From: a virus
Taxonomy: Duplodnaviria > Caudoviricetes
Strand: one strand, 5' to 3'
DNA: 64,000 nucleotides
IMG/VR virus record: IMGVR_UViG_3300048503_000021
Location: 32,254-96,253 of that record
Shown here: positions 1 through 64,000 of the stretch, in pieces
How positions within the stretch are numbered: the first letter of the stretch is position 1
How the letters are laid out: the number at the start of each line of letters is the position of its first letter
Translations under genes and position numbers: made by a program
Notes under the pieces: model-generated
Told to the model about the DNA's origin: nothing
Database searches by the model: none
What the model saw: the letters and a program-made list of their open reading frames with translations, nothing else

Positions 1-252
1 CTATACACGGCTGGAGCGGCTTACACAGCTTCCACGTCTGCTAAGGCTATCCTTGCTGGCGCTGTTACAATCACTCTTCCGGCAGCGACCACTTGGCCTG
101 CTGGGCAAGAGGTTGCTATCAGAAGTCTCACGTCCTCCACGACGGTTACTCCGGTTTCTGGGAACGTCAACGGTGTGGCTTCCCTTACCCTGACTGCGGG
201 CCAATATGCTCGTTTGATTGGGGATGGGACTGCATACTGGCAGATTGGTTAA
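1..252 (+). CDS. 3' part of a phage virion/fibre-type protein (truncated by window edge)
   Basis: Frame +1 is open from base 1 to TAA at 250-252 (…VTITLPAATTW…NVNGVASLTL…LIGDGTAYWQIG), a motif typical of phage structural proteins. Not in the ORF track. Confidence 0.7.
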   Translation, partial: LYTAGAAYTASTSAKAILAGAVTITLPAATTWPAGQEVAIRSLTSSTTVTPVSGNVNGVASLTLTAGQYARLIGDGTAYWQIG

Positions 253-269
253 GAATGGAGTAGGCCTCC

Positions 270-635
270 ATGCCTGTCAACACACTAAACTACTGGGCCG
301 CAACGCTGACGGTGCCTACCGTTGCGACGAGCTTGTGGACCCTCGCCACTACCTACTTTGCGGCTAATCGCTCCACTGACTCCATTGACCAATCGGCTAC
401 GGTCATGTTCATGACTGGGGAAGTGGGCAATGGGGCTACGGTCATCTACGTTGGGGACAAGACTCTTAACGTCACGGCTACACCACCTGTCGGCGTAGGT
501 TTAGAACTTACTGCGGGTGCATCGGCGTGGAGCGGGCAGAGCATGTCTGGCGGGATGACAACCGATCTCAATAACTTCTTTGTTCAAGCGGCTACTACCG
601 TTACGCCGTATCTATGCGTCCTTGTCATGAAGTGA
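270..635 (+). CDS. hypothetical virion protein
   Basis: GGAG RBS, 121 aa, Thr/Ala-rich, located in the structural module. Confidence 0.7.
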   Translation: MPVNTLNYWAATLTVPTVATSLWTLATTYFAANRSTDSIDQSATVMFMTGEVGNGATVIYVGDKTLNVTATPPVGVGLELTAGASAWSGQSMSGGMTTDLNNFFVQAATTVTPYLCVLVMK

Positions 636-661
636 CAGGGCGCAGAAAGGAGGGACTTTCA

Positions 662-712
662 ATGGCGCGTCACAAGAAGGGCCGGAAGAAGGTTCGGAAG
701 GAAGTTCGGTAG
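662..712 (+). CDS. 16-aa highly basic peptide MARHKKGRKKVRKEVR
   Basis: Strong AAAGGAGG RBS upstream of ATG 662, TAG at 710-712, followed by a terminator-like hairpin. Confidence 0.55.
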   Translation: MARHKKGRKKVRKEVR

Positions 713-736
713 GGCAAGGGCCGGTTTACTGGCTTG

Positions 737-774
737 AGGGGCGGAGGGCGATTGCCCCTGCCCCTTTCGTCTTT
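737..774 (+). terminator. putative intrinsic terminator
   Basis: GC-rich hairpin (aggggc…gggc gatt gccc…gcccct) followed by a T-rich tail. Confidence 0.5.
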
Positions 775-779
775 GAGGA

Positions 780-793
780 GTCTCGATCCAGAC
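780..793 (+). promoter_or_regulatory. GTCTNNATCCAGAC motif, site 1
   Basis: GTCTCGATCCAGAC, 14 nt upstream of ATG 808. Confidence 0.7.
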
Positions 794-807
794 AAGGTAG
801 TCTTATT

Positions 808-3504
808 ATGCGAACAGCAATTTTGTTTCTCTTAACGGCGCTGGGCTGTCTGGCGCAAGGCACCAGACCTGCGTCAGTTCGGCCCCCATGCTCCGCGACC
901 GTCACGACGAATTGCACGCCGCAAGTGTCCGGAGCGGGAGCGTATGTCCCATACGTCGTGGGCGGCAGTGGTGCCAACCCACTCGGGTTGTTCGTTGTCG
1001 CCGGTGCCGCCAACGCGCCCGCCAATGCCGTGAATCTGGGACTGCTCTCCACGGGGCTGTTGAAGATTGTCGTGGCCGGCCAAATTGCCAGCTTCACGAA
1101 CCCTTCCATCTCGGATCTGTTGTCACTCGGGAGCTGGCCGTGGGCTTCGCTGTCGGGAGTGCCAGCGAGCTTCACGCCCGCGCTGCATGCCGCGACGCAT
1201 GGCAACGCGGGCAGCGATCGCGTTACGTTGGATTACAGCCAAATCACCTCCGGCGCGCCGACGATCCCCGCGGCCTACTCCTCGAGCCCGGCCATGGACG
1301 GCAGCGCGTCAGCCGGGTCCAGCGGCAACTTCGCCCGCGGCGACCATGTGCACCCCAGCGACACCAGCCGCGCACCCACGGCCAGCCCGACGTTCACAGG
1401 TACGGTAACAACGCCGATCACGGGCGGCGGCGTCCAGTGCACTCACGTCAACAATGCGGGTGTCCTCACCGGTACTGGGTCTGACTGCGGCACTGGCGGC
1501 GGCGGGGCCAACTCAGCCGGCTACTATCTGGTCAGCCAGGCGAGCAATGAACCCGCCAACGCCGTCAACCTTGGCCTCCTGACTACGGGCCTGCTCAAGA
1601 CGACCGTCGCGGGCAGCGTGGCGAGCTTCAGCACGGCCACCGCCGGCACGGACTACATGGGCGCGTTCTCGTGGCCCGCGAACGGCTCCATCGTCAAAAT
1701 GGTCAGCGGCGCACCCACGGCAGCCGTGGCGGGCACGGACTACGTCACCCCTTCGGGTAGCATCACCGGCAACGCGGGCACGGCCACGGCCCTTGCCGCG
1801 CTTCCTACGGCCTGCTCGGCGGGGAACTATCCACTGGGCATCCTGGCGAATGGCAACGCTACGGGCTGTACGGCGGCCAACAGCGGGACAGTCACGCATT
1901 CAGCAGGGGCGCTGACGAACACTTACGTACTGGTCGGCAACGGCGGGGCGGACGCGAGCGTGTCGGCGGCCTATGTGGATGGGTCGAACATTCTCAACAA
2001 TCCAGCCGGGTTCAAGAGCGGCGGAGCGGGGAGCGGATCTGTACAACTCGGCGGCGCCACTTCGGGGGCGGTGACAGTCACGGCACAGGCCGCTGCGGGG
2101 ACGTGGACACTCACACTTCCCAACACGCCAGGAACCAATGGGTATGCACTGACGACGGACGGGAGCGGCAATGCGGCATGGGCGGCGATCCCTACGACCC
2201 TACCGCCGAATGGAACGGCGGGCGGCGATCTTGGTGGCACCTATCCTAATCCAAGTGTTTCGCAAATTGGCGGGGCGGTCTTGCCGGCGGCAGGGTCTAT
2301 CACCAAGACCAACAGTAGCGGCCAACTTGTCGCGGCGACGGCGGGGACCGATTACGTACTCCCCGCGGGCAGCATCACGGGTAATGCGTCGACGGCGACG
2401 GCGTTGGCATCCACGCCGACCACCTGTGCGGCCGGCAACTATCCGCTGGGGATCACTGCGAATGGCAACGTAACGGGCTGCACGGCGGCAACGGGTGGAG
2501 GCGGCACGATCACGGGCCCTGGCTCCGCGACATCGGGCTATGTGCCTCTGTGGGGCACGTACCCGGCGCTGACGTTGGGCCTGCCAGTCACGCAATCGAA
2601 CGGCGCGAACTCGATTGTCGAGACGGGCGCGGGCGGCACTATCGCGGCGGCGGCGATCCCGACGCTCAACCAGAACACGACCGGATCGTCGGGCAGCGTG
2701 TTGAATGCCCTCACCCTCAACAACGGCGGCGCGGGCGCGGCCTCGGGTTCGACGTTCAATGGATCGGCGGCAATCACGCTCTCGTACAACACTCTCGGGG
2801 CAGCTCCGCTCGCCTCTCCGACCTTCACGGGGACTGTGACGATTCCCAGCGGCGCGTCCCTCGGCACGCCGACGACCCTCAATGTCTCGAATGCGACCGG
2901 CTTGACGGCCTCGCAAGTGCCCGCCGCGCTCTCCTCTACCACCTCGGTCAATGGCACGAGCATCCCAGCATCTTCCGCGCTGATGACTACCGGCACCACG
3001 CTCGCATCGGGACAGATGCCCACCTTCACGGGGGACGTCACGAACAGCGGTCTGGCTATGACCGTTGGCAAGGTGAACGGGGCAGCAGTCCCAACCAGCA
3101 AGAACTTTCTGGGCTCGAACGGCTCCGGCCAACTCGTCCAAACGACGAACGCGCGCGCCTTCGGCTACAGTTTCAACTCTTCGTCTGCGCTGACGACCGG
3201 CCTGACGGCCTACGGGAATGTCCCCTTCGCCTGCACCATCAGCGCATGGACGATCAGCCTCTCGCCGGCCGACACCGCGACCGTGGACGTGTGGAAGGTG
3301 GCGACGGGTTCGGCAGTGCCGACCGTCTCTAACACCATCACCGCTTCGGCCGTCCCGGCCATCACCACCGGCACCTCGGTGCACTCGTCCACCCTGACCG
3401 GCTGGACGACTTCCGTGTCGGCCAACGATCTGTTCGCCGTCAACATCAAGGCGATTGGCGGAACGGCAACCTTCGTGAATTTGACAGTGGAGTGTGACCA
3501 ATGA
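808..3504 (+). CDS. long Gly/Thr/Ala-rich tail-fibre-like protein with N-terminal signal peptide
   Basis: 898 aa with internal repeats (ANAVNLGLLxTGLLK x2, AGTDY x3, GSITGNA…C.AGNYPLGI.ANGN.TGC x2, ASPTFTGTVT x2). The ARGDHVHP motif is seen in phage fibres. N-terminus is MRTAILFLLTALGCLA-Q. Confidence 0.75.
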   Translation: MRTAILFLLTALGCLAQGTRPASVRPPCSATVTTNCTPQVSGAGAYVPYVVGGSGANPLGLFVVAGAANAPANAVNLGLLSTGLLKIVVAGQIASFTNPSISDLLSLGSWPWASLSGVPASFTPALHAATHGNAGSDRVTLDYSQITSGAPTIPAAYSSSPAMDGSASAGSSGNFARGDHVHPSDTSRAPTASPTFTGTVTTPITGGGVQCTHVNNAGVLTGTGSDCGTGGGGANSAGYYLVSQASNEPANAVNLGLLTTGLLKTTVAGSVASFSTATAGTDYMGAFSWPANGSIVKMVSGAPTAAVAGTDYVTPSGSITGNAGTATALAALPTACSAGNYPLGILANGNATGCTAANSGTVTHSAGALTNTYVLVGNGGADASVSAAYVDGSNILNNPAGFKSGGAGSGSVQLGGATSGAVTVTAQAAAGTWTLTLPNTPGTNGYALTTDGSGNAAWAAIPTTLPPNGTAGGDLGGTYPNPSVSQIGGAVLPAAGSITKTNSSGQLVAATAGTDYVLPAGSITGNASTATALASTPTTCAAGNYPLGITANGNVTGCTAATGGGGTITGPGSATSGYVPLWGTYPALTLGLPVTQSNGANSIVETGAGGTIAAAAIPTLNQNTTGSSGSVLNALTLNNGGAGAASGSTFNGSAAITLSYNTLGAAPLASPTFTGTVTIPSGASLGTPTTLNVSNATGLTASQVPAALSSTTSVNGTSIPASSALMTTGTTLASGQMPTFTGDVTNSGLAMTVGKVNGAAVPTSKNFLGSNGSGQLVQTTNARAFGYSFNSSSALTTGLTAYGNVPFACTISAWTISLSPADTATVDVWKVATGSAVPTVSNTITASAVPAITTGTSVHSSTLTGWTTSVSANDLFAVNIKAIGGTATFVNLTVECDQ

Positions 3505-4016
3505 AAAAACTGCTTTTCTCTCTGATCTTGTTCGCCGGGCTGGCGGTCGCGCAAAGCGGCTTCAGCCTGTCCGGCACATTGAGCGCGGACGCCGTGACGA
3601 ACCTCAACGCCTGGGCCACAACGCAGGTGCAGATGGCGGGCGCGGCCACGGCCACCGCGGCCATCGGGGCCGGGGATACCACCATCACAGTCGCCAACTG
3701 CACCAATGTGGCGGCGGGCGTGACTGTGCTGATCGACGCTGAGGCGGTCTCGACATCGACCTGTAGCGGCAATACCTTGACGGTGGCTGCCAGTGGGCGC
3801 GGCTACTTCGCCACGGCGGCGGCGGCGCACCTCAGCGGCGTGCAGATCGCAGTCTTGAAGTATGCCAGCCTGACGGCGGTGGGGAAGGCGGTGCTCCTCC
3901 AGGCGGTGCAGAACATCGCGCATCAGATGATGCTCGGGAACTACGCGACGTACAAGGCGCAAGCGGCCACCACGCAGACCAATCAGGCGGCGTCCGACGC
4001 GGTGCTGGTGCAGTAA
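3501..4016 (+). CDS. secreted-type hypothetical protein
   Basis: ATGA overlap with the upstream gene; signal peptide MKKLLFSLILFAGLAVA-Q. Confidence 0.75.
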   Translation: MKKLLFSLILFAGLAVAQSGFSLSGTLSADAVTNLNAWATTQVQMAGAATATAAIGAGDTTITVANCTNVAAGVTVLIDAEAVSTSTCSGNTLTVAASGRGYFATAAAAHLSGVQIAVLKYASLTAVGKAVLLQAVQNIAHQMMLGNYATYKAQAATTQTNQAASDAVLVQ

Positions 4017-4018
4017 CT

Positions 4019-5188
4019 ATGAGACGCCTTCTTCCTCTTCTCCTCCTTGCCCTCTCCGCTCCGGCGTGGGGCGCGTATACCTACAAAGCGACGATCACGC
4101 TGGCTCAGACAACGGGCAGTTCCGACCTGACCGATCGCACCAACATCGTCTATCTGAGCCACGCGTCCCTAAAGTTGGCAGGTAATGGCGGCCAGATCCA
4201 ACATACCGTCAGCCGCAGCGGCCAGACCGTTCCGGCAGACCTGATATTCACATCGGACTCCGGCGGATCTGTTGTGCTGAATTGGGGCATTGAGTCATAC
4301 GACGGCTCATCGACCGGCGGCGTCGTCTGGGCACACGTCAAGAAGACCACCTCGCACATCGGCACGACGGTCATCTATGCCTTCTGGGGCAACACGGCCA
4401 TCAGCGCATTCCAAGGCGGCGCGGTAGGGTCGGAGTTCGACTCCTCCACCATTCTCATGTCGCCGTTTCCGGGCATGACGGGAGGGTGTGCTGGCAACGT
4501 CACCTATCGCGACTTCACTTCTGCCGCGAATGATGGCACCTCGTCTTGTGACTACGGGTCGTCGAGTGGTGGCGTGGTGGGCGGTTACGCTTATGATTAT
4601 TCGGCGACGTCTTTCCCCGCTTCGTCTGCCTACAATGTTACGACGGGGACCATCGCACTGTGGGTGAACCCACATACGGGTGACTGCTCTGGCGGAAGCG
4701 CCGGGCTGACTATGTTCGCTGGCGTGGGAAGTGACTACTATCTATCCAACGGATTCCTGCTCGGGTGCTCTCCGCTTAACGGCTACATAGCGGCAATGGC
4801 GGGATCTGGCGGGACCAATCCCATCTTCATGGGAACCTCTGTCGTGCCAGAGAATGCCTGGCATCATGTAGCCATGACGTTCACGAACGGTGGGACGAGT
4901 ACGTTTTATTTTGACGGCGCGAGCGCGGGCACGTTCACGCCGACCATTGGCTCTCCGGGTACGTCGGCCTTCAAAGTGGACGGCAATTTTTCTGTTGTCT
5001 CTGCCGGAAATGGAGGGTACGACAATATGTATTTCACGAACAATCTGCGTTCTGCCGATTGGATCGCCGCTGAGTATAACAACGGCCATGCGCCTTCCAC
5101 TTTTGCCGCCGTCTCGGGGCTGGCGCCGTGCTCCGGTAGTTGCGGCGGTGGCGGGGGGGCACCGGTTAGTATGACGCCGATTTTTTGA
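4019..5188 (+). CDS. DUF2341-like plus LamG/concanavalin-A lectin domain protein with signal peptide
   Basis: N-terminal DLIFT…WGIESYD…WAHV…IYAFWGN (DUF2341-like); TIALWVN…WHHVAMT…FYFDG and SADWIAAEYNN (LamG-like). Confidence 0.75.
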   Translation: MRRLLPLLLLALSAPAWGAYTYKATITLAQTTGSSDLTDRTNIVYLSHASLKLAGNGGQIQHTVSRSGQTVPADLIFTSDSGGSVVLNWGIESYDGSSTGGVVWAHVKKTTSHIGTTVIYAFWGNTAISAFQGGAVGSEFDSSTILMSPFPGMTGGCAGNVTYRDFTSAANDGTSSCDYGSSSGGVVGGYAYDYSATSFPASSAYNVTTGTIALWVNPHTGDCSGGSAGLTMFAGVGSDYYLSNGFLLGCSPLNGYIAAMAGSGGTNPIFMGTSVVPENAWHHVAMTFTNGGTSTFYFDGASAGTFTPTIGSPGTSAFKVDGNFSVVSAGNGGYDNMYFTNNLRSADWIAAEYNNGHAPSTFAAVSGLAPCSGSCGGGGGAPVSMTPIF

Positions 5189-5280
5189 GGATTTGAATGT
5201 GTGCCTGAGAAGTGAAGAAAGGAAGGAGTTCGAGAAGTGATAACGAATCTGAAAATAATGGGGTTCTTGGCACTGACCAT

Positions 5281-5538
5281 ATGACTCAAGCCCAGACTCT
5301 CGCCCTGGTGCGCCTCCGGCTCGATACCGTCAGGCCGCACGCGGTGCGGCGGGGACGCGGGCGCTGGGACGTGGAGCTGCCGCGGCTCAAGACCTACCGC
5401 CTCCAGGCGACGCCGCAGGAGCTGGCGCTCGCGCGCTGGTTCGGTTGCGGCATCGGGCCGCGGCCATCGCCGGAGAGTTCGCTCACGCTTTGGGACCGGG
5501 CGGCGCACGCGGACTATTTCGAGAAGGAGACAGAATGA
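5281..5538 (+). CDS. hypothetical protein
   Basis: ORF coupled to the next gene; start could be GTG 5212. Confidence 0.5.
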   Translation: MTQAQTLALVRLRLDTVRPHAVRRGRGRWDVELPRLKTYRLQATPQELALARWFGCGIGPRPSPESSLTLWDRAAHADYFEKETE

Positions 5539-5792
5539 CGCGATGCAGTTTTCTGCTTGGCCTGCTCCCGATTGCCGCGTTGGCGCAAACCGCGCCGGCC
5601 GCTCCGGTGAATGGCCAGTGCCCCGTGTGTAAAACGCAGGCGCCGCCCTACACGACCGCCCAGCGGCTCGCGGCAGGGTATTGCACCAGCACGGACGGCG
5701 GACTTACGGTGGGCCTCTGCGAGTCTGCAAGTAGGGTCACCCGCTGCCTCGCCTGCAATGCCGCCTTCTGGCAGGACGTAGCGACATCGTGA
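5535..5792 (+). CDS. small Cys-rich protein with signal peptide
   Basis: AAGGAG RBS, MTRCSFLLGLLPIAALA-Q, CPVC…CLAC. Confidence 0.65.
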   Translation: MTRCSFLLGLLPIAALAQTAPAAPVNGQCPVCKTQAPPYTTAQRLAAGYCTSTDGGLTVGLCESASRVTRCLACNAAFWQDVATS

Positions 5793-5799
5793 GCCTCCC

Positions 5800-6036
5800 A
5801 TGCCAGTCTCTGCCACCAGCACTCTCGTTCGAGCCTACATGGGAGACGCACGCGCCATTGAGACGGTGTTTCGGCAGGCGCTGGGCCAACTCCGGCGCTA
5901 CGACGGCTCTGGGCGCTGCTTTGCCTCGAAGGAGGAACGATTCACGTGGCGGGTCAGGCACGATCCCGACTGGACTGGTCCAGACCCTCAACCGGGGAAT
6001 TGGTGGAGTAGAATTAACCAGATCGCCTTAGGGTAA
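5800..6036 (+). CDS. hypothetical protein
   Basis: 78-aa ORF fitting the operon. Confidence 0.45.
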   Translation: MPVSATSTLVRAYMGDARAIETVFRQALGQLRRYDGSGRCFASKEERFTWRVRHDPDWTGPDPQPGNWWSRINQIALG

Positions 6037-6090
6037 ACTGAAGGCGAAAAATGCTTTGCTGTGGGGCTCGATTCCAAATAAAGAGAGAGT

Positions 6091-7260
6091 ATGGCCCAAT
6101 TTACAGAGACCCTACAGTCGATGCAGAACCGCGTGTGCAAGCAGCGCATCGGCCTGGACCGGACTCTGGCCGTAGACTTCCTTAACGAGAGGTTGCGGCA
6201 AATACTCGACCGTAAGCCGGATTGGTCTAGTCTACTGAAGCGTAACCTTCTATCCATCCCGCAGGCATACTCTATTGGGACGATTGCGGTTACAACTGGG
6301 TCTACGCTCGTCGCGGGAACAGGCACAAATTGGCCTGTAGATGACGCAGTTAATACCCACATCCAGGAGCCACTACGGGCAGCTAGAACCGTTTGGGTCA
6401 CTCCCGACAGCACTGTCGGCATCACGCCCAGCAGCCTGCTCTACGTGGACTCCGCAGGCCCTTACCCTGAGACTGTAGCCGTGTTGGACATGATGGCAGG
6501 GCGCATCCTGTGCGCCTTTCAATTCCCGCACGAGGCGAACTTCACAGCGACAGCAAGCTCTCTCGTCAATCTTCAGTTGCGTGTCAATTCAATTAACCCA
6601 ATTTTCACCGTGCAGGCGGTAACGAGCCCCACGAGTCTGTATCTAGACAATCCGTGGGGACAGGTTGGCGCTGCGGGGATGGCCTATCAGATTTTGCTAG
6701 CCTATACGCCTTTTGCGGGGGACGTGAAAGAACTGGTTGTCGTTGTGGATAATTTCCAGCAAATCGCGCTCCGGTTGCAGGTATCTCAGGAAGAACTCAA
6801 CCTGTACGACCCGAACCGAACGGCGACTGATTCTCCCAACTGTATTGCCAATTTGGGGCCGAACCTCAACGGCCAGCAAATGTACGAGATTTATCCTCCA
6901 CCGTCAATCCCGTACCAGCTTTCTTACCTTTACCATGCCCGTTGGAAGGGGATGAGGCTCCCAGACGATACTCCTCCTGCGGGAATCAACCCCAATGCCC
7001 TCATATATGGGGCTCTGGCAGATGCCTTTGCTACGCCTTGCCCTCGCCCTCCAGACATGAAGGATGCGTTCTTCAGCCTGGAAACGGCGAATATGTACCA
7101 ATCTCGGTTCGAGCAGGCCGTCATCGAACTTATGACTTCCGAAGAGAGCACATACCAGAAGGCCTTTACTTGGAATTTCGCTCAAACTTGGGGAGGAATG
7201 GGAATGGGTGCGAACTGGGAGCAATCGCACTCGTGGGAAGCGGCGGCTGGAGATTACTAA
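6091..7260 (+). CDS. head-tail adaptor / tail tubular A-like protein with inserted beta-domains
   Basis: Helical N-terminus (…FLNERLRQI…DWS), YEIYPPP…YLY…ALIYGALA C-terminal motif, GTIAVTTGSTLVAGTGTNW insert. Confidence 0.6.
   Translation: MAQFTETLQSMQNRVCKQRIGLDRTLAVDFLNERLRQILDRKPDWSSLLKRNLLSIPQAYSIGTIAVTTGSTLVAGTGTNWPVDDAVNTHIQEPLRAARTVWVTPDSTVGITPSSLLYVDSAGPYPETVAVLDMMAGRILCAFQFPHEANFTATASSLVNLQLRVNSINPIFTVQAVTSPTSLYLDNPWGQVGAAGMAYQILLAYTPFAGDVKELVVVVDNFQQIALRLQVSQEELNLYDPNRTATDSPNCIANLGPNLNGQQMYEIYPPPSIPYQLSYLYHARWKGMRLPDDTPPAGINPNALIYGALADAFATPCPRPPDMKDAFFSLETANMYQSRFEQAVIELMTSEESTYQKAFTWNFAQTWGGMGMGANWEQSHSWEAAAGDY
6635..6648 (+). promoter_or_regulatory. GTCTNNATCCAGAC motif, site 2 (1 mismatch, intragenic)
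   Basis: GTCTGTATCTAGAC. Confidence 0.5.
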
Positions 7261-7261
7261 T

Positions 7262-9748
7262 ATGAAACACTTTCCTTTCCCTGTCTTGATTGCTTTCTCT
7301 CTCTTCACGGCGAAAGCTCAGACCATCCCCCAGCCTCTCCAAGTGGTTAGGGTCTACAACGTCACAAGCGCCTCTCAGGTGTTCGACAACCGCTCTACGG
7401 CGGCTATGGGCTGCAACTACTTCAGTTACTACGTGAACAGCAACGTAGGGGCCTATACGATCCAGTTGGAGTACAGCGACGTGAGCAGGACTGGGCCGTG
7501 GACGCCATTCCCCACAAGCCAGATCACCAACACGTCCTTTGTCCCAATTGGCGTCGGCAACGGGTATCACAATTGGGTGCGCCTCAACACGCTTTCAGGT
7601 AGCACGTCTTCAACGCTCTCCTGCTCCAAGGACTACTTCATCACCTCTTCGGCTTCCTCTATCAGCGCCATAGCGGACCCTGGCCTAAACTGCATTCCCT
7701 ACCGCAGCGGGGCAGGAGAGGCGCGATGCGTGGTTGTCTCTGACATTGCAAACCTCTTTGGGTCGCTGGCCGAACACTATGTTTACGCTGCTCCAGAAAA
7801 TGCGAACGGTTTGCCTTCTTTCCGTCAAATGTATGCCGACGACATCAGCTTTACACAAACAGGGGCAGGGGCCGTCGCTAGTACGGTAGACGCCAAGCTC
7901 AGAGAAACAATTAGCGTTAAGGACTTCGGGGCCAAAGGAGATGGCGTGACCGACGATACCGCGGCTATCCAGGCGGCGCTGACGGCGGCTGGCACTAGTT
8001 GTGGGCTGGTTTACTTCCCTCACGGCACGTACATGATGAGCGTGACGGCGGGCAGTCTCACGGGCACGGTGATTCCGAGCTGCGTGGAAATGGCGGGCGA
8101 ATCCAACACCGGGGCGGTCATCAAGCTCAAGAGCGCGGCATTCAATGGCGAATGGTTCAGCTCTAACGGGACGCATAACATCACCATCCGCGATCTGACG
8201 TTCGACGGGGCGAACGCGCCGATTAACAGCGGCTATGGCACGGTAACGACAAACGGAACGGCGGTCACTCTCGTAACGGGCACCCCGTTCTATACAGACG
8301 GGACGTGGGCGGGGCTGCCGTTCGTCATCAACTACGTTTACTATACAATCGCCTCCGTGACAGACAGCTCTCACCTGGTGCTCACCGCGACCGCTGGGGT
8401 GCAATCCTCCGCCGTCACATACTTCAGCGTGGGGCTCTTTTACCAAGTGATCGGAATGGTCAATGCCTCCTACGTCACGATCAGGGACTGCCGATTCGTC
8501 AACGTCTTTCCCACGCTGGTGGTCGCCTTCTACGGCGGGGCCGGATTTATCACCCTGGACCACAACTACATCGAGACCACGGCGGCCAGCGGGAACCAGA
8601 ACGAAGGGTTCAACATCAGCACCGGCGGCCCTTACGCGATGAACGGAGTACGTGTCACAAATAACACCCTCGTCCATACCGGTATGGACATCAACACCTA
8701 CGGGGCGCATGTGGAGGGCAACGACATCAGCGGGTGGGGATATGGCGCTGGGATCACCACAGAAGAAAGCGCCCTGTGCGGGTACAACCTAATCTCCAGA
8801 AACATGCTCGTTAGCTCGACCGGGATCGACACTAATGCAACCCGTCCCAACGCGATTGAGGACTGGGCGTCTTACGATAGGATCACCGAGAACTTCGTAA
8901 GCGGAATGTCGGGAGACGGCATCGATGCGGGCGGCCCCAATACCCTGATCGCCAACAACATAACAATCGACAACGGCTCTAGCGCTCCGGGAGCAGGGTG
9001 CGGTATATCGGCGCGCTACGGGAATGACACGTACCAGTGCAGCTACTGCACCTTCACTGGGAACGTGTCCCTTGATACAAATTCCAACCTAGCTCTGGGG
9101 ACTCAAGGTTACGGATTCTGCATCCAGGCCAGCCCTAGCGGCACGCTTCCGACTCATGTCTTTGTCACGCCGGACAACAACTTCAACCACAATATGGAGA
9201 ACCCGACGAATACGGTATTAGCCCAAGGTACGGTGACTACCAACCACAACATAATCACCTGGGCTTCCGGCTCGCCGTTTGTAACAAGTGGCCCATGGTT
9301 TAACGGGATGACAATTGTCATAAATAATGTGGCCTACTCCATCGGCAACGTAGGCTCCGCCACGGCGCTGGCCGTGAATGAAGACAGCGGGGTCCAGGCC
9401 ACCGCCGTACCCTACTACGTGCCGGCATTCGATCAGACCAAGGCCGTCTGGGCGCTTTCCCAGGGCGTCCCTCCTTCGTTCCCCTACTGCGTCGCCTGGA
9501 CCCCCGGTACAATCGCCGCCGGTGCCACGGCATCTGTCCAGGAGACTGTCCCCGGAGCGCAAATGGGGTCCACGATTGCGCCACCCAGTTTCTCCCTGAA
9601 CGCGGGCGGCGTGCTGTTCTACGGGTACGTATACACCCCCAATGCCATCACCTTCGTGGCCTACAATCTCTCCGGTGCGTCGCAGACCTTGGCCGCCGGA
9701 CAGATTTGCACGACCGTGACCATGCCTCTCGGCTATAGCAACTACTAG
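7262..9748 (+). CDS. tail spike-like protein, pectate-lyase/right-handed beta-helix, with signal peptide
   Basis: KLRETISVKDFGAKGDGVTDDTAAIQAA…VYFPHGTY motif followed by beta-helix repeats; ATG 7262 gives MKHFPFPVLIAFSLFTAKA-Q. Confidence 0.85.
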   Translation: MKHFPFPVLIAFSLFTAKAQTIPQPLQVVRVYNVTSASQVFDNRSTAAMGCNYFSYYVNSNVGAYTIQLEYSDVSRTGPWTPFPTSQITNTSFVPIGVGNGYHNWVRLNTLSGSTSSTLSCSKDYFITSSASSISAIADPGLNCIPYRSGAGEARCVVVSDIANLFGSLAEHYVYAAPENANGLPSFRQMYADDISFTQTGAGAVASTVDAKLRETISVKDFGAKGDGVTDDTAAIQAALTAAGTSCGLVYFPHGTYMMSVTAGSLTGTVIPSCVEMAGESNTGAVIKLKSAAFNGEWFSSNGTHNITIRDLTFDGANAPINSGYGTVTTNGTAVTLVTGTPFYTDGTWAGLPFVINYVYYTIASVTDSSHLVLTATAGVQSSAVTYFSVGLFYQVIGMVNASYVTIRDCRFVNVFPTLVVAFYGGAGFITLDHNYIETTAASGNQNEGFNISTGGPYAMNGVRVTNNTLVHTGMDINTYGAHVEGNDISGWGYGAGITTEESALCGYNLISRNMLVSSTGIDTNATRPNAIEDWASYDRITENFVSGMSGDGIDAGGPNTLIANNITIDNGSSAPGAGCGISARYGNDTYQCSYCTFTGNVSLDTNSNLALGTQGYGFCIQASPSGTLPTHVFVTPDNNFNHNMENPTNTVLAQGTVTTNHNIITWASGSPFVTSGPWFNGMTIVINNVAYSIGNVGSATALAVNEDSGVQATAVPYYVPAFDQTKAVWALSQGVPPSFPYCVAWTPGTIAAGATASVQETVPGAQMGSTIAPPSFSLNAGGVLFYGYVYTPNAITFVAYNLSGASQTLAAGQICTTVTMPLGYSNY

Positions 9749-9773
9749 GAGCGCCAAAGGATAGAATACCTAA

Positions 9774-10289
9774 ATGCCAGAACAAAGCATCTCGGAACTA
9801 ACCACACGCCTATCCGTGATAGAAGCAGCAGAGAAGCGAGAACATGCTGCCTTGCAATGCCAGTTTGGGCTAAAACTTTCAGCACTCCAGGCGGAGTTTC
9901 TGTTGCGACTTGAATCTGCCTCGCGAGCCCTTGAACTGGCACGAACCGAACTAAGCAGGCGGCTGGAGTCGTTGAACAACGAAGCGGAACGGGTAAAGAA
10001 AATCCAGGACACATACGCACTCCGCGAGGTCGTGGAAAACAACTTCAAAGAGATTCGCTTAATTATTGAATCTCAGACCCGAGAGACACGCAGTTACCTT
10101 GACCAGCGAGTAGATAAGGTGTGGTCGTCCTGCGAGGCGGAGTTCAAGGATGTTCAGAAAGCCGTCAAGGAACTGAACGATTTCCGTAACAACTTTCTTG
10201 GCAAGCAGGCTGTTGTCGCCTTCTGTATCGCGTCGGTGGTCTCTCTCGCCCTGCGCTATCTGATCCCCATTAGAGGAGCAACCCCGTGA
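9774..10289 (+). CDS. coiled-coil protein with C-terminal TM helix (holin/lysis-accessory candidate)
   Basis: Heptad-rich sequence with a C-terminal hydrophobic segment. Confidence 0.6.
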   Translation: MPEQSISELTTRLSVIEAAEKREHAALQCQFGLKLSALQAEFLLRLESASRALELARTELSRRLESLNNEAERVKKIQDTYALREVVENNFKEIRLIIESQTRETRSYLDQRVDKVWSSCEAEFKDVQKAVKELNDFRNNFLGKQAVVAFCIASVVSLALRYLIPIRGATP

Positions 10290-10373
10290 TGCCACCTGAC
10301 GGCCAAGACCAGCCCGACAAGGTGGAAGTAATTCGGCGGGTCTTCGGCCCGCTTGATTGGAGAAAACAAATTG

Positions 10374-10664
10374 ATGCCAGATAACGCTTACAAGACGGAG
10401 CCATCCACTATTAAATGGGGCCTAAATCCTGGACAGATTATTACGATCATCGTCCTGGTAGTAGGCATGGCTGCCTCTTGGGGTAGTCTCTCTCAGCAGA
10501 TTGCTACGCACACCGAAATGCTCGGCAGGATGTCGGTAGACCAAGCCACTATGGGCCGTGACCTCCTCGGATTGCGGGAAGAACAGGCGCGCGTTCGCGG
10601 CAAACTGGAAGAGCATGATCGTGAAGATTCCGCGTGGCGCGCGGCTCATCGTCAAGACAGATAA
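10374..10664 (+). CDS. single-TM coiled-coil membrane protein (holin candidate)
   Basis: LNPGQIITIIVLVVGMAASW TM segment, then coiled coil; GGAG RBS. Confidence 0.6.
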   Translation: MPDNAYKTEPSTIKWGLNPGQIITIIVLVVGMAASWGSLSQQIATHTEMLGRMSVDQATMGRDLLGLREEQARVRGKLEEHDREDSAWRAAHRQDR

Positions 10665-10677
10665 AAGAGAGGGTATT

Positions 10678-11004
10678 ATGCAGCGTAAACCAGACAACGG
10701 CGAGTCCACGTTCGACAAGTTTCGTTCTCCGCAGGCGGTCCCAGTGGAGCCTGAAGGTGAGATCCTTCAACGCATGGCCCAGTCGGACACCTATAACGAA
10801 AGCGAACGCAAGTCAATGGTGAGATCGGCGGAATGGCTTAATCGTGAGGCTATGGGGCGGGAACTGTTCAACACGCAGATGAACTCGCCTGGGGCTTCTA
10901 CGTTCTCCAAGGGCCGAGTGTTCGATTGCCCAGAGCCGGAAACGTCTGAGCGAAGGAAAGAGAGCATCAAAGACTTTCCAGAAGTTCCTAGCAGTCGCAG
11001 GTAG
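10678..11004 (+). CDS. hypothetical protein
   Basis: GAGG RBS before ATG 10678. Confidence 0.55.
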   Translation: MQRKPDNGESTFDKFRSPQAVPVEPEGEILQRMAQSDTYNESERKSMVRSAEWLNREAMGRELFNTQMNSPGASTFSKGRVFDCPEPETSERRKESIKDFPEVPSSRR

Positions 11005-11016
11005 AGAAGGTGCGTA

Positions 11017-11670
11017 GTGCCGCTTGTTACGCTTGGGAGTCTTATCGGCCGGGTGTACACACGCCTTGATAATAATGGCCTACTCTACCCTCGTCCGGAG
11101 ATTGTCAATGCCATTAACGAAGCGGTCCAGGTCGTCAACCTCTCCACGGGGTTCATCCAAGGCACTTTCCAGATTCCAGGGTGGTCTCAGGTCAACCGAG
11201 TCTGGTACGACACCCCCGCTCAGATCATCATTCCCCTGCGCGTCACGTTCGAGGGCATGTACCTTCAACCGACGACGCTTTGGCAACTGGGCGCTTCTTA
11301 TCCCAATTGGACGGCAGACACAACCAGCAGTGTGGGGCTTCCTGTTTCCTATTGGGTCCCGTGTGGTCTGACGAAGTTCGGGATCTACCCCGCTGATTCC
11401 CTTGGTGGCTGTGACATCAGGGTAACTGGAGTGATGGAGCCGGTCCCATTGGTGGCCGATACGGACATCCTCAATCTCCCCAACGAGTACGCCAGCGCCG
11501 TTGATTTTCTGGCGGCACATACCCTCATGCTGAAGGAATCCTCAACCATCTTTGCACACGGATCGACGGACTATCAGAAGTACCTGTCCGTCAACAAGAA
11601 GATGACAATTTGGAAGGGGTTGACGCAACCGCGCTACTTCTTACCGGAAGCCCAGCAGGCTAAAACATGA
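11017..11670 (+). CDS. adaptor/tail tubular A-like protein
   Basis: LIGRVYTRLD…EIVNAINEA…W…G.P..W…FGIYP…LPNEY pattern. Confidence 0.6.
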   Translation: MPLVTLGSLIGRVYTRLDNNGLLYPRPEIVNAINEAVQVVNLSTGFIQGTFQIPGWSQVNRVWYDTPAQIIIPLRVTFEGMYLQPTTLWQLGASYPNWTADTTSSVGLPVSYWVPCGLTKFGIYPADSLGGCDIRVTGVMEPVPLVADTDILNLPNEYASAVDFLAAHTLMLKESSTIFAHGSTDYQKYLSVNKKMTIWKGLTQPRYFLPEAQQAKT

Positions 11671-12188
11671 CAGATGAATTCCAAGCAAAGCTGATCGCCA
11701 TGCTCTCTACCCATGAGGGCCGCAAAGCATGGATGTATCCCGATACAGCAGGGAACGTCACCGTGGGGGTAGGGCACATGATCCCCTCGCCCGATGCCGC
11801 AACGCAGTTAGGGTTCTCAGACGCCAATCTTGAGACGGCTTCAGAGGAGGATGTCGTCAACGGATGGGGCTTTGTCAAATCCAGCAACCAGGAATACAAG
11901 GCACTGACGCTATCAGACAGCAAAATCAACAATCTCCTAATGGGGGATGTGGCTCACTTCTACCTTGTCTTGATCCAGACTTTCCCAAAGTTTAAGTCTT
12001 ATCCTGAGTCAGCCCAATTGGGCCTCTACGACATGGTATTCAACCTAGGAAGCTTTCGGGCTTTTCCTAGATTTGCGGCGGCTGTGCTGCAACAGAATTG
12101 GGCATCGGCGGCGGCAGAATGCCAGCGTGAAGGCATTGGAGCCGCCCGCAATCAGGATACGAAGAATCTTTTCCTGGAGTGCGCATGA
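11667..12188 (+). CDS. lysozyme (T4/GH24-like endolysin)
   Basis: HEG…MYPDTAGNVTVGVGH (E-x8-D-x5-T catalytic triad) and LYDMVFNLG. Confidence 0.85.
   Translation: MTDEFQAKLIAMLSTHEGRKAWMYPDTAGNVTVGVGHMIPSPDAATQLGFSDANLETASEEDVVNGWGFVKSSNQEYKALTLSDSKINNLLMGDVAHFYLVLIQTFPKFKSYPESAQLGLYDMVFNLGSFRAFPRFAAAVLQQNWASAAAECQREGIGAARNQDTKNLFLECA
11967..11980 (+). promoter_or_regulatory. GTCTNNATCCAGAC motif, site 3 (intragenic)
   Basis: GTCTTGATCCAGAC. Confidence 0.65.
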
Positions 12189-13033
12189 GCACGTCGAACC
12201 CATACGTCGAGATCTTTCAAACTCGGCTCACGTCGGACCTCTACGCTATCTACAAACAATGCTCCAATGTTTTGCTTGAAGATGGAGGTCTTACTTTAGG
12301 GCTGATTACAGATAGTGAGTTCTACGCTATCGCCAATGAGGTTGTAACGGACTTCTTGAGTAAGACTCAGATCATCAAAAAAGTATTCTGCGTCCCATTA
12401 TTGGTCGGCGTGGACACATACACGAAGCCCGATCAACTGGGGGAGATTGACGAAGCGCTTGCGGGGCAGACGCACATCAACCGGACGAGCGGGTTCTATT
12501 TGGACAATTCCGACCCTTCGTGGCCGACGCAGTTCAACCAGCCACAGTCCTTCAAGGAAGATGAAGTCCCAGTCAATCAGATCCAACTAAGCCCTATGCC
12601 AAACGTGGAAGGAGAGTTGACGTACACCTACGATCAGGGCTATGGCGTGCCCGCCTCTACGTCTGGCGCGGTTGACTTCGACATCCAGGCCAATCCGTCT
12701 ACCCCTGGTTACGGGGTGTTTGCCGAAGCCATTGGGAATCCATATTTAGAAGCAGCCGGGACTGGTTACGGGGTGTATGCCGACATGGTATGCTCCACTG
12801 GGAATCTGACGATGATTGGGAATGTCATCCCGACCGATCCGACGTATATTCAGCTAATCCCCGCTTCGTTCCAGTGCTACTTGAAGTATGGGATACTCTC
12901 CAGGATCTTTTCTACAAACAGCGAATTGAAAGACGAACAGAAAGCCACCTATTGCCAAGCGCGGTATGCTGAAGGTGTGAACTTAGCAGGAGCAATTATG
13001 GCCAACATCTACACGGAGCAAGCCAATGCCTGA
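12185..13033 (+). CDS. adaptor/tail tubular A-like protein (third paralogue)
   Basis: W…QPQSF…IQLSPMP…IPASFQCYLKYGILSRIF…A.YCQARY pattern. Confidence 0.6.
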   Translation: MSTSNPYVEIFQTRLTSDLYAIYKQCSNVLLEDGGLTLGLITDSEFYAIANEVVTDFLSKTQIIKKVFCVPLLVGVDTYTKPDQLGEIDEALAGQTHINRTSGFYLDNSDPSWPTQFNQPQSFKEDEVPVNQIQLSPMPNVEGELTYTYDQGYGVPASTSGAVDFDIQANPSTPGYGVFAEAIGNPYLEAAGTGYGVYADMVCSTGNLTMIGNVIPTDPTYIQLIPASFQCYLKYGILSRIFSTNSELKDEQKATYCQARYAEGVNLAGAIMANIYTEQANA

Positions 13034-13262
13034 TGCCATCACCGTTACTTTCAGAGGGATCGTCGTCGAAGACTTCATGATGGTCACTGTCGCCGGTCCT
13101 GCCACTACGACTGTTCTTGGAGTAGGCCCTGGCGTAACCGTCTCTCCCTTCGTCATGGCGGCAAGCGATGCAGGCGCAGCGACGGCAGGAGTACCTGTCG
13201 GCGGGGTCTATATCGTCACGTCAGCTCCAGGGAATAGCTACCTCAAGGCCAGAATGAGCTAA
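13026..13262 (+). CDS. small virion protein
   Basis: SDAGAATAGVPVGGVY motif common in phage fibres. Confidence 0.6.
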   Translation: MPDAITVTFRGIVVEDFMMVTVAGPATTTVLGVGPGVTVSPFVMAASDAGAATAGVPVGGVYIVTSAPGNSYLKARMS

Positions 13263-13268
13263 GACAAC

Positions 13269-16200
13269 ATGGCTGACCTCCAACCTATTTCCCGTGCTTT
13301 CCCCAATGGCGGGCTCCAACTGAAGCAGGACCCGGCCCTGTTGGACGAGTCGCATTACAGCGAATTGACCAATGTTGTCAGTGTCCAGGAGGGGAACATC
13401 ACGGTTAGGGCGGGGAGTCAGAAGATCACCAGGGCTGACGAATGGCAACAGGATTTCGACGAAGCTCCGGTCATCCATTCAATCTCTGCGTTGCACGTAG
13501 GGGACTTGGGGGAGGAAATCTTATACGTTGGCGAGGATGTGAACATTTGGTCTCGGATCAACGGCGGAGATTGGAATGAGATTGCAACTGGCGTAGCCCC
13601 ATCGGACGCTTACGCTCGTCAGAGATTCAGCGCTATCTCCTATTCTGCTGGGTCTAGCGGACTCCCCTACCAGTACTTTGCCTGCCCCAGCGCGATGCTG
13701 AAGGATAGCGGGATAAACCCAGCCACAGCTTCGCCGGGACTTCAAAAGTGGGGGATATTGCCTCCAGTGCAACCAGTCCAGGCAGCGTTGGGCGCGTACA
13801 CGTTACTGCCTCCAGACATGGACGTGGTTTACAACTTAGCCGTAGGCTCAGACATAAGCAGATTGCCCTATATGTCCGTCGCAGAGGCTAGCGGGACAGT
13901 CCCAGGGAACATCACCATCACCCCGTCCACTATGTCTGGGATCAACGTGGGGATGCTGTTGCAGATCGTAACTCCGGCTATTGGAGGGGTTCCAGCCTAC
14001 ACTCAATACGCTCCCGTTCTCTCCAGCGATTCGACTACCTTCAGCGTGTATCTGGAAGATATACCCAATGTCGGGGCCTTGATCCAAGCGGCAGAGGATT
14101 TAGATACGGACACTGGTTCAAGTGACTTCGTAACGCTTGCGACGATGGACATAGCGCTAGATGCTTCTTTTGACGGAATCCCGTCAACTGGCTATTCCAC
14201 GGATGATCTTGTTCACATTTCGGTCTACGCCTCAGACCCGGCTCAATATACAGACATCCGGTTTAGAGTCTTGGTCAACAATAGCAACTCCGACTATTAT
14301 GAAAAATCAATCCTTCCAACTGCGATCCAGCCGCAGGTTACGGGTACGCAGACTTCTACCCAGAACCTCAGCAATATCGGAGCAACCATTCCTCAGAGCG
14401 CCCTTAACGACACTCCGTATATCAGCCAGGAAATCACTCAAGCTAAAGCCCAAGCACTGGCTGCCGTATCGGCTGAAGCTGCCGATTCAGGCAACGCAGT
14501 CTGGACAGAGATTAGTATTCCAAAGTCTCAATTCCTGGCTGTCGGGAATGCCGGGAACCCGGTATATTCGTGGAAGAATGTAACTGGGTTTCAGGTCGTT
14601 TATAAGACCGTTGCGGTCCCAACCGGAAGCCCCGAGCTTGGCATTAGCAGCATTTATATCGCCGGTGGGGCTGGGCCAAACGCGGTTACTACTTCATCGG
14701 ACTTTCCCCTCCAGCCGTACAGTTACATTTTCACGTTCCGTAACCCCATTACTGGGGCCGAAGGCAATCCCTGCGCCTTGATGATTCCAACGGCGGCGGT
14801 GAGCCCGCAACGGCAAGGCGTTGATTTAACTCTCTACGGGACAGACGATCCTCAGATAACTGGGGAGAATTCCATTTCGGTCTACAGGGCTGGGGGCTCT
14901 TTTGCTGACTCGTACTATCGGTTTGTCGGCTATGCTGCTAATCCTGGGGCTGGCGAGACTGTCATTTTCAGCGATCAGCAGAGCGACCAGAGCATAGATA
15001 TTAACAATCTAGTAGACTTTGACAACGATACGCCGGTAACGAGCGCCCTTCCAACCCCAGTGGTAATGACTTCCTCCACTGTGGCTGTAGCCAATACGCT
15101 TGCGGTTTTGAACGTAATAGTCACCTCCGGTTCTTTGGCAAGCCTGACCGTAGGGACACCTCTCACTGTGGGCATAAACACGCTGACGCAAGAAACGTCG
15201 ATCTTGGCGGCTGTGGATGCAGTCGGCGGGACGGTTACGCTGTTTCTCCAGTACGACCATTCGGACGCGGCTACGAACCCGATCACGATCCAAGCTGACG
15301 CTATTGCCAACCAACCCGTGACTCTTTCCCTAGAAGCGTTTGATTCGGTATTTCTTGCAGGCGATCCGAACAATCCGCATGTCCTTTACCAGTCAAAGAC
15401 TGGCAGGCCCGAGGCTTTCCCGATCATCAACCTAACGACGAACGTAGCAAACGCCATCAACGTCGGAACCCCCTCCAATTATATCGTCAATATGACGGAG
15501 TTCTCTGGCGGGGTTCTGTGCATGAACCTAAACAACCTGTACTACGTGGCTGTGGCGTCTGGCCAGATGGAGGCCCCTATTGCCACCCCTGCCCAAAGGG
15601 GCTTGTTGGCCACTAAGGCATGGTGCATGGCAGACAATGAGTTGTGGTACTTGTCTTACGACGGGATCTATTCATGGAGCGGGGGGATGAGCGCCTGGAG
15701 AAGCCAAGACATAGACCCGCTGTTCAACGGGCATACGATTGGTCCTTATTCCCCAATAGACACCCGGCCTCATCTTGGGACGGCAGGCGCAGACGTAGTT
15801 ACGATGGAGTACAACGACAACGAGGTGTTCGTCTCCTACCTGGACACCCTTGGCGTCCCACACCGTCTCAGATACCATACGAAGTTCAAAAGATGGAGCA
15901 TTGAGGACTTAAGTGACATTCTAGCCAACGGAGCCCTTGTTGGAATAACGGCTCAGTTCAACGACAAGACGACAGGAATCCTCTATGCGGCTAAAAGCCC
16001 AAACACATTCGCCTTCTTGTACGAAGAGAAGTCTGGGACGTCCGATGGCTGGGTGGATACACCGAACGATGGGCAGGCTATCGTCTATTCCTTGACCCCA
16101 GCGGCCTTCACGGCGAATGCTCCTAGCGCGAACAAGACATTTGCGGATCTCATCCTGGAGATGAAGTCCACCGACATCGTGACTATCCAGACGTTCTACG

Positions 16201-17297
16201 ACTTCTCGACAACGCAGGATGAGCTTTTTACGATTGTTCCCAACCCCAATCGGGTTCGTATTCCCAATTCAATCCAGGGTGGATACCACAAGGAAGCTTA
16301 TGCCATCCAGACAAGGATCTCTGGGACGACAACAGGCGGAGGCTCCTTCTATTCGTTGACGTTGAATGTCGTCCCTCTGGCTCAGATCCAAGTGGGGCGT
16401 GCTTACGATTGGGACGATTTGGGATGGCCCTTTGATAAGCGACTATACCAATTGGTGATGGAATATGACATCCCGGTGGGGCAAACCGTCGTGATGAACA
16501 TGGACACGATGACCGGCGTTATCGGCGTCCAGCAAGAGAACACGGCTGTCCAGTCTTTCGTCTTAGCCCCTCCAACCACTACGGGAGGGAAGCCTAACCG
16601 GATCACGGCCAACTTCGCCCTGAATGACAACATGATCGTCAAGAAGGTTCGGTTGCGGCCAACGGTTGCGGGCGTCCCCTTTAAGCATTTCTCTTACTCG
16701 TTTCCCGGCCTCAGTAAGTATCCTGCCGACAGGACTCTCTATACGGAGTGGAGCGACCTGGAGTATTCTGGCGACAAAGTTTTTAGGACTCTCAACCTAG
16801 AAATGAATTCATCGGGGTTGCCATGCGCGGTTCAACTGCAAGGGGATTCTGGGAATCTGGGAGCTCCGATCTCTGTTGTCACCACGTTGAATGACCGGGC
16901 TCGCATCTTGACTCTACAGAGCGACTTGATCTCGAAAAACACTCGGCTTGTTTTCACGCCATCTCCAGGGGGATACTCCCAATACTTCAAGCACAGTTTC
17001 GATTTCTGGAAAGAGCCGATGGCTGTGTCTCATTGGGATTCCTACGAGTTCAACTTCGGCTACGATGGATACAATTTCGTCAAGCAGGCGTGGCTGGAGT
17101 ACACTTGTTCTGTGCCAATTCGGGTGACATTTTACGGGGACGACGGAGAGCCGTTTTATCAGATTACCCTACCGGCGCACCCACAGCGGGACGTTGAACG
17201 GTTCTATTTGCCCGCTTCTCTCATAGACAACGAAGGTGACGTTTCTCTGAATAAGAGCAAGCGGAAAAGGATGACAATTGATACGGTTGCCAGCTAA
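13269..17297 (+). CDS. tail tubular B / stabilisation (nozzle)-like protein
   Basis: 1342 aa; N-terminal FPNGGL…DPALL…LTNV…G.I.VRAG motif; beta-rich; YSYIFTF…G.EGNP; LWYLSYDGIY.W.G. Confidence 0.65.
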   Translation: MADLQPISRAFPNGGLQLKQDPALLDESHYSELTNVVSVQEGNITVRAGSQKITRADEWQQDFDEAPVIHSISALHVGDLGEEILYVGEDVNIWSRINGGDWNEIATGVAPSDAYARQRFSAISYSAGSSGLPYQYFACPSAMLKDSGINPATASPGLQKWGILPPVQPVQAALGAYTLLPPDMDVVYNLAVGSDISRLPYMSVAEASGTVPGNITITPSTMSGINVGMLLQIVTPAIGGVPAYTQYAPVLSSDSTTFSVYLEDIPNVGALIQAAEDLDTDTGSSDFVTLATMDIALDASFDGIPSTGYSTDDLVHISVYASDPAQYTDIRFRVLVNNSNSDYYEKSILPTAIQPQVTGTQTSTQNLSNIGATIPQSALNDTPYISQEITQAKAQALAAVSAEAADSGNAVWTEISIPKSQFLAVGNAGNPVYSWKNVTGFQVVYKTVAVPTGSPELGISSIYIAGGAGPNAVTTSSDFPLQPYSYIFTFRNPITGAEGNPCALMIPTAAVSPQRQGVDLTLYGTDDPQITGENSISVYRAGGSFADSYYRFVGYAANPGAGETVIFSDQQSDQSIDINNLVDFDNDTPVTSALPTPVVMTSSTVAVANTLAVLNVIVTSGSLASLTVGTPLTVGINTLTQETSILAAVDAVGGTVTLFLQYDHSDAATNPITIQADAIANQPVTLSLEAFDSVFLAGDPNNPHVLYQSKTGRPEAFPIINLTTNVANAINVGTPSNYIVNMTEFSGGVLCMNLNNLYYVAVASGQMEAPIATPAQRGLLATKAWCMADNELWYLSYDGIYSWSGGMSAWRSQDIDPLFNGHTIGPYSPIDTRPHLGTAGADVVTMEYNDNEVFVSYLDTLGVPHRLRYHTKFKRWSIEDLSDILANGALVGITAQFNDKTTGILYAAKSPNTFAFLYEEKSGTSDGWVDTPNDGQAIVYSLTPAAFTANAPSANKTFADLILEMKSTDIVTIQTFYDFSTTQDELFTIVPNPNRVRIPNSIQGGYHKEAYAIQTRISGTTTGGGSFYSLTLNVVPLAQIQVGRAYDWDDLGWPFDKRLYQLVMEYDIPVGQTVVMNMDTMTGVIGVQQENTAVQSFVLAPPTTTGGKPNRITANFALNDNMIVKKVRLRPTVAGVPFKHFSYSFPGLSKYPADRTLYTEWSDLEYSGDKVFRTLNLEMNSSGLPCAVQLQGDSGNLGAPISVVTTLNDRARILTLQSDLISKNTRLVFTPSPGGYSQYFKHSFDFWKEPMAVSHWDSYEFNFGYDGYNFVKQAWLEYTCSVPIRVTFYGDDGEPFYQITLPAHPQRDVERFYLPASLIDNEGDVSLNKSKRKRMTIDTVAS

Positions 17298-17305
17298 AGG
17301 ATTTT

Positions 17306-18736
17306 ATGTCACTTCAAATCAGTTCGGTCGGCTCGACGCAGTACTCCGAGGTGCCATGCACGACGACGATGACATTGATGCAAGCGGTTGTGGATCAATT
17401 AGTTCTCTCAGGCTGGACCATTTCTCAGCAGTTCGCCGCTACCGGGGAAATTCTGGTAACCGGATATCCGAACAACGGCTGGACGATTACCTTCTCTAGC
17501 CCTTGGGCATTGTTCCCGACGCAGGTGTGGACCTACGTAACGACCGTCACTGGGGCAAACCAGATTCTAGTTGGGGCCAATCTGCCAGCGGTGGCTGCGA
17601 ATCTTGCTGCGGCAATGACTAGTACCGGGCTAATGACGGCGACCGTTGACGGCTCCAACAATTTACTGATTCACTTAGTCTCGGCTGGAACGGGCGCGGC
17701 AGCCAACAGCATCATCGGGATTGCCGACCCCACTGCTTCCTGGGGATCGACCAATCTATACATAGGCGGTCTCGGCACTTTTTACACGCCGTTCCTTGCC
17801 AATGGTGGCTTTTTCATGCTTTCCGGGGTAACGGCTCAGGGCTTGCAAATGGGCCTATTTGTAGAGAATGGTGGCGATTATGTCAGATTTAGGGTGGCCT
17901 CAGTCCTGCAAGACATGGTGAGCTTTGTCCTAACTGACAGTGCGCGCAAGGCTGTGGTCACCAACACTGCGGGGATTGCTAACGTCCTATGCTATTCAAA
18001 CTCCACCCGTGTCCTGGAATTCGTCTCGAATGCTCATCAATGTTTCTTGTGGTTACTGGGGGACTCTAGTACGAACTTTACCAGGATGGCCTTCGGCCTC
18101 CCCTACATTCGGGCGTTCAATGCACCAATTTTAATTTCCGCCGCTAGTAATACGAGCCCGGTTGTTCTGGCGACAGCGACGGCGCACGGCAGAACTACCG
18201 GAGATTACGTCTTCGTGGCCGACACGCAAGGCAACCTAGGCGCAAACGGCTATTGGCAGTGTGTCGTGATAGACCCGACGCACCTTTCACTGACGGGATC
18301 AACCGGCACAGGCGCATACGCGAGCGGCGGCCTACTCGCGGGCGCTTCTACTCAACTGGCGCGCGCCGCGTGGTTTGCCGGTGAAAACTCGCCATTCTTC
18401 AGGACCACTCTCGGCGCTGGGTCACAGGCGTCTACTTGGGTCGTAACAAACCAACTTCCCATGGGTGGACCGCCAATCAGCCTGAAGTCTTCCGGCCCAT
18501 TTTCTAACATCGGCACCCCCGTCTCCGCTTATGGCTCAATCCCGAGCGCCATGGACCCGGTGATTTGCTGGGCGCCAGAAGGAACGAGCGGGACTCTGTA
18601 TGAGATCGGGCAATTGTGGGATTGTTTCATCACGATGGAAAACGTCCCAATAGACCGAGTGGCCCCGAACTTTCTTGGATTCCCGTGGGTGCAGTATACA
18701 AATTCAGGATATTCGATGTGGCTGAAGAGGGGATGA
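17306..18736 (+). CDS. tail protein with FCCH-like repeat module
   Basis: ISAASNTSPVV…AHGRTTGDYVFV…ANG.W…G.GAY.SGG motif. Confidence 0.6.
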   Translation: MSLQISSVGSTQYSEVPCTTTMTLMQAVVDQLVLSGWTISQQFAATGEILVTGYPNNGWTITFSSPWALFPTQVWTYVTTVTGANQILVGANLPAVAANLAAAMTSTGLMTATVDGSNNLLIHLVSAGTGAAANSIIGIADPTASWGSTNLYIGGLGTFYTPFLANGGFFMLSGVTAQGLQMGLFVENGGDYVRFRVASVLQDMVSFVLTDSARKAVVTNTAGIANVLCYSNSTRVLEFVSNAHQCFLWLLGDSSTNFTRMAFGLPYIRAFNAPILISAASNTSPVVLATATAHGRTTGDYVFVADTQGNLGANGYWQCVVIDPTHLSLTGSTGTGAYASGGLLAGASTQLARAAWFAGENSPFFRTTLGAGSQASTWVVTNQLPMGGPPISLKSSGPFSNIGTPVSAYGSIPSAMDPVICWAPEGTSGTLYEIGQLWDCFITMENVPIDRVAPNFLGFPWVQYTNSGYSMWLKRG

Positions 18737-18737
18737 T

Positions 18738-19358
18738 GTGGCTCTGAGTACAGAAGAGGACCTCTTATACCCGGTCTACTCCTATCCCAATTGCTTCGGC
18801 GGGGATTGGCCGGAGACTGTCGAAACAATGGGGATGACTTTTGCGACTCTGGCGATTGCAACCGTTAACGGAACCAATCCAGTTGCGCTGGGCTTTAGCG
18901 TTGCATCTGGGCTCTGGGTGGGCCAGCCTATTACAGTTGTTGGCGTTGGGGGTGGAGTCGACGGCCCACACCAAGTACTCACCGCCCCTACAACCGTTTC
19001 AGCCACAATCGACGCGGTGGGCACTGGGACATATACAAACGGGACCGTAGTCCCTTCCGACAGATTCGTTGGGGTGAATTTGGCAGAGGGTCTTTTCCTG
19101 GCAGAGAGAGATGTACTCATGCCAGCAAACCCGTTCATCACTCTTTCGACAACTGTTTCGACAATTGTTTCGACAACTGTTACTGTGACAACGACGGTTA
19201 CCACTACGGTTAGTCCCACCATCACCCCAGTTGTTGGATTGCCGGTATTTAAGCTCTATGCTGATGGGTCGCGTTTAGAATGGATGGCCTGTGGGGCCGA
19301 TCAGAGGTCGGCGTATCAGCAAACCACGTTGTCAACTTTGATGGCCCCGAGGATTTAA
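18738..19358 (+). CDS. tail-associated protein with Thr/Val-rich linker
   Basis: FCCH-like module plus a STTVSTIVSTTVTVTTTVTTT tract. Confidence 0.6.
   Translation: MALSTEEDLLYPVYSYPNCFGGDWPETVETMGMTFATLAIATVNGTNPVALGFSVASGLWVGQPITVVGVGGGVDGPHQVLTAPTTVSATIDAVGTGTYTNGTVVPSDRFVGVNLAEGLFLAERDVLMPANPFITLSTTVSTIVSTTVTVTTTVTTTVSPTITPVVGLPVFKLYADGSRLEWMACGADQRSAYQQTTLSTLMAPRI
19146..19181 (+). repeat. 3 x 12-bp tandem repeat TCGACAA(C/T)TGTT
   Basis: Directly visible; encodes STTV/STIV. Confidence 0.8.
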
Positions 19359-19359
19359 C

Positions 19360-20001
19360 GTGGCAAATACGAGCGGCTACGCAGAGTTAAAAACATCGGA
19401 CCTCCAGGACGAAACCCTCTTCGCCCTGAATCAGAGGATGCGCTATCTATACCAGAAGGTGTCTGGCGTTTACGGACAAAACTCCCCCAATCTGCTCTCG
19501 TCCCCTACGCTGGCAACAGCCTACTCTTCACAGCAGACGGCCCAGAATGTATCCCCAAACGAGTTCATCACGAACGCGGTTGCCAATAAGCTCTACGGGA
19601 TAGCAGCTATCCAGGCGGCAATCAATAGCGGCAAGCTTCAGGTTGGTGGGCCGAACGGCCAACAGGTAGCGCAGGCGGCGCTTTTCACGATCATCACCCT
19701 AGCGCAGCTTCCTACGGCTGGGACGCTGGCTACAAATGCCGACAATGCCGGGATGACGTTCTTCATCAGCGACTACTACCACTGGCTAGAGTTCAACGGG
19801 ACGGGGTATCAGTGGCACCCGTGGGAGTCGGACGGGTCGGCCTATTACCGGCTGGCGGATGCTCCCCCCAATTGGGGCAGATGGGCTTCGGTCAGCGGCG
19901 GAGGGACAGCCGCCTTCCTGCAATCTAACGGGACGTTGGGGTTGGCCACTATGGCAACAGTGACAGCGGGATTCTTTACGGGAGTGTGGTTCCGCCAATG
20001 A
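19360..20001 (+). CDS. virion/tail protein
   Basis: 213 aa, coupled within the operon. Confidence 0.65.
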   Translation: MANTSGYAELKTSDLQDETLFALNQRMRYLYQKVSGVYGQNSPNLLSSPTLATAYSSQQTAQNVSPNEFITNAVANKLYGIAAIQAAINSGKLQVGGPNGQQVAQAALFTIITLAQLPTAGTLATNADNAGMTFFISDYYHWLEFNGTGYQWHPWESDGSAYYRLADAPPNWGRWASVSGGGTAAFLQSNGTLGLATMATVTAGFFTGVWFRQ

Positions 20002-20579
20002 CACTTAAAAAAGATGGTCCGCTTTACGAGATGGGCGATCTGATTGTGGCTCCGGTCTCGATGGACCTTTTGGCCAGCGCGTACCTGACGATGAAGATAG
20101 ACGGCACGCTCTCTGTGCTGTTTTACGAGTCAGACCCAGGCATCCCGAAGTTTCTAGCCACGCACTCTGATCCCAACGCCATCACCTACGGCTGCTACCT
20201 GAAGTCTGGAGACAAGACAAAACTGGTGGGGATTGGACATATCTCTGCGGCCATTGGGAGAGGCGATGGTAGCAAGAAATCAGAACTAAGCTGTGCCTTT
20301 TTTGCCGGATACCAGCGTCGGGATATTACCTTCCCTCTATCCCAGATGATGCTGGAGCAGACCTTCGACCGCTACGACATCGACGTTCTATTTGGGACGA
20401 CGCCAGAAAAGAACAGAGCAATGCTGATGTTTATGAAAAACCTGGGGTTTGGGCACACTGCCGAGCCCATCCCTTACTTTACCACCTGGAAGGGCGAGGT
20501 TTGTGGGGTCTATGTTTCGTGGATTACGCGGGAGATGTGGCAGGATATTAGCCCCTTCAAGGACCACGATTCCAAATAA
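19998..20579 (+). CDS. GNAT-fold protein (podovirus-type gene preceding ejection proteins)
   Basis: LFGTTPEKNRAMLMFMKNLGF GNAT-like motif; gene position. Confidence 0.7.
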   Translation: MTLKKDGPLYEMGDLIVAPVSMDLLASAYLTMKIDGTLSVLFYESDPGIPKFLATHSDPNAITYGCYLKSGDKTKLVGIGHISAAIGRGDGSKKSELSCAFFAGYQRRDITFPLSQMMLEQTFDRYDIDVLFGTTPEKNRAMLMFMKNLGFGHTAEPIPYFTTWKGEVCGVYVSWITREMWQDISPFKDHDSK

Positions 20580-20593
20580 AGGAGCAGTAACTT

Positions 20594-21208
20594 ATGGGCG
20601 GCGACCAAGGACAAGGCCAGCAGAATCAGATCACCCAGCAGCAATTGGGCGTCGAACAACAGTACCTCGGGATGGCGCAGAACCAGCTTACCCAAGAGCA
20701 AACATTGACGGCCCCGCAAAAGACGTACAATACTGGCGTCATCAATGCCGCTGAAAGCGGGAACTATTCTAACCTGATCTCTGCCGCAGGCCCCGCCACT
20801 GGAACCATCGCTCAAACCGAGAAGCAGGCGCAAGAGCAAATCATGAATTCAGTCCCCGCAGGACCGGGAAGAGACTATGCTCTCGCTGCCTCCAAGCAGG
20901 GCGAAGCAACGCAGATGTCCACCACGCTCAACCAGCTTTTCCAGAATGCGCTTCAGTCCAATACCAATATCGGGTTGGCATCGGCGGGCATCGGCCTTCA
21001 GGAAACTGGTGCTGGGTTGTCAAGCGCGAACATCGCGAGCCAGTCTAACCAAGCCACCATGAACGCGAATGAACAACAAAAATCCAGCACAATGTCCATG
21101 ATTGGATCTATCGCCGGTGGTTTGGGCAGCGCGGCTGGCGGTGGCGCGTTTGGCTCTCTTGGAGGGGGTGGCGGCAGCACGGCTGGGGCAGAAGGACTGA
21201 TGGGATAG
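20594..21208 (+). CDS. internal virion / DNA ejection protein
   Basis: MGG start, Gln/Ala/Gly-rich helical sequence, AAGGAG RBS. Confidence 0.65.
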   Translation: MGGDQGQGQQNQITQQQLGVEQQYLGMAQNQLTQEQTLTAPQKTYNTGVINAAESGNYSNLISAAGPATGTIAQTEKQAQEQIMNSVPAGPGRDYALAASKQGEATQMSTTLNQLFQNALQSNTNIGLASAGIGLQETGAGLSSANIASQSNQATMNANEQQKSSTMSMIGSIAGGLGSAAGGGAFGSLGGGGGSTAGAEGLMG

Positions 21209-21243
21209 CACACTCGATTCTTTAAGAGTAGAGGGCTATAGCC

Positions 21244-23043
21244 TTGTCCACTACTCCCGTAGTCACGAGTCCACCTCCCGATACTGCCCAGACGACGGCT
21301 ACTACGGCTAATCCAGCAGCCGGGCCGTTCAGTTCATTCCTTGACCCGTCCCAAATCGCGCCTTCTACCTATCAGGCTTCCCAGCAACGCCCTAGCGGTT
21401 ATATGGGGAAGCTGGGCAAGGGGGCGATGATAATTGACAAGTTCCTTGAAGGAATGTCCAAGGGCCGGGCAATGCAATATGCCAAGTCGCGGCAGAAAGA
21501 AGCGGATATTTATAACCGGATTGGGCAGACAGAGGAGTACGTCCGTAAATCTGACATTGACCCAGCTTTGCAGAAGCAGCAAATTGACAAACTAGAGGCC
21601 TTGAGGCTTGGGATATTGAGGGATCAGACTAGCCCCGACGCGGCGGGTGGTGGTGGGGATTCTGGGCAGGGTGGCAAGAAAAAGGGGAAGAAGGACGATC
21701 AGGATCAAAGCCCCATCGTGAAGTTTTTCCATCAGGCCGCAACCAACATGCTTGGTCCCGGTGCTCAGGCGTCGTCTTTCGACGAGAAGACCGTAAGGGC
21801 AACGCTGGGCGACGTGTCGCATGACGTGAGGATGGCGCAGTCGCAGACGGCACAGATTGCTCAATTCGGATCAATTGCTATAAACAAGATAAGTAAAGGG
21901 TTGTCGGACGGCACTATTAAGAGCAGGGCGGATATTTTCAAAGATCCAGAACTTGCTCAAATCATGAATGCTTTAGGGAAAACCCCAACCGACAAATTAC
22001 CTTCTGGTTTAGTTGAAATAATCAAATCCATCCCAGAGAAGGCCGAAACAGCTAAAGTCACCGACTATGGCACAGCCGAAGTGGACGGGAAACAAATCAA
22101 TGTCGTTAGGACAGACAAAGGATTAGAGGATGGGAAGGGGAATCCCGTTTCTCTTGACACCATTAAGCCGGGAAGCCTTCGCATGGGCAATGAATCCGCC
22201 CCGAAGCCCCCCACAGAGAAGCAGGTTGAGCTTGACCGCGCCTATGCGTCTTGGTCTAAGACACTGGGCAAGGACAAACTGGACGACGGCGAAAAGAGCA
22301 TCGTTGCCGACCTGGAGAGGACGCCTAACAGCCCACTCAGTATAGAGATACAGGCGAATCTCTTAAAGCAGAAGGGGTCGAAGAATTTAGAACTGGCGAA
22401 GAATCAAGCTATTCTACTTACGTCCCAAGAGAGGCAAACGTCAATTGCGGAGAAGGCAGCGAACGCCAGTTTGAGAATTGCCCTCGAAAGAATGAACCTT
22501 GACGACAAGAAGAACAAGTACAACCCGAGGGAACTGGACGACGTATCCAGGTCCATCATCAACGATGTTCACGGGGACGGGACTCCGGGGCAGGCGAAAG
22601 CATTGGAGGATCTTCGCAAATCAGCGAGCGACCCGAAAGACCCCAAGCGCACAGAGAGCGCGGGTGCTCTTAGAAAAATGGCTCTTGAGAATGTTAGAGA
22701 TCACCCCGAGTTCTACCAGCACCTAACCGACCAACAGCGCGAACAGGTTATCCATCACATCGACGGGATGCCTGTGGATAAGATTGTGGGCAGGGGCGGG
22801 AGCGCGGCTGCCGCCCCTGCTATACAGGGTCTTCACGGCAACAATACCGGGGCGAAACCCGGGCAGGACTCCGGGAGAAAGACCGACGACGTTCCGCAGA
22901 CAGTTTCCAAGGTGAAGTCGCCAGCGGGAGCCGTTCTTCCCAAGGGACAAATTTGGGTTCAGGCCCCAGACGGGTCTGTCGGCTACATTCCAGCGGACAA
23001 GAAAGACGATTTCGCTAAAAAGCATCCAGGCTCGGTATTCTAG
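21244..23043 (+). CDS. internal virion / ejection protein
   Basis: 599 aa, helical; C-terminal IWVQAPDGSVGYIP motif. Confidence 0.65.
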   Translation: MSTTPVVTSPPPDTAQTTATTANPAAGPFSSFLDPSQIAPSTYQASQQRPSGYMGKLGKGAMIIDKFLEGMSKGRAMQYAKSRQKEADIYNRIGQTEEYVRKSDIDPALQKQQIDKLEALRLGILRDQTSPDAAGGGGDSGQGGKKKGKKDDQDQSPIVKFFHQAATNMLGPGAQASSFDEKTVRATLGDVSHDVRMAQSQTAQIAQFGSIAINKISKGLSDGTIKSRADIFKDPELAQIMNALGKTPTDKLPSGLVEIIKSIPEKAETAKVTDYGTAEVDGKQINVVRTDKGLEDGKGNPVSLDTIKPGSLRMGNESAPKPPTEKQVELDRAYASWSKTLGKDKLDDGEKSIVADLERTPNSPLSIEIQANLLKQKGSKNLELAKNQAILLTSQERQTSIAEKAANASLRIALERMNLDDKKNKYNPRELDDVSRSIINDVHGDGTPGQAKALEDLRKSASDPKDPKRTESAGALRKMALENVRDHPEFYQHLTDQQREQVIHHIDGMPVDKIVGRGGSAAAAPAIQGLHGNNTGAKPGQDSGRKTDDVPQTVSKVKSPAGAVLPKGQIWVQAPDGSVGYIPADKKDDFAKKHPGSVF

Positions 23044-23045
23044 TC

Positions 23046-26000
23046 ATGCCTAGCGATGTGTTTGCTGAGTATGGGGGTGCTCTTGTAACTGCTCCGCCAG
23101 ATGCCAAGACAGACATCTTTGCGGAGTATGGTGGGAAATCTGTATCTACCCCTAAGCCGAACCTAGCCGCCGCTAGCGCAGAGGCCGAACGGGCTGCGGT
23201 TACGCACATGGGGCCAGTTACCCCTCCGGGGGAAGAAAAGCGACCGCTCTCAACCGTGCCTGGGGCAGAGAAAACGGGGCTACCTGGGGTGCCGTTGGTG
23301 GGCACATACCGGCCCATTATCCCGATGGGAGTTCCGCAACCGCAGGTTCCGTATGGGCTGCAATCTCCCGAAGAACAAGCAAAGAGCGCCCCTCAGTTTA
23401 CAAACCCGCGCACGGGAGCAAAGTCCCCTCGCGTGCCTCCAGGCCAAGAGGGCGGGCCAGTCTCTTGGATGACCGACATGCCGATCACTGGGGCTCAGCG
23501 GGTGGTGGCTGGCGTTGAGGGGTTGGGCAAGCCTGCGGAAGCGTTTGCCACCCCCGACAAGCCGGGTGGCTACGGCAACAAACTGACGCCTGAACTGAGG
23601 AAGCAGGCCTCTGCCGCTGGGACGGAAATCATAACTGGCGGGCTGGAGGTAGCGACTCCGTTTATGATCGCGGGCGCAGCCGTTGCGCCGGTTACGGCGC
23701 TCAAAGCCGTTGGCCTGTACGCGGGGACGGAATATGCTACCCGCAAGGGGCTTGAGTCGGCTGGAGTTGCTCCAGAACATGCTCGATTCTTCGGCCAAGT
23801 GGCCGGGCTGGCTTCCGGCTCTATCCCCATCGGCCTGAAGATCATCGACGCAAGGCTGGAAGCGCACAACGAAATTGCCGAGAAGTTGTTCCAGGAAGAA
23901 GCCGAAGGCGGGCAACGTATCGAGAAGATGCGCGATGTTATCGCTCAGAGCCCTGAGATCGCTAAGCCCATCCCCGTATCCATTGGCGGCAAACCGCATG
24001 AGATTCGCTTCCTGGATGTTGGCAAGAACGGACGTCTCTCCCGCGAGGTCATTGATCTTAAAACAGGGAAGCGCGTATATGCAGGATACGACAAGGCCGT
24101 TTCTGGATGGCTCCATATCCATGCCGACGCCGAGCAAGGTCCTGTCGTAAAACTGACGGTTAAGGATGCTACGGGCAAGGTAATCGAAGAAGGGCTCATC
24201 ACCCCAGAGCAAGCCGACTTTGCCAAAGACCTTGTGGCGTCTAAGGCTCCCGACCACACCGTAACGATTGAGCCGGTCGAGCAAGCGCCGAAACCAGCCG
24301 CCGAAGCCGCCACTACGGAACCGCCCGTAACGTCAAAGAAAGGAGGTTCTGAGCGTGTCACGCCCGAAGGGCAACAGCCCGGAAAGGAAGTGATCCAGCC
24401 ATCTAGCGCGGAGGCCCCTGCCCCGAAGACAGAGGCGGGGGCTACTGCGCCTACGGCGGATTTCAAGCCGGGGCAGGTATGGAACTTAAACGGCGGGGCT
24501 TACGCTGTCACCAGCATCGAGGCCGACGAATCCGGCAAGCCTATCGTTAAATACGACTTCACCGGGCCGAAGGGGAATAAGAACCCCAACCAGAAGATCC
24601 CCCTTGCTGCGTTTACCAGCATGATGTCGAAGGGCAAGCTCCAGGGTGCGGCAGAGGGCACTGCTGCGCCACCAGCGGCGGCGGAGCCACCGGCCAAGGC
24701 GGAAGCGGCCAAGCCCGTAGAGATGCCGTCAGAGGCCAAGGCAGAGCCAATTAAGCCGCCGCTCAAGCCGAAGCCTGCGCCGAAGCCCGTTGAGTCTGCA
24801 TCCAGACAAGCGCCGCCTGCTGATGCGGCTAAGTCCGAATCTACACCCGCGAAGGTAGCCGGGGTTATATCTAGGGAAAGCAACAACTTACCGAATAAAG
24901 CCCCCCCCGAGGTGGCCACCCCTAAGGCCGTGACCGAGCCACCCGCGCCGAAGCTCGACCCTGAAGAACTCCCTGCGATGAAGCGGCTTAGGGCGGCAGG
25001 GCAAGCCATCTCCGACACGGAACTGACGCAGCTTCAACTGCCCAAGGCCAAAGTGATACTGGCGAAGCTCAAGCAGGTAGGGGAAGCTGCATTAGCGGAG
25101 GCCGACAAGCAGACCGATCCCAGCGCAGCGGCAGAGCTAAGAAGGGTTGCGGCAGAGACGGACAAGCGGGCGGAGAGCATCCGCAACAGGGCGAAGGTGC
25201 TGGAGCAAGAGCAGGCGGCGAAGGCCGCGCCGAAGGCGACACCAGCACCGCCTACTACACAAAACGCTCCCTCAAATGAGGCGAAAAAGCAGGAAGTAGC
25301 GGCTGATAACTTAACAGAGGGCAACGAGTTAAGTTCTGCGTCTGTAAAACCTGCTCAGATTATTCCAAAAGATATTCCTCCCGTGACGAGAGCCAAGGCA
25401 GCAGACTTCAAGGTGGATTCCGCGAAGCCGGAAGATCTGGTTGCATCACAGGACTTCCAGAAATGGGCTGGAGATCCCAACCAAAAGCGTTCTTTCCGCG
25501 ATACCTACGGGGACGCCATCCGCATTGCGGATCAAATCCGAGATGCTATCAAGAGTGGGCGTCCAGCCGCTACTATTGAAGCGCAGAGAGAGGCATTAAG
25601 GGAGGCTCTTGAAGAGATCGGCGTGAAGGCGGAAGCCAAGCCCACGGATCTCATATCGATTCCAGCTAGATCGAAATCCCGCGATACGGACAAGGGCTAT
25701 GAACAGTGGGCAAAGGATGTCCACAACCTGAGCCTGTCCACCTACCGAGACAAGACACCATTCGCGCCAAGTGACTTGACGAAGCTAACGGATACACAAC
25801 TGGAGGATCTGAAGTCGGCTGTCGATGAGGCTGCGTCTTGGCACCCCAAGGTCCAGCCCGGTAGAGATCTGGTCTTCACCTCGCCAGAGCAAGCGGCGTC
25901 GATGAAGTGGTGGGACAAGCAGCGGGACGACATCAAGAAGGAGTTCTGGAGGCGTGGAGAGCCAGCACGCGAGGCCGAGAAGCAGGCGAACAAGGTCGCG

Positions 26001-29000
26001 GCAGACAAGAAGGACCAGGAAGCCTTCGAGCGAGCCACGACCGTCAGGCCCAAGAACCCTACGCTCAAGGACGTTGACGCTCAGCGGGACAAGGACATTC
26101 CCGAAGGCTACCGCGTCTCGGGATACTCAGGCGGGCAGCGCCTACTGACGCAGGCCGGGCAGTTTAGCGTCTACCAGACATTCGATACGAGAGAGTGGGG
26201 ATGGTACGACGAGAAGGTCGGCCCTTCTAAGAAGGTGAAGGAGCGATACCAGGAAGGAGTCAAGTCCCCAATCACTCAAAAGTATATCGACGACGAGACC
26301 GCCTACATTTATGGCCCGTGGGCAAAAGAGCGCAAAGTTGCGACCGCGCCTCCTCCCGCGCAAGCGACCGTGCCGCCGCCCTCAGCCGTAGACAAAGAAC
26401 TGCCTGCGGCGAAGAAGAATACCGTGGAGCCGTCTGTCGAACGCTACGAGGAGTTGCAGAAAGAAGTCCGCGCCATACAGAAGAACCCCGTCTATGCAGA
26501 AGACACGCACGAGGGGATGCAGCTTCGAGACCGTGCCCTTGAGTTAGAAGACGAGATGCTGTTGCACCGCAAAGTGGCGATAGCGAAGTATCAGGCAGAC
26601 ATTGACAGGGAAAAGGCGGAACGTGAAGCCAAGGCCAAGAAGGCCGAACCCCCAGCGGTGAAGAAGGCGGAGCATAAACCCGCACCAGCAGCCGAGAAAC
26701 CACTTGAAACCAAGGAAGAAAAGAAGCAAACTAAAGCGGAAGAGAAGCCCGATGAGCAGCCAAAGCGATCTGACGACCGAGCAGTTGGAGAAGGGCCAAA
26801 GGTTTCAGGAACTCGTAAACCAAGCGTCCGACCGATTGCGGGTGAGGGGACGAAGATTCGTGTTCCAGGACGAGATCGAGCCTACGCCGCCGTCTACTCC
26901 GTCCGAGAACTCTCCGACACCTACCCAAGCCACGACCCGTTCTCCTTTGAGCGAAACGCCGACTACCACCACCTGAACGACCGGGACTATACCGATCCCG
27001 TCGCACAAACTCGCGTTATCGTCAACAGCGGGGCAAAGTTCGATCCTGATTATCTAATCACGGATGATCCCACGGCCACCAACGGCCCGTCTATTATTGA
27101 CCCGGATGGTAACGTCTTAGGCGGGAACAACCGGCGCATGACGCTGGAGCGCGTGTACGCGCAGAACCCCAAGGGGGCCGCTGCGTATCGCGCCTTGTTG
27201 GTGAAAAAAGCGGCTGTGTTCGGGCTTGACCCCAAAGCAATTGAAGGGATTAAGAAGCCCATATTGGTTCGGGAATTGAAGGACGCGGATGTCAAGCCAC
27301 AACGCGCCATAACCGATCTAAACAAGGGTACTACTGCCGCACTTTCGCAGGGAGAGCGGGCTACTGCTGACGCCAGAAGCATGACGGCAGAGACGGCCAG
27401 CCACATTGCCAGCGTCTTGGAATCTGTGGGGCCAGACGTAAACCTGAATGATGTCCTCAGTTCAAAGTATGGGCCGGTGCTCATCAACCGCCTCATCCGC
27501 GAGGGCATCTTCACAGAAGAGGAACGTCCCGCCCTACTAGATGACAAGAATGGAACCGTCACCAAGGAAGCTAAAAACCGAACGGCCAAGATGTTACTGG
27601 GGGATCTGTTCACAGACAACCAGCAATTTGAACGAGCAGAACCTTCTCTTCGCAACAAGCTAGAGCGTACCGTCGTTTGGCTAAAGAAGGTCGAGCGCGT
27701 CCCTAGGTGGGGCCTGACCAAAGACGTGCGCGATGCCATCTCCCTGATTGAGCACGAGCGCGACGAGAAGGAATACCAAGAGGCGCACGGATTCAAGGCT
27801 GGTGGGTTCTTGGCTGAAAACCAAGCCGATATGTTCGGTGGCGCTGGCGAGAGACCACAAGTATCTGAGAAGGCCGAGAGAATAGCCGAGTTCATAAAGG
27901 GGAACAGCCAAAAGAGTATTGCCCAAGCATTTAAGTCCTATGCTGCGGATGCGGCCAAGTCCTATGCTGCGGATGCGGCCAAAGCAGAGGAGTTGTTCGC
28001 AGAGAGGGCGCAGGAGATGCCCACAGGGAAGGCTCCAGGGGAAGCATTTGATGACTCTTTCGGGGCAGCGAAGAAGGAACCTGAGCCATCTGCCAAAGCC
28101 GATACCGGCCCAATCAAAACGCAAGCCCCGCCGCAGGCGGCAGCGGAGCCGGAGTCTGCATCCAGACAGACGGCTCCCCCTCCCGGCGCTGGCAGCGTCA
28201 CTCTTGGAGGTGGCCTGGGCGCGCTTGATCCCTACGTGGAAGAGGCTATCGACGTAGCCAAGAAGTACACTCCGCTCGTCATGTCGCACTTGGCAGAATT
28301 GCCTCCTGTCCAGGGTGCGGCTGAGACGATGAAGCTGGCTCGGCAGGCATTTGACCCACGGCATAACGTCTCCTTCGGCGCTCTGAACTCCGTGATGAAG
28401 CGTAACGGGAGCATGGTGGAGTTTAACTGGATTTTGCAGCAGCTTGGGGATCGGTGGCGTAGCCTGTTCGATGCGATGCCCGCCCGTATGCAAGTGGGGT
28501 TCGTTGATGCCATCCGGCATGGGCGCAAGCAGAAGGCGCAACTCCCAGCGCGAAGCAGCCTATTTGGGAAGAGGGAAGCACAGGACATATCCGCGCCGTT
28601 ACAAGAGGCGGCTGACTTCTTTAGGGGCGTAGACGACGATCTCTACCATTCCCTGCAAGAAGTGGGTGTCAATCCAGAATATCTGGAGAACCACTACCGG
28701 ACTCTGTGGAAAGTGATCCCCTCATTTGGGGAGCCGTCAGACAAGCGTGGGTTCAAGGGCGTCACTAAGCAGAGGCTTGAAGGCACCAAGGGGATGCTGA
28801 AAAAGCACGTCTTCGAGGATATGAGCGAAGGCTTGCGTTGGGACTTCTCCGCGTTGACGGAAGAGGAAGTCCATGCCGCCATGCAGAAGGCTGGGATCAG
28901 GCCGGATGGGTACAAGGTGGAGCAGGGTGTCGATAACCTGGAGGTGACGCCTTTCTCAGACAAGGCCATAGACGCCCTCAACAAACTGGAGAAGAGTGGG

Positions 29001-31706
29001 GCCGAAGTTGTCAAGCGTGGTGGCACGCCGACCTACTGGAACGCGATGACGATGTTCCAGGCGCACTATGCCGATGCCCTGAGATTCGTTACCACGCGGC
29101 GCATGTGGAAGGATGGTATCGAGAGCGGCAGGATTAGGTTCGTCAAGAGGGGCATGAAGCCGCTGGATGGGTTCAAGCGCATCGACGACGCCATCGCTAA
29201 GGTCAACATCCCAGTCAAAACATCTCGTTCTATTGACGACGCAACACAGCGGGTTAAGGACGGGGTAGCCTCGGACATGAACGAGGCGATGCAGCAAATC
29301 ATTGACGAGCATCGACAGCGGGGCAGCGTTATCACCGCAACTCAGGTCATGGCCCCTGTGGGAGAGTGGTACGTCGAAGAGGGCCTAGCGCGGTTGCTCA
29401 ACAACCTCCAGTCTCGCGACCGAATCAGGGAATACGCTTTGGGCCGGGGGCTTTCCAGGATTAAGAATGGGTACACCGGCATAGAGCTTGGGGTCAGCCC
29501 CTTCCACTTCGTTTTCGAGTCGATTGAAGCGATGGGCTCGATGTTTGCGCTTGCTTTTCGAGAAGCATATCTTGGCGTTGGGAAGATGACCTTTGAGCGT
29601 AACCGGCCAGGGTCAACGAGCCTTGGAAAGCGCCTCATGTGGCAAAGCCTGAAGGATCTGACCGGCGCTTTACCCAGCGCTACTCCAGGATTTCGCTTCG
29701 GCAAGGTCAGCGCAGCCCCGCTTGTGCATGAGTTTTCTATCGAGCAATTGGGCGCTTCGGCCAAACTACTCTACGGACAGGCTGGGAAGCCGTATCTGGA
29801 AACTGAGCAGCTAAAGGACGCCATCGCTGGGTACAATAAGTCCTTGGAATTCATGCGGCCCAGCAACCCGCGCTACAACGATTTGATCTCACAGCGGGCG
29901 TCGGCAGAGGCTCAACTCGCAGCAGCGCAGGGCGATTACAACGAAGCGTTAAAGAAGTTCGCCTCTGGCAAGGTGGGGCAGCGATTCCTGGAGCGCTATC
30001 CTGACGCCGCACCTCTGATCCACGATTACTTCCAGGCTGGCGGCAAGCCGCACATGGATGAGCGCTTCAGATTGAGGGCGACGGAAAACTTCAGAACTGC
30101 CTACAAGAATGCGGTTGCCGATCATAGGGAGCTTGCGGCGGCGGGCAACGCATTACTGGCAATCAACGAAGCGATGCTCGCGCCTCTATTTGAGACCTTC
30201 ATCCCCAACTTGAAACTGGGTATATTCCTGAAGGAATACTCTTTTGCTAAGGTTGAGAACGAACGCAAATTAGAGAGGGTTGAAAACCTCCGTAAAGGCA
30301 TTGACCGCATCCAATACGAGATTGCTCAGTTGAACGACGAGCGTAGGCGCACTCCCGCTTCGCATCCTCCAGGCGTGCCTGTTGACCCGGCGCGAATGGC
30401 TAAGATTCAAGGCATAGAGGACAGGCTGAGGGCCAAGACCGAACAACTGAACAAGACACAAATAGAGCACGACGCGATGCAAGCGCAGCGCGGATACAGC
30501 CTTGAACAGATTGCCAGAGAAACAAACGATTTCGTAGAAGATCGCTTTGGCGAGATGAACTTCGACAACCTATTCTGGAACAACACGATCAAGACGTGTC
30601 TTCAGTTGGCATTCCGGTCTGTTACTTGGAAACTTGGGAATGCGAGGGCGACCGGAAAGGGTGTTCGTGGTGGCTGGAGAACCATGCGTGATTTCTATAA
30701 GGCTCTCCCTGGACTTGCCTCAGGTACAGGAGAAGCCCCCGCCCTTGAGGCGCACTTTTCTTGGCTCTTCACAACAATGATGCTGGCCGTCACAGTGTCT
30801 GCCATCCTCTCTAAGATGATGGGGCATCAATCCTTTAAGGACACCTTCCGCAAGCTCGCAGAAGGCGACTGGACCGAAGCCGTGTATTTCCATTCGGACG
30901 AAGTTGGAGGGCGTAATTCCTTCGCCTCTTATGCGAGGGATTGGGTCCACTTAGCCCGCAGTATTGGAGGGTACATATCCTCTTCTTATGCTGGCGACAT
31001 CGGCAGGTTTATGGACTTGTTACGGGGTGGAATCGGGAAGGGAGGGAAGGACTTCTACGGCACGGAGGTCTATCACCCAGCCGACCCGTGGTACGAGCAG
31101 GCGAAGGATATTGCCGGGCACATGATCCCGATGCCTTTTGCGGCGCAGTCTTTCTTTAAGTCTAGGGAACAGGGGCAACCCCTATCCTCGCAAGTGCTGG
31201 GGCTTCTGGGGTTCACCAAGGCCCCTACGGACATCACCGACTCTCCCGCTGTGCGTGCAGCCAAAGAAGCGGCGGCAGAGACCGTATCTGTAGGCGCTCG
31301 TACCAAAGAGCAATTCGAGAAAACTAAAGACAAGAGCCAGTTGATGAACAAGCTGAAGCGGGGTGAGGATGTCTACGATCAGGCCATGGACCTAGTAGGT
31401 AAAGGTAAGCTCACTGTCAAGGACCTGGAAGACGTGGCTAAGCAGTACCGAACTCCTCCTCTGACCAGGGCGATCCAGCGCATCACCGACCCAGATAAAC
31501 TGTTAGAAGTTTGGGAGAAAGCGACGAACGAAGAGAAGGCTGAGATTCAGAGCCTCCTACTTAACAAGCTAGGCTCTGTTGTTCGTAACCGGCCAGGACA
31601 GTGGACGCCAAGAATTGAGCAACGAGTCGCTAAAGATGAAGTCGAAACCTGGAGACCGCCGCAGCAGATACGTACAGCACCCCCGCCAGGGGTGGAAGGA
31701 TACTAG
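23046..31706 (+). CDS. giant polyvalent virion/ejection protein with DdrB-like ParB domain
   Basis: 2886 aa; N-terminal DVFAEYGG/DIFAEYGG repeats; Pro/Ala/Lys/Glu linkers; PSHDP…RDY…FDPDYL…GPSIIDPDGNVLGGNNRRM at ~26.8-27.3 kb. Confidence 0.8.
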   Translation: MPSDVFAEYGGALVTAPPDAKTDIFAEYGGKSVSTPKPNLAAASAEAERAAVTHMGPVTPPGEEKRPLSTVPGAEKTGLPGVPLVGTYRPIIPMGVPQPQVPYGLQSPEEQAKSAPQFTNPRTGAKSPRVPPGQEGGPVSWMTDMPITGAQRVVAGVEGLGKPAEAFATPDKPGGYGNKLTPELRKQASAAGTEIITGGLEVATPFMIAGAAVAPVTALKAVGLYAGTEYATRKGLESAGVAPEHARFFGQVAGLASGSIPIGLKIIDARLEAHNEIAEKLFQEEAEGGQRIEKMRDVIAQSPEIAKPIPVSIGGKPHEIRFLDVGKNGRLSREVIDLKTGKRVYAGYDKAVSGWLHIHADAEQGPVVKLTVKDATGKVIEEGLITPEQADFAKDLVASKAPDHTVTIEPVEQAPKPAAEAATTEPPVTSKKGGSERVTPEGQQPGKEVIQPSSAEAPAPKTEAGATAPTADFKPGQVWNLNGGAYAVTSIEADESGKPIVKYDFTGPKGNKNPNQKIPLAAFTSMMSKGKLQGAAEGTAAPPAAAEPPAKAEAAKPVEMPSEAKAEPIKPPLKPKPAPKPVESASRQAPPADAAKSESTPAKVAGVISRESNNLPNKAPPEVATPKAVTEPPAPKLDPEELPAMKRLRAAGQAISDTELTQLQLPKAKVILAKLKQVGEAALAEADKQTDPSAAAELRRVAAETDKRAESIRNRAKVLEQEQAAKAAPKATPAPPTTQNAPSNEAKKQEVAADNLTEGNELSSASVKPAQIIPKDIPPVTRAKAADFKVDSAKPEDLVASQDFQKWAGDPNQKRSFRDTYGDAIRIADQIRDAIKSGRPAATIEAQREALREALEEIGVKAEAKPTDLISIPARSKSRDTDKGYEQWAKDVHNLSLSTYRDKTPFAPSDLTKLTDTQLEDLKSAVDEAASWHPKVQPGRDLVFTSPEQAASMKWWDKQRDDIKKEFWRRGEPAREAEKQANKVAADKKDQEAFERATTVRPKNPTLKDVDAQRDKDIPEGYRVSGYSGGQRLLTQAGQFSVYQTFDTREWGWYDEKVGPSKKVKERYQEGVKSPITQKYIDDETAYIYGPWAKERKVATAPPPAQATVPPPSAVDKELPAAKKNTVEPSVERYEELQKEVRAIQKNPVYAEDTHEGMQLRDRALELEDEMLLHRKVAIAKYQADIDREKAEREAKAKKAEPPAVKKAEHKPAPAAEKPLETKEEKKQTKAEEKPDEQPKRSDDRAVGEGPKVSGTRKPSVRPIAGEGTKIRVPGRDRAYAAVYSVRELSDTYPSHDPFSFERNADYHHLNDRDYTDPVAQTRVIVNSGAKFDPDYLITDDPTATNGPSIIDPDGNVLGGNNRRMTLERVYAQNPKGAAAYRALLVKKAAVFGLDPKAIEGIKKPILVRELKDADVKPQRAITDLNKGTTAALSQGERATADARSMTAETASHIASVLESVGPDVNLNDVLSSKYGPVLINRLIREGIFTEEERPALLDDKNGTVTKEAKNRTAKMLLGDLFTDNQQFERAEPSLRNKLERTVVWLKKVERVPRWGLTKDVRDAISLIEHERDEKEYQEAHGFKAGGFLAENQADMFGGAGERPQVSEKAERIAEFIKGNSQKSIAQAFKSYAADAAKSYAADAAKAEELFAERAQEMPTGKAPGEAFDDSFGAAKKEPEPSAKADTGPIKTQAPPQAAAEPESASRQTAPPPGAGSVTLGGGLGALDPYVEEAIDVAKKYTPLVMSHLAELPPVQGAAETMKLARQAFDPRHNVSFGALNSVMKRNGSMVEFNWILQQLGDRWRSLFDAMPARMQVGFVDAIRHGRKQKAQLPARSSLFGKREAQDISAPLQEAADFFRGVDDDLYHSLQEVGVNPEYLENHYRTLWKVIPSFGEPSDKRGFKGVTKQRLEGTKGMLKKHVFEDMSEGLRWDFSALTEEEVHAAMQKAGIRPDGYKVEQGVDNLEVTPFSDKAIDALNKLEKSGAEVVKRGGTPTYWNAMTMFQAHYADALRFVTTRRMWKDGIESGRIRFVKRGMKPLDGFKRIDDAIAKVNIPVKTSRSIDDATQRVKDGVASDMNEAMQQIIDEHRQRGSVITATQVMAPVGEWYVEEGLARLLNNLQSRDRIREYALGRGLSRIKNGYTGIELGVSPFHFVFESIEAMGSMFALAFREAYLGVGKMTFERNRPGSTSLGKRLMWQSLKDLTGALPSATPGFRFGKVSAAPLVHEFSIEQLGASAKLLYGQAGKPYLETEQLKDAIAGYNKSLEFMRPSNPRYNDLISQRASAEAQLAAAQGDYNEALKKFASGKVGQRFLERYPDAAPLIHDYFQAGGKPHMDERFRLRATENFRTAYKNAVADHRELAAAGNALLAINEAMLAPLFETFIPNLKLGIFLKEYSFAKVENERKLERVENLRKGIDRIQYEIAQLNDERRRTPASHPPGVPVDPARMAKIQGIEDRLRAKTEQLNKTQIEHDAMQAQRGYSLEQIARETNDFVEDRFGEMNFDNLFWNNTIKTCLQLAFRSVTWKLGNARATGKGVRGGWRTMRDFYKALPGLASGTGEAPALEAHFSWLFTTMMLAVTVSAILSKMMGHQSFKDTFRKLAEGDWTEAVYFHSDEVGGRNSFASYARDWVHLARSIGGYISSSYAGDIGRFMDLLRGGIGKGGKDFYGTEVYHPADPWYEQAKDIAGHMIPMPFAAQSFFKSREQGQPLSSQVLGLLGFTKAPTDITDSPAVRAAKEAAAETVSVGARTKEQFEKTKDKSQLMNKLKRGEDVYDQAMDLVGKGKLTVKDLEDVAKQYRTPPLTRAIQRITDPDKLLEVWEKATNEEKAEIQSLLLNKLGSVVRNRPGQWTPRIEQRVAKDEVETWRPPQQIRTAPPPGVEGY
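24794..24807 (+). promoter_or_regulatory. GTCTNNATCCAGAC motif, site 4 (intragenic)
   Basis: GTCTGCATCCAGAC. Confidence 0.7.
27933..27980 (+). repeat. exact 24-bp tandem duplication (KSYAADAA x2)
   Basis: AAGTCCTATGCTGCGGATGCGGCC twice, in frame. Confidence 0.9.
28154..28167 (+). promoter_or_regulatory. GTCTNNATCCAGAC motif, site 5 (intragenic)
   Basis: GTCTGCATCCAGAC. Confidence 0.7.
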
Positions 31707-31709
31707 GGC

Positions 31710-31925
31710 TTAAGACCTTTTCTTCTTGTCCCGGCCTTCTATAAACTGGTTGATGTCTGCAATCAGCCCAACCTGATCGGGGGATGCCTGAATTGTTTTT
31801 GTCAATTCAGCCATAGAGCGCTGTATCTCTGCGTCTAGCTTGTCGAACTTCTTGCCCAATCTAACAGATCGCCGAAAAAGCCAATCTGGAATCTCTGGGG
31901 ATGGGTTGTACCCAATGCCACTCAT
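31710..31925 (-). CDS. hypothetical protein
   Basis: GGAGG RBS before MSGIGY; overlaps the upstream stop; converges with the giant gene. Confidence 0.6.
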   Translation of the reverse strand: MSGIGYNPSPEIPDWLFRRSVRLGKKFDKLDAEIQRSMAELTKTIQASPDQVGLIADINQFIEGRDKKKRS

Positions 31926-32299
31926 AGTTCCTCCGACGTTGCGGGTGAGCCCGGCGATGGCTGCTGGGGTGACGGATCGGCTTTGGTCGATTGAGGATCT
32001 GATACGTCTAGCGTTTTGATGGGCAGATCGTCCAGGTAATCCAGTATGGCTTGAATCCATACTTCTGGCTTTTCGCAAAATTCAACCGTTTTTATGCAGG
32101 TATCCATATTAAACAAAGAGTTTGACCTACAACTGGCTGGGCTGAAGAATGTTTTGCATCCAAGGATGCTAGGGTTGTCGGTTTCCAGAGAAGCCGCCTC
32201 TGCTGCTACTTTTTTCTTATAGGCGGAGACCATATCCTGTATGATTTCATCTCTGATTTCGCCGATGCGTTCACTTGGCTTCAACACTTTTTGTTCCAT
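31922..32299 (-). CDS. hypothetical protein
   Basis: ORF with an AAAGGGG RBS, in an AT-richer block. Confidence 0.55.
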   Translation of the reverse strand: MEQKVLKPSERIGEIRDEIIQDMVSAYKKKVAAEAASLETDNPSILGCKTFFSPASCRSNSLFNMDTCIKTVEFCEKPEVWIQAILDYLDDLPIKTLDVSDPQSTKADPSPQQPSPGSPATSEEL

Positions 32300-32333
32300 G
32301 ATTTTACCCCTTTCCACTTATTCAGACATGGCG

Positions 32334-33202
32334 TTTACAGTAGAGCTTCTAGTAATGGCTTGAGAAGCAACTCGCAGATTTCTCCCACATTGCAATAGTA
32401 GCCCCCCTTAAAAGTGAAGAAATGCGTGTTCATCACGTTTCCGCCTAACAGGAACACTATATCGTGATAAATTGATTCCCAGTCTGCGGTTGTAGATTTT
32501 TTTTGTCTTGCAATCGCACACCAGCGCTAAGCTGGTTAATGTAGCTGCGAACTCCACGAGCGGGAAAGAGAGATTCTCAATTTTGATTCCACGCCCAGGA
32601 TCAACGGTATATCTCATCATGTTATCGGTTTTGGTATTAAACCGACCTATTTTTTCCTTAAGGTCTTGGGCTAGTATAGTAAAAAACTGAGGGGCAAGTT
32701 TTTCACTCAGTCTCAAAACTTGGGCGTCATCCTGCTTAGTTTCGTTTTGTTTCTTGATTTTCGATGCGACTTCATCAACGCAGTCGGCTAATGGGACACT
32801 GCCTAAAGCCACCCTATTGTCAATCACTTTGCTCTTGTACTGTTGCTTTCTGCCCTCCCAGTACTTATCCGTCTCTTGCTTTTGTTTGTCGATGGCGGCT
32901 AGCCGTTCTGCTAGTTTTTTATCCTCTTCTTCCCAGTGATCGCGTAACTCCCCCTTTAGGGCCATTGCTTGATCGTGCCCTATACTATAAGAAATGCCGT
33001 TTACCCAAACCATGCCACCATCCCTCTCTTCTTTGGGATCTCGCGGTTTATGGTTTAAGCACTCAATCGCATCGATTTTCTCAACACGAATTGATAATCG
33101 TCTATCTAGATCAGTCTGTAGATTAGCCCATGCCGGTCCTGAATTGTACCATGCAATTTGCACGTGTTTCTCCATTTCCTCAATCTCCTTACTTAATCCC
33201 AA
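32334..33202 (-). CDS. hypothetical protein, apparently frameshifted at an A8 tract
   Basis: The track ORF ends at 32408. Removing one base of T8 (32497-32504) gives a plausible C-terminus …STTADWESIYHDIVFLL…LLKPLLEALL*. Confidence 0.5.
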
Positions 33203-33270
33203 TACTTTTCGTAATACCCAATCTGGGATTTATTTGTCTGAAATGTATCTAGGGCCACTCAAGATGCCTC

Positions 33271-33495
33271 CTAAACTTCGGGCTTCTTGTCCGTAGCGTC
33301 GTCCTGCGGTTTTCTTATAACCAGTTGCCCCGTAAATGGCGTGACCCGCCAAGGCACAAATGCCATCATGTTGTTAAGAGCCGCCTGCCTCTTACGGCAA
33401 GCGGAGCAGGGGGTAATGCCTATCGCTTTCGTAAACTTAGCGACAAGATCCCCTGCCCCGATGGACTTGGTTAGCCCTTTGATCCTGAAGTTCAT
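33271..33495 (-). CDS. small phage protein with CxxC
   Basis: GAGDLVAKFTKAIGITPCSACRKRQAALN, a recurrent phage motif. Confidence 0.65.
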   Translation of the reverse strand: MNFRIKGLTKSIGAGDLVAKFTKAIGITPCSACRKRQAALNNMMAFVPWRVTPFTGQLVIRKPQDDATDKKPEV

Positions 33496-34484
33496 CAAAT
33501 GATAGTTACCGCCGTTCCACACTTCGGACAGAATGGAGAATTCGCCTTAACTGCTTTGCCGCAGGTTGAGCACTTGGCCTTGTCGCCGACCGTGAGTGGC
33601 TTCGCGACGTGCTTTCCACCAGATTGCCCTCTCAGATGGAGTACGAGGCATTCACTTTGGGCTTCCAGAGGGAACCCCCAGATATCATGGAACGTCTGCT
33701 TGCTCTCGGAGCCCGGTACGGTGATACCAGGGGCGGAAGCTGACTCACTTAGGGAGCTTGTCGCACAGGCCGATGGGCCGCTAGGCCGCTGCGAACGCCC
33801 TCCTGACGTTGATACGTTTGCCGTGTTCATCGCCATGCACTGAGACCCAACCTGCTCGCCCTGAAGGCTGTTCTGAATGTTGCCCAAGGTGTATGAGATA
33901 TTCTCACTCGGGCTGTTGCTGTTAGACGAAGCCGTCCAAGTGAGCCACGGCTTGTAGGGAGTGTAGGGAGGATCGTAGGGGCGAACCCAAGGGTAAGGTG
34001 GGTAGTACCAAGGAGGGTCTGGATAGTGATGGTAGTGGTGGACTGGCTCCGGCGCTGGCACGGGCACCTGCTCCGTCCAGTATTCAACCCGCACTAGCCC
34101 GTCATCCACTTTCACACCACGATGGGCCTCAATCCCTTCTGTTCTTTTTATGAACTTGAAGCGATTTCCCGCTTGCAAGTTCCCGTTCCGAATGTACCGC
34201 TCCAGTTCCAGGGAGGCGTTCGGCCCGATGATAAAGCGTCGGCCCTGCGAGGTGTCCTCCCCGTCTATGGACACAGACGCCATGATGCGAACGGTTTTCA
34301 GGTTTTTGAGTAGGATCGAGTACTCGGAGCCGAACGGCAGAAACACAGTGCCATCGACTTCACGAAGAACTTTCCCGTTTGTTTTGATTACGGCGACTAC
34401 GCCGAGTTGGTAGGTCATCACGTCTTCCTTAAACAGCCCCGTGGCTACGGGCTCATTACTAAACGCCACTGTGATTTCGGACAC
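33495..34484 (-). CDS. conserved phage hypothetical protein with C-terminal zinc ribbon
   Basis: LPFGSEYSILLKNL…VSIDG; Pro/Tyr-rich middle; CSTC…CPKCG. Confidence 0.75.
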   Translation of the reverse strand: MSEITVAFSNEPVATGLFKEDVMTYQLGVVAVIKTNGKVLREVDGTVFLPFGSEYSILLKNLKTVRIMASVSIDGEDTSQGRRFIIGPNASLELERYIRNGNLQAGNRFKFIKRTEGIEAHRGVKVDDGLVRVEYWTEQVPVPAPEPVHHYHHYPDPPWYYPPYPWVRPYDPPYTPYKPWLTWTASSNSNSPSENISYTLGNIQNSLQGEQVGSQCMAMNTANVSTSGGRSQRPSGPSACATSSLSESASAPGITVPGSESKQTFHDIWGFPLEAQSECLVLHLRGQSGGKHVAKPLTVGDKAKCSTCGKAVKANSPFCPKCGTAVTII

Positions 34485-34488
34485 CTAA

Positions 34489-34538
34489 ATTATTATCCTA
34501 TTGGGCTCGCGTGTCAAGCCCCTTGTCTGGATACAGAC
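34489..34538 (-). promoter_or_regulatory. sigma70-type promoter (TTGACA-17-AATAAT) with motif site 6 just upstream
   Basis: TGTCAA at 34512-34517 on the + strand; GTCTGGATACAGAC at 34525-34538. Confidence 0.65.
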
Positions 34539-35176
34539 TTCAGTAAAAAGCAGAAGTACACGTCTTTGCCAGCAGGCACATCTACGTGGCAATCGAATGG
34601 GTCTACGACCTCCAACTCTGCCTTGTGAAACAAGCTCCACCACCCCTCTTGGCTGAAACAGGAATAGTGATTTGCGTTTCGGAAATGTTCACAGGGCGTG
34701 CTAGGGCTGGGGACTTCCACATAGAGGAACCCGTCAGGGGCAAGCTGATCTCTTAGGGCTTCCAGGAGGAAGAGGGGGATGGGGGAGTGCTCGACGATGT
34801 GTCGAGCCCAGACTAGGTTATATAGGCGTGGATCTGATTTCCATAGGGCGATACGGTGCACGTCCTCTTCTATGAAGAGGGTCAGCATTTCTTTGAACAT
34901 GCCAAACTTGCGAGACTCTAAGGGGATGTCGCCAATACGGGAAGTAACCCCGAGATAGCGGGAGTATCCTGCCTCTGCGAACATCTCTCGGGCAAAGCCG
35001 TTGGCGCAGCCTACGTCCAGGACAGACGTGCGCTGTTCTGAGGGAATGGATTTAAGCACCCGCTGGAAGACTTGCTGAGAGATTGAAACATGAAAGGCAA
35101 GGTTGTCGGGAGGTTCGGCGTAAGCGGTCTTGCCGCAACGGAGGACGAACTCAGCGAGTTTGGAAGCAAGGTTCAT
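34514..35176 (-). CDS. class I SAM-dependent methyltransferase
   Basis: VLDVGCANG motif I; HIVEH…L.P.G.LYVEVP. Confidence 0.85.
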   Translation of the reverse strand: MNLASKLAEFVLRCGKTAYAEPPDNLAFHVSISQQVFQRVLKSIPSEQRTSVLDVGCANGFAREMFAEAGYSRYLGVTSRIGDIPLESRKFGMFKEMLTLFIEEDVHRIALWKSDPRLYNLVWARHIVEHSPIPLFLLEALRDQLAPDGFLYVEVPSPSTPCEHFRNANHYSCFSQEGWWSLFHKAELEVVDPFDCHVDVPAGKDVYFCFLLKSVSRQGA

Positions 35177-36273
35177 TACGCCTCGCAGACGGCCAGCAGA
35201 TCCTTCGCGCACCGCTCCCAAGTCAAGTTAGCCTTGATAAACTCCATGCCCTTCCGGCCCATGATTGCCCTGTCGATGGAGCCGAGCTTGTAAGCCTGTT
35301 CGACAGCATCGACCACTTCTTCCAACTCCGGCTCAACCCAGCCATTCTCTACGGTAGGCCCGCCAATGCAAATGGCGTGATCCTCTAGAACCACGTCCGA
35401 GTGCCCGGTCCCATTGGTGGCGACGATAGGGATACCGCAGGCCATAGCCTCACACATAGGCATGTTGTTCCCGGCTTCCCCTCTGTTGGGGAACAGCCCA
35501 ATGTGCGCCTGCCGGTAGATCTGGGGCATCTTCCAGTTAGGCACCATGTCCACCAGCGTATAGCGGTCGGAGGAAATGCCATTGATGGTCAGGTTGGCTT
35601 GGATGCGATCCTTCCAAGTAGCGCCCATCGTTGGGATGTAGCGGATGTGCTTAGAAGCGCAGAGCGAATTCATGATTTCCAGCCATAGGTTACCCCACGC
35701 TGCGATCAGGTGCATGTCGGGGTACTTCTGGGAAAGGATCTTGTAGGCCGCGATTACGATGTCCGTCCCCTTGCGATGTTCGGCCTTGCCGCCGCTGAAG
35801 ATGTAGAACTTACCGTCGTTCTTCGGGCCTTCCCCTTCCTTGGGAGCAAACACGTCCGTATCAACCCCTTGGATGGCGACGGTCGGGTGCAGGCCAATCT
35901 CTTCCAGTTTCTCTCTGCACCACGTAGAGCCTGCGACGAGATGTTGGTAGTAGCGGTCCACATGGGGCACGTTGCGCTTTGCCTGCTCAGGGTACTCGGT
36001 GTAAACCCAGCCCACATTGCGCTTCCAGGACCAAGCGTTGGGGTTCACCGGCATGAAAGACACACCGCCCGTCGCCAGATGCAGCATAGGGTCATCGGAC
36101 GCATACGGCACTTCTGGGCTGAACTCTGGCGGGCAGTACTTCTCCATAGGATGCCCCGGCTGTACCTTAGCCAACATACGGATGTCCGTGAGGGAGGCCA
36201 TCGTGGGCACGAGGTTGTGCCCCATCACTCCTGCGCCCCAGGAATCGCCCACGACGAGGGACAGGTTAAGCAT
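35176..36273 (-). CDS. glycosyltransferase, GT4 family
   Basis: GVDTDVF, RKGTD, FPNRGEAGNNMPMCEAMACGIPIVAT. Confidence 0.9.
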   Translation of the reverse strand: MLNLSLVVGDSWGAGVMGHNLVPTMASLTDIRMLAKVQPGHPMEKYCPPEFSPEVPYASDDPMLHLATGGVSFMPVNPNAWSWKRNVGWVYTEYPEQAKRNVPHVDRYYQHLVAGSTWCREKLEEIGLHPTVAIQGVDTDVFAPKEGEGPKNDGKFYIFSGGKAEHRKGTDIVIAAYKILSQKYPDMHLIAAWGNLWLEIMNSLCASKHIRYIPTMGATWKDRIQANLTINGISSDRYTLVDMVPNWKMPQIYRQAHIGLFPNRGEAGNNMPMCEAMACGIPIVATNGTGHSDVVLEDHAICIGGPTVENGWVEPELEEVVDAVEQAYKLGSIDRAIMGRKGMEFIKANLTWERCAKDLLAVCEA

Positions 36274-36481
36274 TGGAAGCTCCTTTGCTGCATTTCTCAA
36301 GATGGTGCGCCGCCAGCCGCAACGCGATTATAGTGTGCGTGTACTTGCGGCCACTTCGAGCGTAGCCGGTGGCGAGTTGTTCAAGGTAATCAGCCACGAT
36401 CTGCAACGAGGCGGAGCGTATGTCCTGCATGGCCAGCAGGCGGCGCTGATAGAGAGATTCGGAAATGAGGCGGACCTTCAT
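36266..36481 (-). CDS. hypothetical protein
   Basis: Coupled small ORF. Confidence 0.55.
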   Translation of the reverse strand: MKVRLISESLYQRRLLAMQDIRSASLQIVADYLEQLATGYARSGRKYTHTIIALRLAAHHLEKCSKGASNA

Positions 36482-36682
36482 TTAGATTCCATCGCCTTCC
36501 GCGAATTCCTTGGGGATTAGCCCTTTAGCCATCAGCAGTTCCCGATCCCCCACTTGTTCGTTCCAGTGTGGGCCGTTAGTGTCGAATCCGGCCCCAGAAT
36601 AGGGACGCTCCATGAAGTACTTCACCTTCTGGTAGATCGGCTGATCTTTCCAGTATTCGTCCCAGGTGGCATATCCGAGCAT
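36482..36682 (-). CDS. hypothetical protein
   Basis: Coupled small ORF. Confidence 0.55.
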   Translation of the reverse strand: MLGYATWDEYWKDQPIYQKVKYFMERPYSGAGFDTNGPHWNEQVGDRELLMAKGLIPKEFAEGDGI

Positions 36683-36686
36683 GAGG

Positions 36687-37130
36687 TTAGCGCCAGGAAA
36701 TCATCAGCCCGCACTTGGTGCACTGAAAAAGCTTAGGCATGACCCTAGCTAATTCGTGGACGCAATCATTCAACCCGTGAGTGACCACGCAGTACTCGGT
36801 TAATTTCGAGACTATTTCCACTTCTTCCAAGTTTTCGTTGTATGGTTTCACAGTTGCCATGTCTTTTCCTAAAACACCTTGTTTCTTAGTCATCGAGGGC
36901 TTCGTGGGATCGTCTACTGGGTTTTCATTGATAGCGATACTTGCATTTGCCCACTGCACGCACTTCTGAAGGTCCGTCAGGGCCAAAGACTTCTCCCTTG
37001 ACTCAGGGCAGGCCCCGTCAATCAGGAAAGAAAATTCCTTGGCTGCTTCACGAATCTTGATATACCGTTCGGATTGATTCCCGACCGGGGCATGGTACGT
37101 GAAGACGTTCTCGATCTGCTCTTTAGTCAT
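36687..37130 (-). CDS. Acb2/Tad1-like helical-hairpin protein with C-terminal Cys/His extension
   Basis: FTYHAP…RY..IR..AK…CPESREKSLALT.L…WANASIA. Confidence 0.65.
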   Translation of the reverse strand: MTKEQIENVFTYHAPVGNQSERYIKIREAAKEFSFLIDGACPESREKSLALTDLQKCVQWANASIAINENPVDDPTKPSMTKKQGVLGKDMATVKPYNENLEEVEIVSKLTEYCVVTHGLNDCVHELARVMPKLFQCTKCGLMISWR

Positions 37131-38470
37131 TGCAAATACTCCTTTTTTCTTAACGCTTCCCTAACTGCTTCTACTACGGGAGTCCAGTCTCCCAACTTCG
37201 TCTGCCGAAAGATCCGCATCGACCGATACCACTCCGTAGTATCCCCCGTCATCCCCCAGCGCCAGTCCACGATCAATGGCATCAGTAGGTAGCAGGGCAC
37301 CCCCAGAGTGCCCGCCAGATGCGCTATGGCTGTGTCCACGGTGATAACCAGATCGAGGCGCTGAATGGCGTCTATCGTAGCGAACCAGTTGGGGAATTCG
37401 GGCGTGAAGTCAAACGCCGCTTTCTCTTCCGGCGAAGCGCCAAACTGTAGGCAAACCGAAGCCGGATCATCAAATAGCGACTTGTCCATCAGTTGCCGCA
37501 TTACGTCGAAGCTCATAGACCGGAAACGGTCGTGCGAGTGATTGGCGTTCCCCTTCCAGCAGTACCCAATCCGGCCCTTCACCCTATTAGAAGCAGGCGG
37601 CAGTGGATTCTCTTCTGGGATGAGGAAGGGCAGCTTCCGGTCATTCAAGTAACGGAGGGTGGACATCAGGGGGAATTGACAATCCGTAACTGGAATTCGG
37701 CCCATTGCCGGGTGGCACACTTCAACCCCAAACAACCTCGCATAGTCAGCGATTGTGTCGTCGCACCGGTAGTGCCAAGTTGTGTCTGGATGCAGACTCC
37801 GAAGCACCTTGAAGTAGCGGGCAAACTGGAAGGCGTCTCCAGCCCCTTGCTCTCCGACGATAAGCACTTTCTTCCCACCAAGCGTAGCCCCAGCCACATG
37901 CTCGTAGTGCGGCGTGGGGACGGGTGCCCACGGGTTCAGGGTCTTCAGGCGAGCCTCGTAGAATTGCAAGCCCCTGCCCCATTGCCTGTCGAGCATAAGC
38001 ATCATGCCAAGGCTTTGTTCTCCTACGGGATTACCAGGAGAAGCGGACAAGGCCGTTTCGTACTCACTGATCGCGGCTTTAATGTCGCCACGATACTGAC
38101 TATTCATTGCCAAGGCGCACACGCACTCGAAAGGAAACTGTGCATTAAGTTCCAAAGACTTAATGATGTGCTCCCGTGCCTCGTCAAGCCTGAGACAGAC
38201 CTGGAGAGCAACGCCGTAGTTAAGGTGCATCGCAGCATTGTCAGGGGCTATCTCTAGCCCTTTCTCTAATGGGGCAAGCGCCTCTTCCGGGCGACGAAGG
38301 TTTATCATTGCCGCGCCTTCGTTGGAGTACGCATCGGGGCAGTGCGGGGAGATTTCAGACACTTTCCGAAAGAAGGCAACCGCCTTCTCCGGGGCCTTCT
38401 CGGAGCCCATCATAAATGCTCCAAGTTTGAGGAGGTCGGTTTCTGTCAGGTTAGCGTCGATCTGGATCAT
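37127..38470 (-). CDS. TPR-repeat plus GT9-like glycosyltransferase
   Basis: N-terminal TPRs; EQGAGDAFQFARY; LDLVITVDTAIAHLAGTLG…DWRW…WY.SMRIFRQ…GDW. Confidence 0.9.
   Translation of the reverse strand: MIQIDANLTETDLLKLGAFMMGSEKAPEKAVAFFRKVSEISPHCPDAYSNEGAAMINLRRPEEALAPLEKGLEIAPDNAAMHLNYGVALQVCLRLDEAREHIIKSLELNAQFPFECVCALAMNSQYRGDIKAAISEYETALSASPGNPVGEQSLGMMLMLDRQWGRGLQFYEARLKTLNPWAPVPTPHYEHVAGATLGGKKVLIVGEQGAGDAFQFARYFKVLRSLHPDTTWHYRCDDTIADYARLFGVEVCHPAMGRIPVTDCQFPLMSTLRYLNDRKLPFLIPEENPLPPASNRVKGRIGYCWKGNANHSHDRFRSMSFDVMRQLMDKSLFDDPASVCLQFGASPEEKAAFDFTPEFPNWFATIDAIQRLDLVITVDTAIAHLAGTLGVPCYLLMPLIVDWRWGMTGDTTEWYRSMRIFRQTKLGDWTPVVEAVREALRKKEYLQ
37784..37797 (-). promoter_or_regulatory. GTCTNNATCCAGAC motif, site 7 (intragenic)
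   Basis: + strand GTCTGGATGCAGAC. Confidence 0.7.
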
Positions 38471-38964
38471 TTCAGGACCGTCTCGGCAGCGGTGATGGCG
38501 ACGGCAAGGGCGCTCCAAGTGTCGGCAGAGAAGCCGTGTAGCACTCCGTAGCCGGTCTTCTTTGTACCGATAGCCTTATCCTTGCCGCCGTACCTGTCTA
38601 TAATGGCCTGACGGATGTTAGTGTCTTTGGCTTTCATGTTTCCGCAGAGATGGATTTTCACGGCTTTGCGAGGAATCCTCACCACAGAATCGAGGCCGAA
38701 AGCCTGAGCGAAGATGCCGCTCCAATAGACCGTCTCGAAGATCTCAGCCCCGACCGCCATCCCGTAACTGGCGACTTGTTCAATCGCGCAGTACTCAACG
38801 TCGCCATAAGGCCACTTAACCGGATCTTCCAGTTCTTCGATTGCTTTAAGAAGGATCTTGTTGGGAATTTTATTGAACCCGTAGGGGACAGGAGCCTTAG
38901 TCTCGGTGTCGTATGAGACATAGGCGCTGGAATCTGGTCCTGGATCGATAGCTAGAATCTTCAT
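38467..38964 (-). CDS. RuvC-like Holliday junction resolvase
   Basis: MKILAIDPG…AIE…AKD…D.WSALAVA. Confidence 0.8.
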   Translation of the reverse strand: MKILAIDPGPDSSAYVSYDTETKAPVPYGFNKIPNKILLKAIEELEDPVKWPYGDVEYCAIEQVASYGMAVGAEIFETVYWSGIFAQAFGLDSVVRIPRKAVKIHLCGNMKAKDTNIRQAIIDRYGGKDKAIGTKKTGYGVLHGFSADTWSALAVAITAAETVLK

Positions 38965-39422
38965 CACTCCTCCGGGCCGACGACAAAGTGAACTGTGTTC
39001 CCGTATTCGTCTTCGAGCGAGAAATTCTGTTCCTTTAATCCACCGTCCTGCCAGCGGCTCTCCATCGGGAGTTGGCTCCAAACGCTCAGCCATTGCTTTA
39101 AGCTCAGTTCGACCTTAATCAATGGCTCGGTCGGATGGGGGAATGGGATTCTGGTAATCTTCCGCTCAAGGCGCTTCAGGTTGAGTAGGATCTCGTTGCC
39201 GATCCAGCCAAGGGAGGAGGCAAGGTTGCGCTCCTCACACAGATAAGAATAGTCAACGGACTTAGACAGATAAGTGGAGGCGCAAACTTCGCAGTAGTGG
39301 CGCGTGTATTCCTTGATCCCAGTATCCCCTGGTTGCATGGGGGCCAGAACCTTGTATTCCTTCGTGGGCACCCCTTCGTGCCCACAGGATTCACACAACT
39401 CCTCTTCGGGGATCTCAGGCAT
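38964..39422 (-). CDS. zinc-finger hypothetical protein
   Basis: CESC…CEVC. Confidence 0.6.
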   Translation of the reverse strand: MPEIPEEELCESCGHEGVPTKEYKVLAPMQPGDTGIKEYTRHYCEVCASTYLSKSVDYSYLCEERNLASSLGWIGNEILLNLKRLERKITRIPFPHPTEPLIKVELSLKQWLSVWSQLPMESRWQDGGLKEQNFSLEDEYGNTVHFVVGPEE

Positions 39423-39424
39423 AG

Positions 39425-40156
39425 CTACGCCGCCTCTGGATCGTCTTCCCACGGCGGAGCTTCGCCCGCAGGCTCTTCGATGGCAGGCTGGGTATCGCCA
39501 TGCACCTTGCCCTTGCGGCGGCGCGGCCTGGGGGCCAGCGGCGGCTCTGTTGGGTTGACCAGTTCAGCGGCGGTGGGCTCGTCGGTCGTCGGCAGTAGCA
39601 TCCCGGCCTTTTCCGTGGCCTCAGCGATGCCTTCCAGGGTGTTGGCAACGACCTCATTCATCGGGTCGCCGGTCGTGCCTTCAGACAGGGCAACCCGGGT
39701 GCCGCCGTCAAACAGATCACCTTGCCGGGGCTTGATCGAGATGGTGAAGCCGTCGCCACGATTGGCACGGAAAAAGTCCAGGATCTCTTGGAGCCTTCCT
39801 GTTGTGCGCGCCTTGAACTGGACATTCAAGGTAGTATCGCCGCTGCGGTAGATGCGGAAGCCGAAAATCTGCTCGGGAAAGAAGTTATTCACTTCCTTGC
39901 CGTCGCCGCCGATCAGCTTCAGGTCCATGTCCGCCAGCGTGATTGCTAGCGTGGTTTCCTTGAAGCCGTCGTGCGGGCTCCCTTGCTCTGTGTAGAGGTA
40001 GTCGCACTCCAGGACCGAAGCGATGGTCGGCGTCAGCCGCCCCTTCAGCCGCAGCGTTAGGATGTCATCCCCTTCGGCTTCTGGGATCGTTATTTCGATC
40101 CCAGGCCGTTTTGCTTCTTGAATGATAATCTCGTCTCGGATCGTCATTTGCGTCAA
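39425..40156 (-). CDS. acidic hypothetical protein
   Basis: 243 aa with an acidic C-terminal tail; AGGAG RBS. Confidence 0.65.
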   Translation of the reverse strand: MTQMTIRDEIIIQEAKRPGIEITIPEAEGDDILTLRLKGRLTPTIASVLECDYLYTEQGSPHDGFKETTLAITLADMDLKLIGGDGKEVNNFFPEQIFGFRIYRSGDTTLNVQFKARTTGRLQEILDFFRANRGDGFTISIKPRQGDLFDGGTRVALSEGTTGDPMNEVVANTLEGIAEATEKAGMLLPTTDEPTAAELVNPTEPPLAPRPRRRKGKVHGDTQPAIEEPAGEAPPWEDDPEAA

Positions 40157-40186
40157 TCTCCTATCAGAATCTCCCTTGTCGTACTC

Positions 40187-40378
40187 TCAAACGCCGCGCT
40201 TGGCTGGGCGTGACTTCTTTGCTGCGCGCTTAGTCTTTTTGGGCACCTTCTTCCCCGTCTCTGGGGTGGTTTGTTGAGAGTCTGGCCCCGCAGCAAACCC
40301 AATCTGTTGTTGGCCGTATAGCCGCTCAGTCATGTTTGGCATTGTCTGCCCATCAACTGTTTTATTGAACATACTCAT
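40187..40378 (-). CDS. small basic protein
   Basis: Lys/Arg-rich C-terminus. Confidence 0.5.
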   Translation of the reverse strand: MSMFNKTVDGQTMPNMTERLYGQQQIGFAAGPDSQQTTPETGKKVPKKTKRAAKKSRPAKRGV

Positions 40379-40383
40379 GAGAC

Positions 40384-40728
40384 TTATCCCCCATGTTCCG
40401 GGCCGTGGCATTTAGCGCACAGCCCTTCCACGTTGTCTCGATCCACGCGTCCGTGACTGCGGTAAATTTTGTGGTGTCCCTGGAGGGCCTTCCGCAAACC
40501 GCACCGGGCGCATTTCCACTCCTGAAGCTCAAACACTCGCAGGCATTCGGCCTTGTAAAATGCCTTTACTAGATTCCCGATGGCCTCATCTTCTGTCTCG
40601 CCGTAAACATAAAGCCCCGAGCCGAAGTACTCGCCCGGAACGATGTAGGCGTCCCAGGTGCCATTGGCCGACAACTGCGTAACGGCGATCTCAGACGCGA
40701 TGATGCGCTCCGCCCGTCTCTTAGTCAT
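40384..40728 (-). CDS. HNH endonuclease
   Basis: CARCG…HHKIYRSHG…NVEGLCAKCH. Confidence 0.8.
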   Translation of the reverse strand: MTKRRAERIIASEIAVTQLSANGTWDAYIVPGEYFGSGLYVYGETEDEAIGNLVKAFYKAECLRVFELQEWKCARCGLRKALQGHHKIYRSHGRVDRDNVEGLCAKCHGPEHGG

Positions 40729-41489
40729 CAGCCCCGCTCGGCGTCGTGAACCTTCGCGAGCCATTCGGTTTCGCACTCATCCATCAGCCGGGCCAGGATC
40801 ACACCTTCGCTGTCGGAGTCGCAATAGGCCTGAATTTCAGCCAACCCCACAAACTCATGCCAGCGATTCCAAACATCCTCTGCCACGTAGATCATTAGGG
40901 CCTTGGTGCTCAGTTCTCCCTTGTCGCCCTGTGTCTCGGTTTCGATCTTCTCGGCAAGCTGCTTGACGGTCGTCGTCGAAGATTCTGCCGCCGCAACCCA
41001 GTAGTCGCGTTTCGTCTGCACCATGTCCACGCTCATGCCCTCTTGGGTGCTCCGCTTGAGCGCGGTTGCCAGCAGATTCAGTTTGGAAAACCCCATCTGC
41101 TCCATCTTGTCGGCGGGCAGAAAATTCAACTGCTCTGCCACCTTGATACAGTTCCAGGCTTCGGGGCGGCTGATATTGAAAAGCTCTGGGACACCCCGCG
41201 TGATGAACTCGCTGAAGGTGGTGTAGCCCTGCTGCTCGTACAGGTGCTTATGCTGGCGTACCAGCATCAGGATACGCCCTAAGAAGGGCTTCAGCCGGGA
41301 AACAGCCTGTTGCGCTCGGGAAAGCCCCTTGGTGACGACATTGAGATACAGCCAGACGTTCTCTGCACTCAGATCCTCTGGGATCGCCTCGATTGAGGGG
41401 CGCTCCGAAGTGATAAGCGCTTGCCAAACCGCCTGTTCTGCCTCGGTGAAAATGGGGAGATTGGAAGTCGTTGCAGGTAGGGTAGACAT
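40728..41489 (-). CDS. putative HTH DNA-binding protein
   Basis: LGRIL…LY…GYTTFSEF…FNISRPEA…IKVA…GFSKL pattern found in phage HTH/ParB-associated proteins. Confidence 0.55.
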   Translation of the reverse strand: MSTLPATTSNLPIFTEAEQAVWQALITSERPSIEAIPEDLSAENVWLYLNVVTKGLSRAQQAVSRLKPFLGRILMLVRQHKHLYEQQGYTTFSEFITRGVPELFNISRPEAWNCIKVAEQLNFLPADKMEQMGFSKLNLLATALKRSTQEGMSVDMVQTKRDYWVAAAESSTTTVKQLAEKIETETQGDKGELSTKALMIYVAEDVWNRWHEFVGLAEIQAYCDSDSEGVILARLMDECETEWLAKVHDAERG

Positions 41490-41498
41490 TACCAGTTC

Positions 41499-41552
41499 AC
41501 GCTGCCACAGACGCGCATTGTTGTCAACCCCTTAATGTGTCTGGATCAAGAC
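41499..41552 (-). promoter_or_regulatory. promoter (TTGACA-17-CAGCGT) with motif site 8 just upstream
   Basis: TGTCAA at 41522-41527; GTCTGGATCAAGAC at 41539-41552. Confidence 0.55.
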
Positions 41553-42883
41553 TTTTCTTCTTCGGTCGCATCCTCAAATTGCATCCGCCAGCCAATGTAC
41601 CGCATCGGGACGTGCGCGCTTTCGCCGTTCCTGATTTTGTCGAGAATAAACACAGCCTTGCCTCGCAGGGCGTCGTTGTCGCGGTTGTAAAGCTCTTCGC
41701 GAAAGATCAGACCGCCAACGTCGGCAATCTGTTCTATTGCTCCCGATCCCCGAAAATCACTTAGCTCCGGCTTACGCTTAGTCTTGGGAGCATCGCGAGA
41801 CAACTGGCTCAGTAGGATTATCGGGACATGGACCCTTTTGGTGATGTCTTGAATATCGAGGCAGATAGAACTTAACCTCTCATCCCCGGAAAGCCTAGTG
41901 TTGTTAGCCTTCATAATCTGGATATAGTCCAGGATTGACAGCTTGATGTGGAACTTCTCGATCATCGACTCAATCCTGGTGTGATACTCAGACGGGCTGA
42001 TCCCAGAACGGGCATCCATATAGATGGGCAACTCGTAGATGACAGAGCTTGCCTCCGCCAGTTTCTTCTCTTCAAGCTCTGAAATCTGCCCGCGCCGGAA
42101 GCGCATAAAGGACACGCCCGCTTCTGTGCAAATAAGCCGGTAGAAAAGGCTCCGCTTGCTCATTTCCAGAGAGAATATGGCGACAGGATCGCCGCCACCG
42201 GCAACGTGCCGCGCGATGTTAAGGGCCATCGCCGTCTTGCCAGCCCGCGCCGTTCCGCCTATGACCCAGATCTCGTCGTTGTGGAACCCGTCCGTTGCCT
42301 CGTCTACGCCTTTGAAGCCCGTCAGGATTCCAGGCTCATGTAGGGGGGGGTTGAGGAGGTGGTCAATCCCGTCTGGGTACGTCTCGATGTAATGGGCTAC
42401 GCTCTCTGGGCCGTCCCTCTCGGTGTCGTCAACCGCGTCTCGCAGGTTCGCCGTCAGGGAGCCGACAATCTTCTGTGGCTCCTCCTGCCCTAAGAAACTG
42501 CGCTGCATCGCCTCGTTGGCTAAGAAGATGATGCGCCTGCGGGCCGTCAGTTTCTTTAGGATGTCAACATAGGAAGCATAGTTGGGGATGTCTGGCATCC
42601 CGTCCGCTAGGCTGACGATGTAGCTCAGCCCACCGACCCGCTCTAGATTCCCTCGCGACAGGAGATAGTCGTGGAGCGTCACTTCATCGACGGCCACACC
42701 CTTGCGGCTTAGGTCTTGGATTGCGGAGAAGAGGTGGCGGTTGGCTTCCAGGACAAAATCATCTGTAGACAGCTTCGTAGCAATCTCTAAGGTGACGCCC
42801 TTATGCTTAGAGCACCAGCAGGTTGCTAGGCAGATTTTCTCTGCGTAAGTGTTTGAGGGGAGTCCCCGCTCTTCTTCAGGCAT
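41546..42883 (-). CDS. dnaB: replicative DNA helicase
   Basis: N-terminal DnaB domain; GKTAMALNIA, FSLEMS, DYIQ, LSQLSR, PELSDFRGSGAIEQ.AD, K.RNG. Confidence 0.95.
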   Translation of the reverse strand: MPEEERGLPSNTYAEKICLATCWCSKHKGVTLEIATKLSTDDFVLEANRHLFSAIQDLSRKGVAVDEVTLHDYLLSRGNLERVGGLSYIVSLADGMPDIPNYASYVDILKKLTARRRIIFLANEAMQRSFLGQEEPQKIVGSLTANLRDAVDDTERDGPESVAHYIETYPDGIDHLLNPPLHEPGILTGFKGVDEATDGFHNDEIWVIGGTARAGKTAMALNIARHVAGGGDPVAIFSLEMSKRSLFYRLICTEAGVSFMRFRRGQISELEEKKLAEASSVIYELPIYMDARSGISPSEYHTRIESMIEKFHIKLSILDYIQIMKANNTRLSGDERLSSICLDIQDITKRVHVPIILLSQLSRDAPKTKRKPELSDFRGSGAIEQIADVGGLIFREELYNRDNDALRGKAVFILDKIRNGESAHVPMRYIGWRMQFEDATEEEKS

Positions 42884-42888
42884 GTTTT

Positions 42889-42902
42889 GTCTGGATACAG
42901 AC
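42889..42902 (-). promoter_or_regulatory. GTCTNNATCCAGAC motif, site 9
   Basis: + strand GTCTGGATACAGAC, 5 nt before the dnaB ATG. Confidence 0.75.
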
Positions 42903-42903
42903 T

Positions 42904-43212
42904 CTATCCGAAAATCTCCTGAATCACCCATACTAGCCCGAAGGCCAGTGCGCTACCGGCTAACCCGCAGACGATGAAGATTATAGCGGCTTTTCGCGCC
43001 TGCTTCCAATTAGAGCGCCGGGGTTGGAAGTGTTCTTCGTGTATCACCTTCCAGTACGTACCCGGTGGCATTAAGACTTCCAATTCCGCCACTTGAATAT
43101 AATCTGGGCTAGCTAGGGAATCTACCAGTTCGGTAAAGGGCAGGGATTCGCCGTCGCACTCTTCATGCAGGATGAGGTCGTCCAGGCCGTCGTCCCAATC
43201 ATCGTCAGGCAT
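42904..43212 (-). CDS. membrane protein
   Basis: Acidic N-terminus and C-terminal TM segment. Confidence 0.6.
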   Translation of the reverse strand: MPDDDWDDGLDDLILHEECDGESLPFTELVDSLASPDYIQVAELEVLMPPGTYWKVIHEEHFQPRRSNWKQARKAAIIFIVCGLAGSALAFGLVWVIQEIFG

Positions 43213-43519
43213 GGCCCACGCCTTTCTCTATGAAGGGGTTGTCTGGGTTCTTAGGATTGTAGTACGGCTTATGCCGGTCGCACTTGGCTCCACATTCAGG
43301 GCATCGCTGATTCGGCGCTCGCAGTGTCACCTCATGCCCATTCGCACAGGTTGCGGGCCAGCGCATACCCTGAAGGGATACCGGGCGCTTGAATTTGGAT
43401 GGGATCGAGACCCATGTGTCTCGTGCTGAAAGGCGCACAGGATAATGTCCGAAGACTTGGTAGGACACGGCTAAGTTTTCCTCCACTCTCTTATCGGGTA
43501 GTTTCCAGACGCTAACCAA
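43205..43519 (-). CDS. zinc-ribbon protein
   Basis: CANGH…CPECG. Confidence 0.5.
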   Translation of the reverse strand: MVSVWKLPDKRVEENLAVSYQVFGHYPVRLSARDTWVSIPSKFKRPVSLQGMRWPATCANGHEVTLRAPNQRCPECGAKCDRHKPYYNPKNPDNPFIEKGVGHA

Positions 43520-43710
43520 GCAGGGCGCTCTTCCAAACGTCCTGCCAATTGCGCCAGTTTGAGCGCCCTACGTGCGCGGCCAACTCCAAGGTGGGTTGCC
43601 TCGCAGATTGCCCGCTCGCGTAGCCAGTGTCCCGCGCAGGCGCGGACGACCATATTCTGATCGGCTTGGGAGAGCGCGTGGGTGAAGATCACGGGGTTTT
43701 CAACTGGCAT
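43471..43710 (-). CDS. small winged-HTH-like protein
   Basis: GGAGG RBS; ICEATHLG…ARRALK. Confidence 0.55.
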   Translation of the reverse strand: MPVENPVIFTHALSQADQNMVVRACAGHWLRERAICEATHLGVGRARRALKLAQLAGRLEERPAWLASGNYPIREWRKT

Positions 43711-43727
43711 GGCTGGCCTCCGGCTAT

Positions 43728-44300
43728 TTACCTTTTTTCTTTCGTAATGACAGAGAGTCCGGTGGGGGCGTAGTTCTTGTCCTCCCAGTCTTTCAAGACC
43801 ACTCTCTCTTCATTTTCTCGATCACAGGCGTTCATTTCCCAATACTTAAAGACGGCGCTTGGGAATTCTCTTTCTAGGTGCAAAGATTTGTACTTGTTAC
43901 AAACGTGGAACCGAACAGAGATCCCAGTCCCCATTGTTGCCAGGACTACCTTCCTAATGATTTGGCCGAATGCCTTTGGCTCGTGCAGCCCCACGTTGAT
44001 CGCTTGGACACCGGCCCGCATGAGCATGTCGGCCATTGTCGCATTCAAAAAGGTGCCGTTCGTGTAGAGAACAACAAATGCTTTTGAGAAGCGGGCAAGT
44101 TGGGATATAGCCACAACGCGCAGCGGGAAAAGCAGCGGCTCTCCCCCTGTGATACACACGACCTTGTAGCGAGTGAAATTGATCTCCTTCATGGAGACGG
44201 GTTTAATTTGCTCACGAATCTGCGGTTGCTCGTTGCAACAATAGGAACAGGAAAGGTTGCACTTCCAATCGACAAGGATTCGGAGGGTGTCGATGTCCAT
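43728..44300 (-). CDS. radical SAM protein
   Basis: CNLSCSYC, ITGGEPLL, YTNG. Confidence 0.9.
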   Translation of the reverse strand: MDIDTLRILVDWKCNLSCSYCCNEQPQIREQIKPVSMKEINFTRYKVVCITGGEPLLFPLRVVAISQLARFSKAFVVLYTNGTFLNATMADMLMRAGVQAINVGLHEPKAFGQIIRKVVLATMGTGISVRFHVCNKYKSLHLEREFPSAVFKYWEMNACDRENEERVVLKDWEDKNYAPTGLSVITKEKR

Positions 44301-44303
44301 AAA

Positions 44304-44912
44304 TTACCGGCCTCTAAGCCACCTACTCGCCCCTAACAGCAACAGCCCGCTGCCCAGGAGCAGCATTGACCCAGGCTCGGGAACGCCACCCGGTGCGTCC
44401 AGCGCGAGGAATTCCTGATTGGAGCCTACGGGGATTGCTGTGTAGATCAGGAGCGCACTGTAGGCCTGTGGAATACCGCCAGCCGCCACGGTACTCCGTG
44501 CGCCTGCCAGCAGCGTGGCTGAGTCGCCATACGTGCCTGCGCCGGGATCAAAGATGTTCCAAATGGCGAAGTTATAACCACCCGGATCACTCCCGCCGCT
44601 GGTCTCAAAATCCCACAACAGCACCGCCGCTGCCTCGTAGTTCGCCAGCCCCGTGAACTTCGCCGTGGACAGGTTGCCCAAAGTGGTTACGTTGTACTGG
44701 AACGGCCCCGATGGGACATACGTTTCCGTAGTGAAATCGTCGCACATCAGAAGTGTGTAGACGCCATTCACGTTTACCCCTGTGTTGCCCACGTAATTGC
44801 TATTGGCCGTATTCGGTGGCAGAGTTGTGAAGTTGACTGTGACTGTACCGGCTGCGGCATTACCCGCAAGCAGCGCCAGCGAAAACATTGCAATTGTCAG
44901 CGATAGTTTCAT
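44304..44912 (-). CDS. PEP-CTERM surface protein
   Basis: Signal peptide plus C-terminal VPEPGSMLLLGSGLLLLG…RWLRGR; GAGGAGG RBS. Confidence 0.9.
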   Translation of the reverse strand: MKLSLTIAMFSLALLAGNAAAGTVTVNFTTLPPNTANSNYVGNTGVNVNGVYTLLMCDDFTTETYVPSGPFQYNVTTLGNLSTAKFTGLANYEAAAVLLWDFETSGGSDPGGYNFAIWNIFDPGAGTYGDSATLLAGARSTVAAGGIPQAYSALLIYTAIPVGSNQEFLALDAPGGVPEPGSMLLLGSGLLLLGASRWLRGR

Positions 44913-44960
44913 ATTCCTCCTCGTTCCTCTTACCTAAATCCAAAATCAGCCGTACTTCCT

Positions 44961-45206
44961 CTACGGCCTTTTTTCCCCATCCAGCAGAAACGCGAACTTG
45001 GCAACTTCGAGCATCCCTACCTTTACCTCAATTGAAGTATGTTCAAACGCAGCGGCCTTAACATCGCTCTCGTTGACCCATACCAAGATGCACTCTTTTG
45101 CGGGTTCGTTCCCAAGGCCAGCGACAAAAATTTGAACCGCATCCCACAAGGGGATCTCCTGTGGTTTGACGGGCTTCTCTGTTTGTTTCTTGCTTGTCTT
45201 TTCCAT
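44961..45206 (-). CDS. hypothetical protein
   Basis: AAGGA RBS. Confidence 0.55.
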   Translation of the reverse strand: MEKTSKKQTEKPVKPQEIPLWDAVQIFVAGLGNEPAKECILVWVNESDVKAAAFEHTSIEVKVGMLEVAKFAFLLDGEKRP

Positions 45207-45228
45207 TTACTTCCTTTCTTTACACTAC

Positions 45229-45909
45229 TTACTTGACTCGCTTGAACGAAATCGCCCAAACCCACACGTTGCTCTTCCACGGGTACTTCTTGCCGTTGAT
45301 GTGGTTCCAGAGATCTGCGTATGCAATGATCCAGGCCGTATCGTCAATGGGATGCCCATGTCCCACGAATTGAGAGGCGCTTTCGGCGGAGATCCCCTCC
45401 GCCCGCGCATCCTCTTCGCTAATGTCCTGGAGGCGCTGCACGCGCACATCGGTCACTTCCAGTGTGATGCGCGAGTAATTATGGAACATGTGGATCGCTG
45501 GGCAAGTGGGCCTGCTATACCACCACGCGATGTCTAAATTGCCGTACTGTGTCAGCACGGGCTCTCCGTCCGCAACGTAACGGGCACCCACGGCCTCAGT
45601 TGGCTCACCCGTCAGCAAATGAGGGATATGGTATGCTTCTGCCGTCTCTCGCACCCAGAGATGATCGCCGGGTTTGCCGTATGGGCAATCCCGCACTTCT
45701 ACACCCACCGGGGTTCTTCCCTTTACTCCCCATCCGCCGCCGCCCCAACTCTCAATTGCTCCATTTGGCTCTGCCGATGGGCCGGTGATTACGCCATTAG
45801 GGTGTTTGGGTTTCACCACGCGACGGGTTTGGCACTTGCGACCATCCAAGATCGCGCGGATCATGGGGCCAGAAAATAGGATCGGTTTCTCTTTAGCTTC
45901 GACTGGCAT
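45229..45909 (-). CDS. ASCH/PUA-like phage protein
   Basis: PILFSGPMIRAILDGRK.QTRR…CPYG..GD.LWVRET…SRITLEVTDVRVQRLQDISEEDA.AEG…W..N.WVW.I.F. Confidence 0.85.
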   Translation of the reverse strand: MPVEAKEKPILFSGPMIRAILDGRKCQTRRVVKPKHPNGVITGPSAEPNGAIESWGGGGWGVKGRTPVGVEVRDCPYGKPGDHLWVRETAEAYHIPHLLTGEPTEAVGARYVADGEPVLTQYGNLDIAWWYSRPTCPAIHMFHNYSRITLEVTDVRVQRLQDISEEDARAEGISAESASQFVGHGHPIDDTAWIIAYADLWNHINGKKYPWKSNVWVWAISFKRVK

Positions 45910-46139
45910 TAGGTGTGCTTTCTCTCCGCCATTCTGTCCCTGATAAACCAGATCAGTTCCAACATGCAAGCCGCATCGAATAGCGTTTGGCTTTGGGGGA
46001 AGAAGCAGTAGCGCCTCCACGGGGCGTACCAGCGGATCTCTCCCAAGCGCACTGCGCCGTTGTTTACCGTCCACAGACGGGTTTTGCCGGTGTCGCCGAT
46101 CTGGGCAAAGGTGAGCCGGGTTGTGGTTGCGTCGGGCAT
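45909..46139 (-). CDS. conserved phage protein
   Basis: KT..W.V…LGEIRWYAPWRRYCFFP…FDA.C. Confidence 0.75.
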   Translation of the reverse strand: MPDATTTRLTFAQIGDTGKTRLWTVNNGAVRLGEIRWYAPWRRYCFFPQSQTLFDAACMLELIWFIRDRMAERKHT

Positions 46140-46510
46140 TATCTAACCTCCAAGTCGCCGCTCGCCATCCGGTCAGCGCAGATGTATTTCGTCTCGTAGA
46201 CTCGCCGCATGGCGATAGGCATGGGGAACCGCTCGCAGTTCGAGCATAATTGGTTGATTAGCCAGTCCGTTACCTCTTGCCGGGAAACGGCTTCGATCTT
46301 GCGCTTAACTGGGGTACGCGCCGTAGTGTCGTACTCCTCCACCTCAAAGGCCGCTTGGTCGCAAACTATCCGCAGAAACGCCCCGGCGAAAGACTTCAGC
46401 CCCTCTAGAGTCTGCGGCACACCTGGAAGCCCCTCAAAGCGCTGCAACTGCGCCATAGCCCAGGCGATGTCTTCGTCGCTGAATTTGAAGATGGAATCAG
46501 GGTGCTTCAT
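46139..46510 (-). CDS. hypothetical protein (possible helicase loader/inhibitor)
   Basis: Coupled ORF downstream of the replication initiator; FPMP motif. Confidence 0.55.
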   Translation of the reverse strand: MKHPDSIFKFSDEDIAWAMAQLQRFEGLPGVPQTLEGLKSFAGAFLRIVCDQAAFEVEEYDTTARTPVKRKIEAVSRQEVTDWLINQLCSNCERFPMPIAMRRVYETKYICADRMASGDLEVR

Positions 46511-46806
46511 TTTTTTTCTAAATAGAACTGAGCCACAGATGAGATCTCAGAGCAAATACCCAGAGATGTGAAAAACGCTTCTTTCTTGGCATCATCCAAC
46601 GCTTTTGCTCTTGTTTGGCTGAAGAAGTTCTCAGGCTTAAAAACAGCCTCTTTGTACTTTAGCCCCACCTCTGCCATGAATTCTTCGTGGAGTTTATTGC
46701 AATCCTCTACTAGTGCCTTGAGTTCATCCTCCGACCAATCCTTGAGCAGTGGGAATAGCTCCACAACCCCGCCAGCGTCGATGCACTTCTGAAGGCGCTC
46801 AGTCAC
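46507..46806 (-). CDS. hypothetical protein
   Basis: GAGGT RBS, coupled. Confidence 0.55.
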   Translation of the reverse strand: MTERLQKCIDAGGVVELFPLLKDWSEDELKALVEDCNKLHEEFMAEVGLKYKEAVFKPENFFSQTRAKALDDAKKEAFFTSLGICSEISSVAQFYLEKK

Positions 46807-46816
46807 TTGTTCACCT

Positions 46817-47065
46817 CTACGGCAGAAACCCGCAGACGATCACCTTGGCCCCGGCAAGCACGGCATCTACCGGGAAGGTTGTCTGGGTGGCGATGATCTT
46901 ATCGCCTGTTTTTTGATCGTACATGAGGTTCGAGATCTCGATCTCGTCCTCTCTGGATGTATCTACCATGTTGACGTACTTCTTGTCCAGGTGTGAAATG
47001 TCGCGATCCACCACGAAAAACAGGACATCAGCGTCAACCGAATCCCAAATCACTACCGTTTGCAT
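46817..47065 (-). CDS. hypothetical protein
   Basis: AGGAGG RBS. Confidence 0.6.
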   Translation of the reverse strand: MQTVVIWDSVDADVLFFVVDRDISHLDKKYVNMVDTSREDEIEISNLMYDQKTGDKIIATQTTFPVDAVLAGAKVIVCGFLP

Positions 47066-47091
47066 GGATTCACCTCCTGCTCTAGTCTACT

Positions 47092-48501
47092 CTATTCAAC
47101 GTGGGAGTCAAGGTTTTTGTCTCCCTTTTTCGCTTCGCACTCTGCCTTGAACTGCTCGATGAGTGCCCCCATGCCCTTCTTGGGCTGCTGCGCTGGGCCG
47201 TCGCCCAACAGCCAGTTGTACTTACCGTTCAGCACCTCACACCAATGCCCGTCCTTCAGGAACCAGTCGAACGACAAGAAGCCGCCCATCGAGTGCTTGG
47301 CGGCACAGAATTGCTCCATCTTCGCTAGCGCCTTTTCTTGTGATTCTGGGGTGAAGATGGGCTCCTTCAGCCAGTCACTCAGAACACGGTCGCTCTTGCT
47401 TCCCTTCGTCCACACCTCAACCGGCGTCCCAGACTTAACTACCTCGTTCCAGCGTAAAGCCAGCGGAGGCAAGCCGTTGTGAGGGGAGGCTGGGGGAATA
47501 TCTGGGGGAGATTTAGGGGATATGGGCTGGAGGTCGATAGGCGGCAGGCTGACGGGAGTGGATGGAAGGTCTGGTGGGTCTGTGTCCAGGCTCGCATCTC
47601 CGGTTAGCATATCCAAAAACTTACCTCCTACGATGCTGACATAATGCGGCTTATCGTCAGAAGGGCGGCTCAAATACCAGTTGCAAAAGAAGTCCACAAC
47701 CGGGCCAATCCGGTCAGATAGCACCTGATGCCCCTTCAATCGCCTTGCAAGGTTTTCCATGATGGCAACCCGCGCGGAATTTGAATTTGCCTTAATCAGA
47801 CCAGGAGCCTTAGCCACCCGCAGATAGCTCAGTAGCATCGACGCCGCAGTTGCAGCATCAGCCCAGTGTTCTTCCTCTGCGCTTGTGTTTTGCTCTTGTG
47901 TTTTTTCAGAAGGGGGTAGGGGGTTGTTTGGAGATGGTTCTGAAAGATCCCTTGAAAGATTACTTATATGTTCTGCATCGGTGCATATCGGGGTGTCGTC
48001 CGTGCATAACGGAGATGTCGTCTGTGCAGAACTGGGGACCTCATCGTTGTGCATCTGTGCATAACGAGAGGTAGGGGGTAGGTTAAGAACGACAGGTAGA
48101 GCCTTGAGCCTATCATTAAGGAGTTTGACGTTGAGTAGGTAAGAAGATGCGTCTTTCCACCCACTCACCCGCTTTACCTGAAGGTATCCTTGGTCCTCAA
48201 GGGCTTTTAGGCAATCGACAATCTTTCTTACACTGACTGTCTCCAGCGTCCAGAAATGGATGTTTCTTGCGGTGGTAGTGATCCACAGGTCGCCCTTTCC
48301 TCCGGCATCCCACAAGTCGCGCACCTTACGCCTTTGAAACATTTTGAAAACGGCCATGACTTTTGCCATGTACTCGTCTCCGTTGAAAAGTTGTAGGATT
48401 TCTTGACGAATCTCTAAGTATTGGGGGTCTTCGGTTCTCTCCCAGACACACAACTGGCTGGGGAAGGGGGTCTTCTGGGCGGATTCTGATTTCGCGGCCA
48501 C
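47092..48501 (-). CDS. phage replication initiator (lambda O/DnaD-like architecture)
   Basis: N-terminal winged helix (…LKALEDQGYL…YLLN), low-complexity linker, PNNPLPP, C-terminal SFDWFLK…VLNGKY. Confidence 0.75.
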   Translation of the reverse strand: MAAKSESAQKTPFPSQLCVWERTEDPQYLEIRQEILQLFNGDEYMAKVMAVFKMFQRRKVRDLWDAGGKGDLWITTTARNIHFWTLETVSVRKIVDCLKALEDQGYLQVKRVSGWKDASSYLLNVKLLNDRLKALPVVLNLPPTSRYAQMHNDEVPSSAQTTSPLCTDDTPICTDAEHISNLSRDLSEPSPNNPLPPSEKTQEQNTSAEEEHWADAATAASMLLSYLRVAKAPGLIKANSNSARVAIMENLARRLKGHQVLSDRIGPVVDFFCNWYLSRPSDDKPHYVSIVGGKFLDMLTGDASLDTDPPDLPSTPVSLPPIDLQPISPKSPPDIPPASPHNGLPPLALRWNEVVKSGTPVEVWTKGSKSDRVLSDWLKEPIFTPESQEKALAKMEQFCAAKHSMGGFLSFDWFLKDGHWCEVLNGKYNWLLGDGPAQQPKKGMGALIEQFKAECEAKKGDKNLDSHVE

Positions 48502-48519
48502 GGACGTACTCCTGCGTCA

Positions 48520-48533
48520 GTCTGGATACAGAC
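48520..48533 (-). promoter_or_regulatory. GTCTNNATCCAGAC motif, site 10 (extended palindrome TCAGTCTG-GATA-CAGACTGA)
   Basis: Lies in the leader of the initiator gene, next to its AGGAG RBS. Confidence 0.75.
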
Positions 48534-48595
48534 TGAGCGTTGTAGTCATTGGCGGTGGGAGTTGCGAAACGCCCCACTGCTTCAATGCCGGTTTC

Positions 48596-48661
48596 AGTAT
48601 GCGCTTGTCTTAAAATGCCGTCAAGAACTTTCTTGACTCCATAACGGAGATGGGGCATCAT
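48596..48661. promoter_or_regulatory. back-to-back divergent promoters
   Basis: - strand TTGACG-17-CATACT (48624 to 48596); + strand TTGACT-17-CATCAT (48633-48661). Confidence 0.6.
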
Positions 48662-48664
48662 AAA

Positions 48665-48740
48665 GATGCGAAACGCCCACGGACCGTTGACGTAACGGTT
48701 TTCGAGAACGCCCTCTGAGAGAGATCCCCGAGGGCGTTTT
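48665..48740 (+). ncRNA. putative antisense sRNA 1
   Basis: Lies between a promoter and hairpin AACGCCCTC…GAGGGCGTTTT; contains TGCGAAACGCCC, complementary to the rep leader. Confidence 0.45.
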
Positions 48741-48777
48741 CCTATTGACAGGCGCATTTCTCAGGGGCACACTGGAG

Positions 48778-48853
48778 TCGGCTCATAACGGATCGTCTCA
48801 ATTCTCCTCGTGGAACTGGCCCCCGGCGTCTTGGCTGACCGGGGGCTAGTTTT
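48778..48853 (+). ncRNA. putative sRNA 2
   Basis: TTGACA-17-CACACT (48745-48773), then ~75 nt ending in hairpin CTGGCCCCCGG…CCGGGGGCTAG-TTTT. Confidence 0.4.
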
Positions 48854-49652
48854 ATCTTATGACGATCCCGGCGTCTCGTTTGGGCTTGATACCAGGGACG
48901 AACTCCCCGATCTTCTCCCCGACTGTTGCCAGTTTGGCCTTGACCATCTTATCGTTGACCTGGAGGTAATCCAGGAGGGCTGGATTCTTGGCAGCGGCCT
49001 GCACCAGCGCGTTGAAGTCAGCGACTTCGTATGTGAGCTTACCCTTGCGTGTGCCCAGCCCTTCGACGGCGGGGGCGACGGGGGAGAGGACGACTTGGGG
49101 GGCCTGGACGACGAGGGGAGCGGCGGCAAGCTCCTCTAATTGGGCCTGTAACTGTTCGCCTTGGGCGGCGGGGGCTTCAGGTTGTTCCCACGGCGGCAAG
49201 TCTTCGATCTCCTTCAAGCGTTGCCGTGCGGCCTCTTCCTGTCGCCGCTTGATCTCCTCCATCTCGGCCTTGCGCTGCTCCTCAGCCTCTTTGCGGGCCT
49301 TCTCGTCGGCTTCCCGCTGGAGCTTGGCCTGAAGCTCAAGGCGCTCCCGCTCTTTGCGCTGGAGATAGGCGGTAATCTGCGCGCGGCAGTGCGCCTCTGC
49401 CGCAGCAGCGCGTTCTGTGAACTGATTACGGAGGGCCGTCAGGCTCTTGTGCGCCTTGTTCGCTGCGCTCACCGCGTCGGCAAAGGCCGCTTCGACGGCT
49501 GAGAGGTAGCCCTTCGCTGCTTTGGCATACTCGGCAGCTTGGGCACATGTCGCGTCGTCTGTCACGGCCAGCGCTATAATGGCCTGGAACTGGACGACCG
49601 GCAAGTGCGTAGTGTCTGGTTGCTGAATTACGATTGCTTGATTGTCTGGCAT
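48852..49652 (-). CDS. coiled-coil protein of the recombination module
   Basis: Long helical Ala/Glu-rich sequence; C-terminal VPGI motif. Confidence 0.7.
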   Translation of the reverse strand: MPDNQAIVIQQPDTTHLPVVQFQAIIALAVTDDATCAQAAEYAKAAKGYLSAVEAAFADAVSAANKAHKSLTALRNQFTERAAAAEAHCRAQITAYLQRKERERLELQAKLQREADEKARKEAEEQRKAEMEEIKRRQEEAARQRLKEIEDLPPWEQPEAPAAQGEQLQAQLEELAAAPLVVQAPQVVLSPVAPAVEGLGTRKGKLTYEVADFNALVQAAAKNPALLDYLQVNDKMVKAKLATVGEKIGEFVPGIKPKRDAGIVIR

Positions 49653-49655
49653 TCT

Positions 49656-50282
49656 TTACGATCTCCTTTTCTGCTTCCATTTCCACAAATTGACAGCCCC
49701 CTGCCATGCTGTGAAATCTTGCCAATCCTCATAAAAGACAGGTGGGGCATACGTCCCGTCCCCATGAATTTCCACCTTCGCCCGCAACACAGTAGCCGCA
49801 TCTTCGGGGAACGCCATTTGCGCGTAGGCCGCTAACTGAAGCTCAACTTCGCGGCCTGCGCTACCGCTCTTGATGTCCATAATGAGCCGCTTGCCCATCC
49901 AAGTGCCGCGCCGGTCGAGGGTGCCAGCGACCAGCAGGAGGGGATCGAACATCCGCTCCTCGATCCCCAGCCATTCCCATCCGTACTCCTTAGAAACGGC
50001 CTTCCACGCTTGGAGGAAGCCTAAGACGCCCTCTCCACATTGGGACTCGTCTAAGGCTATCCCCCTGTCGAAAAGCTCGCAGATCTTATGGACAGCCCGG
50101 CCCCTTATGCGATAAGGGCCTGCCGGGAAATCAGGATACAGACTCAGATCCTTGAGAATCTGGGTGACAGAAGGGAGCCTCACACCCCCAAGGGAATAGA
50201 TGTGGCTCTCCTCCTCGAAGTCGAAGTAGGGCCTCGTCACAGCTTGTGACCGTTTAGTGACTGTCGAAGCGCCTTGAGCCAT
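49656..50282 (-). CDS. PD-(D/E)XK exonuclease-like protein
   Basis: H.Y…LPSVTQIL…RG.AVH…E…AGTLD…DIKSG…QLAAY. Confidence 0.85.
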   Translation of the reverse strand: MAQGASTVTKRSQAVTRPYFDFEEESHIYSLGGVRLPSVTQILKDLSLYPDFPAGPYRIRGRAVHKICELFDRGIALDESQCGEGVLGFLQAWKAVSKEYGWEWLGIEERMFDPLLLVAGTLDRRGTWMGKRLIMDIKSGSAGREVELQLAAYAQMAFPEDAATVLRAKVEIHGDGTYAPPVFYEDWQDFTAWQGAVNLWKWKQKRRS

Positions 50283-50911
50283 GCGTTGCGGCTGGCGTTT
50301 AGCTCCATTTCCTTCTGGGCTTCTTGCTTGTAACGGGCGATGTCTCGGGCAGCGGAGGAAAGAAACGCTTGGTAATAATCAAGCGGATTCAGCGTCTTAG
50401 CTTTGGCTATCTCTTTCTCGTAATAGTCAGTGTCACCATCGTTTTCCAGGGTTGTGGTGAGTTGTTCCAGCATGAACGCCTTCAGGGGTTTGTGCTCGTC
50501 GGTTGGGACGGGCCACGCTTCCACTTGGGCGATCATCTTGAGAATCCGATCTCTGGTTGATTGGCTTTTTTCTAAGCGGCCCTGAAGCCTCTTGATCCTC
50601 TCGTTGAAGCACGCCTTCCCGTAGGCCAACGCCTTTCCGGGGAGCATTGTCTTCAGCCTATCGTACTCAGCGACGGTCTTGGAGAGAGCTTCATCGTAGT
50701 AGGAACTGCGTTTGGTCTTTTCTGGGATAGGGGCGTCTATTGAAGATATGTATGGACATGAATTCGGGTGGCACGAATACGTGGCCTGCCAGGATTCACT
50801 TGGGTCTTCGCGCATCTCAACGAGCGGCCCAAAGGCGCGGGCGCATTGCATTGCGAAGTCCTTGAATGTCTGCTCCCCATCGCAGAGCTTTGCTGTGTAA
50901 CCTGTTGGCAT
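50237..50911 (-). CDS. conserved phage hypothetical protein
   Basis: MPTGYTA…F..FA..CARAFG…MRED…W..PT.EH..LK.FM.EQL. Confidence 0.75.
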   Translation of the reverse strand: MPTGYTAKLCDGEQTFKDFAMQCARAFGPLVEMREDPSESWQATYSCHPNSCPYISSIDAPIPEKTKRSSYYDEALSKTVAEYDRLKTMLPGKALAYGKACFNERIKRLQGRLEKSQSTRDRILKMIAQVEAWPVPTDEHKPLKAFMLEQLTTTLENDGDTDYYEKEIAKAKTLNPLDYYQAFLSSAARDIARYKQEAQKEMELNASRNAWLKALRQSLNGHKL

Positions 50912-50921
50912 AATGCCTCCT

Positions 50922-51161
50922 TTATAGTTTATGGGCTGTATAGCGGCCCTTAATGTTCGTCAGGAAGAACCTACCGACCGAGGCAGCGCCCATCAGCGCG
51001 GTATGGACTGGGGGCAGAACTCCGTCGTAGCGCCAGTTCTCAGGCCCTTTCTTAGAGCCTTTGAAGGTGACGTAGAGATGTAGGTTTGCGGCGTCGTAGC
51101 CCACTTCCAGGATCATGGAAGAGTCTACTACTTGCATGTTGATTCCTTCAGGGATACTCAC
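50922..51161 (-). CDS. KTSC domain protein
   Basis: VDSSMI..VGYD…L.V.F…Y.GV…LM.A.SVGRFF..NIKG.Y. Confidence 0.85.
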   Translation of the reverse strand: MSIPEGINMQVVDSSMILEVGYDAANLHLYVTFKGSKKGPENWRYDGVLPPVHTALMGAASVGRFFLTNIKGRYTAHKL

Positions 51162-52633
51162 TTCTTTTCGCCCCTTTCTCGAAGCAGTTTAACAATGCCC
51201 GCTTCAACGTCCTGTGAAAGCGCATCTAGGGTTAAAGACTTCAGCCCTGCCTCTTTCTGGACAAGTTCGATGAGTTGGCTGGGCGGCGTATCCGCGAACT
51301 CGCGGCACAGCATAGGTCCGTCTGCTGAGTGGTGATACAGGACAAGGTAGGCGTAGGCGTCATCATTCTTCATGCCGACCAGCCCGAAGGCTTTGAGCCC
51401 ATTCAGCACCTTGTCTTCGGACATCATCGCGCGTGCCTTTAGGGTCTCGCGGGCCAGGATGGCGGTATTCAACTGCCAGCCGGTTGCCTGCATAATCTGA
51501 TCGTCTACGGGGTTGTCGGGCGGGTTAAGGGAGAATCCCCCTTCTTCGGCTTCGGCCTCTGGCTCGGGAGGCTCAGCCGCTTCCGGCATGTCCTTAATTT
51601 CCCGCATCTGAGAGCCCATCGAGGCAGCGTCTTCGAGCAGTTTCTTGCGGGCGGCTTCGTACTTGGGCAGAGTATCCACCAGAAGTTCCAGGGCTTCGTT
51701 GTACTCTTCGGGCGTCGGTTTAGCAGGGCCTTTGACGAACCAGCCTCGGAGCCAATCCTTAATGTGTTTGGGCTTGGACCCTGCAACCAGCTTCGTCAGA
51801 ATCTCGTTGCACAACTGCGTGTAGATGTCCTTAGCAGTAGGAGGGCCAGCGGGTTCGGGCGGCGGCTCGGACGCGGCGGGTTGAGCAACCGGGGTGGGCG
51901 CTTGAGTAACTGGCGGCGGCGGGGCCGTCTCGGGGGCCTTGTCAACTGGGACGGACGTTTCAGCCACCACGATCTTGAGCGACGGATCTTCCAACGCAGC
52001 AGCGTCGGCTTCGGCATGGCGCTGTTCGGAGACAGTCGCATAGCCGCTCTCGGGTTCCAAGTCTTGAAGCTCTTCCTGTGTGTACATGGACGTGCCGCCC
52101 ATATCGGCGCAGAGGGATCGGAAGGTTTCCCCGATAGCCCTTGCCCGGCACATCGCCTTGGGGTATCGCCGCCAGACATCTTTCTGGGAGAGGTTGGCGG
52201 TAATCGCGTCCTCGATGCTGAACTGGGCGACGTACTCTTCCCCTTCCCGGTTCGCTTCGATCTTGCACCCCTTATTGTCATTCTGGAGCCACTTGAACTT
52301 GACTCCGTGGGAGCGCATGATTGCCAGCATGGAGTCGGCGTACATCCCCAGGCGTCCCTCTGGGCTGAGCCAGAACGCCCGCAGGGAGAACATCGGCAGC
52401 AAGCCCATCTCCCGACCTGTCAGGACGACAGCCAAAAGCGTCCCGGCCTGCTGATCGACGGAGCGGTTGACGGTAAACGTCTTAGGGAGAAACGGAGTCC
52501 CTACCATCGCACCGCAGAATTCCTTGAGCGCGGCCATCTGCTCTTGCGAGGGCAGGCCCAGTTCGGTTGACGCGTTACGAGCAAGTGCTGTATCTGGGGA
52601 TTTGTAGATAGATACGGAAGAACCACCCATCAC
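51158..52633 (-). CDS. RecT-like single-strand annealing recombinase with C-terminal extension
   Basis: FLPK…GREMGL.PM.SL…F.IEDA..A.L..K..W..YPKAM.RARA…YT.EEL. Confidence 0.75.
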   Translation of the reverse strand: MMGGSSVSIYKSPDTALARNASTELGLPSQEQMAALKEFCGAMVGTPFLPKTFTVNRSVDQQAGTLLAVVLTGREMGLLPMFSLRAFWLSPEGRLGMYADSMLAIMRSHGVKFKWLQNDNKGCKIEANREGEEYVAQFSIEDAITANLSQKDVWRRYPKAMCRARAIGETFRSLCADMGGTSMYTQEELQDLEPESGYATVSEQRHAEADAAALEDPSLKIVVAETSVPVDKAPETAPPPPVTQAPTPVAQPAASEPPPEPAGPPTAKDIYTQLCNEILTKLVAGSKPKHIKDWLRGWFVKGPAKPTPEEYNEALELLVDTLPKYEAARKKLLEDAASMGSQMREIKDMPEAAEPPEPEAEAEEGGFSLNPPDNPVDDQIMQATGWQLNTAILARETLKARAMMSEDKVLNGLKAFGLVGMKNDDAYAYLVLYHHSADGPMLCREFADTPPSQLIELVQKEAGLKSLTLDALSQDVEAGIVKLLRERGEKK

Positions 52634-52965
52634 TCACCGCCTTTCAAAATAGAGTCTATGACATCGAACGATGCCAGGGTTGATGCTGGCGGAGCCGGGG
52701 GCGCATCCGCAGCAGCCATTTCCTTCTGAGCCTGTTGCGCCTTGGCCGTCTTCCCCGCCCGGTATTTGTTCCAGCGGGCTTGATTGGCCTTCATCGCCTC
52801 GGCCTTGCGCTCCTCCGGCGTCAATAGGGCGAAGCGGTTGTACAGCTTCCGGTGCCCCATCAGAGGTTTCATGCGCTGGCCCCACATCTTGCCAAGCGTC
52901 TTGTTGTCAATGGGATGCTGGCAGTAGGGGCACTTTACCTCAACTACTTCGTTTGTCTGTTCCAT
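52630..52965 (-). CDS. hypothetical protein
   Basis: CPYC; LTPEERK..A.KA..ARW motif. Confidence 0.65.
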   Translation of the reverse strand: MEQTNEVVEVKCPYCQHPIDNKTLGKMWGQRMKPLMGHRKLYNRFALLTPEERKAEAMKANQARWNKYRAGKTAKAQQAQKEMAAADAPPAPPASTLASFDVIDSILKGGE

Positions 52966-53274
52966 GTTCCTTTTTCCTTTGGGTCACGATGTGAGCACAC
53001 GTCTTACACCGTGGCGCTTTGCCGGGAATCTCTACAGCCTGATCCCCCCAGAACAGAACATCCGGGGCGCAGAGCGGGCTGAAACAACGGTTGCTTTTGA
53101 CTACGGCCCAGTGGACCACATCGTAAGTGGTTGGATTGGCCGTGTAAATCTCTCTTGGGGTATTTTCCAATGCTACCTCCCATTGGCAGCGTGCCACACT
53201 CGACAGGGAAACACAAGCCAAAAGTGCGACAAAATAACCCTTGACAGACTAGTAGGGTAGCAGTACCGTGGAAT

Positions 53275-53410
53275 CGAAGCTGACGCATCGCGGATCTGAT
53301 GCCTCCACGCCTGTGTTGGCTAGTTGGCGCTCCGGCCCATTCCTCAGCCGTTGAGCGCCAGCGTCTAAGGCCCTCGGGGTTTCGACACCTCGCCCCGAGG
53401 GCCTTCAATT
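53275..53410 (+). ncRNA. putative sRNA 3
   Basis: TTGACA-17-TACCGT (53241-53269), no convincing ORF, internal hairpins, 13-bp terminal stem (53367-53405). Confidence 0.4.
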
Positions 53411-53476
53411 GTCTGGATACAGACACGTAAAATGTCCCACAAAAACACTTGACATGCGAGCGGGACGTGGTAGCAT
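53411..53476 (+). promoter_or_regulatory. motif site 11 followed by promoter TTGACA-16-TAGCAT
   Basis: GTCTGGATACAGAC at 53411-53424; TTGACA at 53449-53454. Confidence 0.65.
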
Positions 53477-53494
53477 AGGGCAGTGGAGGTGAGC

Positions 53495-53707
53495 ATGAAG
53501 ATCCACGCAGATCACGAGATTAAGGCCGCTCAGGAGAGACGCGGCCAACGGCGCGACCTAGCACGGCTCAACGCAGCCGCTCCAGAATTGCTCGAAGCCC
53601 TCAAGGATTGTGTGGGTGGTCGTCTTGGGGGCCAGCCGGGGTATGTGAACGCGCTGGCGCTTCAGCGGGCAGAAGCGGCGATTCGGAAGGCTGAGGGCCG
53701 GTCGTGA
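53495..53707 (+). CDS. small phage protein (AAAPELLEAL motif)
   Basis: GGAGGT RBS; ARL.AAAPELLEALK…A.AAI.KAEG. Confidence 0.75.
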   Translation: MKIHADHEIKAAQERRGQRRDLARLNAAAPELLEALKDCVGGRLGGQPGYVNALALQRAEAAIRKAEGRS

Positions 53708-53811
53708 GCACAATTACGAAGGCTCTCCCCGATCTGTCCCGCACCCAGGCTGCGCTTGCGGCTTATGATGAGTTCGACAACAAAGCCGCATTCGAGGGGG
53801 TGACCACTCCG

Positions 53812-54957
53812 TCAGCTAAAGCAGACGGCTTCTCGCGAAACGCTTGGGTACAAACTCCCTACGTTGACTCGCGAAGGCAGAGTCCCTGCCCTTTGGAGGA
53901 TGACTTGAGAACTAACGAGATCCCGAGATCCAGACAATCCGCACTTGGGGCACGAGTGCCAGCGGTTGTTCAGCCGCTTTGGCACAGTCGCTCCGCATGT
54001 GCATGTTTGGCTCGTACCGCTCGGGTTCACAGCTACCATCTCTCGCCCAGCACTTGCAGCCTTGTACGAAAGGAACTGGTAAAACATGCCCCAACCGGCG
54101 TCGTGAACGGACTTCGCCAGCATACCGCCAGAAAGCCCCTTCACGTTCAGATCTTCGACTGCGATCAGACCAAACTTGTTGACAATCTTCCGAGACTCTT
54201 TGTGCAGGAAGTCGGCCCTCTGGTTGGAGATATGCGTGTGAACGATCTGCAACTCTTGCACGGCCTTCCTGCGCCGGTTGCTTCCCTTGCGACGTCTGGC
54301 AACCTTCCGTTGCGACCGTCTCAGTTTTGCCTGAGACTTCCTGTAGTAGCGCGGGTTTTCAATCTCCGTCCCGTCCGACAGGACGGCAAACGTCGTCAAT
54401 CCGACATCGATCCCAACGGATTCAGAGGAATCGGGGATAGGGCAAGGATCACACTCGACCGCGAAGCAGACGTACCACTTCCCGGATTGGCGCTTCAACG
54501 TCACCGTCTTAATGCGTCCCTCAATCGGGCGATGCAGTTTGACCTTGAGGAGTCCGGCCCCTTGTATGCGGAGCTTCCCATCGTCTATCAACCTGCAACC
54601 ATCTCCGTAGGAGGGGAAGGTAATGCTGTCAAAACGCTGGAACGGCTTGAACCGGGGGAAGCCAGTTTTCTTTCCTTCCCTCAGGCGACGGAAGAAGGCT
54701 TGGTATGCCTTGTCCACGCGGCGAAGGACATCCTGGCAGCAAGAGAAGTTGGCAAGTTTAACCAATCCCTCCGCCCGCATGGCCTTCAGTTGGTTGGCTT
54801 GGTCGTAGTAGTTGATCGACTTCCGGCACGTCTTCCAGGCCCCGCGCCGCTCTTCAATGGCGCAATTGTAGAGATCACACGCCTCGTTCAGTTGCCAGTT
54901 AAAGAACGCAACTTGGACTCTGGTTGGATAAACCCGATATTTGAACGAACTGAGCAT
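53812..54957 (-). CDS. tnpB: RNA-guided endonuclease TnpB (copy 1)
   Basis: FKYRVYP, GFPRFK, RuvC-I GIDVGL, RuvC-II VEDL, TSQTC..CG…CPKCG, RuvC-III RD. Confidence 0.95.
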   Translation of the reverse strand: MLSSFKYRVYPTRVQVAFFNWQLNEACDLYNCAIEERRGAWKTCRKSINYYDQANQLKAMRAEGLVKLANFSCCQDVLRRVDKAYQAFFRRLREGKKTGFPRFKPFQRFDSITFPSYGDGCRLIDDGKLRIQGAGLLKVKLHRPIEGRIKTVTLKRQSGKWYVCFAVECDPCPIPDSSESVGIDVGLTTFAVLSDGTEIENPRYYRKSQAKLRRSQRKVARRRKGSNRRRKAVQELQIVHTHISNQRADFLHKESRKIVNKFGLIAVEDLNVKGLSGGMLAKSVHDAGWGMFYQFLSYKAASAGREMVAVNPSGTSQTCTCGATVPKRLNNRWHSCPKCGLSGSRDLVSSQVILQRAGTLPSRVNVGSLYPSVSREAVCFS

Positions 54958-54958
54958 A

Positions 54959-55099
54959 TTACTTCAAGCCGAAGTAAAGAGCGAGTCTCCGAAGGGCCAT
55001 CTCAATCACCGACGCTTGGCTCAAGCCGAGCTTCTCGGACAGCAGGGACAGAAGGCGGTGGGCCTCTTCGCTCAGGCGGAATGACGTTGGATTCTTCAC
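54959..55099 (-). CDS. 46-aa ribbon-helix-helix (CopG/Arc-like) protein
   Basis: MKNPTSFRLSEEAHRLLSLLSEKLGLSQASVIEMALRRLALYFGLK; stop 1 nt before the tnpB ATG. Below the ORF-track size cutoff. Confidence 0.8.
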   Translation of the reverse strand: MKNPTSFRLSEEAHRLLSLLSEKLGLSQASVIEMALRRLALYFGLK

Positions 55100-55105
55100 A
55101 CCTCA

Positions 55106-55134
55106 ATCGTAGTCCTCTATGCGCTACTAGTCAA
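55106..55134 (-). promoter_or_regulatory. leaderless promoter of RHH-tnpB 1
   Basis: TTGACT-17-TACGAT, 6 nt before the GTG. Confidence 0.7.
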
Positions 55135-55283
55135 GCAAGAAAGGAGCGCGCATTCCTCCGTCGCCTAAAGGCGACGGTCCCCTGCGCTTAATCTATGGAC
55201 ACCTGCAAACGGTGCGTGAGGCCCGGCCAGTTCGTGCGCGAGGCGGTTGCCCGATGGGAACAGCGCAAGGCGGAGGGTCAACC

Positions 55284-55541
55284 ATGACGCAAGAACAAGG
55301 CGAGCGGTTGGCGGTCGGGGAGATCGTGCAGATCAACCCAGAGATGGATATTAACCCCATGTTCGGGGCTTGCTTGCTTGTCGTCACCGAACTGAAGTCG
55401 TGGGGTGTTATGGGATACGTCCAGGGCTTAGGCAGTGACGGCAAGATCGGGGGCCAAGCCTACATCCGGTTGCCCTTCGATCAGATCGAGAAAACCAACG
55501 GGATGGCCGTTTGGGCTATCGGGGACGAGCCGGAAGGCTGA
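55284..55541 (+). CDS. conserved phage protein (SH3-like)
   Basis: GEIVQINP…FGACL.VVTE.KSWGVMGYV…QAYIRL. Confidence 0.75.
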   Translation: MTQEQGERLAVGEIVQINPEMDINPMFGACLLVVTELKSWGVMGYVQGLGSDGKIGGQAYIRLPFDQIEKTNGMAVWAIGDEPEG

Positions 55542-55603
55542 GGGGGAAGTATGGCCGAAACAAAAGAGGATTGGGTGGCGATGATTCAGGGAGTATTGGC
55601 CCA

Positions 55604-55825
55604 TTGAAATACGAACCCGAAGGTCGGCAGATTCCCTATCAAGTGCGGCTGCAAACCCAGGCAATGGAGGAGGCGGCTCGAAGGACGATGGCGGCATTAC
55701 TGACCGCCGAAGCGAAGCGCAGGCGCAAAGCGGAGCGGTGGGCGCGGGTGGGCTGGGCGCTGTCGCTGATGGAGTTCCTGGCGCTGGCGGGGCTGGTCTG
55801 TGGGTTGTGGAAGGGGTGGTTCTAA
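55604..55825 (+). CDS. small membrane protein
   Basis: GGAG RBS before a TTG start; C-terminal TM segment. Confidence 0.5.
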   Translation: MKYEPEGRQIPYQVRLQTQAMEEAARRTMAALLTAEAKRRRKAERWARVGWALSLMEFLALAGLVCGLWKGWF

Positions 55826-56394
55826 TGGGCACTTATACCGACGTTTGTTCTGTCCTGAAACCAGCCAAGCGTGGATCTGCCGAGATCAGGATCGACACCC
55901 CATCCGGCTTTGAACGGTTAAGCGGAGCACTCCACGGCCAGCCCCTCGACCGAGAGAAGTATGCGCGGCTGCTGATTAACGGGCGCGTCATGATGACCGA
56001 CGCCGAGTTTGAGCGCCTCACGAACCTTGAATTTGTCTGCAAGGCGCATGGGGATATTCTCATTGCCGGTCTTGGTATCGGCATGATCCTCAAGCCTGCC
56101 CTAAAGAATGGGGAGAGCGTTACGGTAGTGGAGATCAATCCCGACGTGATCGCCCTCGTTGCCCCATCGTTCGATGATCCGAAACTGCGGATCGTCTCGG
56201 GCGACATAGACTCCTGGTTGCCGGAAGCGGGGCAACGCTTCGACGCCATCTACTTCGACATTTGGGAGCATTTCAACGAAGAAACGAACGCCCACGCCAC
56301 AAAACTGGGCCGGAGATTCTGTAAGTATCTGAAACCGGGCGGGTGGATGGGGTCTTGGACGCGGGCGGCTTGGAAGGCCACCAACAGGCGGTAA
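55825..56394 (+). CDS. spermidine-synthase-like SAM-dependent methyltransferase
   Basis: GDILIAGLGIG…VTVVEINPDVI…GD…FDAIYFDIW. Confidence 0.85.
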   Translation: MGTYTDVCSVLKPAKRGSAEIRIDTPSGFERLSGALHGQPLDREKYARLLINGRVMMTDAEFERLTNLEFVCKAHGDILIAGLGIGMILKPALKNGESVTVVEINPDVIALVAPSFDDPKLRIVSGDIDSWLPEAGQRFDAIYFDIWEHFNEETNAHATKLGRRFCKYLKPGGWMGSWTRAAWKATNRR

Positions 56395-56405
56395 GGGAGG
56401 ATTGC

Positions 56406-56690
56406 ATGGTAAAACAGCAAACGATATGTGACCGATGCGGGCAGGAAAAGAAGGGCGCGAATCACTGGTGGGAGGTGTACGGTTCGCCAGTTATTCCCGA
56501 CGCGCTAGTGATAAGACCTGCGGGGCCATCGACAGCACAGCCGGGGGCCGTAGAGGTGCTGGGCGCACCAGGGGACTTCTGCTCCCAAGTGTGCGCCCTG
56601 CGAGCCATCGACGAATGGATGTCAAAGCAGATTGCAGAGGCGAAGGCGGAAGAGAAACTGTCGCAGGAAGCGGCTGAAGCCAATGCTTAA
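56406..56690 (+). CDS. zinc-finger protein
   Basis: CDRCG…NHWW…CSQVC; GGAGG RBS. Confidence 0.7.
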   Translation: MVKQQTICDRCGQEKKGANHWWEVYGSPVIPDALVIRPAGPSTAQPGAVEVLGAPGDFCSQVCALRAIDEWMSKQIAEAKAEEKLSQEAAEANA

Positions 56691-56943
56691 CAAGTCTGAG
56701 CGCATCCGCCAACTGCTTCTGGCGGGCGAGTTGGGGCCGCTCGAAATAGGGGTAATCGTCGGCACAACAGCAGCGACCGTTCGCTCTGTCAGACAGCGCA
56801 TGAAACGTCCGCAGGCCATCTCTGACGTGAACGCAAGGATTGAATCCCTACGGATCGAAATGCGCCTATTGCAGCGCGATGTCTCTGCTATCAGAAGCGA
56901 CATTACGGCCATTTTCCAGAAGCTAAGGAAGACACGCCACTGA
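56683..56943 (+). CDS. small HTH plus coiled-coil protein
   Basis: KSERIRQLL…EIG..VGTT.ATVRSVR. Confidence 0.6.
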   Translation: MLNKSERIRQLLLAGELGPLEIGVIVGTTAATVRSVRQRMKRPQAISDVNARIESLRIEMRLLQRDVSAIRSDITAIFQKLRKTRH

Positions 56944-57020
56944 TGCGCCACGCGCCGGTTCAAGCGCCCCGGTAGCCTACTCACCACTAACCCACTGGTT
57001 CAGCCCTGGTCCCGTCTACT

Positions 57021-57096
57021 TGGCGAGTCGTCCAACTGGTTAAGATGCTTGACTTTGACTCAAGAGATGTAGGTTCAAGTCCTGCCTCGCCAGCCA
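57021..57096 (+). tRNA. tRNA-Gln (anticodon TTG)
   Basis: Acceptor stem TGGCGAG/CTCGCCA, anticodon arm CTTGA-CTTTGAC-TCAAG, T-loop GTTCAAGT, encoded CCA. Confidence 0.92.
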
Positions 57097-57284
57097 ACCT
57101 AAATCGCCCCGGTTCCACGCGCCCCGGTCGCCCCGCCCTGGTCGCGCCGGTTGACGCTCAGCGGGCGGCGCTGGCGGCGGGCCGGAATCTACGCTTCCCA
57201 AAACTTTCCTCTTGACAGGCCGCTATGCAAGGTGTAACGTGGGTCTATGCCACAAAGAACAGGCAGAAATGGAGGCAAATAGCC

Positions 57285-57491
57285 GTGTTGCATCTGTTAG
57301 AGGAACTGACGCCCTACCAAGAGGGGCGGCTGATGGCGGATCTGACCCGCAAGGGATACACGTCCGAAACCGTCAACGGATATACTCCCGGCACGCTGGA
57401 GTATCAGGAATTCAACCGAGGGGTGTACGACGACGCGCAAGCGGAAGCGCACAAGGCGGCGGCGGGCATGGGCGTGGGGGTGACGGCGTGA
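57285..57491 (+). CDS. hypothetical protein
   Basis: GGAGG RBS; downstream of promoter TTGACA(57212)-17-TAACGT. Confidence 0.55.
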   Translation: MLHLLEELTPYQEGRLMADLTRKGYTSETVNGYTPGTLEYQEFNRGVYDDAQAEAHKAAAGMGVGVTA

Positions 57492-57709
57492 CGCGCATAT
57501 CTTCAGCCAGTCCGGTACGCCGGGAAACCGACGTTCACTACCGGGGTAGGGCGTTGGTGGTGGAGCTTCACCCTGGCTTTTTGACCCTCAAAGAGAAGGG
57601 CAAGCGGTACAGGGTGAGCGTGGGCTACGACGCCATTCTCTCGCTGGGTTTCAAACTGTTAGCGCGGGCCGAAGCCGCAGAGAAGAAGAGCAAAGGAGGC
57701 AAGCGATGA
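57488..57709 (+). CDS. small basic protein
   Basis: GTGA overlap with the upstream gene; RALVVELHP…L.LKEKG.R. Confidence 0.65.
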   Translation: MTRISSASPVRRETDVHYRGRALVVELHPGFLTLKEKGKRYRVSVGYDAILSLGFKLLARAEAAEKKSKGGKR

Positions 57710-57763
57710 TCCGTTTCCCGTCGCTGACAAGCGACCAGCACGCGTGATGTATCGCCTTTGACT

Positions 57764-58906
57764 TCAGCGACTTCCAAGGCCATGCAGAGCAATCTCCACA
57801 TTACGGCCTTCAGGTGGCATCCCCACCTGTCCACGGGCAAGGATGACTTGCGCCGCAGCGTGATCTCTATGCGCGGTGTACCCGCAGGGGCAGACGTGCT
57901 GCCGCTGGCTTAGGATCTTTTTCGCTACGGCCCCACAAGAGGGACACGTTTGAGAAGTGTACGCCGCATTAACTTCGACTACCTCAACCCCGGCCCATTC
58001 TGCCTTGGATTTAAGGATATTCAGGAAGCTGCCCCAGCCAGCGTCCAGAACAGCGCGGGCAAGCCGGTGATTCTTGGACATCCCAGAGATGTTCAAGCTC
58101 TCCACCGCGATCAACCCGTACTTGTCTACCAACTTTCGAGCAATCTTATGATGCTGGTCGCACCTGTAGTTTGCAACCGAGGCGTGTGTGGCAATGACAG
58201 CACGCCGAGCGTTGCGTCGTCCTCTACCGCCCTTATTCCTTCGATCCATGCGCCTCTGCTGGACTCGCAGTTTGCGGAGCTTCCACTTGAGCGGCTGGAG
58301 GGGCGCTATGTGCTCTCCATCCGAAGTTGTCAGGAAGCTCTCGATTCCCAAGTCAATCCCGACGGCGGCAGTATTTTTATTTTCAACTGCCACTTCGCCA
58401 AGATCGCAGACAATCACGACATACCACTTCCCGGCTTCGCGCTTTACCGTGATCGTCTTGTGCTTTCCTTCAGTGGGACGGTGCAGCCGCACGCGGACCA
58501 ACCCGACGTGCTGCAAGCGAAGTTTATTCCCGATCAGCCTAACACCGTGCGGCACTTGGGGGTAGGTAAAGCTATCGAATCGGTCTCTGCTCTTAAACCT
58601 CGGGTATCCGGGCTTTTCTCCGGCCTTACAACGCCTAAAAAAAGCAGCAAAGGTGGTATCCAGACGGTTCATCGTGGCCTGAGCGCTTTGCGCGTTGAGA
58701 CGCGCAAACCAAGGATTGATTTTATTCTCCCTTGCGAACCATTTGGCTTGATCGCGGTACTTGATCGACTTCTTTTCGATTTCGTAGGCCGTTTTTCGCT
58801 GTGCAAGGCACTGGTTATAGAGACGCCTGTGTGTCTCCAGCGTGATCTCCAACTCCCGCGTCTGGTTGACGTTAGGATAGAGGCGGTACTTGTACGCTTT
58901 GTACAT
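57764..58906 (-). CDS. tnpB: RNA-guided endonuclease TnpB (copy 2)
   Basis: YKYRLYP, GYPRFKS, GIDLG, VESL, TSQTCPSCG…CPCG…HRD; RuvC triad intact. Confidence 0.95.
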   Translation of the reverse strand: MYKAYKYRLYPNVNQTRELEITLETHRRLYNQCLAQRKTAYEIEKKSIKYRDQAKWFARENKINPWFARLNAQSAQATMNRLDTTFAAFFRRCKAGEKPGYPRFKSRDRFDSFTYPQVPHGVRLIGNKLRLQHVGLVRVRLHRPTEGKHKTITVKREAGKWYVVIVCDLGEVAVENKNTAAVGIDLGIESFLTTSDGEHIAPLQPLKWKLRKLRVQQRRMDRRNKGGRGRRNARRAVIATHASVANYRCDQHHKIARKLVDKYGLIAVESLNISGMSKNHRLARAVLDAGWGSFLNILKSKAEWAGVEVVEVNAAYTSQTCPSCGAVAKKILSQRQHVCPCGYTAHRDHAAAQVILARGQVGMPPEGRNVEIALHGLGSR

Positions 58907-59048
58907 CTGCCTTCACGTTGTAGCGTTCGGCCAGCAACCGCACGGCCATCTCAATCACAGAGGCTTGGCTCAAGCCTAGTTTCTCGCCAAGCACCACGAG
59001 GAGCCGCAGGCAGTTCTCACTCAGGCGGAATGCGGTTGGCTTCTTCAT
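58872..59048 (-). CDS. 58-aa ribbon-helix-helix protein, paralogue of 54959-55099
   Basis: MKKPTAFRLSENCLRLLVVLGEKLGLSQASVIEMAVRLLAERYNVK…; overlaps the tnpB start. Confidence 0.8.
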   Translation of the reverse strand: MKKPTAFRLSENCLRLLVVLGEKLGLSQASVIEMAVRLLAERYNVKADVQSVQVPPLS

Positions 59049-59054
59049 ATCTCA

Positions 59055-59083
59055 ATAGTAACGCAAATCGCGTTACTTGTAAA
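59055..59083 (-). promoter_or_regulatory. leaderless promoter with palindromic operator
   Basis: TTTACA-17-TACTAT, 6 nt before the ATG; inverted repeat AGTAACGC-N5-GCGTTACT (59057-59077). Confidence 0.7.
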
Positions 59084-59115
59084 CAACCTAAGCCAAGCCC
59101 GCGCCGGTTCACGCA

Positions 59116-59145
59116 GAAAGCCCCGGTCACTGATCGGGGCTTTTT
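59116..59145. terminator. intrinsic terminator
   Basis: AAAGCCCCG…CGGGGCTTTTT. Confidence 0.75.
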
Positions 59146-59148
59146 CGT

Positions 59149-59162
59149 GTCTGGATACAGAC
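59149..59162 (-). promoter_or_regulatory. GTCTNNATCCAGAC motif, site 12
   Basis: + strand GTCTGGATACAGAC. Confidence 0.75.
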
Positions 59163-59230
59163 AAAGGAGAGAACGTGAAAGGAGGTGGAGTTATGCACAA
59201 CTAGCCGAACGCCCTGGTAGCAACAAACGG

Positions 59231-59266
59231 CCCCGGTTCCCTGCAAAGGGAGCCGGGGTTTCTTTT
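59231..59266 (+). terminator. intrinsic terminator
   Basis: CCCCGGTTCCCT-GCAA-AGGGAGCCGGGG followed by TTTCTTTT. Confidence 0.75.
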
Positions 59267-59303
59267 GCGCCCTGGTAGCAGAGAGCGGGAGGGCGGGCAG
59301 ACA

Positions 59304-59333
59304 GCGCCGGTTCGCGCCGGTTCGCGCCGGTTC
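59304..59333 (+). repeat. 3 x GCGCCGGTTC tandem repeat
   Basis: Directly visible; related copies at ~56951, 57105-57152 and 59100. Confidence 0.85.
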
Positions 59334-59343
59334 AAGCGGGCAC

Positions 59344-59374
59344 AAAAAAGCCCGCCCCGCCGAAGCGGAGCGGG
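59344..59374 (-). terminator. intrinsic terminator of the leftward operon
   Basis: GCCCGC…GCGGGC stem with TTCG loop and T6 on the - strand. Confidence 0.7.
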
Positions 59375-59400
59375 CCGGGGAGCCGGTATGCGGATGGAGG

Positions 59401-59622
59401 CTAGGCCCGCCGCTCGACACCCCTGAAGAAATGCGCGCGGGCAGATTCAATCGTCCAGCCGACATATCTCAGCGCGTTACAGCATATGCGCCCGTTACGA
59501 CGGAGCCGGGCCGGATGCCCGCACATCTGAACGATCCCATCTCGAACGTAGATCTTCACGGCGTAATCATAGCCGTTCTGCACGACGCCCGCCGCGTCGA
59601 GTTCCTGAAGCGTGGCGCGCAT
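59401..59622 (-). CDS. hypothetical protein
   Basis: MRATLQELD…NGYDY…V.DG…CGHP; TAATG coupling with the upstream gene. Confidence 0.55.
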   Translation of the reverse strand: MRATLQELDAAGVVQNGYDYAVKIYVRDGIVQMCGHPARLRRNGRICCNALRYVGWTIESARAHFFRGVERRA

Positions 59623-59798
59623 TATCGCCCGCGCCTCTGCCACTCGCCTAGCCAGCCACACGCGCCGCAGAGCAAGGCAAACGCGCCCGCCAGCAGGATC
59701 GCGCCGTGTAGCCCGTCAGGGCGGCCAGCGCAAGCCCAGAGAACGGCCACCGCGCCCGCAATGGCCACGTAAGCATAAGCCTTCGAGTTATGAAGCAC
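59622..59798 (-). CDS. 58-aa two-TM membrane protein
   Basis: GGAGG RBS, GTG start, MLHNSKAYAYVAIAGAVAVLW…; not in the ORF track. Confidence 0.55.
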   Translation of the reverse strand: MLHNSKAYAYVAIAGAVAVLWACAGRPDGLHGAILLAGAFALLCGACGWLGEWQRRGR

Positions 59799-60108
59799 TG
59801 GACGCCTCCGACCTATAGGCCCACGATTGCCGCGCTATCTCGCTCAACTGTTCCCACGTTTTGCGGGGTGCGCCGTCGTGATAGTAGGGTTGTCTTCGCA
59901 CGTCTGCTTCATAGTCGGCCCGCCCGCACTCGGGAAGCCCCGTTGCAATTGCGGCAGTGATCTGGTTATGAGCGTCCTCAGCGGAAACCTTCAGGGCTTC
60001 GACAAGTGGGAACGTCCCGTAATTGAAAACAAAGGTCCGCGTCTCGCCGCGAAAGGTGGTTTTCACTAAGCGCGTTTCCATGTCAATCTCGGTCAGGTAT
60101 TTTAGCAT
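59788..60108 (-). CDS. hypothetical protein
   Basis: Own GGAGG RBS before MLKYLTE; P.YHDG.PRKTW.QL…SW motif. Confidence 0.6.
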   Translation of the reverse strand: MLKYLTEIDMETRLVKTTFRGETRTFVFNYGTFPLVEALKVSAEDAHNQITAAIATGLPECGRADYEADVRRQPYYHDGAPRKTWEQLSEIARQSWAYRSEASSAS

Positions 60109-60119
60109 CGGACCTCCAA

Positions 60120-61322
60120 ACGCTTTGAGTGGGCTAGACTTGGGACTAGCCCCATGCGCGTTAGATCGGGCCGCAAGGCCCGATCCCCTCCGCTTAGCAA
60201 GGCCCGCCAGTGTGTCACCAGCGGAGCGAGAGCCGTCAGCATCCCACGCATCAAGCGTGGCAGTCCCGAAGCCTGCCGGAAGTTCCAGGCGTTTAACCAG
60301 CCGGGAAAGAATCTCCCCACGGGTGGGCGATTCTTGCGGGAATGGCGTGTTGTAGGCATCCCCGAAGGCCAGCACGAACGGGACAACGGCATCGAGCGCC
60401 GTGCGGATGGCAGAGCGGAACTTTGCCGCCGCTTCCCCAACGTGCATGATGCTGATTTCCTGGTCCATCCCCTCACCCCATGCTGTTGTGAAGTTGAGGC
60501 AGAGGACGCGGAGAATCTTGGGGACAATGCGGATGCTGGATTGTTTCGTCTGGGAGTTGGCGACGTGCAGGGCGACCAGGGCAATGTCCCCCACTTTCAA
60601 CTCACGGGCCATCGTCGGCCAGATCACCTCTACGTCGCTCCGTGATTCGGTTTGGGTGAAACGGACCTTTGCCCCTGCTGGCAGAACAGCGTCTAAGCCG
60701 GTCAGAAGGTCGTGGTCTTCAACTCCGGTGTAACGGTTGGAGACTACGGCATTCAAGGACCGCCGCAGGATAACGCCATTAGCGCTCGCTTGCGGGGTCA
60801 AAACGGTGCGGAGTACCGCTTCGCGCTGTTCGGAGTTGTAGGCATTCTCCGCGCAGTAGTTGAAGGCATCTGCGCGGATAGCCGGGGGCAGAGCTAACAG
60901 GGTGGAAGCGAACCCGCCCGAAACGCTGGCAGGCTTCACGAACGATGCGGCCTGATTGAAAGCCGTTGCGGTGTAGGCGAGTGGGGTCTTGTTCGGGTCG
61001 CAGTTGCGGCCATGGATTCCGCCATTGTCGGCCCTCATGCGGAGGTCGTAGATTTGAACTTGGGTGTCAATCGGCCGCTGTTCGGTGCGGATGGCTCGCA
61101 GTGTAGCCGCAGCCGTCGCCACGTCGGGAAGCGCGGCTATCTCTTCTTTGAGTTCCCCGCGCCCGCTGTTCTCCGTAGGGAATCAGCGACTCGCCTTCCG
61201 GTACGATGGTATTGGGGAGCCTTATCCCCGTGGTAGCCGAAAGCTGCTTGAGGGTTTCCATGCGAGTTGTGAAGTCGGCCCCCGCGACGGAGCCGGAAAA
61301 CGTGCTAGTCAAAGTGGAACAT
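60120..61322 (-). pseudogene. DUF932-like protein, frameshifted
   Basis: AVVSNRY…NS…SI…LRVLCLN…H.G motif. Two apparent +1 insertions near the 5' end; the 3' end reads through into the next gene. Confidence 0.6.
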
Positions 61323-61344
61323 TGATTCAGCCTCCATTCGATCT

Positions 61345-61358
61345 GTCTGGATCCAGAC
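61345..61358. promoter_or_regulatory. GTCTNNATCCAGAC motif, site 13 (perfect palindrome TGTCTGGATCCAGACA)
   Basis: Immediately upstream of the GGAGG RBS of the DUF932-like gene. Confidence 0.75.
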
Positions 61359-61405
61359 ACGGGCAATCGGCCCGCCACGGCCCGCCAGCGCGGGCCGAAG
61401 CTGGA

Positions 61406-61546
61406 CTACTGCCGGAACCATCCCCAGAGCAAGCCAGCCAGCGCCGCCAGCAGCAGCGCCACGCCATAGCCCAACAGTAGAGCCGGGAGCCTGTCAGTGT
61501 GGGCAGGCCGGGACGTATCAACAGAGAAACGGTCTTCTTGTGCCAT
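61406..61546 (-). CDS. 46-aa single-TM protein
   Basis: GGAGGT RBS; MAQEDRF…LLLGYGVALLLAALAGLLWGWFRQ; not in the ORF track. Confidence 0.6.
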   Translation of the reverse strand: MAQEDRFSVDTSRPAHTDRLPALLLGYGVALLLAALAGLLWGWFRQ

Positions 61547-61547
61547 A

Positions 61548-61862
61548 TCAAAGTACCTCCATTTCCTGCTCAAAGCGTTCTAATGCGTCAACCATCTCTA
61601 GCCAGCGGTCGAAGATGCGCGGATAGGCTGCCTGAAAGGTCCCCTCATGCGCTTTCTCGAAAGCCTCCAGTTTGCGCTTGGCTTCGAGTTCTGCCGCCTT
61701 AAGCCGGGCGAGTTCAAATAGTTGCTCACGGTTCATATTGCATCTCTCCTTTATTCGCGGATCACCGCGCCTCAGCCGGACGGAAAACTTCACATCCGGG
61801 AAGGCCTCGCGTAGTGCCCGCTTGATCCAGGTTGAACACTCTTTCGCGTCAATCGTCCGCAT
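61548..61862 (-). CDS. LPD29-like N-terminal fragment fused to a small helical ORF
   Basis: AK…IKRALREAFPDVKFSVR, then an internal AAGGAG RBS before MNREQLF (61736). Confidence 0.5.
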   Translation of the reverse strand: MRTIDAKECSTWIKRALREAFPDVKFSVRLRRGDPRIKERCNMNREQLFELARLKAAELEAKRKLEAFEKAHEGTFQAAYPRIFDRWLEMVDALERFEQEMEVL

Positions 61863-61918
61863 AGGTTCTCTCCTTGTTCTGACATTCGGACTTTGGACTC
61901 CGCGTGGCTCATGCTCGC

Positions 61919-62163
61919 TCAGTTTTCCTCGATTGCAGCAAGCCACCATGCCGCAGACCAGGAGTTATGCGGCGTGTGGCAGCGCGGGCAATAGTTCTTG
62001 GCCGTATGGCCGCACAGGCAGCGTTCCTCGGTAAGTTTATCGATGCATTTCTGGGCGGCTGCGAGCGTGCGATGCTTGTGGCCGCAGTTATTGAGTTCTT
62101 GATGGATGCCTGTGCTGGCGCTCCACGAATTCGGGTCGCGAACGACCTACGCTATATGTCATA
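61919..62163 (-). pseudogene. Cys/His-rich small protein, frameshifted near its start
   Basis: GGAGG-ATG; removing one base at ~62146 opens …NCGHKHRTLAAAQKC…CPRCH…*. Confidence 0.5.
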
Positions 62164-62254
62164 TAACCTCCAGTGATTCGGGCTCATGCCCGCGCCCGGT
62201 GACGCCTTGCGAGTGCCACCCGGTGACGCGCACGCGCTACCGCTGCCTTACGGC

Positions 62255-62524
62255 TCAACTAACGTCGTATGCTGAGCGCGCAGACTCTGCCCAGCCGAGC
62301 AATGCGGCCACGAGTCGCGCGGACTGCCATCTGCGCATACTCACGTTCGCGTTACCTTGCGCGATCAGGTCCAGCGTCTCCCGCTTGCCCATCGTCCAGG
62401 GCTCGTAATCGCCGCACCGCGAAACGCGAGTGCCCATGTTGTCGGTTTCAGTTCCGCACTTAACCGCGTGCTGAGTCGTACAGGTCGCGGACGTGATGTA
62501 GGCGTAAATCTTACTAGGTTTCAT
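62255..62524 (-). CDS. hypothetical protein
   Basis: AAGGAG RBS before MKPSKIY. Confidence 0.5.
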   Translation of the reverse strand: MKPSKIYAYITSATCTTQHAVKCGTETDNMGTRVSRCGDYEPWTMGKRETLDLIAQGNANVSMRRWQSARLVAALLGWAESARSAYDVS

Positions 62525-62559
62525 GTGTTTGATCTCCTTATCTGCTACTCTGGCGCGTG

Positions 62560-63157
62560 CTATGCTTCGTCCTCGATTACCAAGGTAATTCCGATTTCCT
62601 CGCACAATTCCCGCCGTCAGCGGTTTCAGGTAATCGCCATTCAAGTCCTTCGAGTAAATGCCATGGTTCAAGGTGTCACGCGAATTCGGACCATTCGGAC
62701 GGAATCCGTAACTCTCGCAGAAGCACTCATTTTCGACCCATGCGTCCGGATCCGGAGTCTCGATTGTTTCCCAGCGAATGAACTCTGGTAACAGGCGGCC
62801 GCTATTCGATTCCGGGTAATCGGCCATTGTGGCGAATCGTTCGCCTACTCCGGTATGTTCGCCAGCGGTGAGAACCGAGGAATCGCGCACAACTTTTTTG
62901 TGTTCGCGTCTGAAGCCGTATTCCTTAATCTATTCGTCGATGGTTTCCGTCGCTTCACTGAAGAATTCGTCCTCACAAATACCATAGGCGTCCTCGAACG
63001 TTTTGGCGCGCACGATTCCGTTAATGCCGATAGAATTGCGCGAGATCCAAAGCGGGCCAAAACCATCGTCATACGTTGCAATTGGATATTTGCTACCAGT
63101 GAGGCAAGCGCTTACAAATCTCTGAGTGTCTGTGATGGTTGCGATCTGATTCATCAT
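62560..63157 (-). pseudogene. acidic hypothetical protein with in-frame TAG and a late frameshift
   Basis: …ETIDE*IKEYGF… continues in frame across TAG 62930-62932; apparent extra base at 62610-62612. Confidence 0.5.
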
Positions 63158-63429
63158 CGGGCGGTAATGCGGGAGATATCGACCCACTGAGAGCCGGAAC
63201 CCGCCAGCGGTTCGACCTGGAGACGGACTTGTCCCCATGCGGACTTCGCATCAGTCACGCGGCAGTTGATAACCATATCCTCCATGCGGACGGCCACCAA
63301 AGCGCCGACTGCCGGGCGAAGTTGATTGCAGGTTGTTCGACTCGTAGCGTTGCGGGGAGTGGGGCGGCAGTCCCCACAGGCGCAGTATTGAAAGTGAGCA
63401 GCGGTGCTTGCCATCGGATTAGCCTCCAT
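63154..63429 (-). CDS. small SH3-like phage protein
   Basis: V.D.KSAWG.VR.QVEP.AGSG.QWV motif. Confidence 0.65.
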   Translation of the reverse strand: MEANPMASTAAHFQYCACGDCRPTPRNATSRTTCNQLRPAVGALVAVRMEDMVINCRVTDAKSAWGQVRLQVEPLAGSGSQWVDISRITAR

Positions 63430-64000
63430 GCGGAGCCGATATGTCGGCCCCTACCCAATACCTTATGCCCGTTTGGATGTGGGAGTCAAGCGGTAACTTG
63501 CTACAGCGCGTAGATTATTGCCCCTGCCCCATCCGGCCCGCCGCAAGGCGGCAGCAGCGCATCGGCTGTACTCCGATAACAGGGATAGATAAGGAGGGGA
63601 GAGAGAGGGAAGCAGAGCAAGCCCGCCACGGCATCCGCTAGCCCTAACCTTATCATTGGTAGGGCGTTAAACCCCTATATGCGCGGTCTAGCGTGGCACT
63701 CAGGCCCATCGGCCACCTCCAGACACCTCCAGACCCGCCCCGCTCGGCGCTTCGGTAGTGCGATGCGCGGCAACATAGGAGGTCGGAGAGAGAGTAACGC
63801 GCGCTCTCCCCGCCACGAACCGCAGCACCTCAAAGGTGGCATGGTGGCCCCATTGTGGCGGTACCGGGCGGATGCACCACACTTCAGCGGCTTGTATGTT
63901 GTTGATCCTATTAGGGATCTCCCGACGCGGCGCAGGGGGTGGGGGTGGTACTCGCCGGGGTGGCTGAAATTCAACAGTACTCTGCGTTGATACCACTGCT

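Follow-up and report, generated by a model that had tools for sequence, protein, structure and literature searches.

A dispersed, polar dyad motif in an uncultured phage genome as a candidate genome-wide operator network

The C1 repressor of phage P1 is a single protein that acts on many operators dispersed over a genome of ~94 kb, and in the plasmid-prophage N15, the dispersed centromere sites of a ParB-type protein also influence transcription. In Cluster A mycobacteriophages, L5 gp71-type repressors recognise dozens of sites of 13-14 bp genome-wide (PMC9283540, PMC6550527), so that polar, intergenic repressor sites spread over a whole genome have precedent (PMC9283540). Cluster O mycobacteriophages carry 17-bp dyad repeats, TGTTCGGNNNCCGAACA (PMC4351075), and KorB of plasmid RK2, which contains a ParB-family HTH domain, binds a 13-bp palindrome, OB, that occurs about 12 times per 60-kb replicon (PMC11790492; PDB 1r71, 8qa8).

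The stretch of 64,000 nucleotides analysed here (the window) comprises bases 32254-96253 of the 96,253-bp IMG/VR record of an uncultured phage, labelled G000, and coordinates are those of the window unless marked as genome coordinates. An initial annotation had claimed 13 copies of a 14-bp motif, and we recovered every one of them: exact matches to GTCTNNATCCAGAC start at 780, 11967, 24794 and 28154 in + orientation and at 34525, 37784, 41539, 42889, 48520, 53411 and 59149 in - orientation, with a perfect palindromic match at 61345 and a degenerate copy at 6635. Dinucleotide shuffles contain 0.01 exact matches on average, and none of 100 reached 13. The pattern GTCT-N6-AGAC occurs exactly 16 times in the whole genome, where about 1.2 would be expected from 4-mer counts, and all 16 occurrences are the motif. 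Within genes, it was found 8 times, as opposed to a mean of 0.445 and a maximum of 4 in codon-preserving shuffles (n=200), and the specific motif 7 times, as opposed to a mean of 0.05. Since these counts are far above the shuffled ones, the comparison, which had been proposed as a means of refuting the motif, fails to refute it. The claim that intragenic copies are read in different frames also holds, as all three reading frames are used. This phage and its relatives have a dyad of 14-16 bp at a rate of one per 2-6 kb; in the phage itself, the sites are dispersed and fairly evenly spaced, and many lie within genes at a distance from promoters. Overall, the analysis supports a phage-specific, selected and polar DNA motif, of which a protein-DNA system is the best explanation.

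The copies had also been described as abutting promoters or start codons. Consistent with this, 7 of the 16 are fully intergenic in a genome that is only 12.5% non-coding, and 3 more overlap gene ends, which places 10 of the 16 at gene boundaries. Each of the genome's three best sigma70-like promoters has a copy within 115 bp, several copies follow terminators directly and lie 5-16 nt ahead of start codons, and many are far from any recognisable promoter. Three copies lie to the left of the window, at genome positions 13923 (-), 16721 (+) and 26370 (+), and the first of these is overlapped by the promoter of the sigma operon (TTGACA-17-GAAAGT). The copy GTCTCGATCCAGAC (780..793, +) is intergenic, located 5 nt after a terminator-like hairpin with a T-run and 14 nt ahead of the ATG (808) of a gene for an 898-aa fibre-like protein. 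The same order of terminator, motif, RBS and ATG recurs in the relatives G003 (28369) and R255 (22433), and in close relatives, this copy retains GTCT/AGAC while its inner bases vary. The degenerate copy GTCTGTATCTAGAC (6635..6648, +) lies within gene 6091-7260, and GTCTTGATCCAGAC (11967..11980, +) within gene 11667-12188, where it reads VLIQT. The giant gene, of 2886 aa, contains GTCTGCATCCAGAC twice (24794..24807 and 28154..28167, both +), read as ESASRQ each time, within flanks that are unrelated to each other.

On the other strand, the copy at 34525..34538 (-) is located where a methyltransferase gene ends, at its final codons. The genome's best sigma70-like promoter (TTGACA-17-AATAAT, 34517-34489) follows this copy, with its -35 box 7 nt downstream. 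The copy at 37784..37797 (-) lies within a TPR-glycosyltransferase gene (37127-38518). In a second occurrence of GTCTTGATCCAGAC (41539..41552, -), motif positions 5-7 (TGA) form the dnaB stop codon, with a TTGACA box 11 nt and the ATG of a gene for a 253-aa protein 50 nt downstream. This copy has positional orthologues in L254, L255, L261 and L263, and the order of motif, 7-11 nt and TTGACA, seen here and at 34525, is also present in L261 and L263. The copy at 42889..42902 (-) occupies the 25-nt spacer between the TAG of the upstream gene and the ATG of dnaB, which follows it after 5 nt, and a sigma70-like promoter (TTGGAA-18-TATAAT) lies ~113 bp upstream of it. A dnaB start at 42931 was rejected, as the gene spans 41546-42883 and its product is 100% identical to a database protein of 445 aa. 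The leader of the replication-initiator gene holds a copy (48520..48533, -) 18 nt before the GTG (48501), and a promoter-like site precedes this copy by about 97 bp. The copy at 53411..53424 (-), which is part of a divergent control region, adjoins a hairpin and lies 24 nt upstream of the -35 box of a + promoter (TTGACA-16-TAGCAT, 53449-53476), pointing away from it. The copy at 59149..59162 (-), about 100 nt upstream of a small-ORF/tnpB cassette, borders on a hairpin that resembles a bidirectional terminator. The only perfect palindrome, GTCTGGATCCAGAC (61345..61358), has no orientation and is intergenic, 222 nt upstream of a DUF932-like gene; GGATCC occurs twice in the whole genome, one of them within this palindrome.

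The orientation of the motif had been said to flip at ~31.7 kb. This is correct inside the window, but the rule is not absolute, since the copy at genome 13923 opposes the local + genes, the copy at 53411 faces away from the adjacent + promoter, and + genes occupy 53.4-57.7 kb of the window, to the right of the flip point. Genome-wide, 13-14 of the 15 asymmetric copies follow transcription, and 12 of 16 do so in a second relative of ~100 kb. When G000 is drawn as a circle, two arcs account for every one of the 15 asymmetric copies: in genome coordinates, those between 66.8 kb and 13.9 kb, across the end, are all -, and those between 16.7 and 60.4 kb are all +. This division describes the orientations a little more closely than gene strand does.

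Among relatives with DnaB identities as low as 45%, no other dyad is as strongly enriched, with GTCT-N6-AGAC as the top dyad in G000, G003, G004, L254, L255 and L256. The family consensus is A-GTCT-KGACGT-AGAC-T, and the inner bases and the +1 flank have changed in concert at all sites of the G000 lineage, compared with KGACGT/T elsewhere; a further switch, to GTAT-N6-ATAC, has probably occurred in L248 and G005. Since the inner bases are rewritten at all sites of a lineage, this pattern of sequence change implies a co-evolving phage factor, presumably acting in trans. The outer dyad, on the other hand, is invariant and extends to AGTCT/AGACT, which would fit a dimeric binder. No second conserved element was found within 45 bp on either side of the motif. 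GTCT-N6-AGAC is not enriched in three candidate-host-like Blastocatellia MAGs, whose 67-116 sites per 6-10 Mb are fewer than those of the reversed-pattern control, and by comparison with these three, the motif is a phage-specific and not a host-type sequence.

We consider the chances roughly even that a sequence-specific, dimeric protein encoded by the phage binds the motif as double-stranded DNA, with the sites forming a genome-wide, stoperator-like operator network and the 253-aa protein (40728..41489, -) as the most likely binder. This product, described as HTH-like, was the first candidate named in the initial annotation, and it has gathered support from its predicted fold, from a site directly upstream of its gene in five lineages (G000, L254, L255, L261 and L263) and from a parallel in an unrelated phage; the giant protein with a ddrB-ParB domain and the replication initiator, also suggested as binders, gained none. 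Its family (315 cluster representatives) has no Pfam model, and searches of Pfam and of PDB sequences with the protein found nothing. Its structural model (pLDDT 94) predicts a ParB/KorB/SopB-type HTH domain at residues 66-190 and a ribbon-helix-helix-like C-terminal domain at residues 196-253. In VIA-align, the HTH part matched ParB-parS (Z 6.8), KorB (Z 6.2 and 6.1), Spo0J (Z 6.1), VirB (Z 5.7), SopB (Z 4.8) and P1 ParB (Z 4.7), where values of 4.7-6.8 for helical proteins can mean merely a shared arrangement. The tail matched MazE6 (Z 5.5) and pCXC100 ParB (Z 5.1). Seven of the top 30 structural matches are ParB-family DNA-binding-domain entries, all over residues 62-191, and every Foldseek E-value for the model was above 0.5. 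The parallel is found in G009, which encodes a 27%-identical homologue and has a dispersed GTC-N8-GAC palindrome of its own, with 6 copies of GTCCGAT(N0-1)ATCGGAC and 0 in the control. One copy is located in the leader of the homologue's gene, between a TTGACA-17-GATACT promoter and the ATG, a single case; in G009, a site would fall within 100 bp of any one gene with a probability of about 1%. Since every lineage with the motif has also kept an ECF-type sigma factor, co-occurrence does not single out the 253-aa protein.

We infer the following mechanism, including the putative binding, the identity of the binder and its effect on transcription. The 253-aa protein would dimerise through its ribbon-helix-helix-like tail, each subunit reading one outer half-site, (A)GTCT, while the inner six bases, strongly conserved and non-symmetric, would tune affinity and give the complex a direction. 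From its sites, which lie beside or within host-type promoters, in short leaders ahead of start codons or within genes, it could modulate transcription in an orientation-dependent manner, as L5 stoperators do, repressing or activating at promoters and hindering elongating RNA polymerase elsewhere, and it might autoregulate its own gene. A symmetric dimer alone leaves the polarity and the conserved asymmetric core unexplained, and the copies that follow terminators and precede start codons by 5-16 nt are placed as a compact promoter or an RNA element might also be. An L5-like role in lysogenic silencing is doubtful because no integrase and no CI-type or other classical repressor was found in the phage, and the earlier suggestion of lysogenic immunity is likewise without support.

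It is rather unlikely that the motif instead provides parS-like loading or docking sites that organise DNA (partition in a plasmid-like state, compaction, protection of injected DNA, or replication and packaging logistics), bound by the ParB-like HTH protein of 253 aa or by the virion giant protein. The predicted ParB-family fold, the ddrB-ParB domain of the giant protein and the fairly even dispersal of sites, many of them intragenic and promoter-distant, would agree with such a function, and a role in transcription initiation was argued against for the Cluster O repeats (PMC4351075). However, no ParA was seen in roughly 100 proteins scanned, and the candidate shows no N-terminal CTPase domain of the ParB kind, so that partition, as earlier suggested, found no link. 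Polarity and clustering at gene boundaries and promoters would also be unexpected for pure organisation sites, and R255 keeps the motif even though a sliding clamp replaces the ParB-like domain of its giant protein.

Alternatively, the motif could be a compact, self-contained promoter or transcription start element, read either by an unrecognised phage RNA polymerase or by that of the host, together with the phage ECF-type sigma or some other appropriator; we regard this as unlikely. The scattered 23-bp promoters of T7-like genomes are the model here, and the lineage-wide concerted change resembles the promoter-specificity switch between T7 and T3. Polarity with transcription in two genomes, the sigma factor present in every motif-bearing lineage, and copies that stand between terminators and start codons with nothing else conserved all point in this direction. 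Nevertheless, the lack of a second conserved element argues against a bipartite -35/-10 ECF promoter, a scan of the large proteins revealed no RNA polymerase, and the invariant two-fold symmetric half-sites would have no role. Reversed copies, many mid-gene copies, and several copies immediately upstream of separate, good sigma70-type promoters are also difficult to reconcile with it.

An action as RNA appears improbable. In this reading, leaders and coding regions would contain a short hairpin with a GUCU/AGAC stem, and an RNA-binding protein or ribonuclease, of phage or host origin, would recognise it in order to process or stabilise the RNA or to control translation. Sense polarity and proximity to start codons would suit it, one orthologous site (L254, L255) tips a longer GC-rich hairpin, and a few copies have an SD-like AGGA ahead of them, where the hairpin could shorten the SD-to-ATG distance. 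However, the stem is invariant in 47 sites, without covariation, and allows only 4 base pairs in most lineages (-2.9 to -3.7 kcal/mol), with sense folds weaker than antisense ones for all G000-lineage variants and most others. No Rfam family matched, reversed copies are present, and copies upstream of promoters would stay outside the transcript of the gene they precede.

Binding by a host factor is very improbable. Phages often borrow host regulators, and the leads to Acidobacteriota are limited to a TnpB with 60-65% identity to Blastocatellia MAGs and a DnaB with 37% identity to Bryobacteraceae; the absence of enrichment in the three MAGs and the concerted change between closely related phage lineages, hard to square with a conserved host protein, speak against it. 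Finally, a replication-linked polar signal (KOPS, Ter, Chi or priming-site type) following fork direction is scarcely credible. The two-arc fit arises in about 0.6% of random arrangements given two free switch points, the four exceptions in R255 do not group into arcs, the initiator gene with its leader (79-81 kb in genome coordinates) lies away from the switch points, GC skew does not switch at 14-16 kb of the genome, and known polar replication signals are, to our knowledge, short and not dyad-symmetric. Directional DNA handling, an earlier suggestion, found no link.

An operator network with the 253-aa protein as its putative binder resembles the L5 stoperators in that promoters and short gaps between genes hold the sites, site orientation tracks transcription, and the sites co-evolve with the phage's binder. 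However, no sequence or protein homology links the two phages, and L5 is temperate and has an integrase. Furthermore, L5 sites have no symmetry at all, and their binder is a monomer that combines an HTH with a second domain, whereas here the outer half-sites form a perfect dyad and the candidate has a predicted ParB/KorB fold and an RHH-like tail. P1 operators are asymmetric 17-bp sites in a temperate plasmid-prophage, and N15 has four sites only and a full ParAB system. The Cluster O repeats share an invariant inverted repeat with a variable centre, a host without the repeat and 30 or more copies dispersed between genes, near gene starts and inside genes, in phages that are not obviously temperate and encode glycosyl- and methyltransferases, a ParB-like domain protein and a beta clamp. 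Their sequence and geometry differ (7+3+7 there, 4+6+4 here), and they show little orientation bias and an A/T-rich, non-conserved centre, while the centre here is polar and strongly conserved within a lineage. As for KorB, a global transcription regulator whose OB sites both adjoin promoters and lie far from them, its DNA-binding domain superposes on the candidate's modelled central domain (Z 6.1-6.2 over 95 residues), a similarity at the level of fold only; its N-terminal CTPase clamp domain and ParA partner (IncC) are not seen here, and OB sites are symmetric and non-polar. Thus, the term undescribed, used in the initial annotation, is apt for the motif sequence and the binder family but not for the kind of system, given the L5 stoperators, Cluster O repeats and OB sites, and this is most likely a phage control network of a well-known kind, with an unusual putative binder.

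GTCT-N6-AGAC occurs exactly 16 times in the whole phage genome, and all 16 occurrences are copies of the motif whose exact form is GTCTGTATCCAGAC, three of them lying to the left of the window. The 13 copies listed for the window by the initial annotation were all recovered where it had placed them, and shuffles yield 0.01 matches. No other 4+N+4 dyad of the genome comes close to the motif in enrichment. The annotation had further claimed that selection acts on the DNA, and this held, with 8 intragenic sites observed against 0.445 in codon-preserving shuffles; a compositional or coding artefact is ruled out, given that synonymous-codon shuffles fall short of the observed count. An exact-pattern scan of IMG/VR with GTCTGTATCCAGAC returned single chance matches only, plus one relative, and the motif GTSCAACGTTGSAC of another phage of ~104 kb was absent from all loci examined. 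We propose that the copies form a dispersed operator network whose reader would be a phage-encoded dimeric protein, probably the ParB/KorB-like 253-aa product of window 40728-41489 (-), and that the sites would have orientation-dependent effects on transcription resembling those of the stoperators of mycobacteriophage L5; we would give this reading about an even chance of being correct.

The gene for the 253-aa protein follows dnaB and is syntenic in all right-arm relatives, and in five lineages a copy of the motif lies directly upstream of it. Sequence searches of Pfam, PHROG and PDB with the protein and its family gave no match, and an atlas search with the protein gave weak leads only, while the family itself comprises at least 315 sequence clusters (315 cluster representatives). 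A structural model built from a 50-sequence alignment (pLDDT 94, pTM 0.80) places residues 62-191 on ParB-parS (6s6h; Z 6.8, rmsd 2.9 Å over 96 aa), KorB (8qa8 and 1r71; Z 6.2 and 6.1), Spo0J (1vz0; Z 6.1), VirB-DNA (3vwb; Z 5.7), SopB-DNA (3mky; Z 4.8) and P1 ParB-DNA (1zx4; Z 4.7), scores that are moderate and too low to rule out that no more than a helical arrangement is shared. Foldseek likewise ranked the ParB family first, but with E above 0.5, which is non-significant. The weight of the matches comes from a single family recurring across a single domain. The conserved pattern GxSRxxAYxxxxxA...P.L......IG..KL..L of the family appears to resemble the ParB helix-turn-helix signature. The putative recognition helix reads IKVAE in the type of our phage and LRIAE in that of L255. 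Residues 196-253 superpose on the ribbon-helix-helix dimers of MazE6 (Z 5.5), pCXC100 ParB (Z 5.1) and MatP (Z 4.4). The motif, a 14-16 bp dyad in 16 copies with six non-palindromic inner bases, has the palindromic-site geometry of the ParB/KorB family.

Such a fold could bring to mind parS-like sites for organisation of the DNA, a reading that we consider rather unlikely. No Pfam ParBc match marks an N-terminal ParB/Srx CTPase domain in the 253-aa family, the model shows plain helices at residues 16-60, and no ParA-type partner was found among the scanned proteins of the phage. As for the 253-aa protein as the reader of an operator network, an unrelated phage also bears on the question. The 54.7-kb fragment IMGVR_UViG_3300047160_001822 encodes a homologue with 27% identity and carries six copies of GTCCGAT(N0-1)ATCGGAC (control 0), three of them inside genes and one between a TTGACA-17-GATACT promoter and the ATG of the homologue's gene; the chance of a site falling within 100 bp of a given gene was estimated at ~1%. 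More tentatively, the 253-aa family may represent uncharacterised but widespread global regulators of non-temperate phages, with a ParB/KorB-type helix-turn-helix and a ribbon-helix-helix tail, which would read polar GTC-N8-GAC dyads dispersed over the genome and exert a directional effect on RNA polymerase as it transcribes, that is, a stoperator-like mechanism of independent origin with a dimeric ParB-fold binder.

The placement of the copies is far from uniform. Seven are wholly intergenic in a genome with 12.5% non-coding DNA (binomial P ~0.002) and three more overlap gene ends, with 10 of the 16 copies at gene boundaries. Each of the three top sigma70-like promoters of the entire genome lies within 115 bp of a copy, and in four cases (window 34525 and 41539, and loci L261 and L263 of relatives) the motif stands 7-11 nt upstream of a TTGACA box, while the copy at genome position 13923 overlaps the -10/+1 region of a promoter. 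Further copies are found in leaders, 5-18 nt ahead of the start codons of the dnaB, replication initiator, portal and fibre genes, or directly behind terminators (window 780; 22746 and 28369 in the relative G003; 22433 in R255, a relative of ~100 kb). For dnaB, the longest open reading frame (window 41546-42931, -) is 16 codons too long, the true start according to the database product being the ATG at 42883, 5 nt past the copy at 42889, which therefore lies in an intergenic spacer.

Surroundings as varied as these are more readily explained by a site for a regulator than by a promoter element of fixed layout, and this is one reason why we regard as unlikely the proposal that the motif is itself a compact promoter, close as many copies are to promoters and start codons. 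Bipartite -35/-10 elements 16-17 bp apart are not what the motif offers, and the flanks of 47 oriented sites hold no conserved element, with no position outside -1 to +15 exceeding 0.25 bit in the 45 bp to each side. To the left of the window (genome 14694-15503), the phage does encode a true ECF-type sigma factor that has both region 2 and region 4. The factor is conserved in the motif-bearing lineages, its gene being relocated to the end of the leftward arm in R255, but the motif does not resemble a promoter of this factor. As a separate observation, at an orthologous site after a DUF6745 gene in two relatives (L254:6071 and L255:8413), the motif is the tip of a longer GC-rich hairpin, the flanks of which differ between the two.

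The relatives allow the evolution of the motif to be followed. The dyad ranks top in G003/G004, whose terminase is 69% identical (9 copies within 35 kb), in L254 (6 in 15 kb) and in L255/L256 (9 in 21 kb). None of the 47 oriented sites departs from GTCT or AGAC, and 46 of them have A7. The consensus is A-GTCT-KGACGT-AGAC-T outside the lineage of our phage and a-GTCT-GYATCC-AGAC-A within it, and GTCTTGACGTAGAC is the ancestral form. Orthologous sites hold their position while the core changes, as seen in the portal leader, in the fibre-gene leader behind a terminator and ahead of the 253-aa gene. In L248 and G005, more distant left-arm fragments (terminase 47%), GTCT-N6-AGAC is absent, and GTAT-N6-ATAC with the same rAA 5′ flank occurs four times in 22 kb (9234, 9896, 13024 and 16617 in L248) and twice in 23 kb (13327 and 17712 in G005), alongside hybrid GTAT...AGAC sites. 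This may reflect a switch in half-site specificity, a lead that is non-significant alone.

The set of sites also bears on the idea that the motif acts as an RNA element, which its position in several leaders might suggest and which we hold to be improbable. There is no covariation, most lineages allow only 4 base pairs, and sense folds are weaker than antisense folds for the variants of our phage's lineage and most others; an Rfam scan of the window gave a tRNA (57021-57093) as the sole match and none at the copies. A host factor as reader is very improbable. The motif is not enriched in three candidate-host-like Blastocatellia MAGs, for which a host-wide motif was rejected, and the lineage-wide rewrite of all sites points to a co-evolving reader encoded by the phage.

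Part of the core asymmetry has another source. The perfectly palindromic form of the motif contains GGATCC, found twice in 96 kb against ~29 expected, one of the two being the palindromic copy itself. Palindromes of 6 bp are generally avoided in this genome, ten of them standing at 0-1 occurrences with 10-47 expected: ATTAAT, CAGCTG, CGTACG, CTGCAG, TGATCA and TTTAAA do not occur, and GGGCCC, CTCGAG, GAGCTC and ATGCAT occur once each. Such counts suggest heavy type II restriction pressure from the host. Since any symmetric inner hexamer would be an avoided 6-bp palindrome, the asymmetry of the core is at least partly forced; the choice of the deviating half is not, and it is there that polarity resides.

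The source record, of which the window takes up bases 32254-96253, is linear, 96,253 bp long and estimated to be 96% complete, and its ORF-based map holds 115 genes. Rightward genes run from 1 to 63,959 (a methylase/helicase block, the ECF-type sigma operon, terminase-like, portal, major-head and tail genes, and a giant protein of 2886 aa) and leftward genes from 64,175 to 85,218 (transferases, dnaB, the replication initiator and RecT/exonuclease), followed at the right end by genes on both strands, two tnpB genes among them. The initial annotation had every asymmetric copy facing one way to the left of the convergence point and the opposite way to its right; the polarity is real, but it is not absolute. 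Here, 13-14 of the 15 asymmetric copies are co-oriented with local genes (two-sided P ~0.001 for 14 of 15), the copy at 53411 being hard to assign owing to its divergent surroundings. The clear exception is the copy at genome 13923, which sits on the -10/start region of the sigma-operon promoter TTGACA-17-GAAAGT (genome 13896-13924, left of the window) and is kept, reversed, in the relative G002 though the promoter spacer has diverged. In R255, of which 57 kb were rebuilt from overlapping loci (DnaB 45% identical), there are 16 copies against 0 for a reversed-pattern control, 12 of the 16 co-oriented with genes, and the majority orientation again switches at the convergence point. Pooled, 26 of 31 copies in the two phages are co-oriented (P ~1e-4).

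Composition was rejected as the cause, as the coding strand is A-rich, yet sense copies have T or C at the deviating position; with TGA and TAG in two sense frames of the family consensus, coding constraint would favour the antisense orientation. A polar signal linked to replication, which might also flip along a genome, is scarcely credible, GC skew having given no evidence of a replication switch. The idea of a linker for module exchange was discarded as well, the homology break with the relatives G001/G002 not coinciding with the copy at 780 but lying ~70 nt beyond it.

Several features of the genome stand apart from the motif. The two tnpB genes (OrfB_IS605/Cas12f-like; window 53812-54957 and 57764-58906, both -) flank a tRNA-Gln gene with anticodon TTG (57021-57096, +). 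Blastocatellia MAGs hold copies that match the first TnpB at 60-65% identity, and among cellular DnaB proteins those of Bryobacteraceae come closest (37% identity); these matches are weak leads to Acidobacteriota as the host. A 147-aa protein (window 36687-37130, -) has an Acb2/Tad1 hairpin domain (E 3e-15) and is likely a sponge that counters defence signalling by cyclic nucleotides. In R255, the giant virion-module protein (L258:11861-19504) holds a complete beta sliding clamp at residues ~990-1347 (E 9e-29 to solved clamps) where that of our phage (window 23046-31706), which gave no PDB sequence match, has a ddrB-ParB domain (residues 1277-1411), a difference that suggests the swapping of domains within a polyvalent protein. 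Another box, CGATT-N5-TAAMG, occurs at genome 26346, 30201, 38322 and 52820 (the last two being window 6069 and 20567), 7-33 nt ahead of the start codons of four genes (portal, major-head and two from the tail region). The portal gene of G003 has retained a similar box ahead of it, and a late-gene signal is possible. Megablast of 12 kb against GenBank phages gave no match, and IMG/VR single-protein scans with the replication initiator and with DnaB turned up no relatives.

Where only the sequence of an uncultured phage is available, genome-wide networks of a single motif are one of the few routes to its regulatory logic. In this case, the evolution of the motif can be traced through deeply diverged relatives, its outer half-sites staying fixed as each lineage rewrites the core, and there is a concrete, testable candidate binder that belongs to a large family without annotation and with a predicted ParB-like fold. 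If binding were confirmed, it would name the family, offer a candidate answer for the unexplained repeats of the type seen in Cluster O mycobacteriophages and open a way into how genes are controlled in phages whose soil hosts are Acidobacteriota-like; should the 253-aa protein fail to bind, the promoter and RNA readings would come to the fore.

In L5, which is temperate, the stoperators lack symmetry and are bound by a monomer (PMC9283540). They share with our 16 copies, 10 of them at gene boundaries, the dispersion, the intergenic and promoter placement and the orientation with transcription. In contrast, the L5 site is a fully asymmetric 13-bp sequence for a monomeric gp71-type repressor, whereas here GTCT/AGAC form an invariant dyad over 47 sites. 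No gp71-like protein was noticed in Pfam or PHROG scans of the phage proteins, and no integrase or CI-type repressor was found among the ~100 of 115 predicted proteins scanned, which include part of the small ORFs of a record 96% complete. In Cluster O phages, which are not obviously temperate, a 17-bp dyad occurs more than 30 times, alongside genes for a ParB-like protein and a beta clamp (PMC4351075). Their repeat, TGTTCGGNNNCCGAACA, has a 7+3+7 geometry and neither an orientation bias nor a conserved core, unlike the motif described here, which differs in sequence and spacing and is clearly polar; neither precedent combines transcription-linked polarity with dyad symmetry. KorB of RK2, in turn, has a ParB fold and acts as a global regulator, with 12 palindromic sites on that plasmid (PMC11790492). 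Thus, dispersed-motif networks are already known as a kind, and what is new here is the motif itself, its deep, traceable evolution, the combination of a dyad with polarity, and a candidate family of binders.

What the first reader, a model, noticed from the sequence alone, without database searches (positions are those of the whole stretch)
53800..59083. Two TnpB cassettes in which a small RHH protein occupies the TnpA position, each on a leaderless promoter
Seen: both tnpB genes have an intact RuvC D/E/D triad. Each is directly preceded by a 46- or 58-aa ORF absent from the ORF track, and the two share K.PT.FRLSE…RLL..L.EKLGLSQASVIEMA.R.LA, a CopG/Arc ribbon-helix-helix pattern. Both have -35/17/-10 promoters ending exactly 6 nt before the start codon, so the mRNA would be leaderless. 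An inverted repeat fills the spacer: perfect AGTAACGC-N5-GCGTTACT in copy 2, degenerate GTAG…CTAC in copy 1. No tnpA is present in the window. The two TnpBs are clearly divergent, so the architecture is conserved rather than a recent duplication. Inference: an autoregulated RHH-TnpB module (toxin-antitoxin-like or nuclease dosage control) with possible cross-regulation between the copies, perhaps used against competing phages.
Basis: partly seen in the sequence, partly recalled or inferred. Interest (0 to 1): 0.75.

Follow-up and report, generated by a model that had tools for sequence, protein, structure and literature searches.

The report
Repressor-controlled TnpB cassettes in a phage
A 96-kb phage carries two old, divergent copies of a transposase-less IS605-type element in which a tiny CopG/Arc-like repressor gene sits where the transposase gene normally is. 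It most likely switches off the promoter it shares with the RNA-guided nuclease TnpB; this arrangement was noted in 2023 and shown experimentally in a 2026 preprint, so this is a clear new example and not a new principle.

Summary
Two intact tnpB genes (42% identical, RuvC D/E/D and zinc-finger Cys conserved) are each preceded by a small RHH ORF (46 and 58 aa, 67% identical). Each ORF follows a sigma-70-like promoter whose -10 box ends 6 nt before the start codon, with a palindrome in the spacer.

Comparative data make this more than chance:
- At least 12 homologous RHH loci keep the same layout: -35, 7-nt half-site, N5, 7-nt half-site running into the -10, then 6-7 nt to the start codon.
- Most overlap the start of the next gene (ATGA or GTGA).
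- That next gene is usually a selfish nuclease: TnpB, GIY-YIG or HNH.

Copy 1 keeps IS605-type left- and right-end hairpins homologous to those of relatives that carry a Y1 TnpA in the same slot. None of 19 other phage TnpB loci has the RHH.

[quoted passage not shown] This scan has also reported similar Arc-TnpB cassettes on other DNA several times.

Best reading: an autorepressed, probably leaderless RHH-tnpB operon of a non-autonomous IS605 derivative. Toxin-antitoxin and anti-phage readings have no support here. Verdict: new member of a known kind, moderate to low interest.

The parts
55158..55186 (-). Copy 1 left-end (LE) region: conserved motif CGCAGGGGACC followed by the hairpin CCGTCGCC-TTTA-GGCGACGG (55158-55177)
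   Evidence: Homologous to the LE of the TnpA-bearing relatives L014 and L011 and of the RHH-bearing L062. Predicted fold energy -15.9 kcal/mol. Resembles the right-end hairpin of the same element.
55106..55134 (-). Copy 1 promoter TTGACT-17-TACGAT with the imperfect palindrome GTAGCGC-N5-GGACTAC (55109-55127) filling the spacer and running into the -10
   Evidence: Promoter scan. The same layout is seen in at least 12 RHH homologue loci.
54959..55099 (-). RHH1: 46-aa CopG/Arc-like ribbon-helix-helix ORF with a GTG start 6 nt after the -10; its stop lies 1 nt before the tnpB1 ATG
53812..54957 (-). tnpB1: 381 aa, with intact RuvC D/E/D triad and zinc-finger Cys
53800..53980 (-). Copy 1 putative omegaRNA scaffold and right end (RE). 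The hairpin GCCGTCTGC-TTTA-GCTGACGG is followed by AGTGGTCAC and similarity ends at 53800. The predicted guide is the next ~20 nt (53780-53799).
   Evidence: The RE motif is nearly identical to that of L011 and L010. The consensus structure has compensatory changes at 20 of 32 pairs.
59055..59083 (-). Copy 2 promoter TTTACA-17-TACTAT with the perfect palindrome AGTAACGC-N5-GCGTTACT (59057-59077)
   Evidence: Near-identical operators occur in L035, L062 and L063.
58872..59048 (-). RHH2: 58 aa. The first 46 residues are the RHH fold. The 12-aa low-confidence tail results from loss of the ancestral stop codon, and the ORF overlaps tnpB2 by 35 nt.
57764..58906 (-). tnpB2: 380 aa, with intact RuvC D/E/D triad and zinc-finger Cys
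57744..57924 (-). Copy 2 putative omegaRNA scaffold and degenerate RE, ending in ...GATACATCAC at 57744. The predicted guide is 57724-57743.
   Evidence: weaker hairpin, -7.9 kcal/mol.
59115..59145 (.). GC-rich hairpin (GCCCCG...CGGGGC) with T runs on both strands, just upstream of the copy 2 promoter. It looks like a bidirectional terminator. No IS605-type LE hairpin is recognisable in copy 2.

Best explanation
Each cassette is a non-autonomous IS605-family element. The Y1 transposase gene behind the left-end promoter has been replaced by a 46-aa CopG/Arc-like ribbon-helix-helix gene.

Proposed mechanism (inferred unless marked otherwise):
1. Transcription starts at or next to the RHH start codon, giving a leaderless mRNA.
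2. The RHH is translated first.
3. tnpB is translated by coupling to the RHH stop. In copy 1 the stop lies 1 nt before the tnpB ATG; in copy 2 the ORFs overlap.
4. RHH dimers bind the palindrome GTAnCGC-N5-GCGnTAC. This fills the -35/-10 spacer and overlaps the -10, so binding shuts off the operon's own promoter.
5. The result is a short, self-limiting pulse of RHH and a small coupled amount of TnpB.

With an omegaRNA made from its 3' end and the right end, TnpB is an RNA-guided nuclease. Its expected role is selfish retention or homing of the cassette. With no TnpA in the phage, any spread would need a TnpA supplied in trans or homing during co-infection.

Shown here: the sequence architecture and its conservation across homologues. 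Shown elsewhere for related elements (Moon et al. 2026): promoter binding and repression. Inferred: the leaderless start, RHH binding to these particular sites, translational coupling, and TnpB and omegaRNA activity.
For: 1. The RHH is a real, constrained protein. The two copies are 67% identical while their TnpBs are 42% identical. pN/pS is 0.19-0.50. A profile search hits CopG. The AlphaFold model shows an extended N-terminus plus two helices, and the top Foldseek rows are CopG, CdbA, CopA_SO and Arc.
2. The promoter-operator-start layout is conserved in 12 or more homologous loci, whatever the downstream gene is.
3. ATGA, GTGA or 1-nt junctions to the downstream gene occur in nearly all loci.
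4. Copy 1 has LE and RE hairpins homologous to those of TnpA-bearing relatives. In those relatives tnpA occupies the same slot, abuts tnpB, and also starts 7 nt after a -10 box.
5. The TnpB catalytic residues are invariant, and the 3' region and RE show a conserved structure with compensatory changes.
6. Published ChIP-seq, reporter and mutational data show that IS605-encoded Arc proteins bind the element's promoter and repress tnpB expression, including in arc+tnpB-only elements.
7. The half-site sequence tracks beta-strand residue 8: Arg goes with GTAnCGC, Thr with ATACCAC, Lys with GTATAG. The sample is small and the loci are not phylogenetically independent.
Against: - No binding, transcript-start or expression data exist for this phage.
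- RHH1 starts with GTG, which is a poor leaderless start codon in some bacteria.
- The TnpA-bearing relatives L011 and L014 also have palindromic promoter spacers without any RHH gene, so a palindrome alone does not prove an RHH operator.
- One homologue (L063) has a normal Shine-Dalgarno leader.
- Homology to the specific Arc clade tested by Moon et al. could not be checked. Their DNA-contact residues (N5, N7, T9) differ from those here.
- Copy 2 lacks a recognisable LE hairpin and has a degenerate RE.
- No empty site or second identical copy was found, so mobility or homing is not shown.
Confidence: 0.75

Rival explanations
1. Toxin-antitoxin-like or inhibitor model: the RHH binds TnpB or the TnpB-omegaRNA complex directly and blocks it. 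This was proposed for the archaeal RHH/MazE-TnpB clade.
For: Altae-Tran et al. 2023 co-folded an RHH with a rearranged TnpB and proposed a TA system. Moon et al. mention a proposed Arc-TnpB-omegaRNA interaction. The tight RHH-tnpB coupling seen here is compatible with a stoichiometric partner.
Against: - The RHH is only the 46-aa DNA-binding fold, without the C-terminal toxin-binding extension typical of RHH antitoxins.
- The same RHH family, with the same promoter and operator, precedes GIY-YIG, HNH, secreted-protein and coiled-coil genes. A TnpB-specific protein contact is therefore unlikely to be its conserved role.
- TnpB here keeps the canonical RuvC-III Asp, unlike the archaeal clade where it is His.
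- The closest TnpB relatives function without any RHH.
Confidence: 0.08
2. Domesticated phage function: the cassettes are immobile and kept because they benefit the phage. Examples would be RNA-guided cutting of competing phages or of host DNA, or the RHH acting as a phage regulator.
For: Both cassettes sit at the same positions in every sampled copy of this widespread phage; 24 contigs were read out of 137-150 index blocks. Copy 2 has lost a recognisable LE. Both TnpBs remain intact despite 42% divergence.
Against: The predicted guides are simply the adjacent phage flank, as in any IS605 element. They match nothing else in the phage and nothing in IMG/VR. Copy 1 still has typical LE and RE hairpins. 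Both cassettes lie antisense to the neighbouring + strand genes (those on both sides of copy 1, those downstream of copy 2), as selfish insertions often do.
Confidence: 0.12
3. The small ORFs are not expressed, and the palindromes are only IS left-end DNA structure (single-strand hairpins used in transposition).
For: TnpA-bearing relatives also have palindromic promoter spacers. The RHH Pfam hits are below threshold.
Against: Purifying selection acts on the ORF. The protein is conserved at 50-85% identity across unrelated contexts, including non-IS contexts. There are 2115 representative clusters at E<=0.001. The fold is RHH-like.
Confidence: 0.03

Closest known systems
Arc-containing IS605-family elements (Moon, Zedaveinyte, Wiegand & Sternberg, bioRxiv 10.64898/2026.09.24.754181; first noted in Zedaveinyte et al., bioRxiv 10.1101/2023.11.20.567912)
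   Same: A small RHH gene lies inside an IS605-type element next to tnpB. The palindromic binding site overlaps the element's promoter. Arc+tnpB-only elements exist. Arc homologues are also found next to homing endonucleases. Some are under 50 aa and unannotated.
   Different: - The published examples mostly have arc with tnpA on one strand and tnpB on the other, around a bidirectional promoter. Here the RHH is co-directional with tnpB, lies exactly in the tnpA slot, and is translationally coupled to tnpB.
- The start is leaderless-type; that paper does not mention leaderless starts.
- The DNA-contact residues differ (N5/N7/T9 there).
- The setting is a phage with two divergent copies.
- Sequence homology to their clade was not tested.
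CopG (pMV158) and P22 Arc transcriptional repressors
   Same: Homodimeric RHH of about 45 aa. Best sequence and fold matches: 30-33% identity to CopG, profile E 0.006. Autorepression of a bicistronic operon through a pseudo-palindrome within the promoter (established knowledge for CopG).
   Different: CopG controls a plasmid replication operon and its site covers the -35. Here the site fills the spacer and overlaps the -10, and the controlled gene is a nuclease.
Canonical IS200/IS605 elements (tnpA-tnpB, e.g. ISDra2, IS608) and tnpB-only IS1341-type derivatives
   Same: TnpB with a RuvC DED triad and zinc finger. Subterminal LE and RE hairpins (copy 1). An omegaRNA region overlapping the tnpB 3' end. 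Upstream ORF and tnpB tightly abutted.
   Different: There is no Y1 TnpA anywhere in the phage; an RHH gene takes its place. No multiple identical copies were found.
Archaeal RHH/MazE-TnpB (Altae-Tran et al., PNAS 2023, PMC10691335)
   Same: A small RHH gene lies directly upstream of tnpB, with no transposase.
   Different: That clade is archaeal, has a rearranged RuvC-III (Asp to His), and is interpreted as a TA system. Here the triad is canonical and the IS ends are retained.
Free-standing phage homing endonuclease genes (GIY-YIG, HNH)
   Same: Members of this RHH family, with the same promoter, operator and ATGA coupling, sit directly upstream of GIY-YIG and HNH endonuclease genes in other phages. 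The TnpB cassettes here are inserted antisense to the neighbouring + strand phage genes (both sides of copy 1, the downstream side of copy 2), as such genes often are.
   Different: The nuclease here is RNA-guided. Homing is not shown for these copies.

Membership tests
Arc-containing IS605-family elements | Small RHH (Arc-like) gene encoded inside the IS boundaries | tested here: met
   Copy 1: the RHH lies between an LE hairpin (55158-55177) homologous to the LEs of L014, L011 and L062, and an RE ending at 53800. Copy 2: the RE is present but degenerate and the LE is not recognisable.
Arc-containing IS605-family elements | Adjacent IS605-type tnpB | tested here: met
   Pfam OrfB_IS605 and Cas12f1-like_TNB. 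PDB hits to ISDra2 TnpB, E 1.6e-48.
Arc-containing IS605-family elements | RHH binding motif overlapping the native promoter | tested here: inconclusive
   A conserved palindrome lies in the spacer and -10 in at least 12 homologous loci. Actual binding cannot be tested with these tools.
Arc-containing IS605-family elements | RHH represses transcription of tnpB | not testable with these tools
   Needs reporter, ChIP or EMSA assays. Shown for other homologues by Moon et al..
Arc-containing IS605-family elements | Sequence homology to the published Arc clade (WP_094548610.1, WP_003367503.1) | not tested
Ribbon-helix-helix (CopG/Arc/MetJ) superfamily | N-terminal beta-strand followed by two helices, about 45 aa | tested here: met
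   AlphaFold model: residues 1-10 extended, helices at 11-24 and 28-42, pLDDT 94-96 over residues 11-40. The best Foldseek rows are CopG, CdbA, CopA_SO and Arc, with weak E-values as expected for 45 aa.
Ribbon-helix-helix (CopG/Arc/MetJ) superfamily | Significant sequence-model match | tested here: inconclusive
   Pfam RHH_1 scores 18.3 bits against a cut-off of 20.5, and RHH_3 scores 17.4 and 16.4 against 21.6. The family profile hits CopG with E 0.006.
IS200/IS605 autonomous element | Y1 (HUH) TnpA transposase | tested here: not met
   No PF01797 match at E<=1 in the whole 96-kb phage record.
IS200/IS605 family (non-autonomous derivative) | TnpB with RuvC D/E/D triad and C4 zinc finger | tested here: met
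   D185, E269, D348, C321, C324, C339 and C341 are invariant in A7.
IS200/IS605 family (non-autonomous derivative) | Evidence of recent mobility (identical copies, empty sites) | tested here: not met
   There are only two copies, 42% identical. Both are fixed in every sampled copy of the phage. No empty site was found.
Archaeal RHH/MazE-TnpB (putative TA) | Rearranged RuvC-III (Asp to His) | tested here: not met
   The RuvC-III Asp is conserved in both copies. The feature is defined in PMC10691335.
Type II toxin-antitoxin (RHH antitoxin) | Antitoxin with a C-terminal toxin-binding extension beyond the RHH fold | tested here: not met
   RHH1 and most homologues end at residue 46, right after helix 2. 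The 12-aa tail of RHH2 comes from stop-codon loss and has low confidence.

The most novel reading that the evidence does not exclude
The CopG-like RHH, together with its operator-bearing leaderless promoter and ATGA coupling, is a portable 5' control module shared by three unrelated classes of selfish nuclease genes: TnpB, GIY-YIG and HNH. In this IS605 lineage it was swapped in for tnpA by recombination at the LE promoter and at the tnpA/tnpB junction. That swap would convert a transposon into a phage-borne RNA-guided homing-endonuclease gene, which spreads by homing between co-infecting phages instead of by transposition.
Probability: 0.3. Interest if true: 0.55.

Novelty: new member of a known kind. 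Interest (0 to 1): 0.33.

Why it matters
It adds a clean, comparatively well-supported phage example to the recently described Arc-regulated IS605 elements.

Details not in the published accounts I read:
- The RHH sits exactly in the tnpA slot, behind the same left-end promoter that drives a leaderless-type tnpA in sister elements.
- A fixed layout recurs: -35, half-site, N5, half-site running into the -10, then 6-7 nt to the start codon, with ATGA coupling to the next gene.
- The same control module precedes TnpB, GIY-YIG and HNH nucleases.

These details give concrete operator sequences and predicted guides for experiments. They also support the view that phage TnpB genes behave like homing-endonuclease genes. 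None of this changes the known principle.

Tried and rejected
- Empty-site search. Exact searches of IMG/VR for the two predicted guides and flanks found nothing. Relatives of the flanking gene 55284-55541 are only about 50% identical and not syntenic. All contigs carrying the exact RHH2 or flanking protein are the same phage with both cassettes. Sister phages found through the methyltransferase (66% identity) are syntenic around it, but the contigs end or diverge before either insertion site. The exact LE boundary and the TAM could therefore not be determined.
- Self-targeting. Neither guide matches anywhere else in the phage with up to 4 mismatches.
- Rfam has no omegaRNA family hit in the region.
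Nothing can be concluded from that.
- A search of 400 genomes of the class of the Gallionella hit found the RHH family in only 3, two of them weak. The family is rare in cellular genomes of that class.
- The word-indexed protein search found only 3 RHH relatives. The full HMM search was needed to see the family, which has 2115 representatives.
- I considered that the RHH might be a degenerate remnant of TnpA. I rejected this: the fold is different (RHH vs HUH), and the family is independently conserved in non-IS contexts.

Full report
**What is there**

The window is part of a 96,253-bp IMG/VR phage record that CheckV rates 96% complete. Two tnpB genes lie on the minus strand:
- tnpB1, 53812-54957, 381 aa.
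- tnpB2, 57764-58906, 380 aa.

Both have the Pfam OrfB_IS605 and Cas12f1-like_TNB domains. They are 42% identical to each other and match ISDra2 TnpB structures at E 1.6e-48. In a 9-sequence alignment the RuvC residues D185, E269 and D348 and four zinc-finger Cys are invariant, in both window copies included.

Each tnpB is preceded by a small ORF:
- RHH1, 54959-55099, GTG start, 46 aa. Its stop lies 1 nt before the tnpB1 ATG.
- RHH2, 58872-59048, ATG start, 58 aa. It overlaps tnpB2 by 35 nt.

The two are 67% identical over 46 residues. The DNA alignment shows that the RHH/tnpB junction has the same geometry in both copies. The longer RHH2 results from loss of the stop codon that copy 1 and L062 retain.

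The promoter scan found TTGACT-17-TACGAT (55134-55106) and TTTACA-17-TACTAT (59083-59055). In each, the -10 ends 6 nt before the start codon. The spacer holds AGTAACGC-N5-GCGTTACT in copy 2 and GTAGCGC-N5-GGACTAC in copy 1. No Y1 transposase is detectable anywhere in the phage.

**Is the small ORF a real RHH protein?**

Individual Pfam RHH hits are below threshold. Other evidence supports the assignment:
- A profile of eight homologues hits the CopG repressor (E 0.006, residues 1-36).
- The AlphaFold model has an extended N-terminus and two confident helices at 11-24 and 28-42.
- The best Foldseek rows are almost all RHH proteins: CopG at 30-33% identity, CdbA, CopA_SO and Arc.
- Between homologues, synonymous changes exceed non-synonymous ones, with pN/pS of 0.19-0.50.
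- A full HMM search finds 2115 representative clusters at E<=0.001 and 243 at E<=1e-10.

**Comparative evidence for the control region**

RHH homologues were collected from several sources:
- genomes (L005-L007);
- IMG/VR (L008, L009);
- metagenomes (L031-L040);
- protein look-ups (L062, L063, L069-L073).

When aligned on the start codon, at least 12 loci share one layout:
1. a -35 hexamer;
2. 1-2 nt;
3. a 7-nt half-site;
4. 5 nt;
5. an inverted 7-nt half-site whose last three bases (TAC or TAT) begin the -10 hexamer;
6. 6-7 nt;
7. the start codon.

The common consensus is GTAnCGC-N5-GCGnTAC. The half-site sequence tracks beta-strand residue 8: Arg goes with GTAnCGC, Thr with ATACCAC and Lys with GTATAG. 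This sample is small and not phylogenetically independent. One homologue (L063, on a conjugative-plasmid-like contig) has an ordinary Shine-Dalgarno leader.

The RHH stop overlaps or abuts the next gene's start in nearly all loci, as ATGA, GTGA or a 1-3 nt gap. The leaderless-type promoter, the operator in the spacer and the translational coupling are thus family properties and not chance.

**What the RHH is coupled to**

Among RHH loci with a readable downstream gene:

| Downstream gene | Loci |
|---|---|
| TnpB or TnpB-like | both window copies; L062 (71% identical to TnpB2); L033 (frameshifted); L005 (weakly TnpB/TranC-like, 508 aa) |
| GIY-YIG endonuclease | L006; L008/L009; L034 (weak); L039 |
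| HNH endonuclease | L070; L071 |
| Other, or none on the same strand | L031 (coiled-coil); L035 (secreted protein); L063 (secreted protein); L069 (no co-directional downstream gene) |

About three quarters therefore precede a selfish nuclease gene.

The reverse does not hold. None of 19 other phage loci encoding relatives of TnpB1 or TnpB2 (33-65% identity) has this RHH. I read the upstream region of nine of them:
- Six (L011, L014, L015, L022, L025, L026) carry a complete Y1 TnpA there, abutting tnpB. L011 and L015 are the same element.
- L012 has only a truncated tnpA remnant.
- L010 (65% identical to TnpB2) has a small zinc-ribbon ORF in that slot.
- L024 has neither.

**The cassettes are IS605 derivatives**

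Upstream of the copy 1 promoter lies CGCAGGGGACC followed by the hairpin CCGTCGCC-TTTA-GGCGACGG and GGAGGAATGC. This region is homologous to the left ends of the TnpA-bearing L014 and L011 and of the RHH-bearing L062.

The 3' end of tnpB1 runs into GCCGTCTGC-TTTA-GCTGACGG-AGTGGTCAC. This is nearly identical to the right ends of L011 and L010. Similarity stops at 53800 in copy 1 and at 57744 in copy 2.

The last ~180 nt before the right end fold into a shared structure with compensatory changes at 20 of 32 pairs. Part of this region is coding sequence, so the count should be read with care.

In L014 and L011 the tnpA start codon also lies 7 nt after a -10 box. The leaderless-type left-end promoter therefore appears to be ancestral, and the RHH gene took over the tnpA position.

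Copy 2 has a degenerate right-end hairpin and no recognisable left-end hairpin. A terminator-like hairpin at 59115-59145 and a copy of the phage's dispersed 14-bp motif lie just upstream of it. L062 is mosaic: its RHH and TnpB are closest to copy 2, but its left end is closest to copy 1.

**Status in the phage**

Every contig read that encodes the exact RHH2 or the flanking 85-aa protein is the same phage with both cassettes in place (24 contigs read for each, from 150 and 137 index blocks). The predicted guides, which are the 20 nt beyond each right end, match nothing else in the phage or in IMG/VR. No empty site could be found. Mobility or homing is therefore not shown, and the exact left boundary and TAM remain undetermined.

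**Comparison with the literature**

- Zedaveinyte et al. (bioRxiv 10.1101/2023.11.20.567912) reported Arc-like RHH ORFs associated with TnpB, homing endonucleases, other mobile elements and TA systems.
- Moon, Zedaveinyte, Wiegand and Sternberg (bioRxiv 10.64898/2026.09.24.754181, Oct 2026) used ChIP-seq, reporters and mutagenesis. They showed that IS605-encoded Arc binds the element's promoter and represses tnpB expression. Their set included arc+tnpB-only elements, and they noted unannotated Arc genes of 50 aa or fewer. They do not mention leaderless starts.
- Altae-Tran et al. (PMC10691335) described an archaeal RHH/MazE-TnpB clade with a rearranged RuvC-III and proposed a TA system. The canonical Asp is kept here, so that membership fails.

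This scan has also reported similar Arc-TnpB cassettes on other DNA, several of them in phages.

**Verdict**

The finding is real and its architecture is strongly conserved, but it is a new member of a known kind. The most likely mechanism is autorepression of a leaderless-type, translationally coupled RHH-tnpB operon in a transposase-less IS605 derivative (confidence about 0.75).

The TA-like, anti-competitor and 'ORF not expressed' readings are weaker. Cross-regulation between the two copies is plausible but untested.

The incremental points are three:
- the exact replacement of tnpA;
- the fixed promoter-operator-start layout;
- the sharing of this control module among TnpB, GIY-YIG and HNH genes.

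The last point fits a homing-endonuclease-like lifestyle for phage TnpB.

Noticed in passing
window 60134-60193 (-): Rfam Twister-P5 ribozyme match at 44.5 bits (gathering 37.6, E 7.5e-7, full-length model). It lies inside the 444-aa minus-strand ORF 59788-61122.
   Followed up: no
L010:2354-2500 (+): In the phage locus whose TnpB is 65% identical to TnpB2, the tnpA slot holds a 42-48 aa CxxC...C zinc-ribbon-like ORF abutting tnpB. Upstream is TTGACA-17-CATACT, with a GTG 6 nt after the -10. This is a second kind of small protein replacing TnpA.
   Followed up: partly
window 55195 region; L062:2104; L011 ~1983; L014 ~2003: In four independent insertions the IS left end lies only 8-11 nt from the ATG of a divergently transcribed flanking gene (CCAT on the element strand). 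This could reflect target or TAM preference, or selection on where insertions survive. It is unexplained.
   Followed up: no
L011:~2050-2099 and L014:~2050-2102: tnpA of the TnpA-bearing sister elements also starts 7 nt after a -10 box (leaderless-type). The promoter spacer is palindromic (TATATAC...GTATATA) even though no RHH gene is present.
   Followed up: no
L033:571-1904: This RHH-TnpB element has an ATGA overlap and its tnpB is interrupted by a frameshift after about 55 codons. It is either a pseudogene or an assembly error.
   Followed up: partly
window 57021-57096 (+): A tRNA-Gln (anticodon TTG) gene lies between the two cassettes.
   Followed up: no
   Followed up: no
L005:3138-4664 (+): In a Gallionella MAG, a 508-aa protein with no Pfam hit is coupled to an RHH homologue by an ATGA overlap. 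It has only weak similarity to TnpB1 (25% identity) and to LaTranC. It may be a divergent TnpB/TranC-like nuclease.
   Followed up: partly
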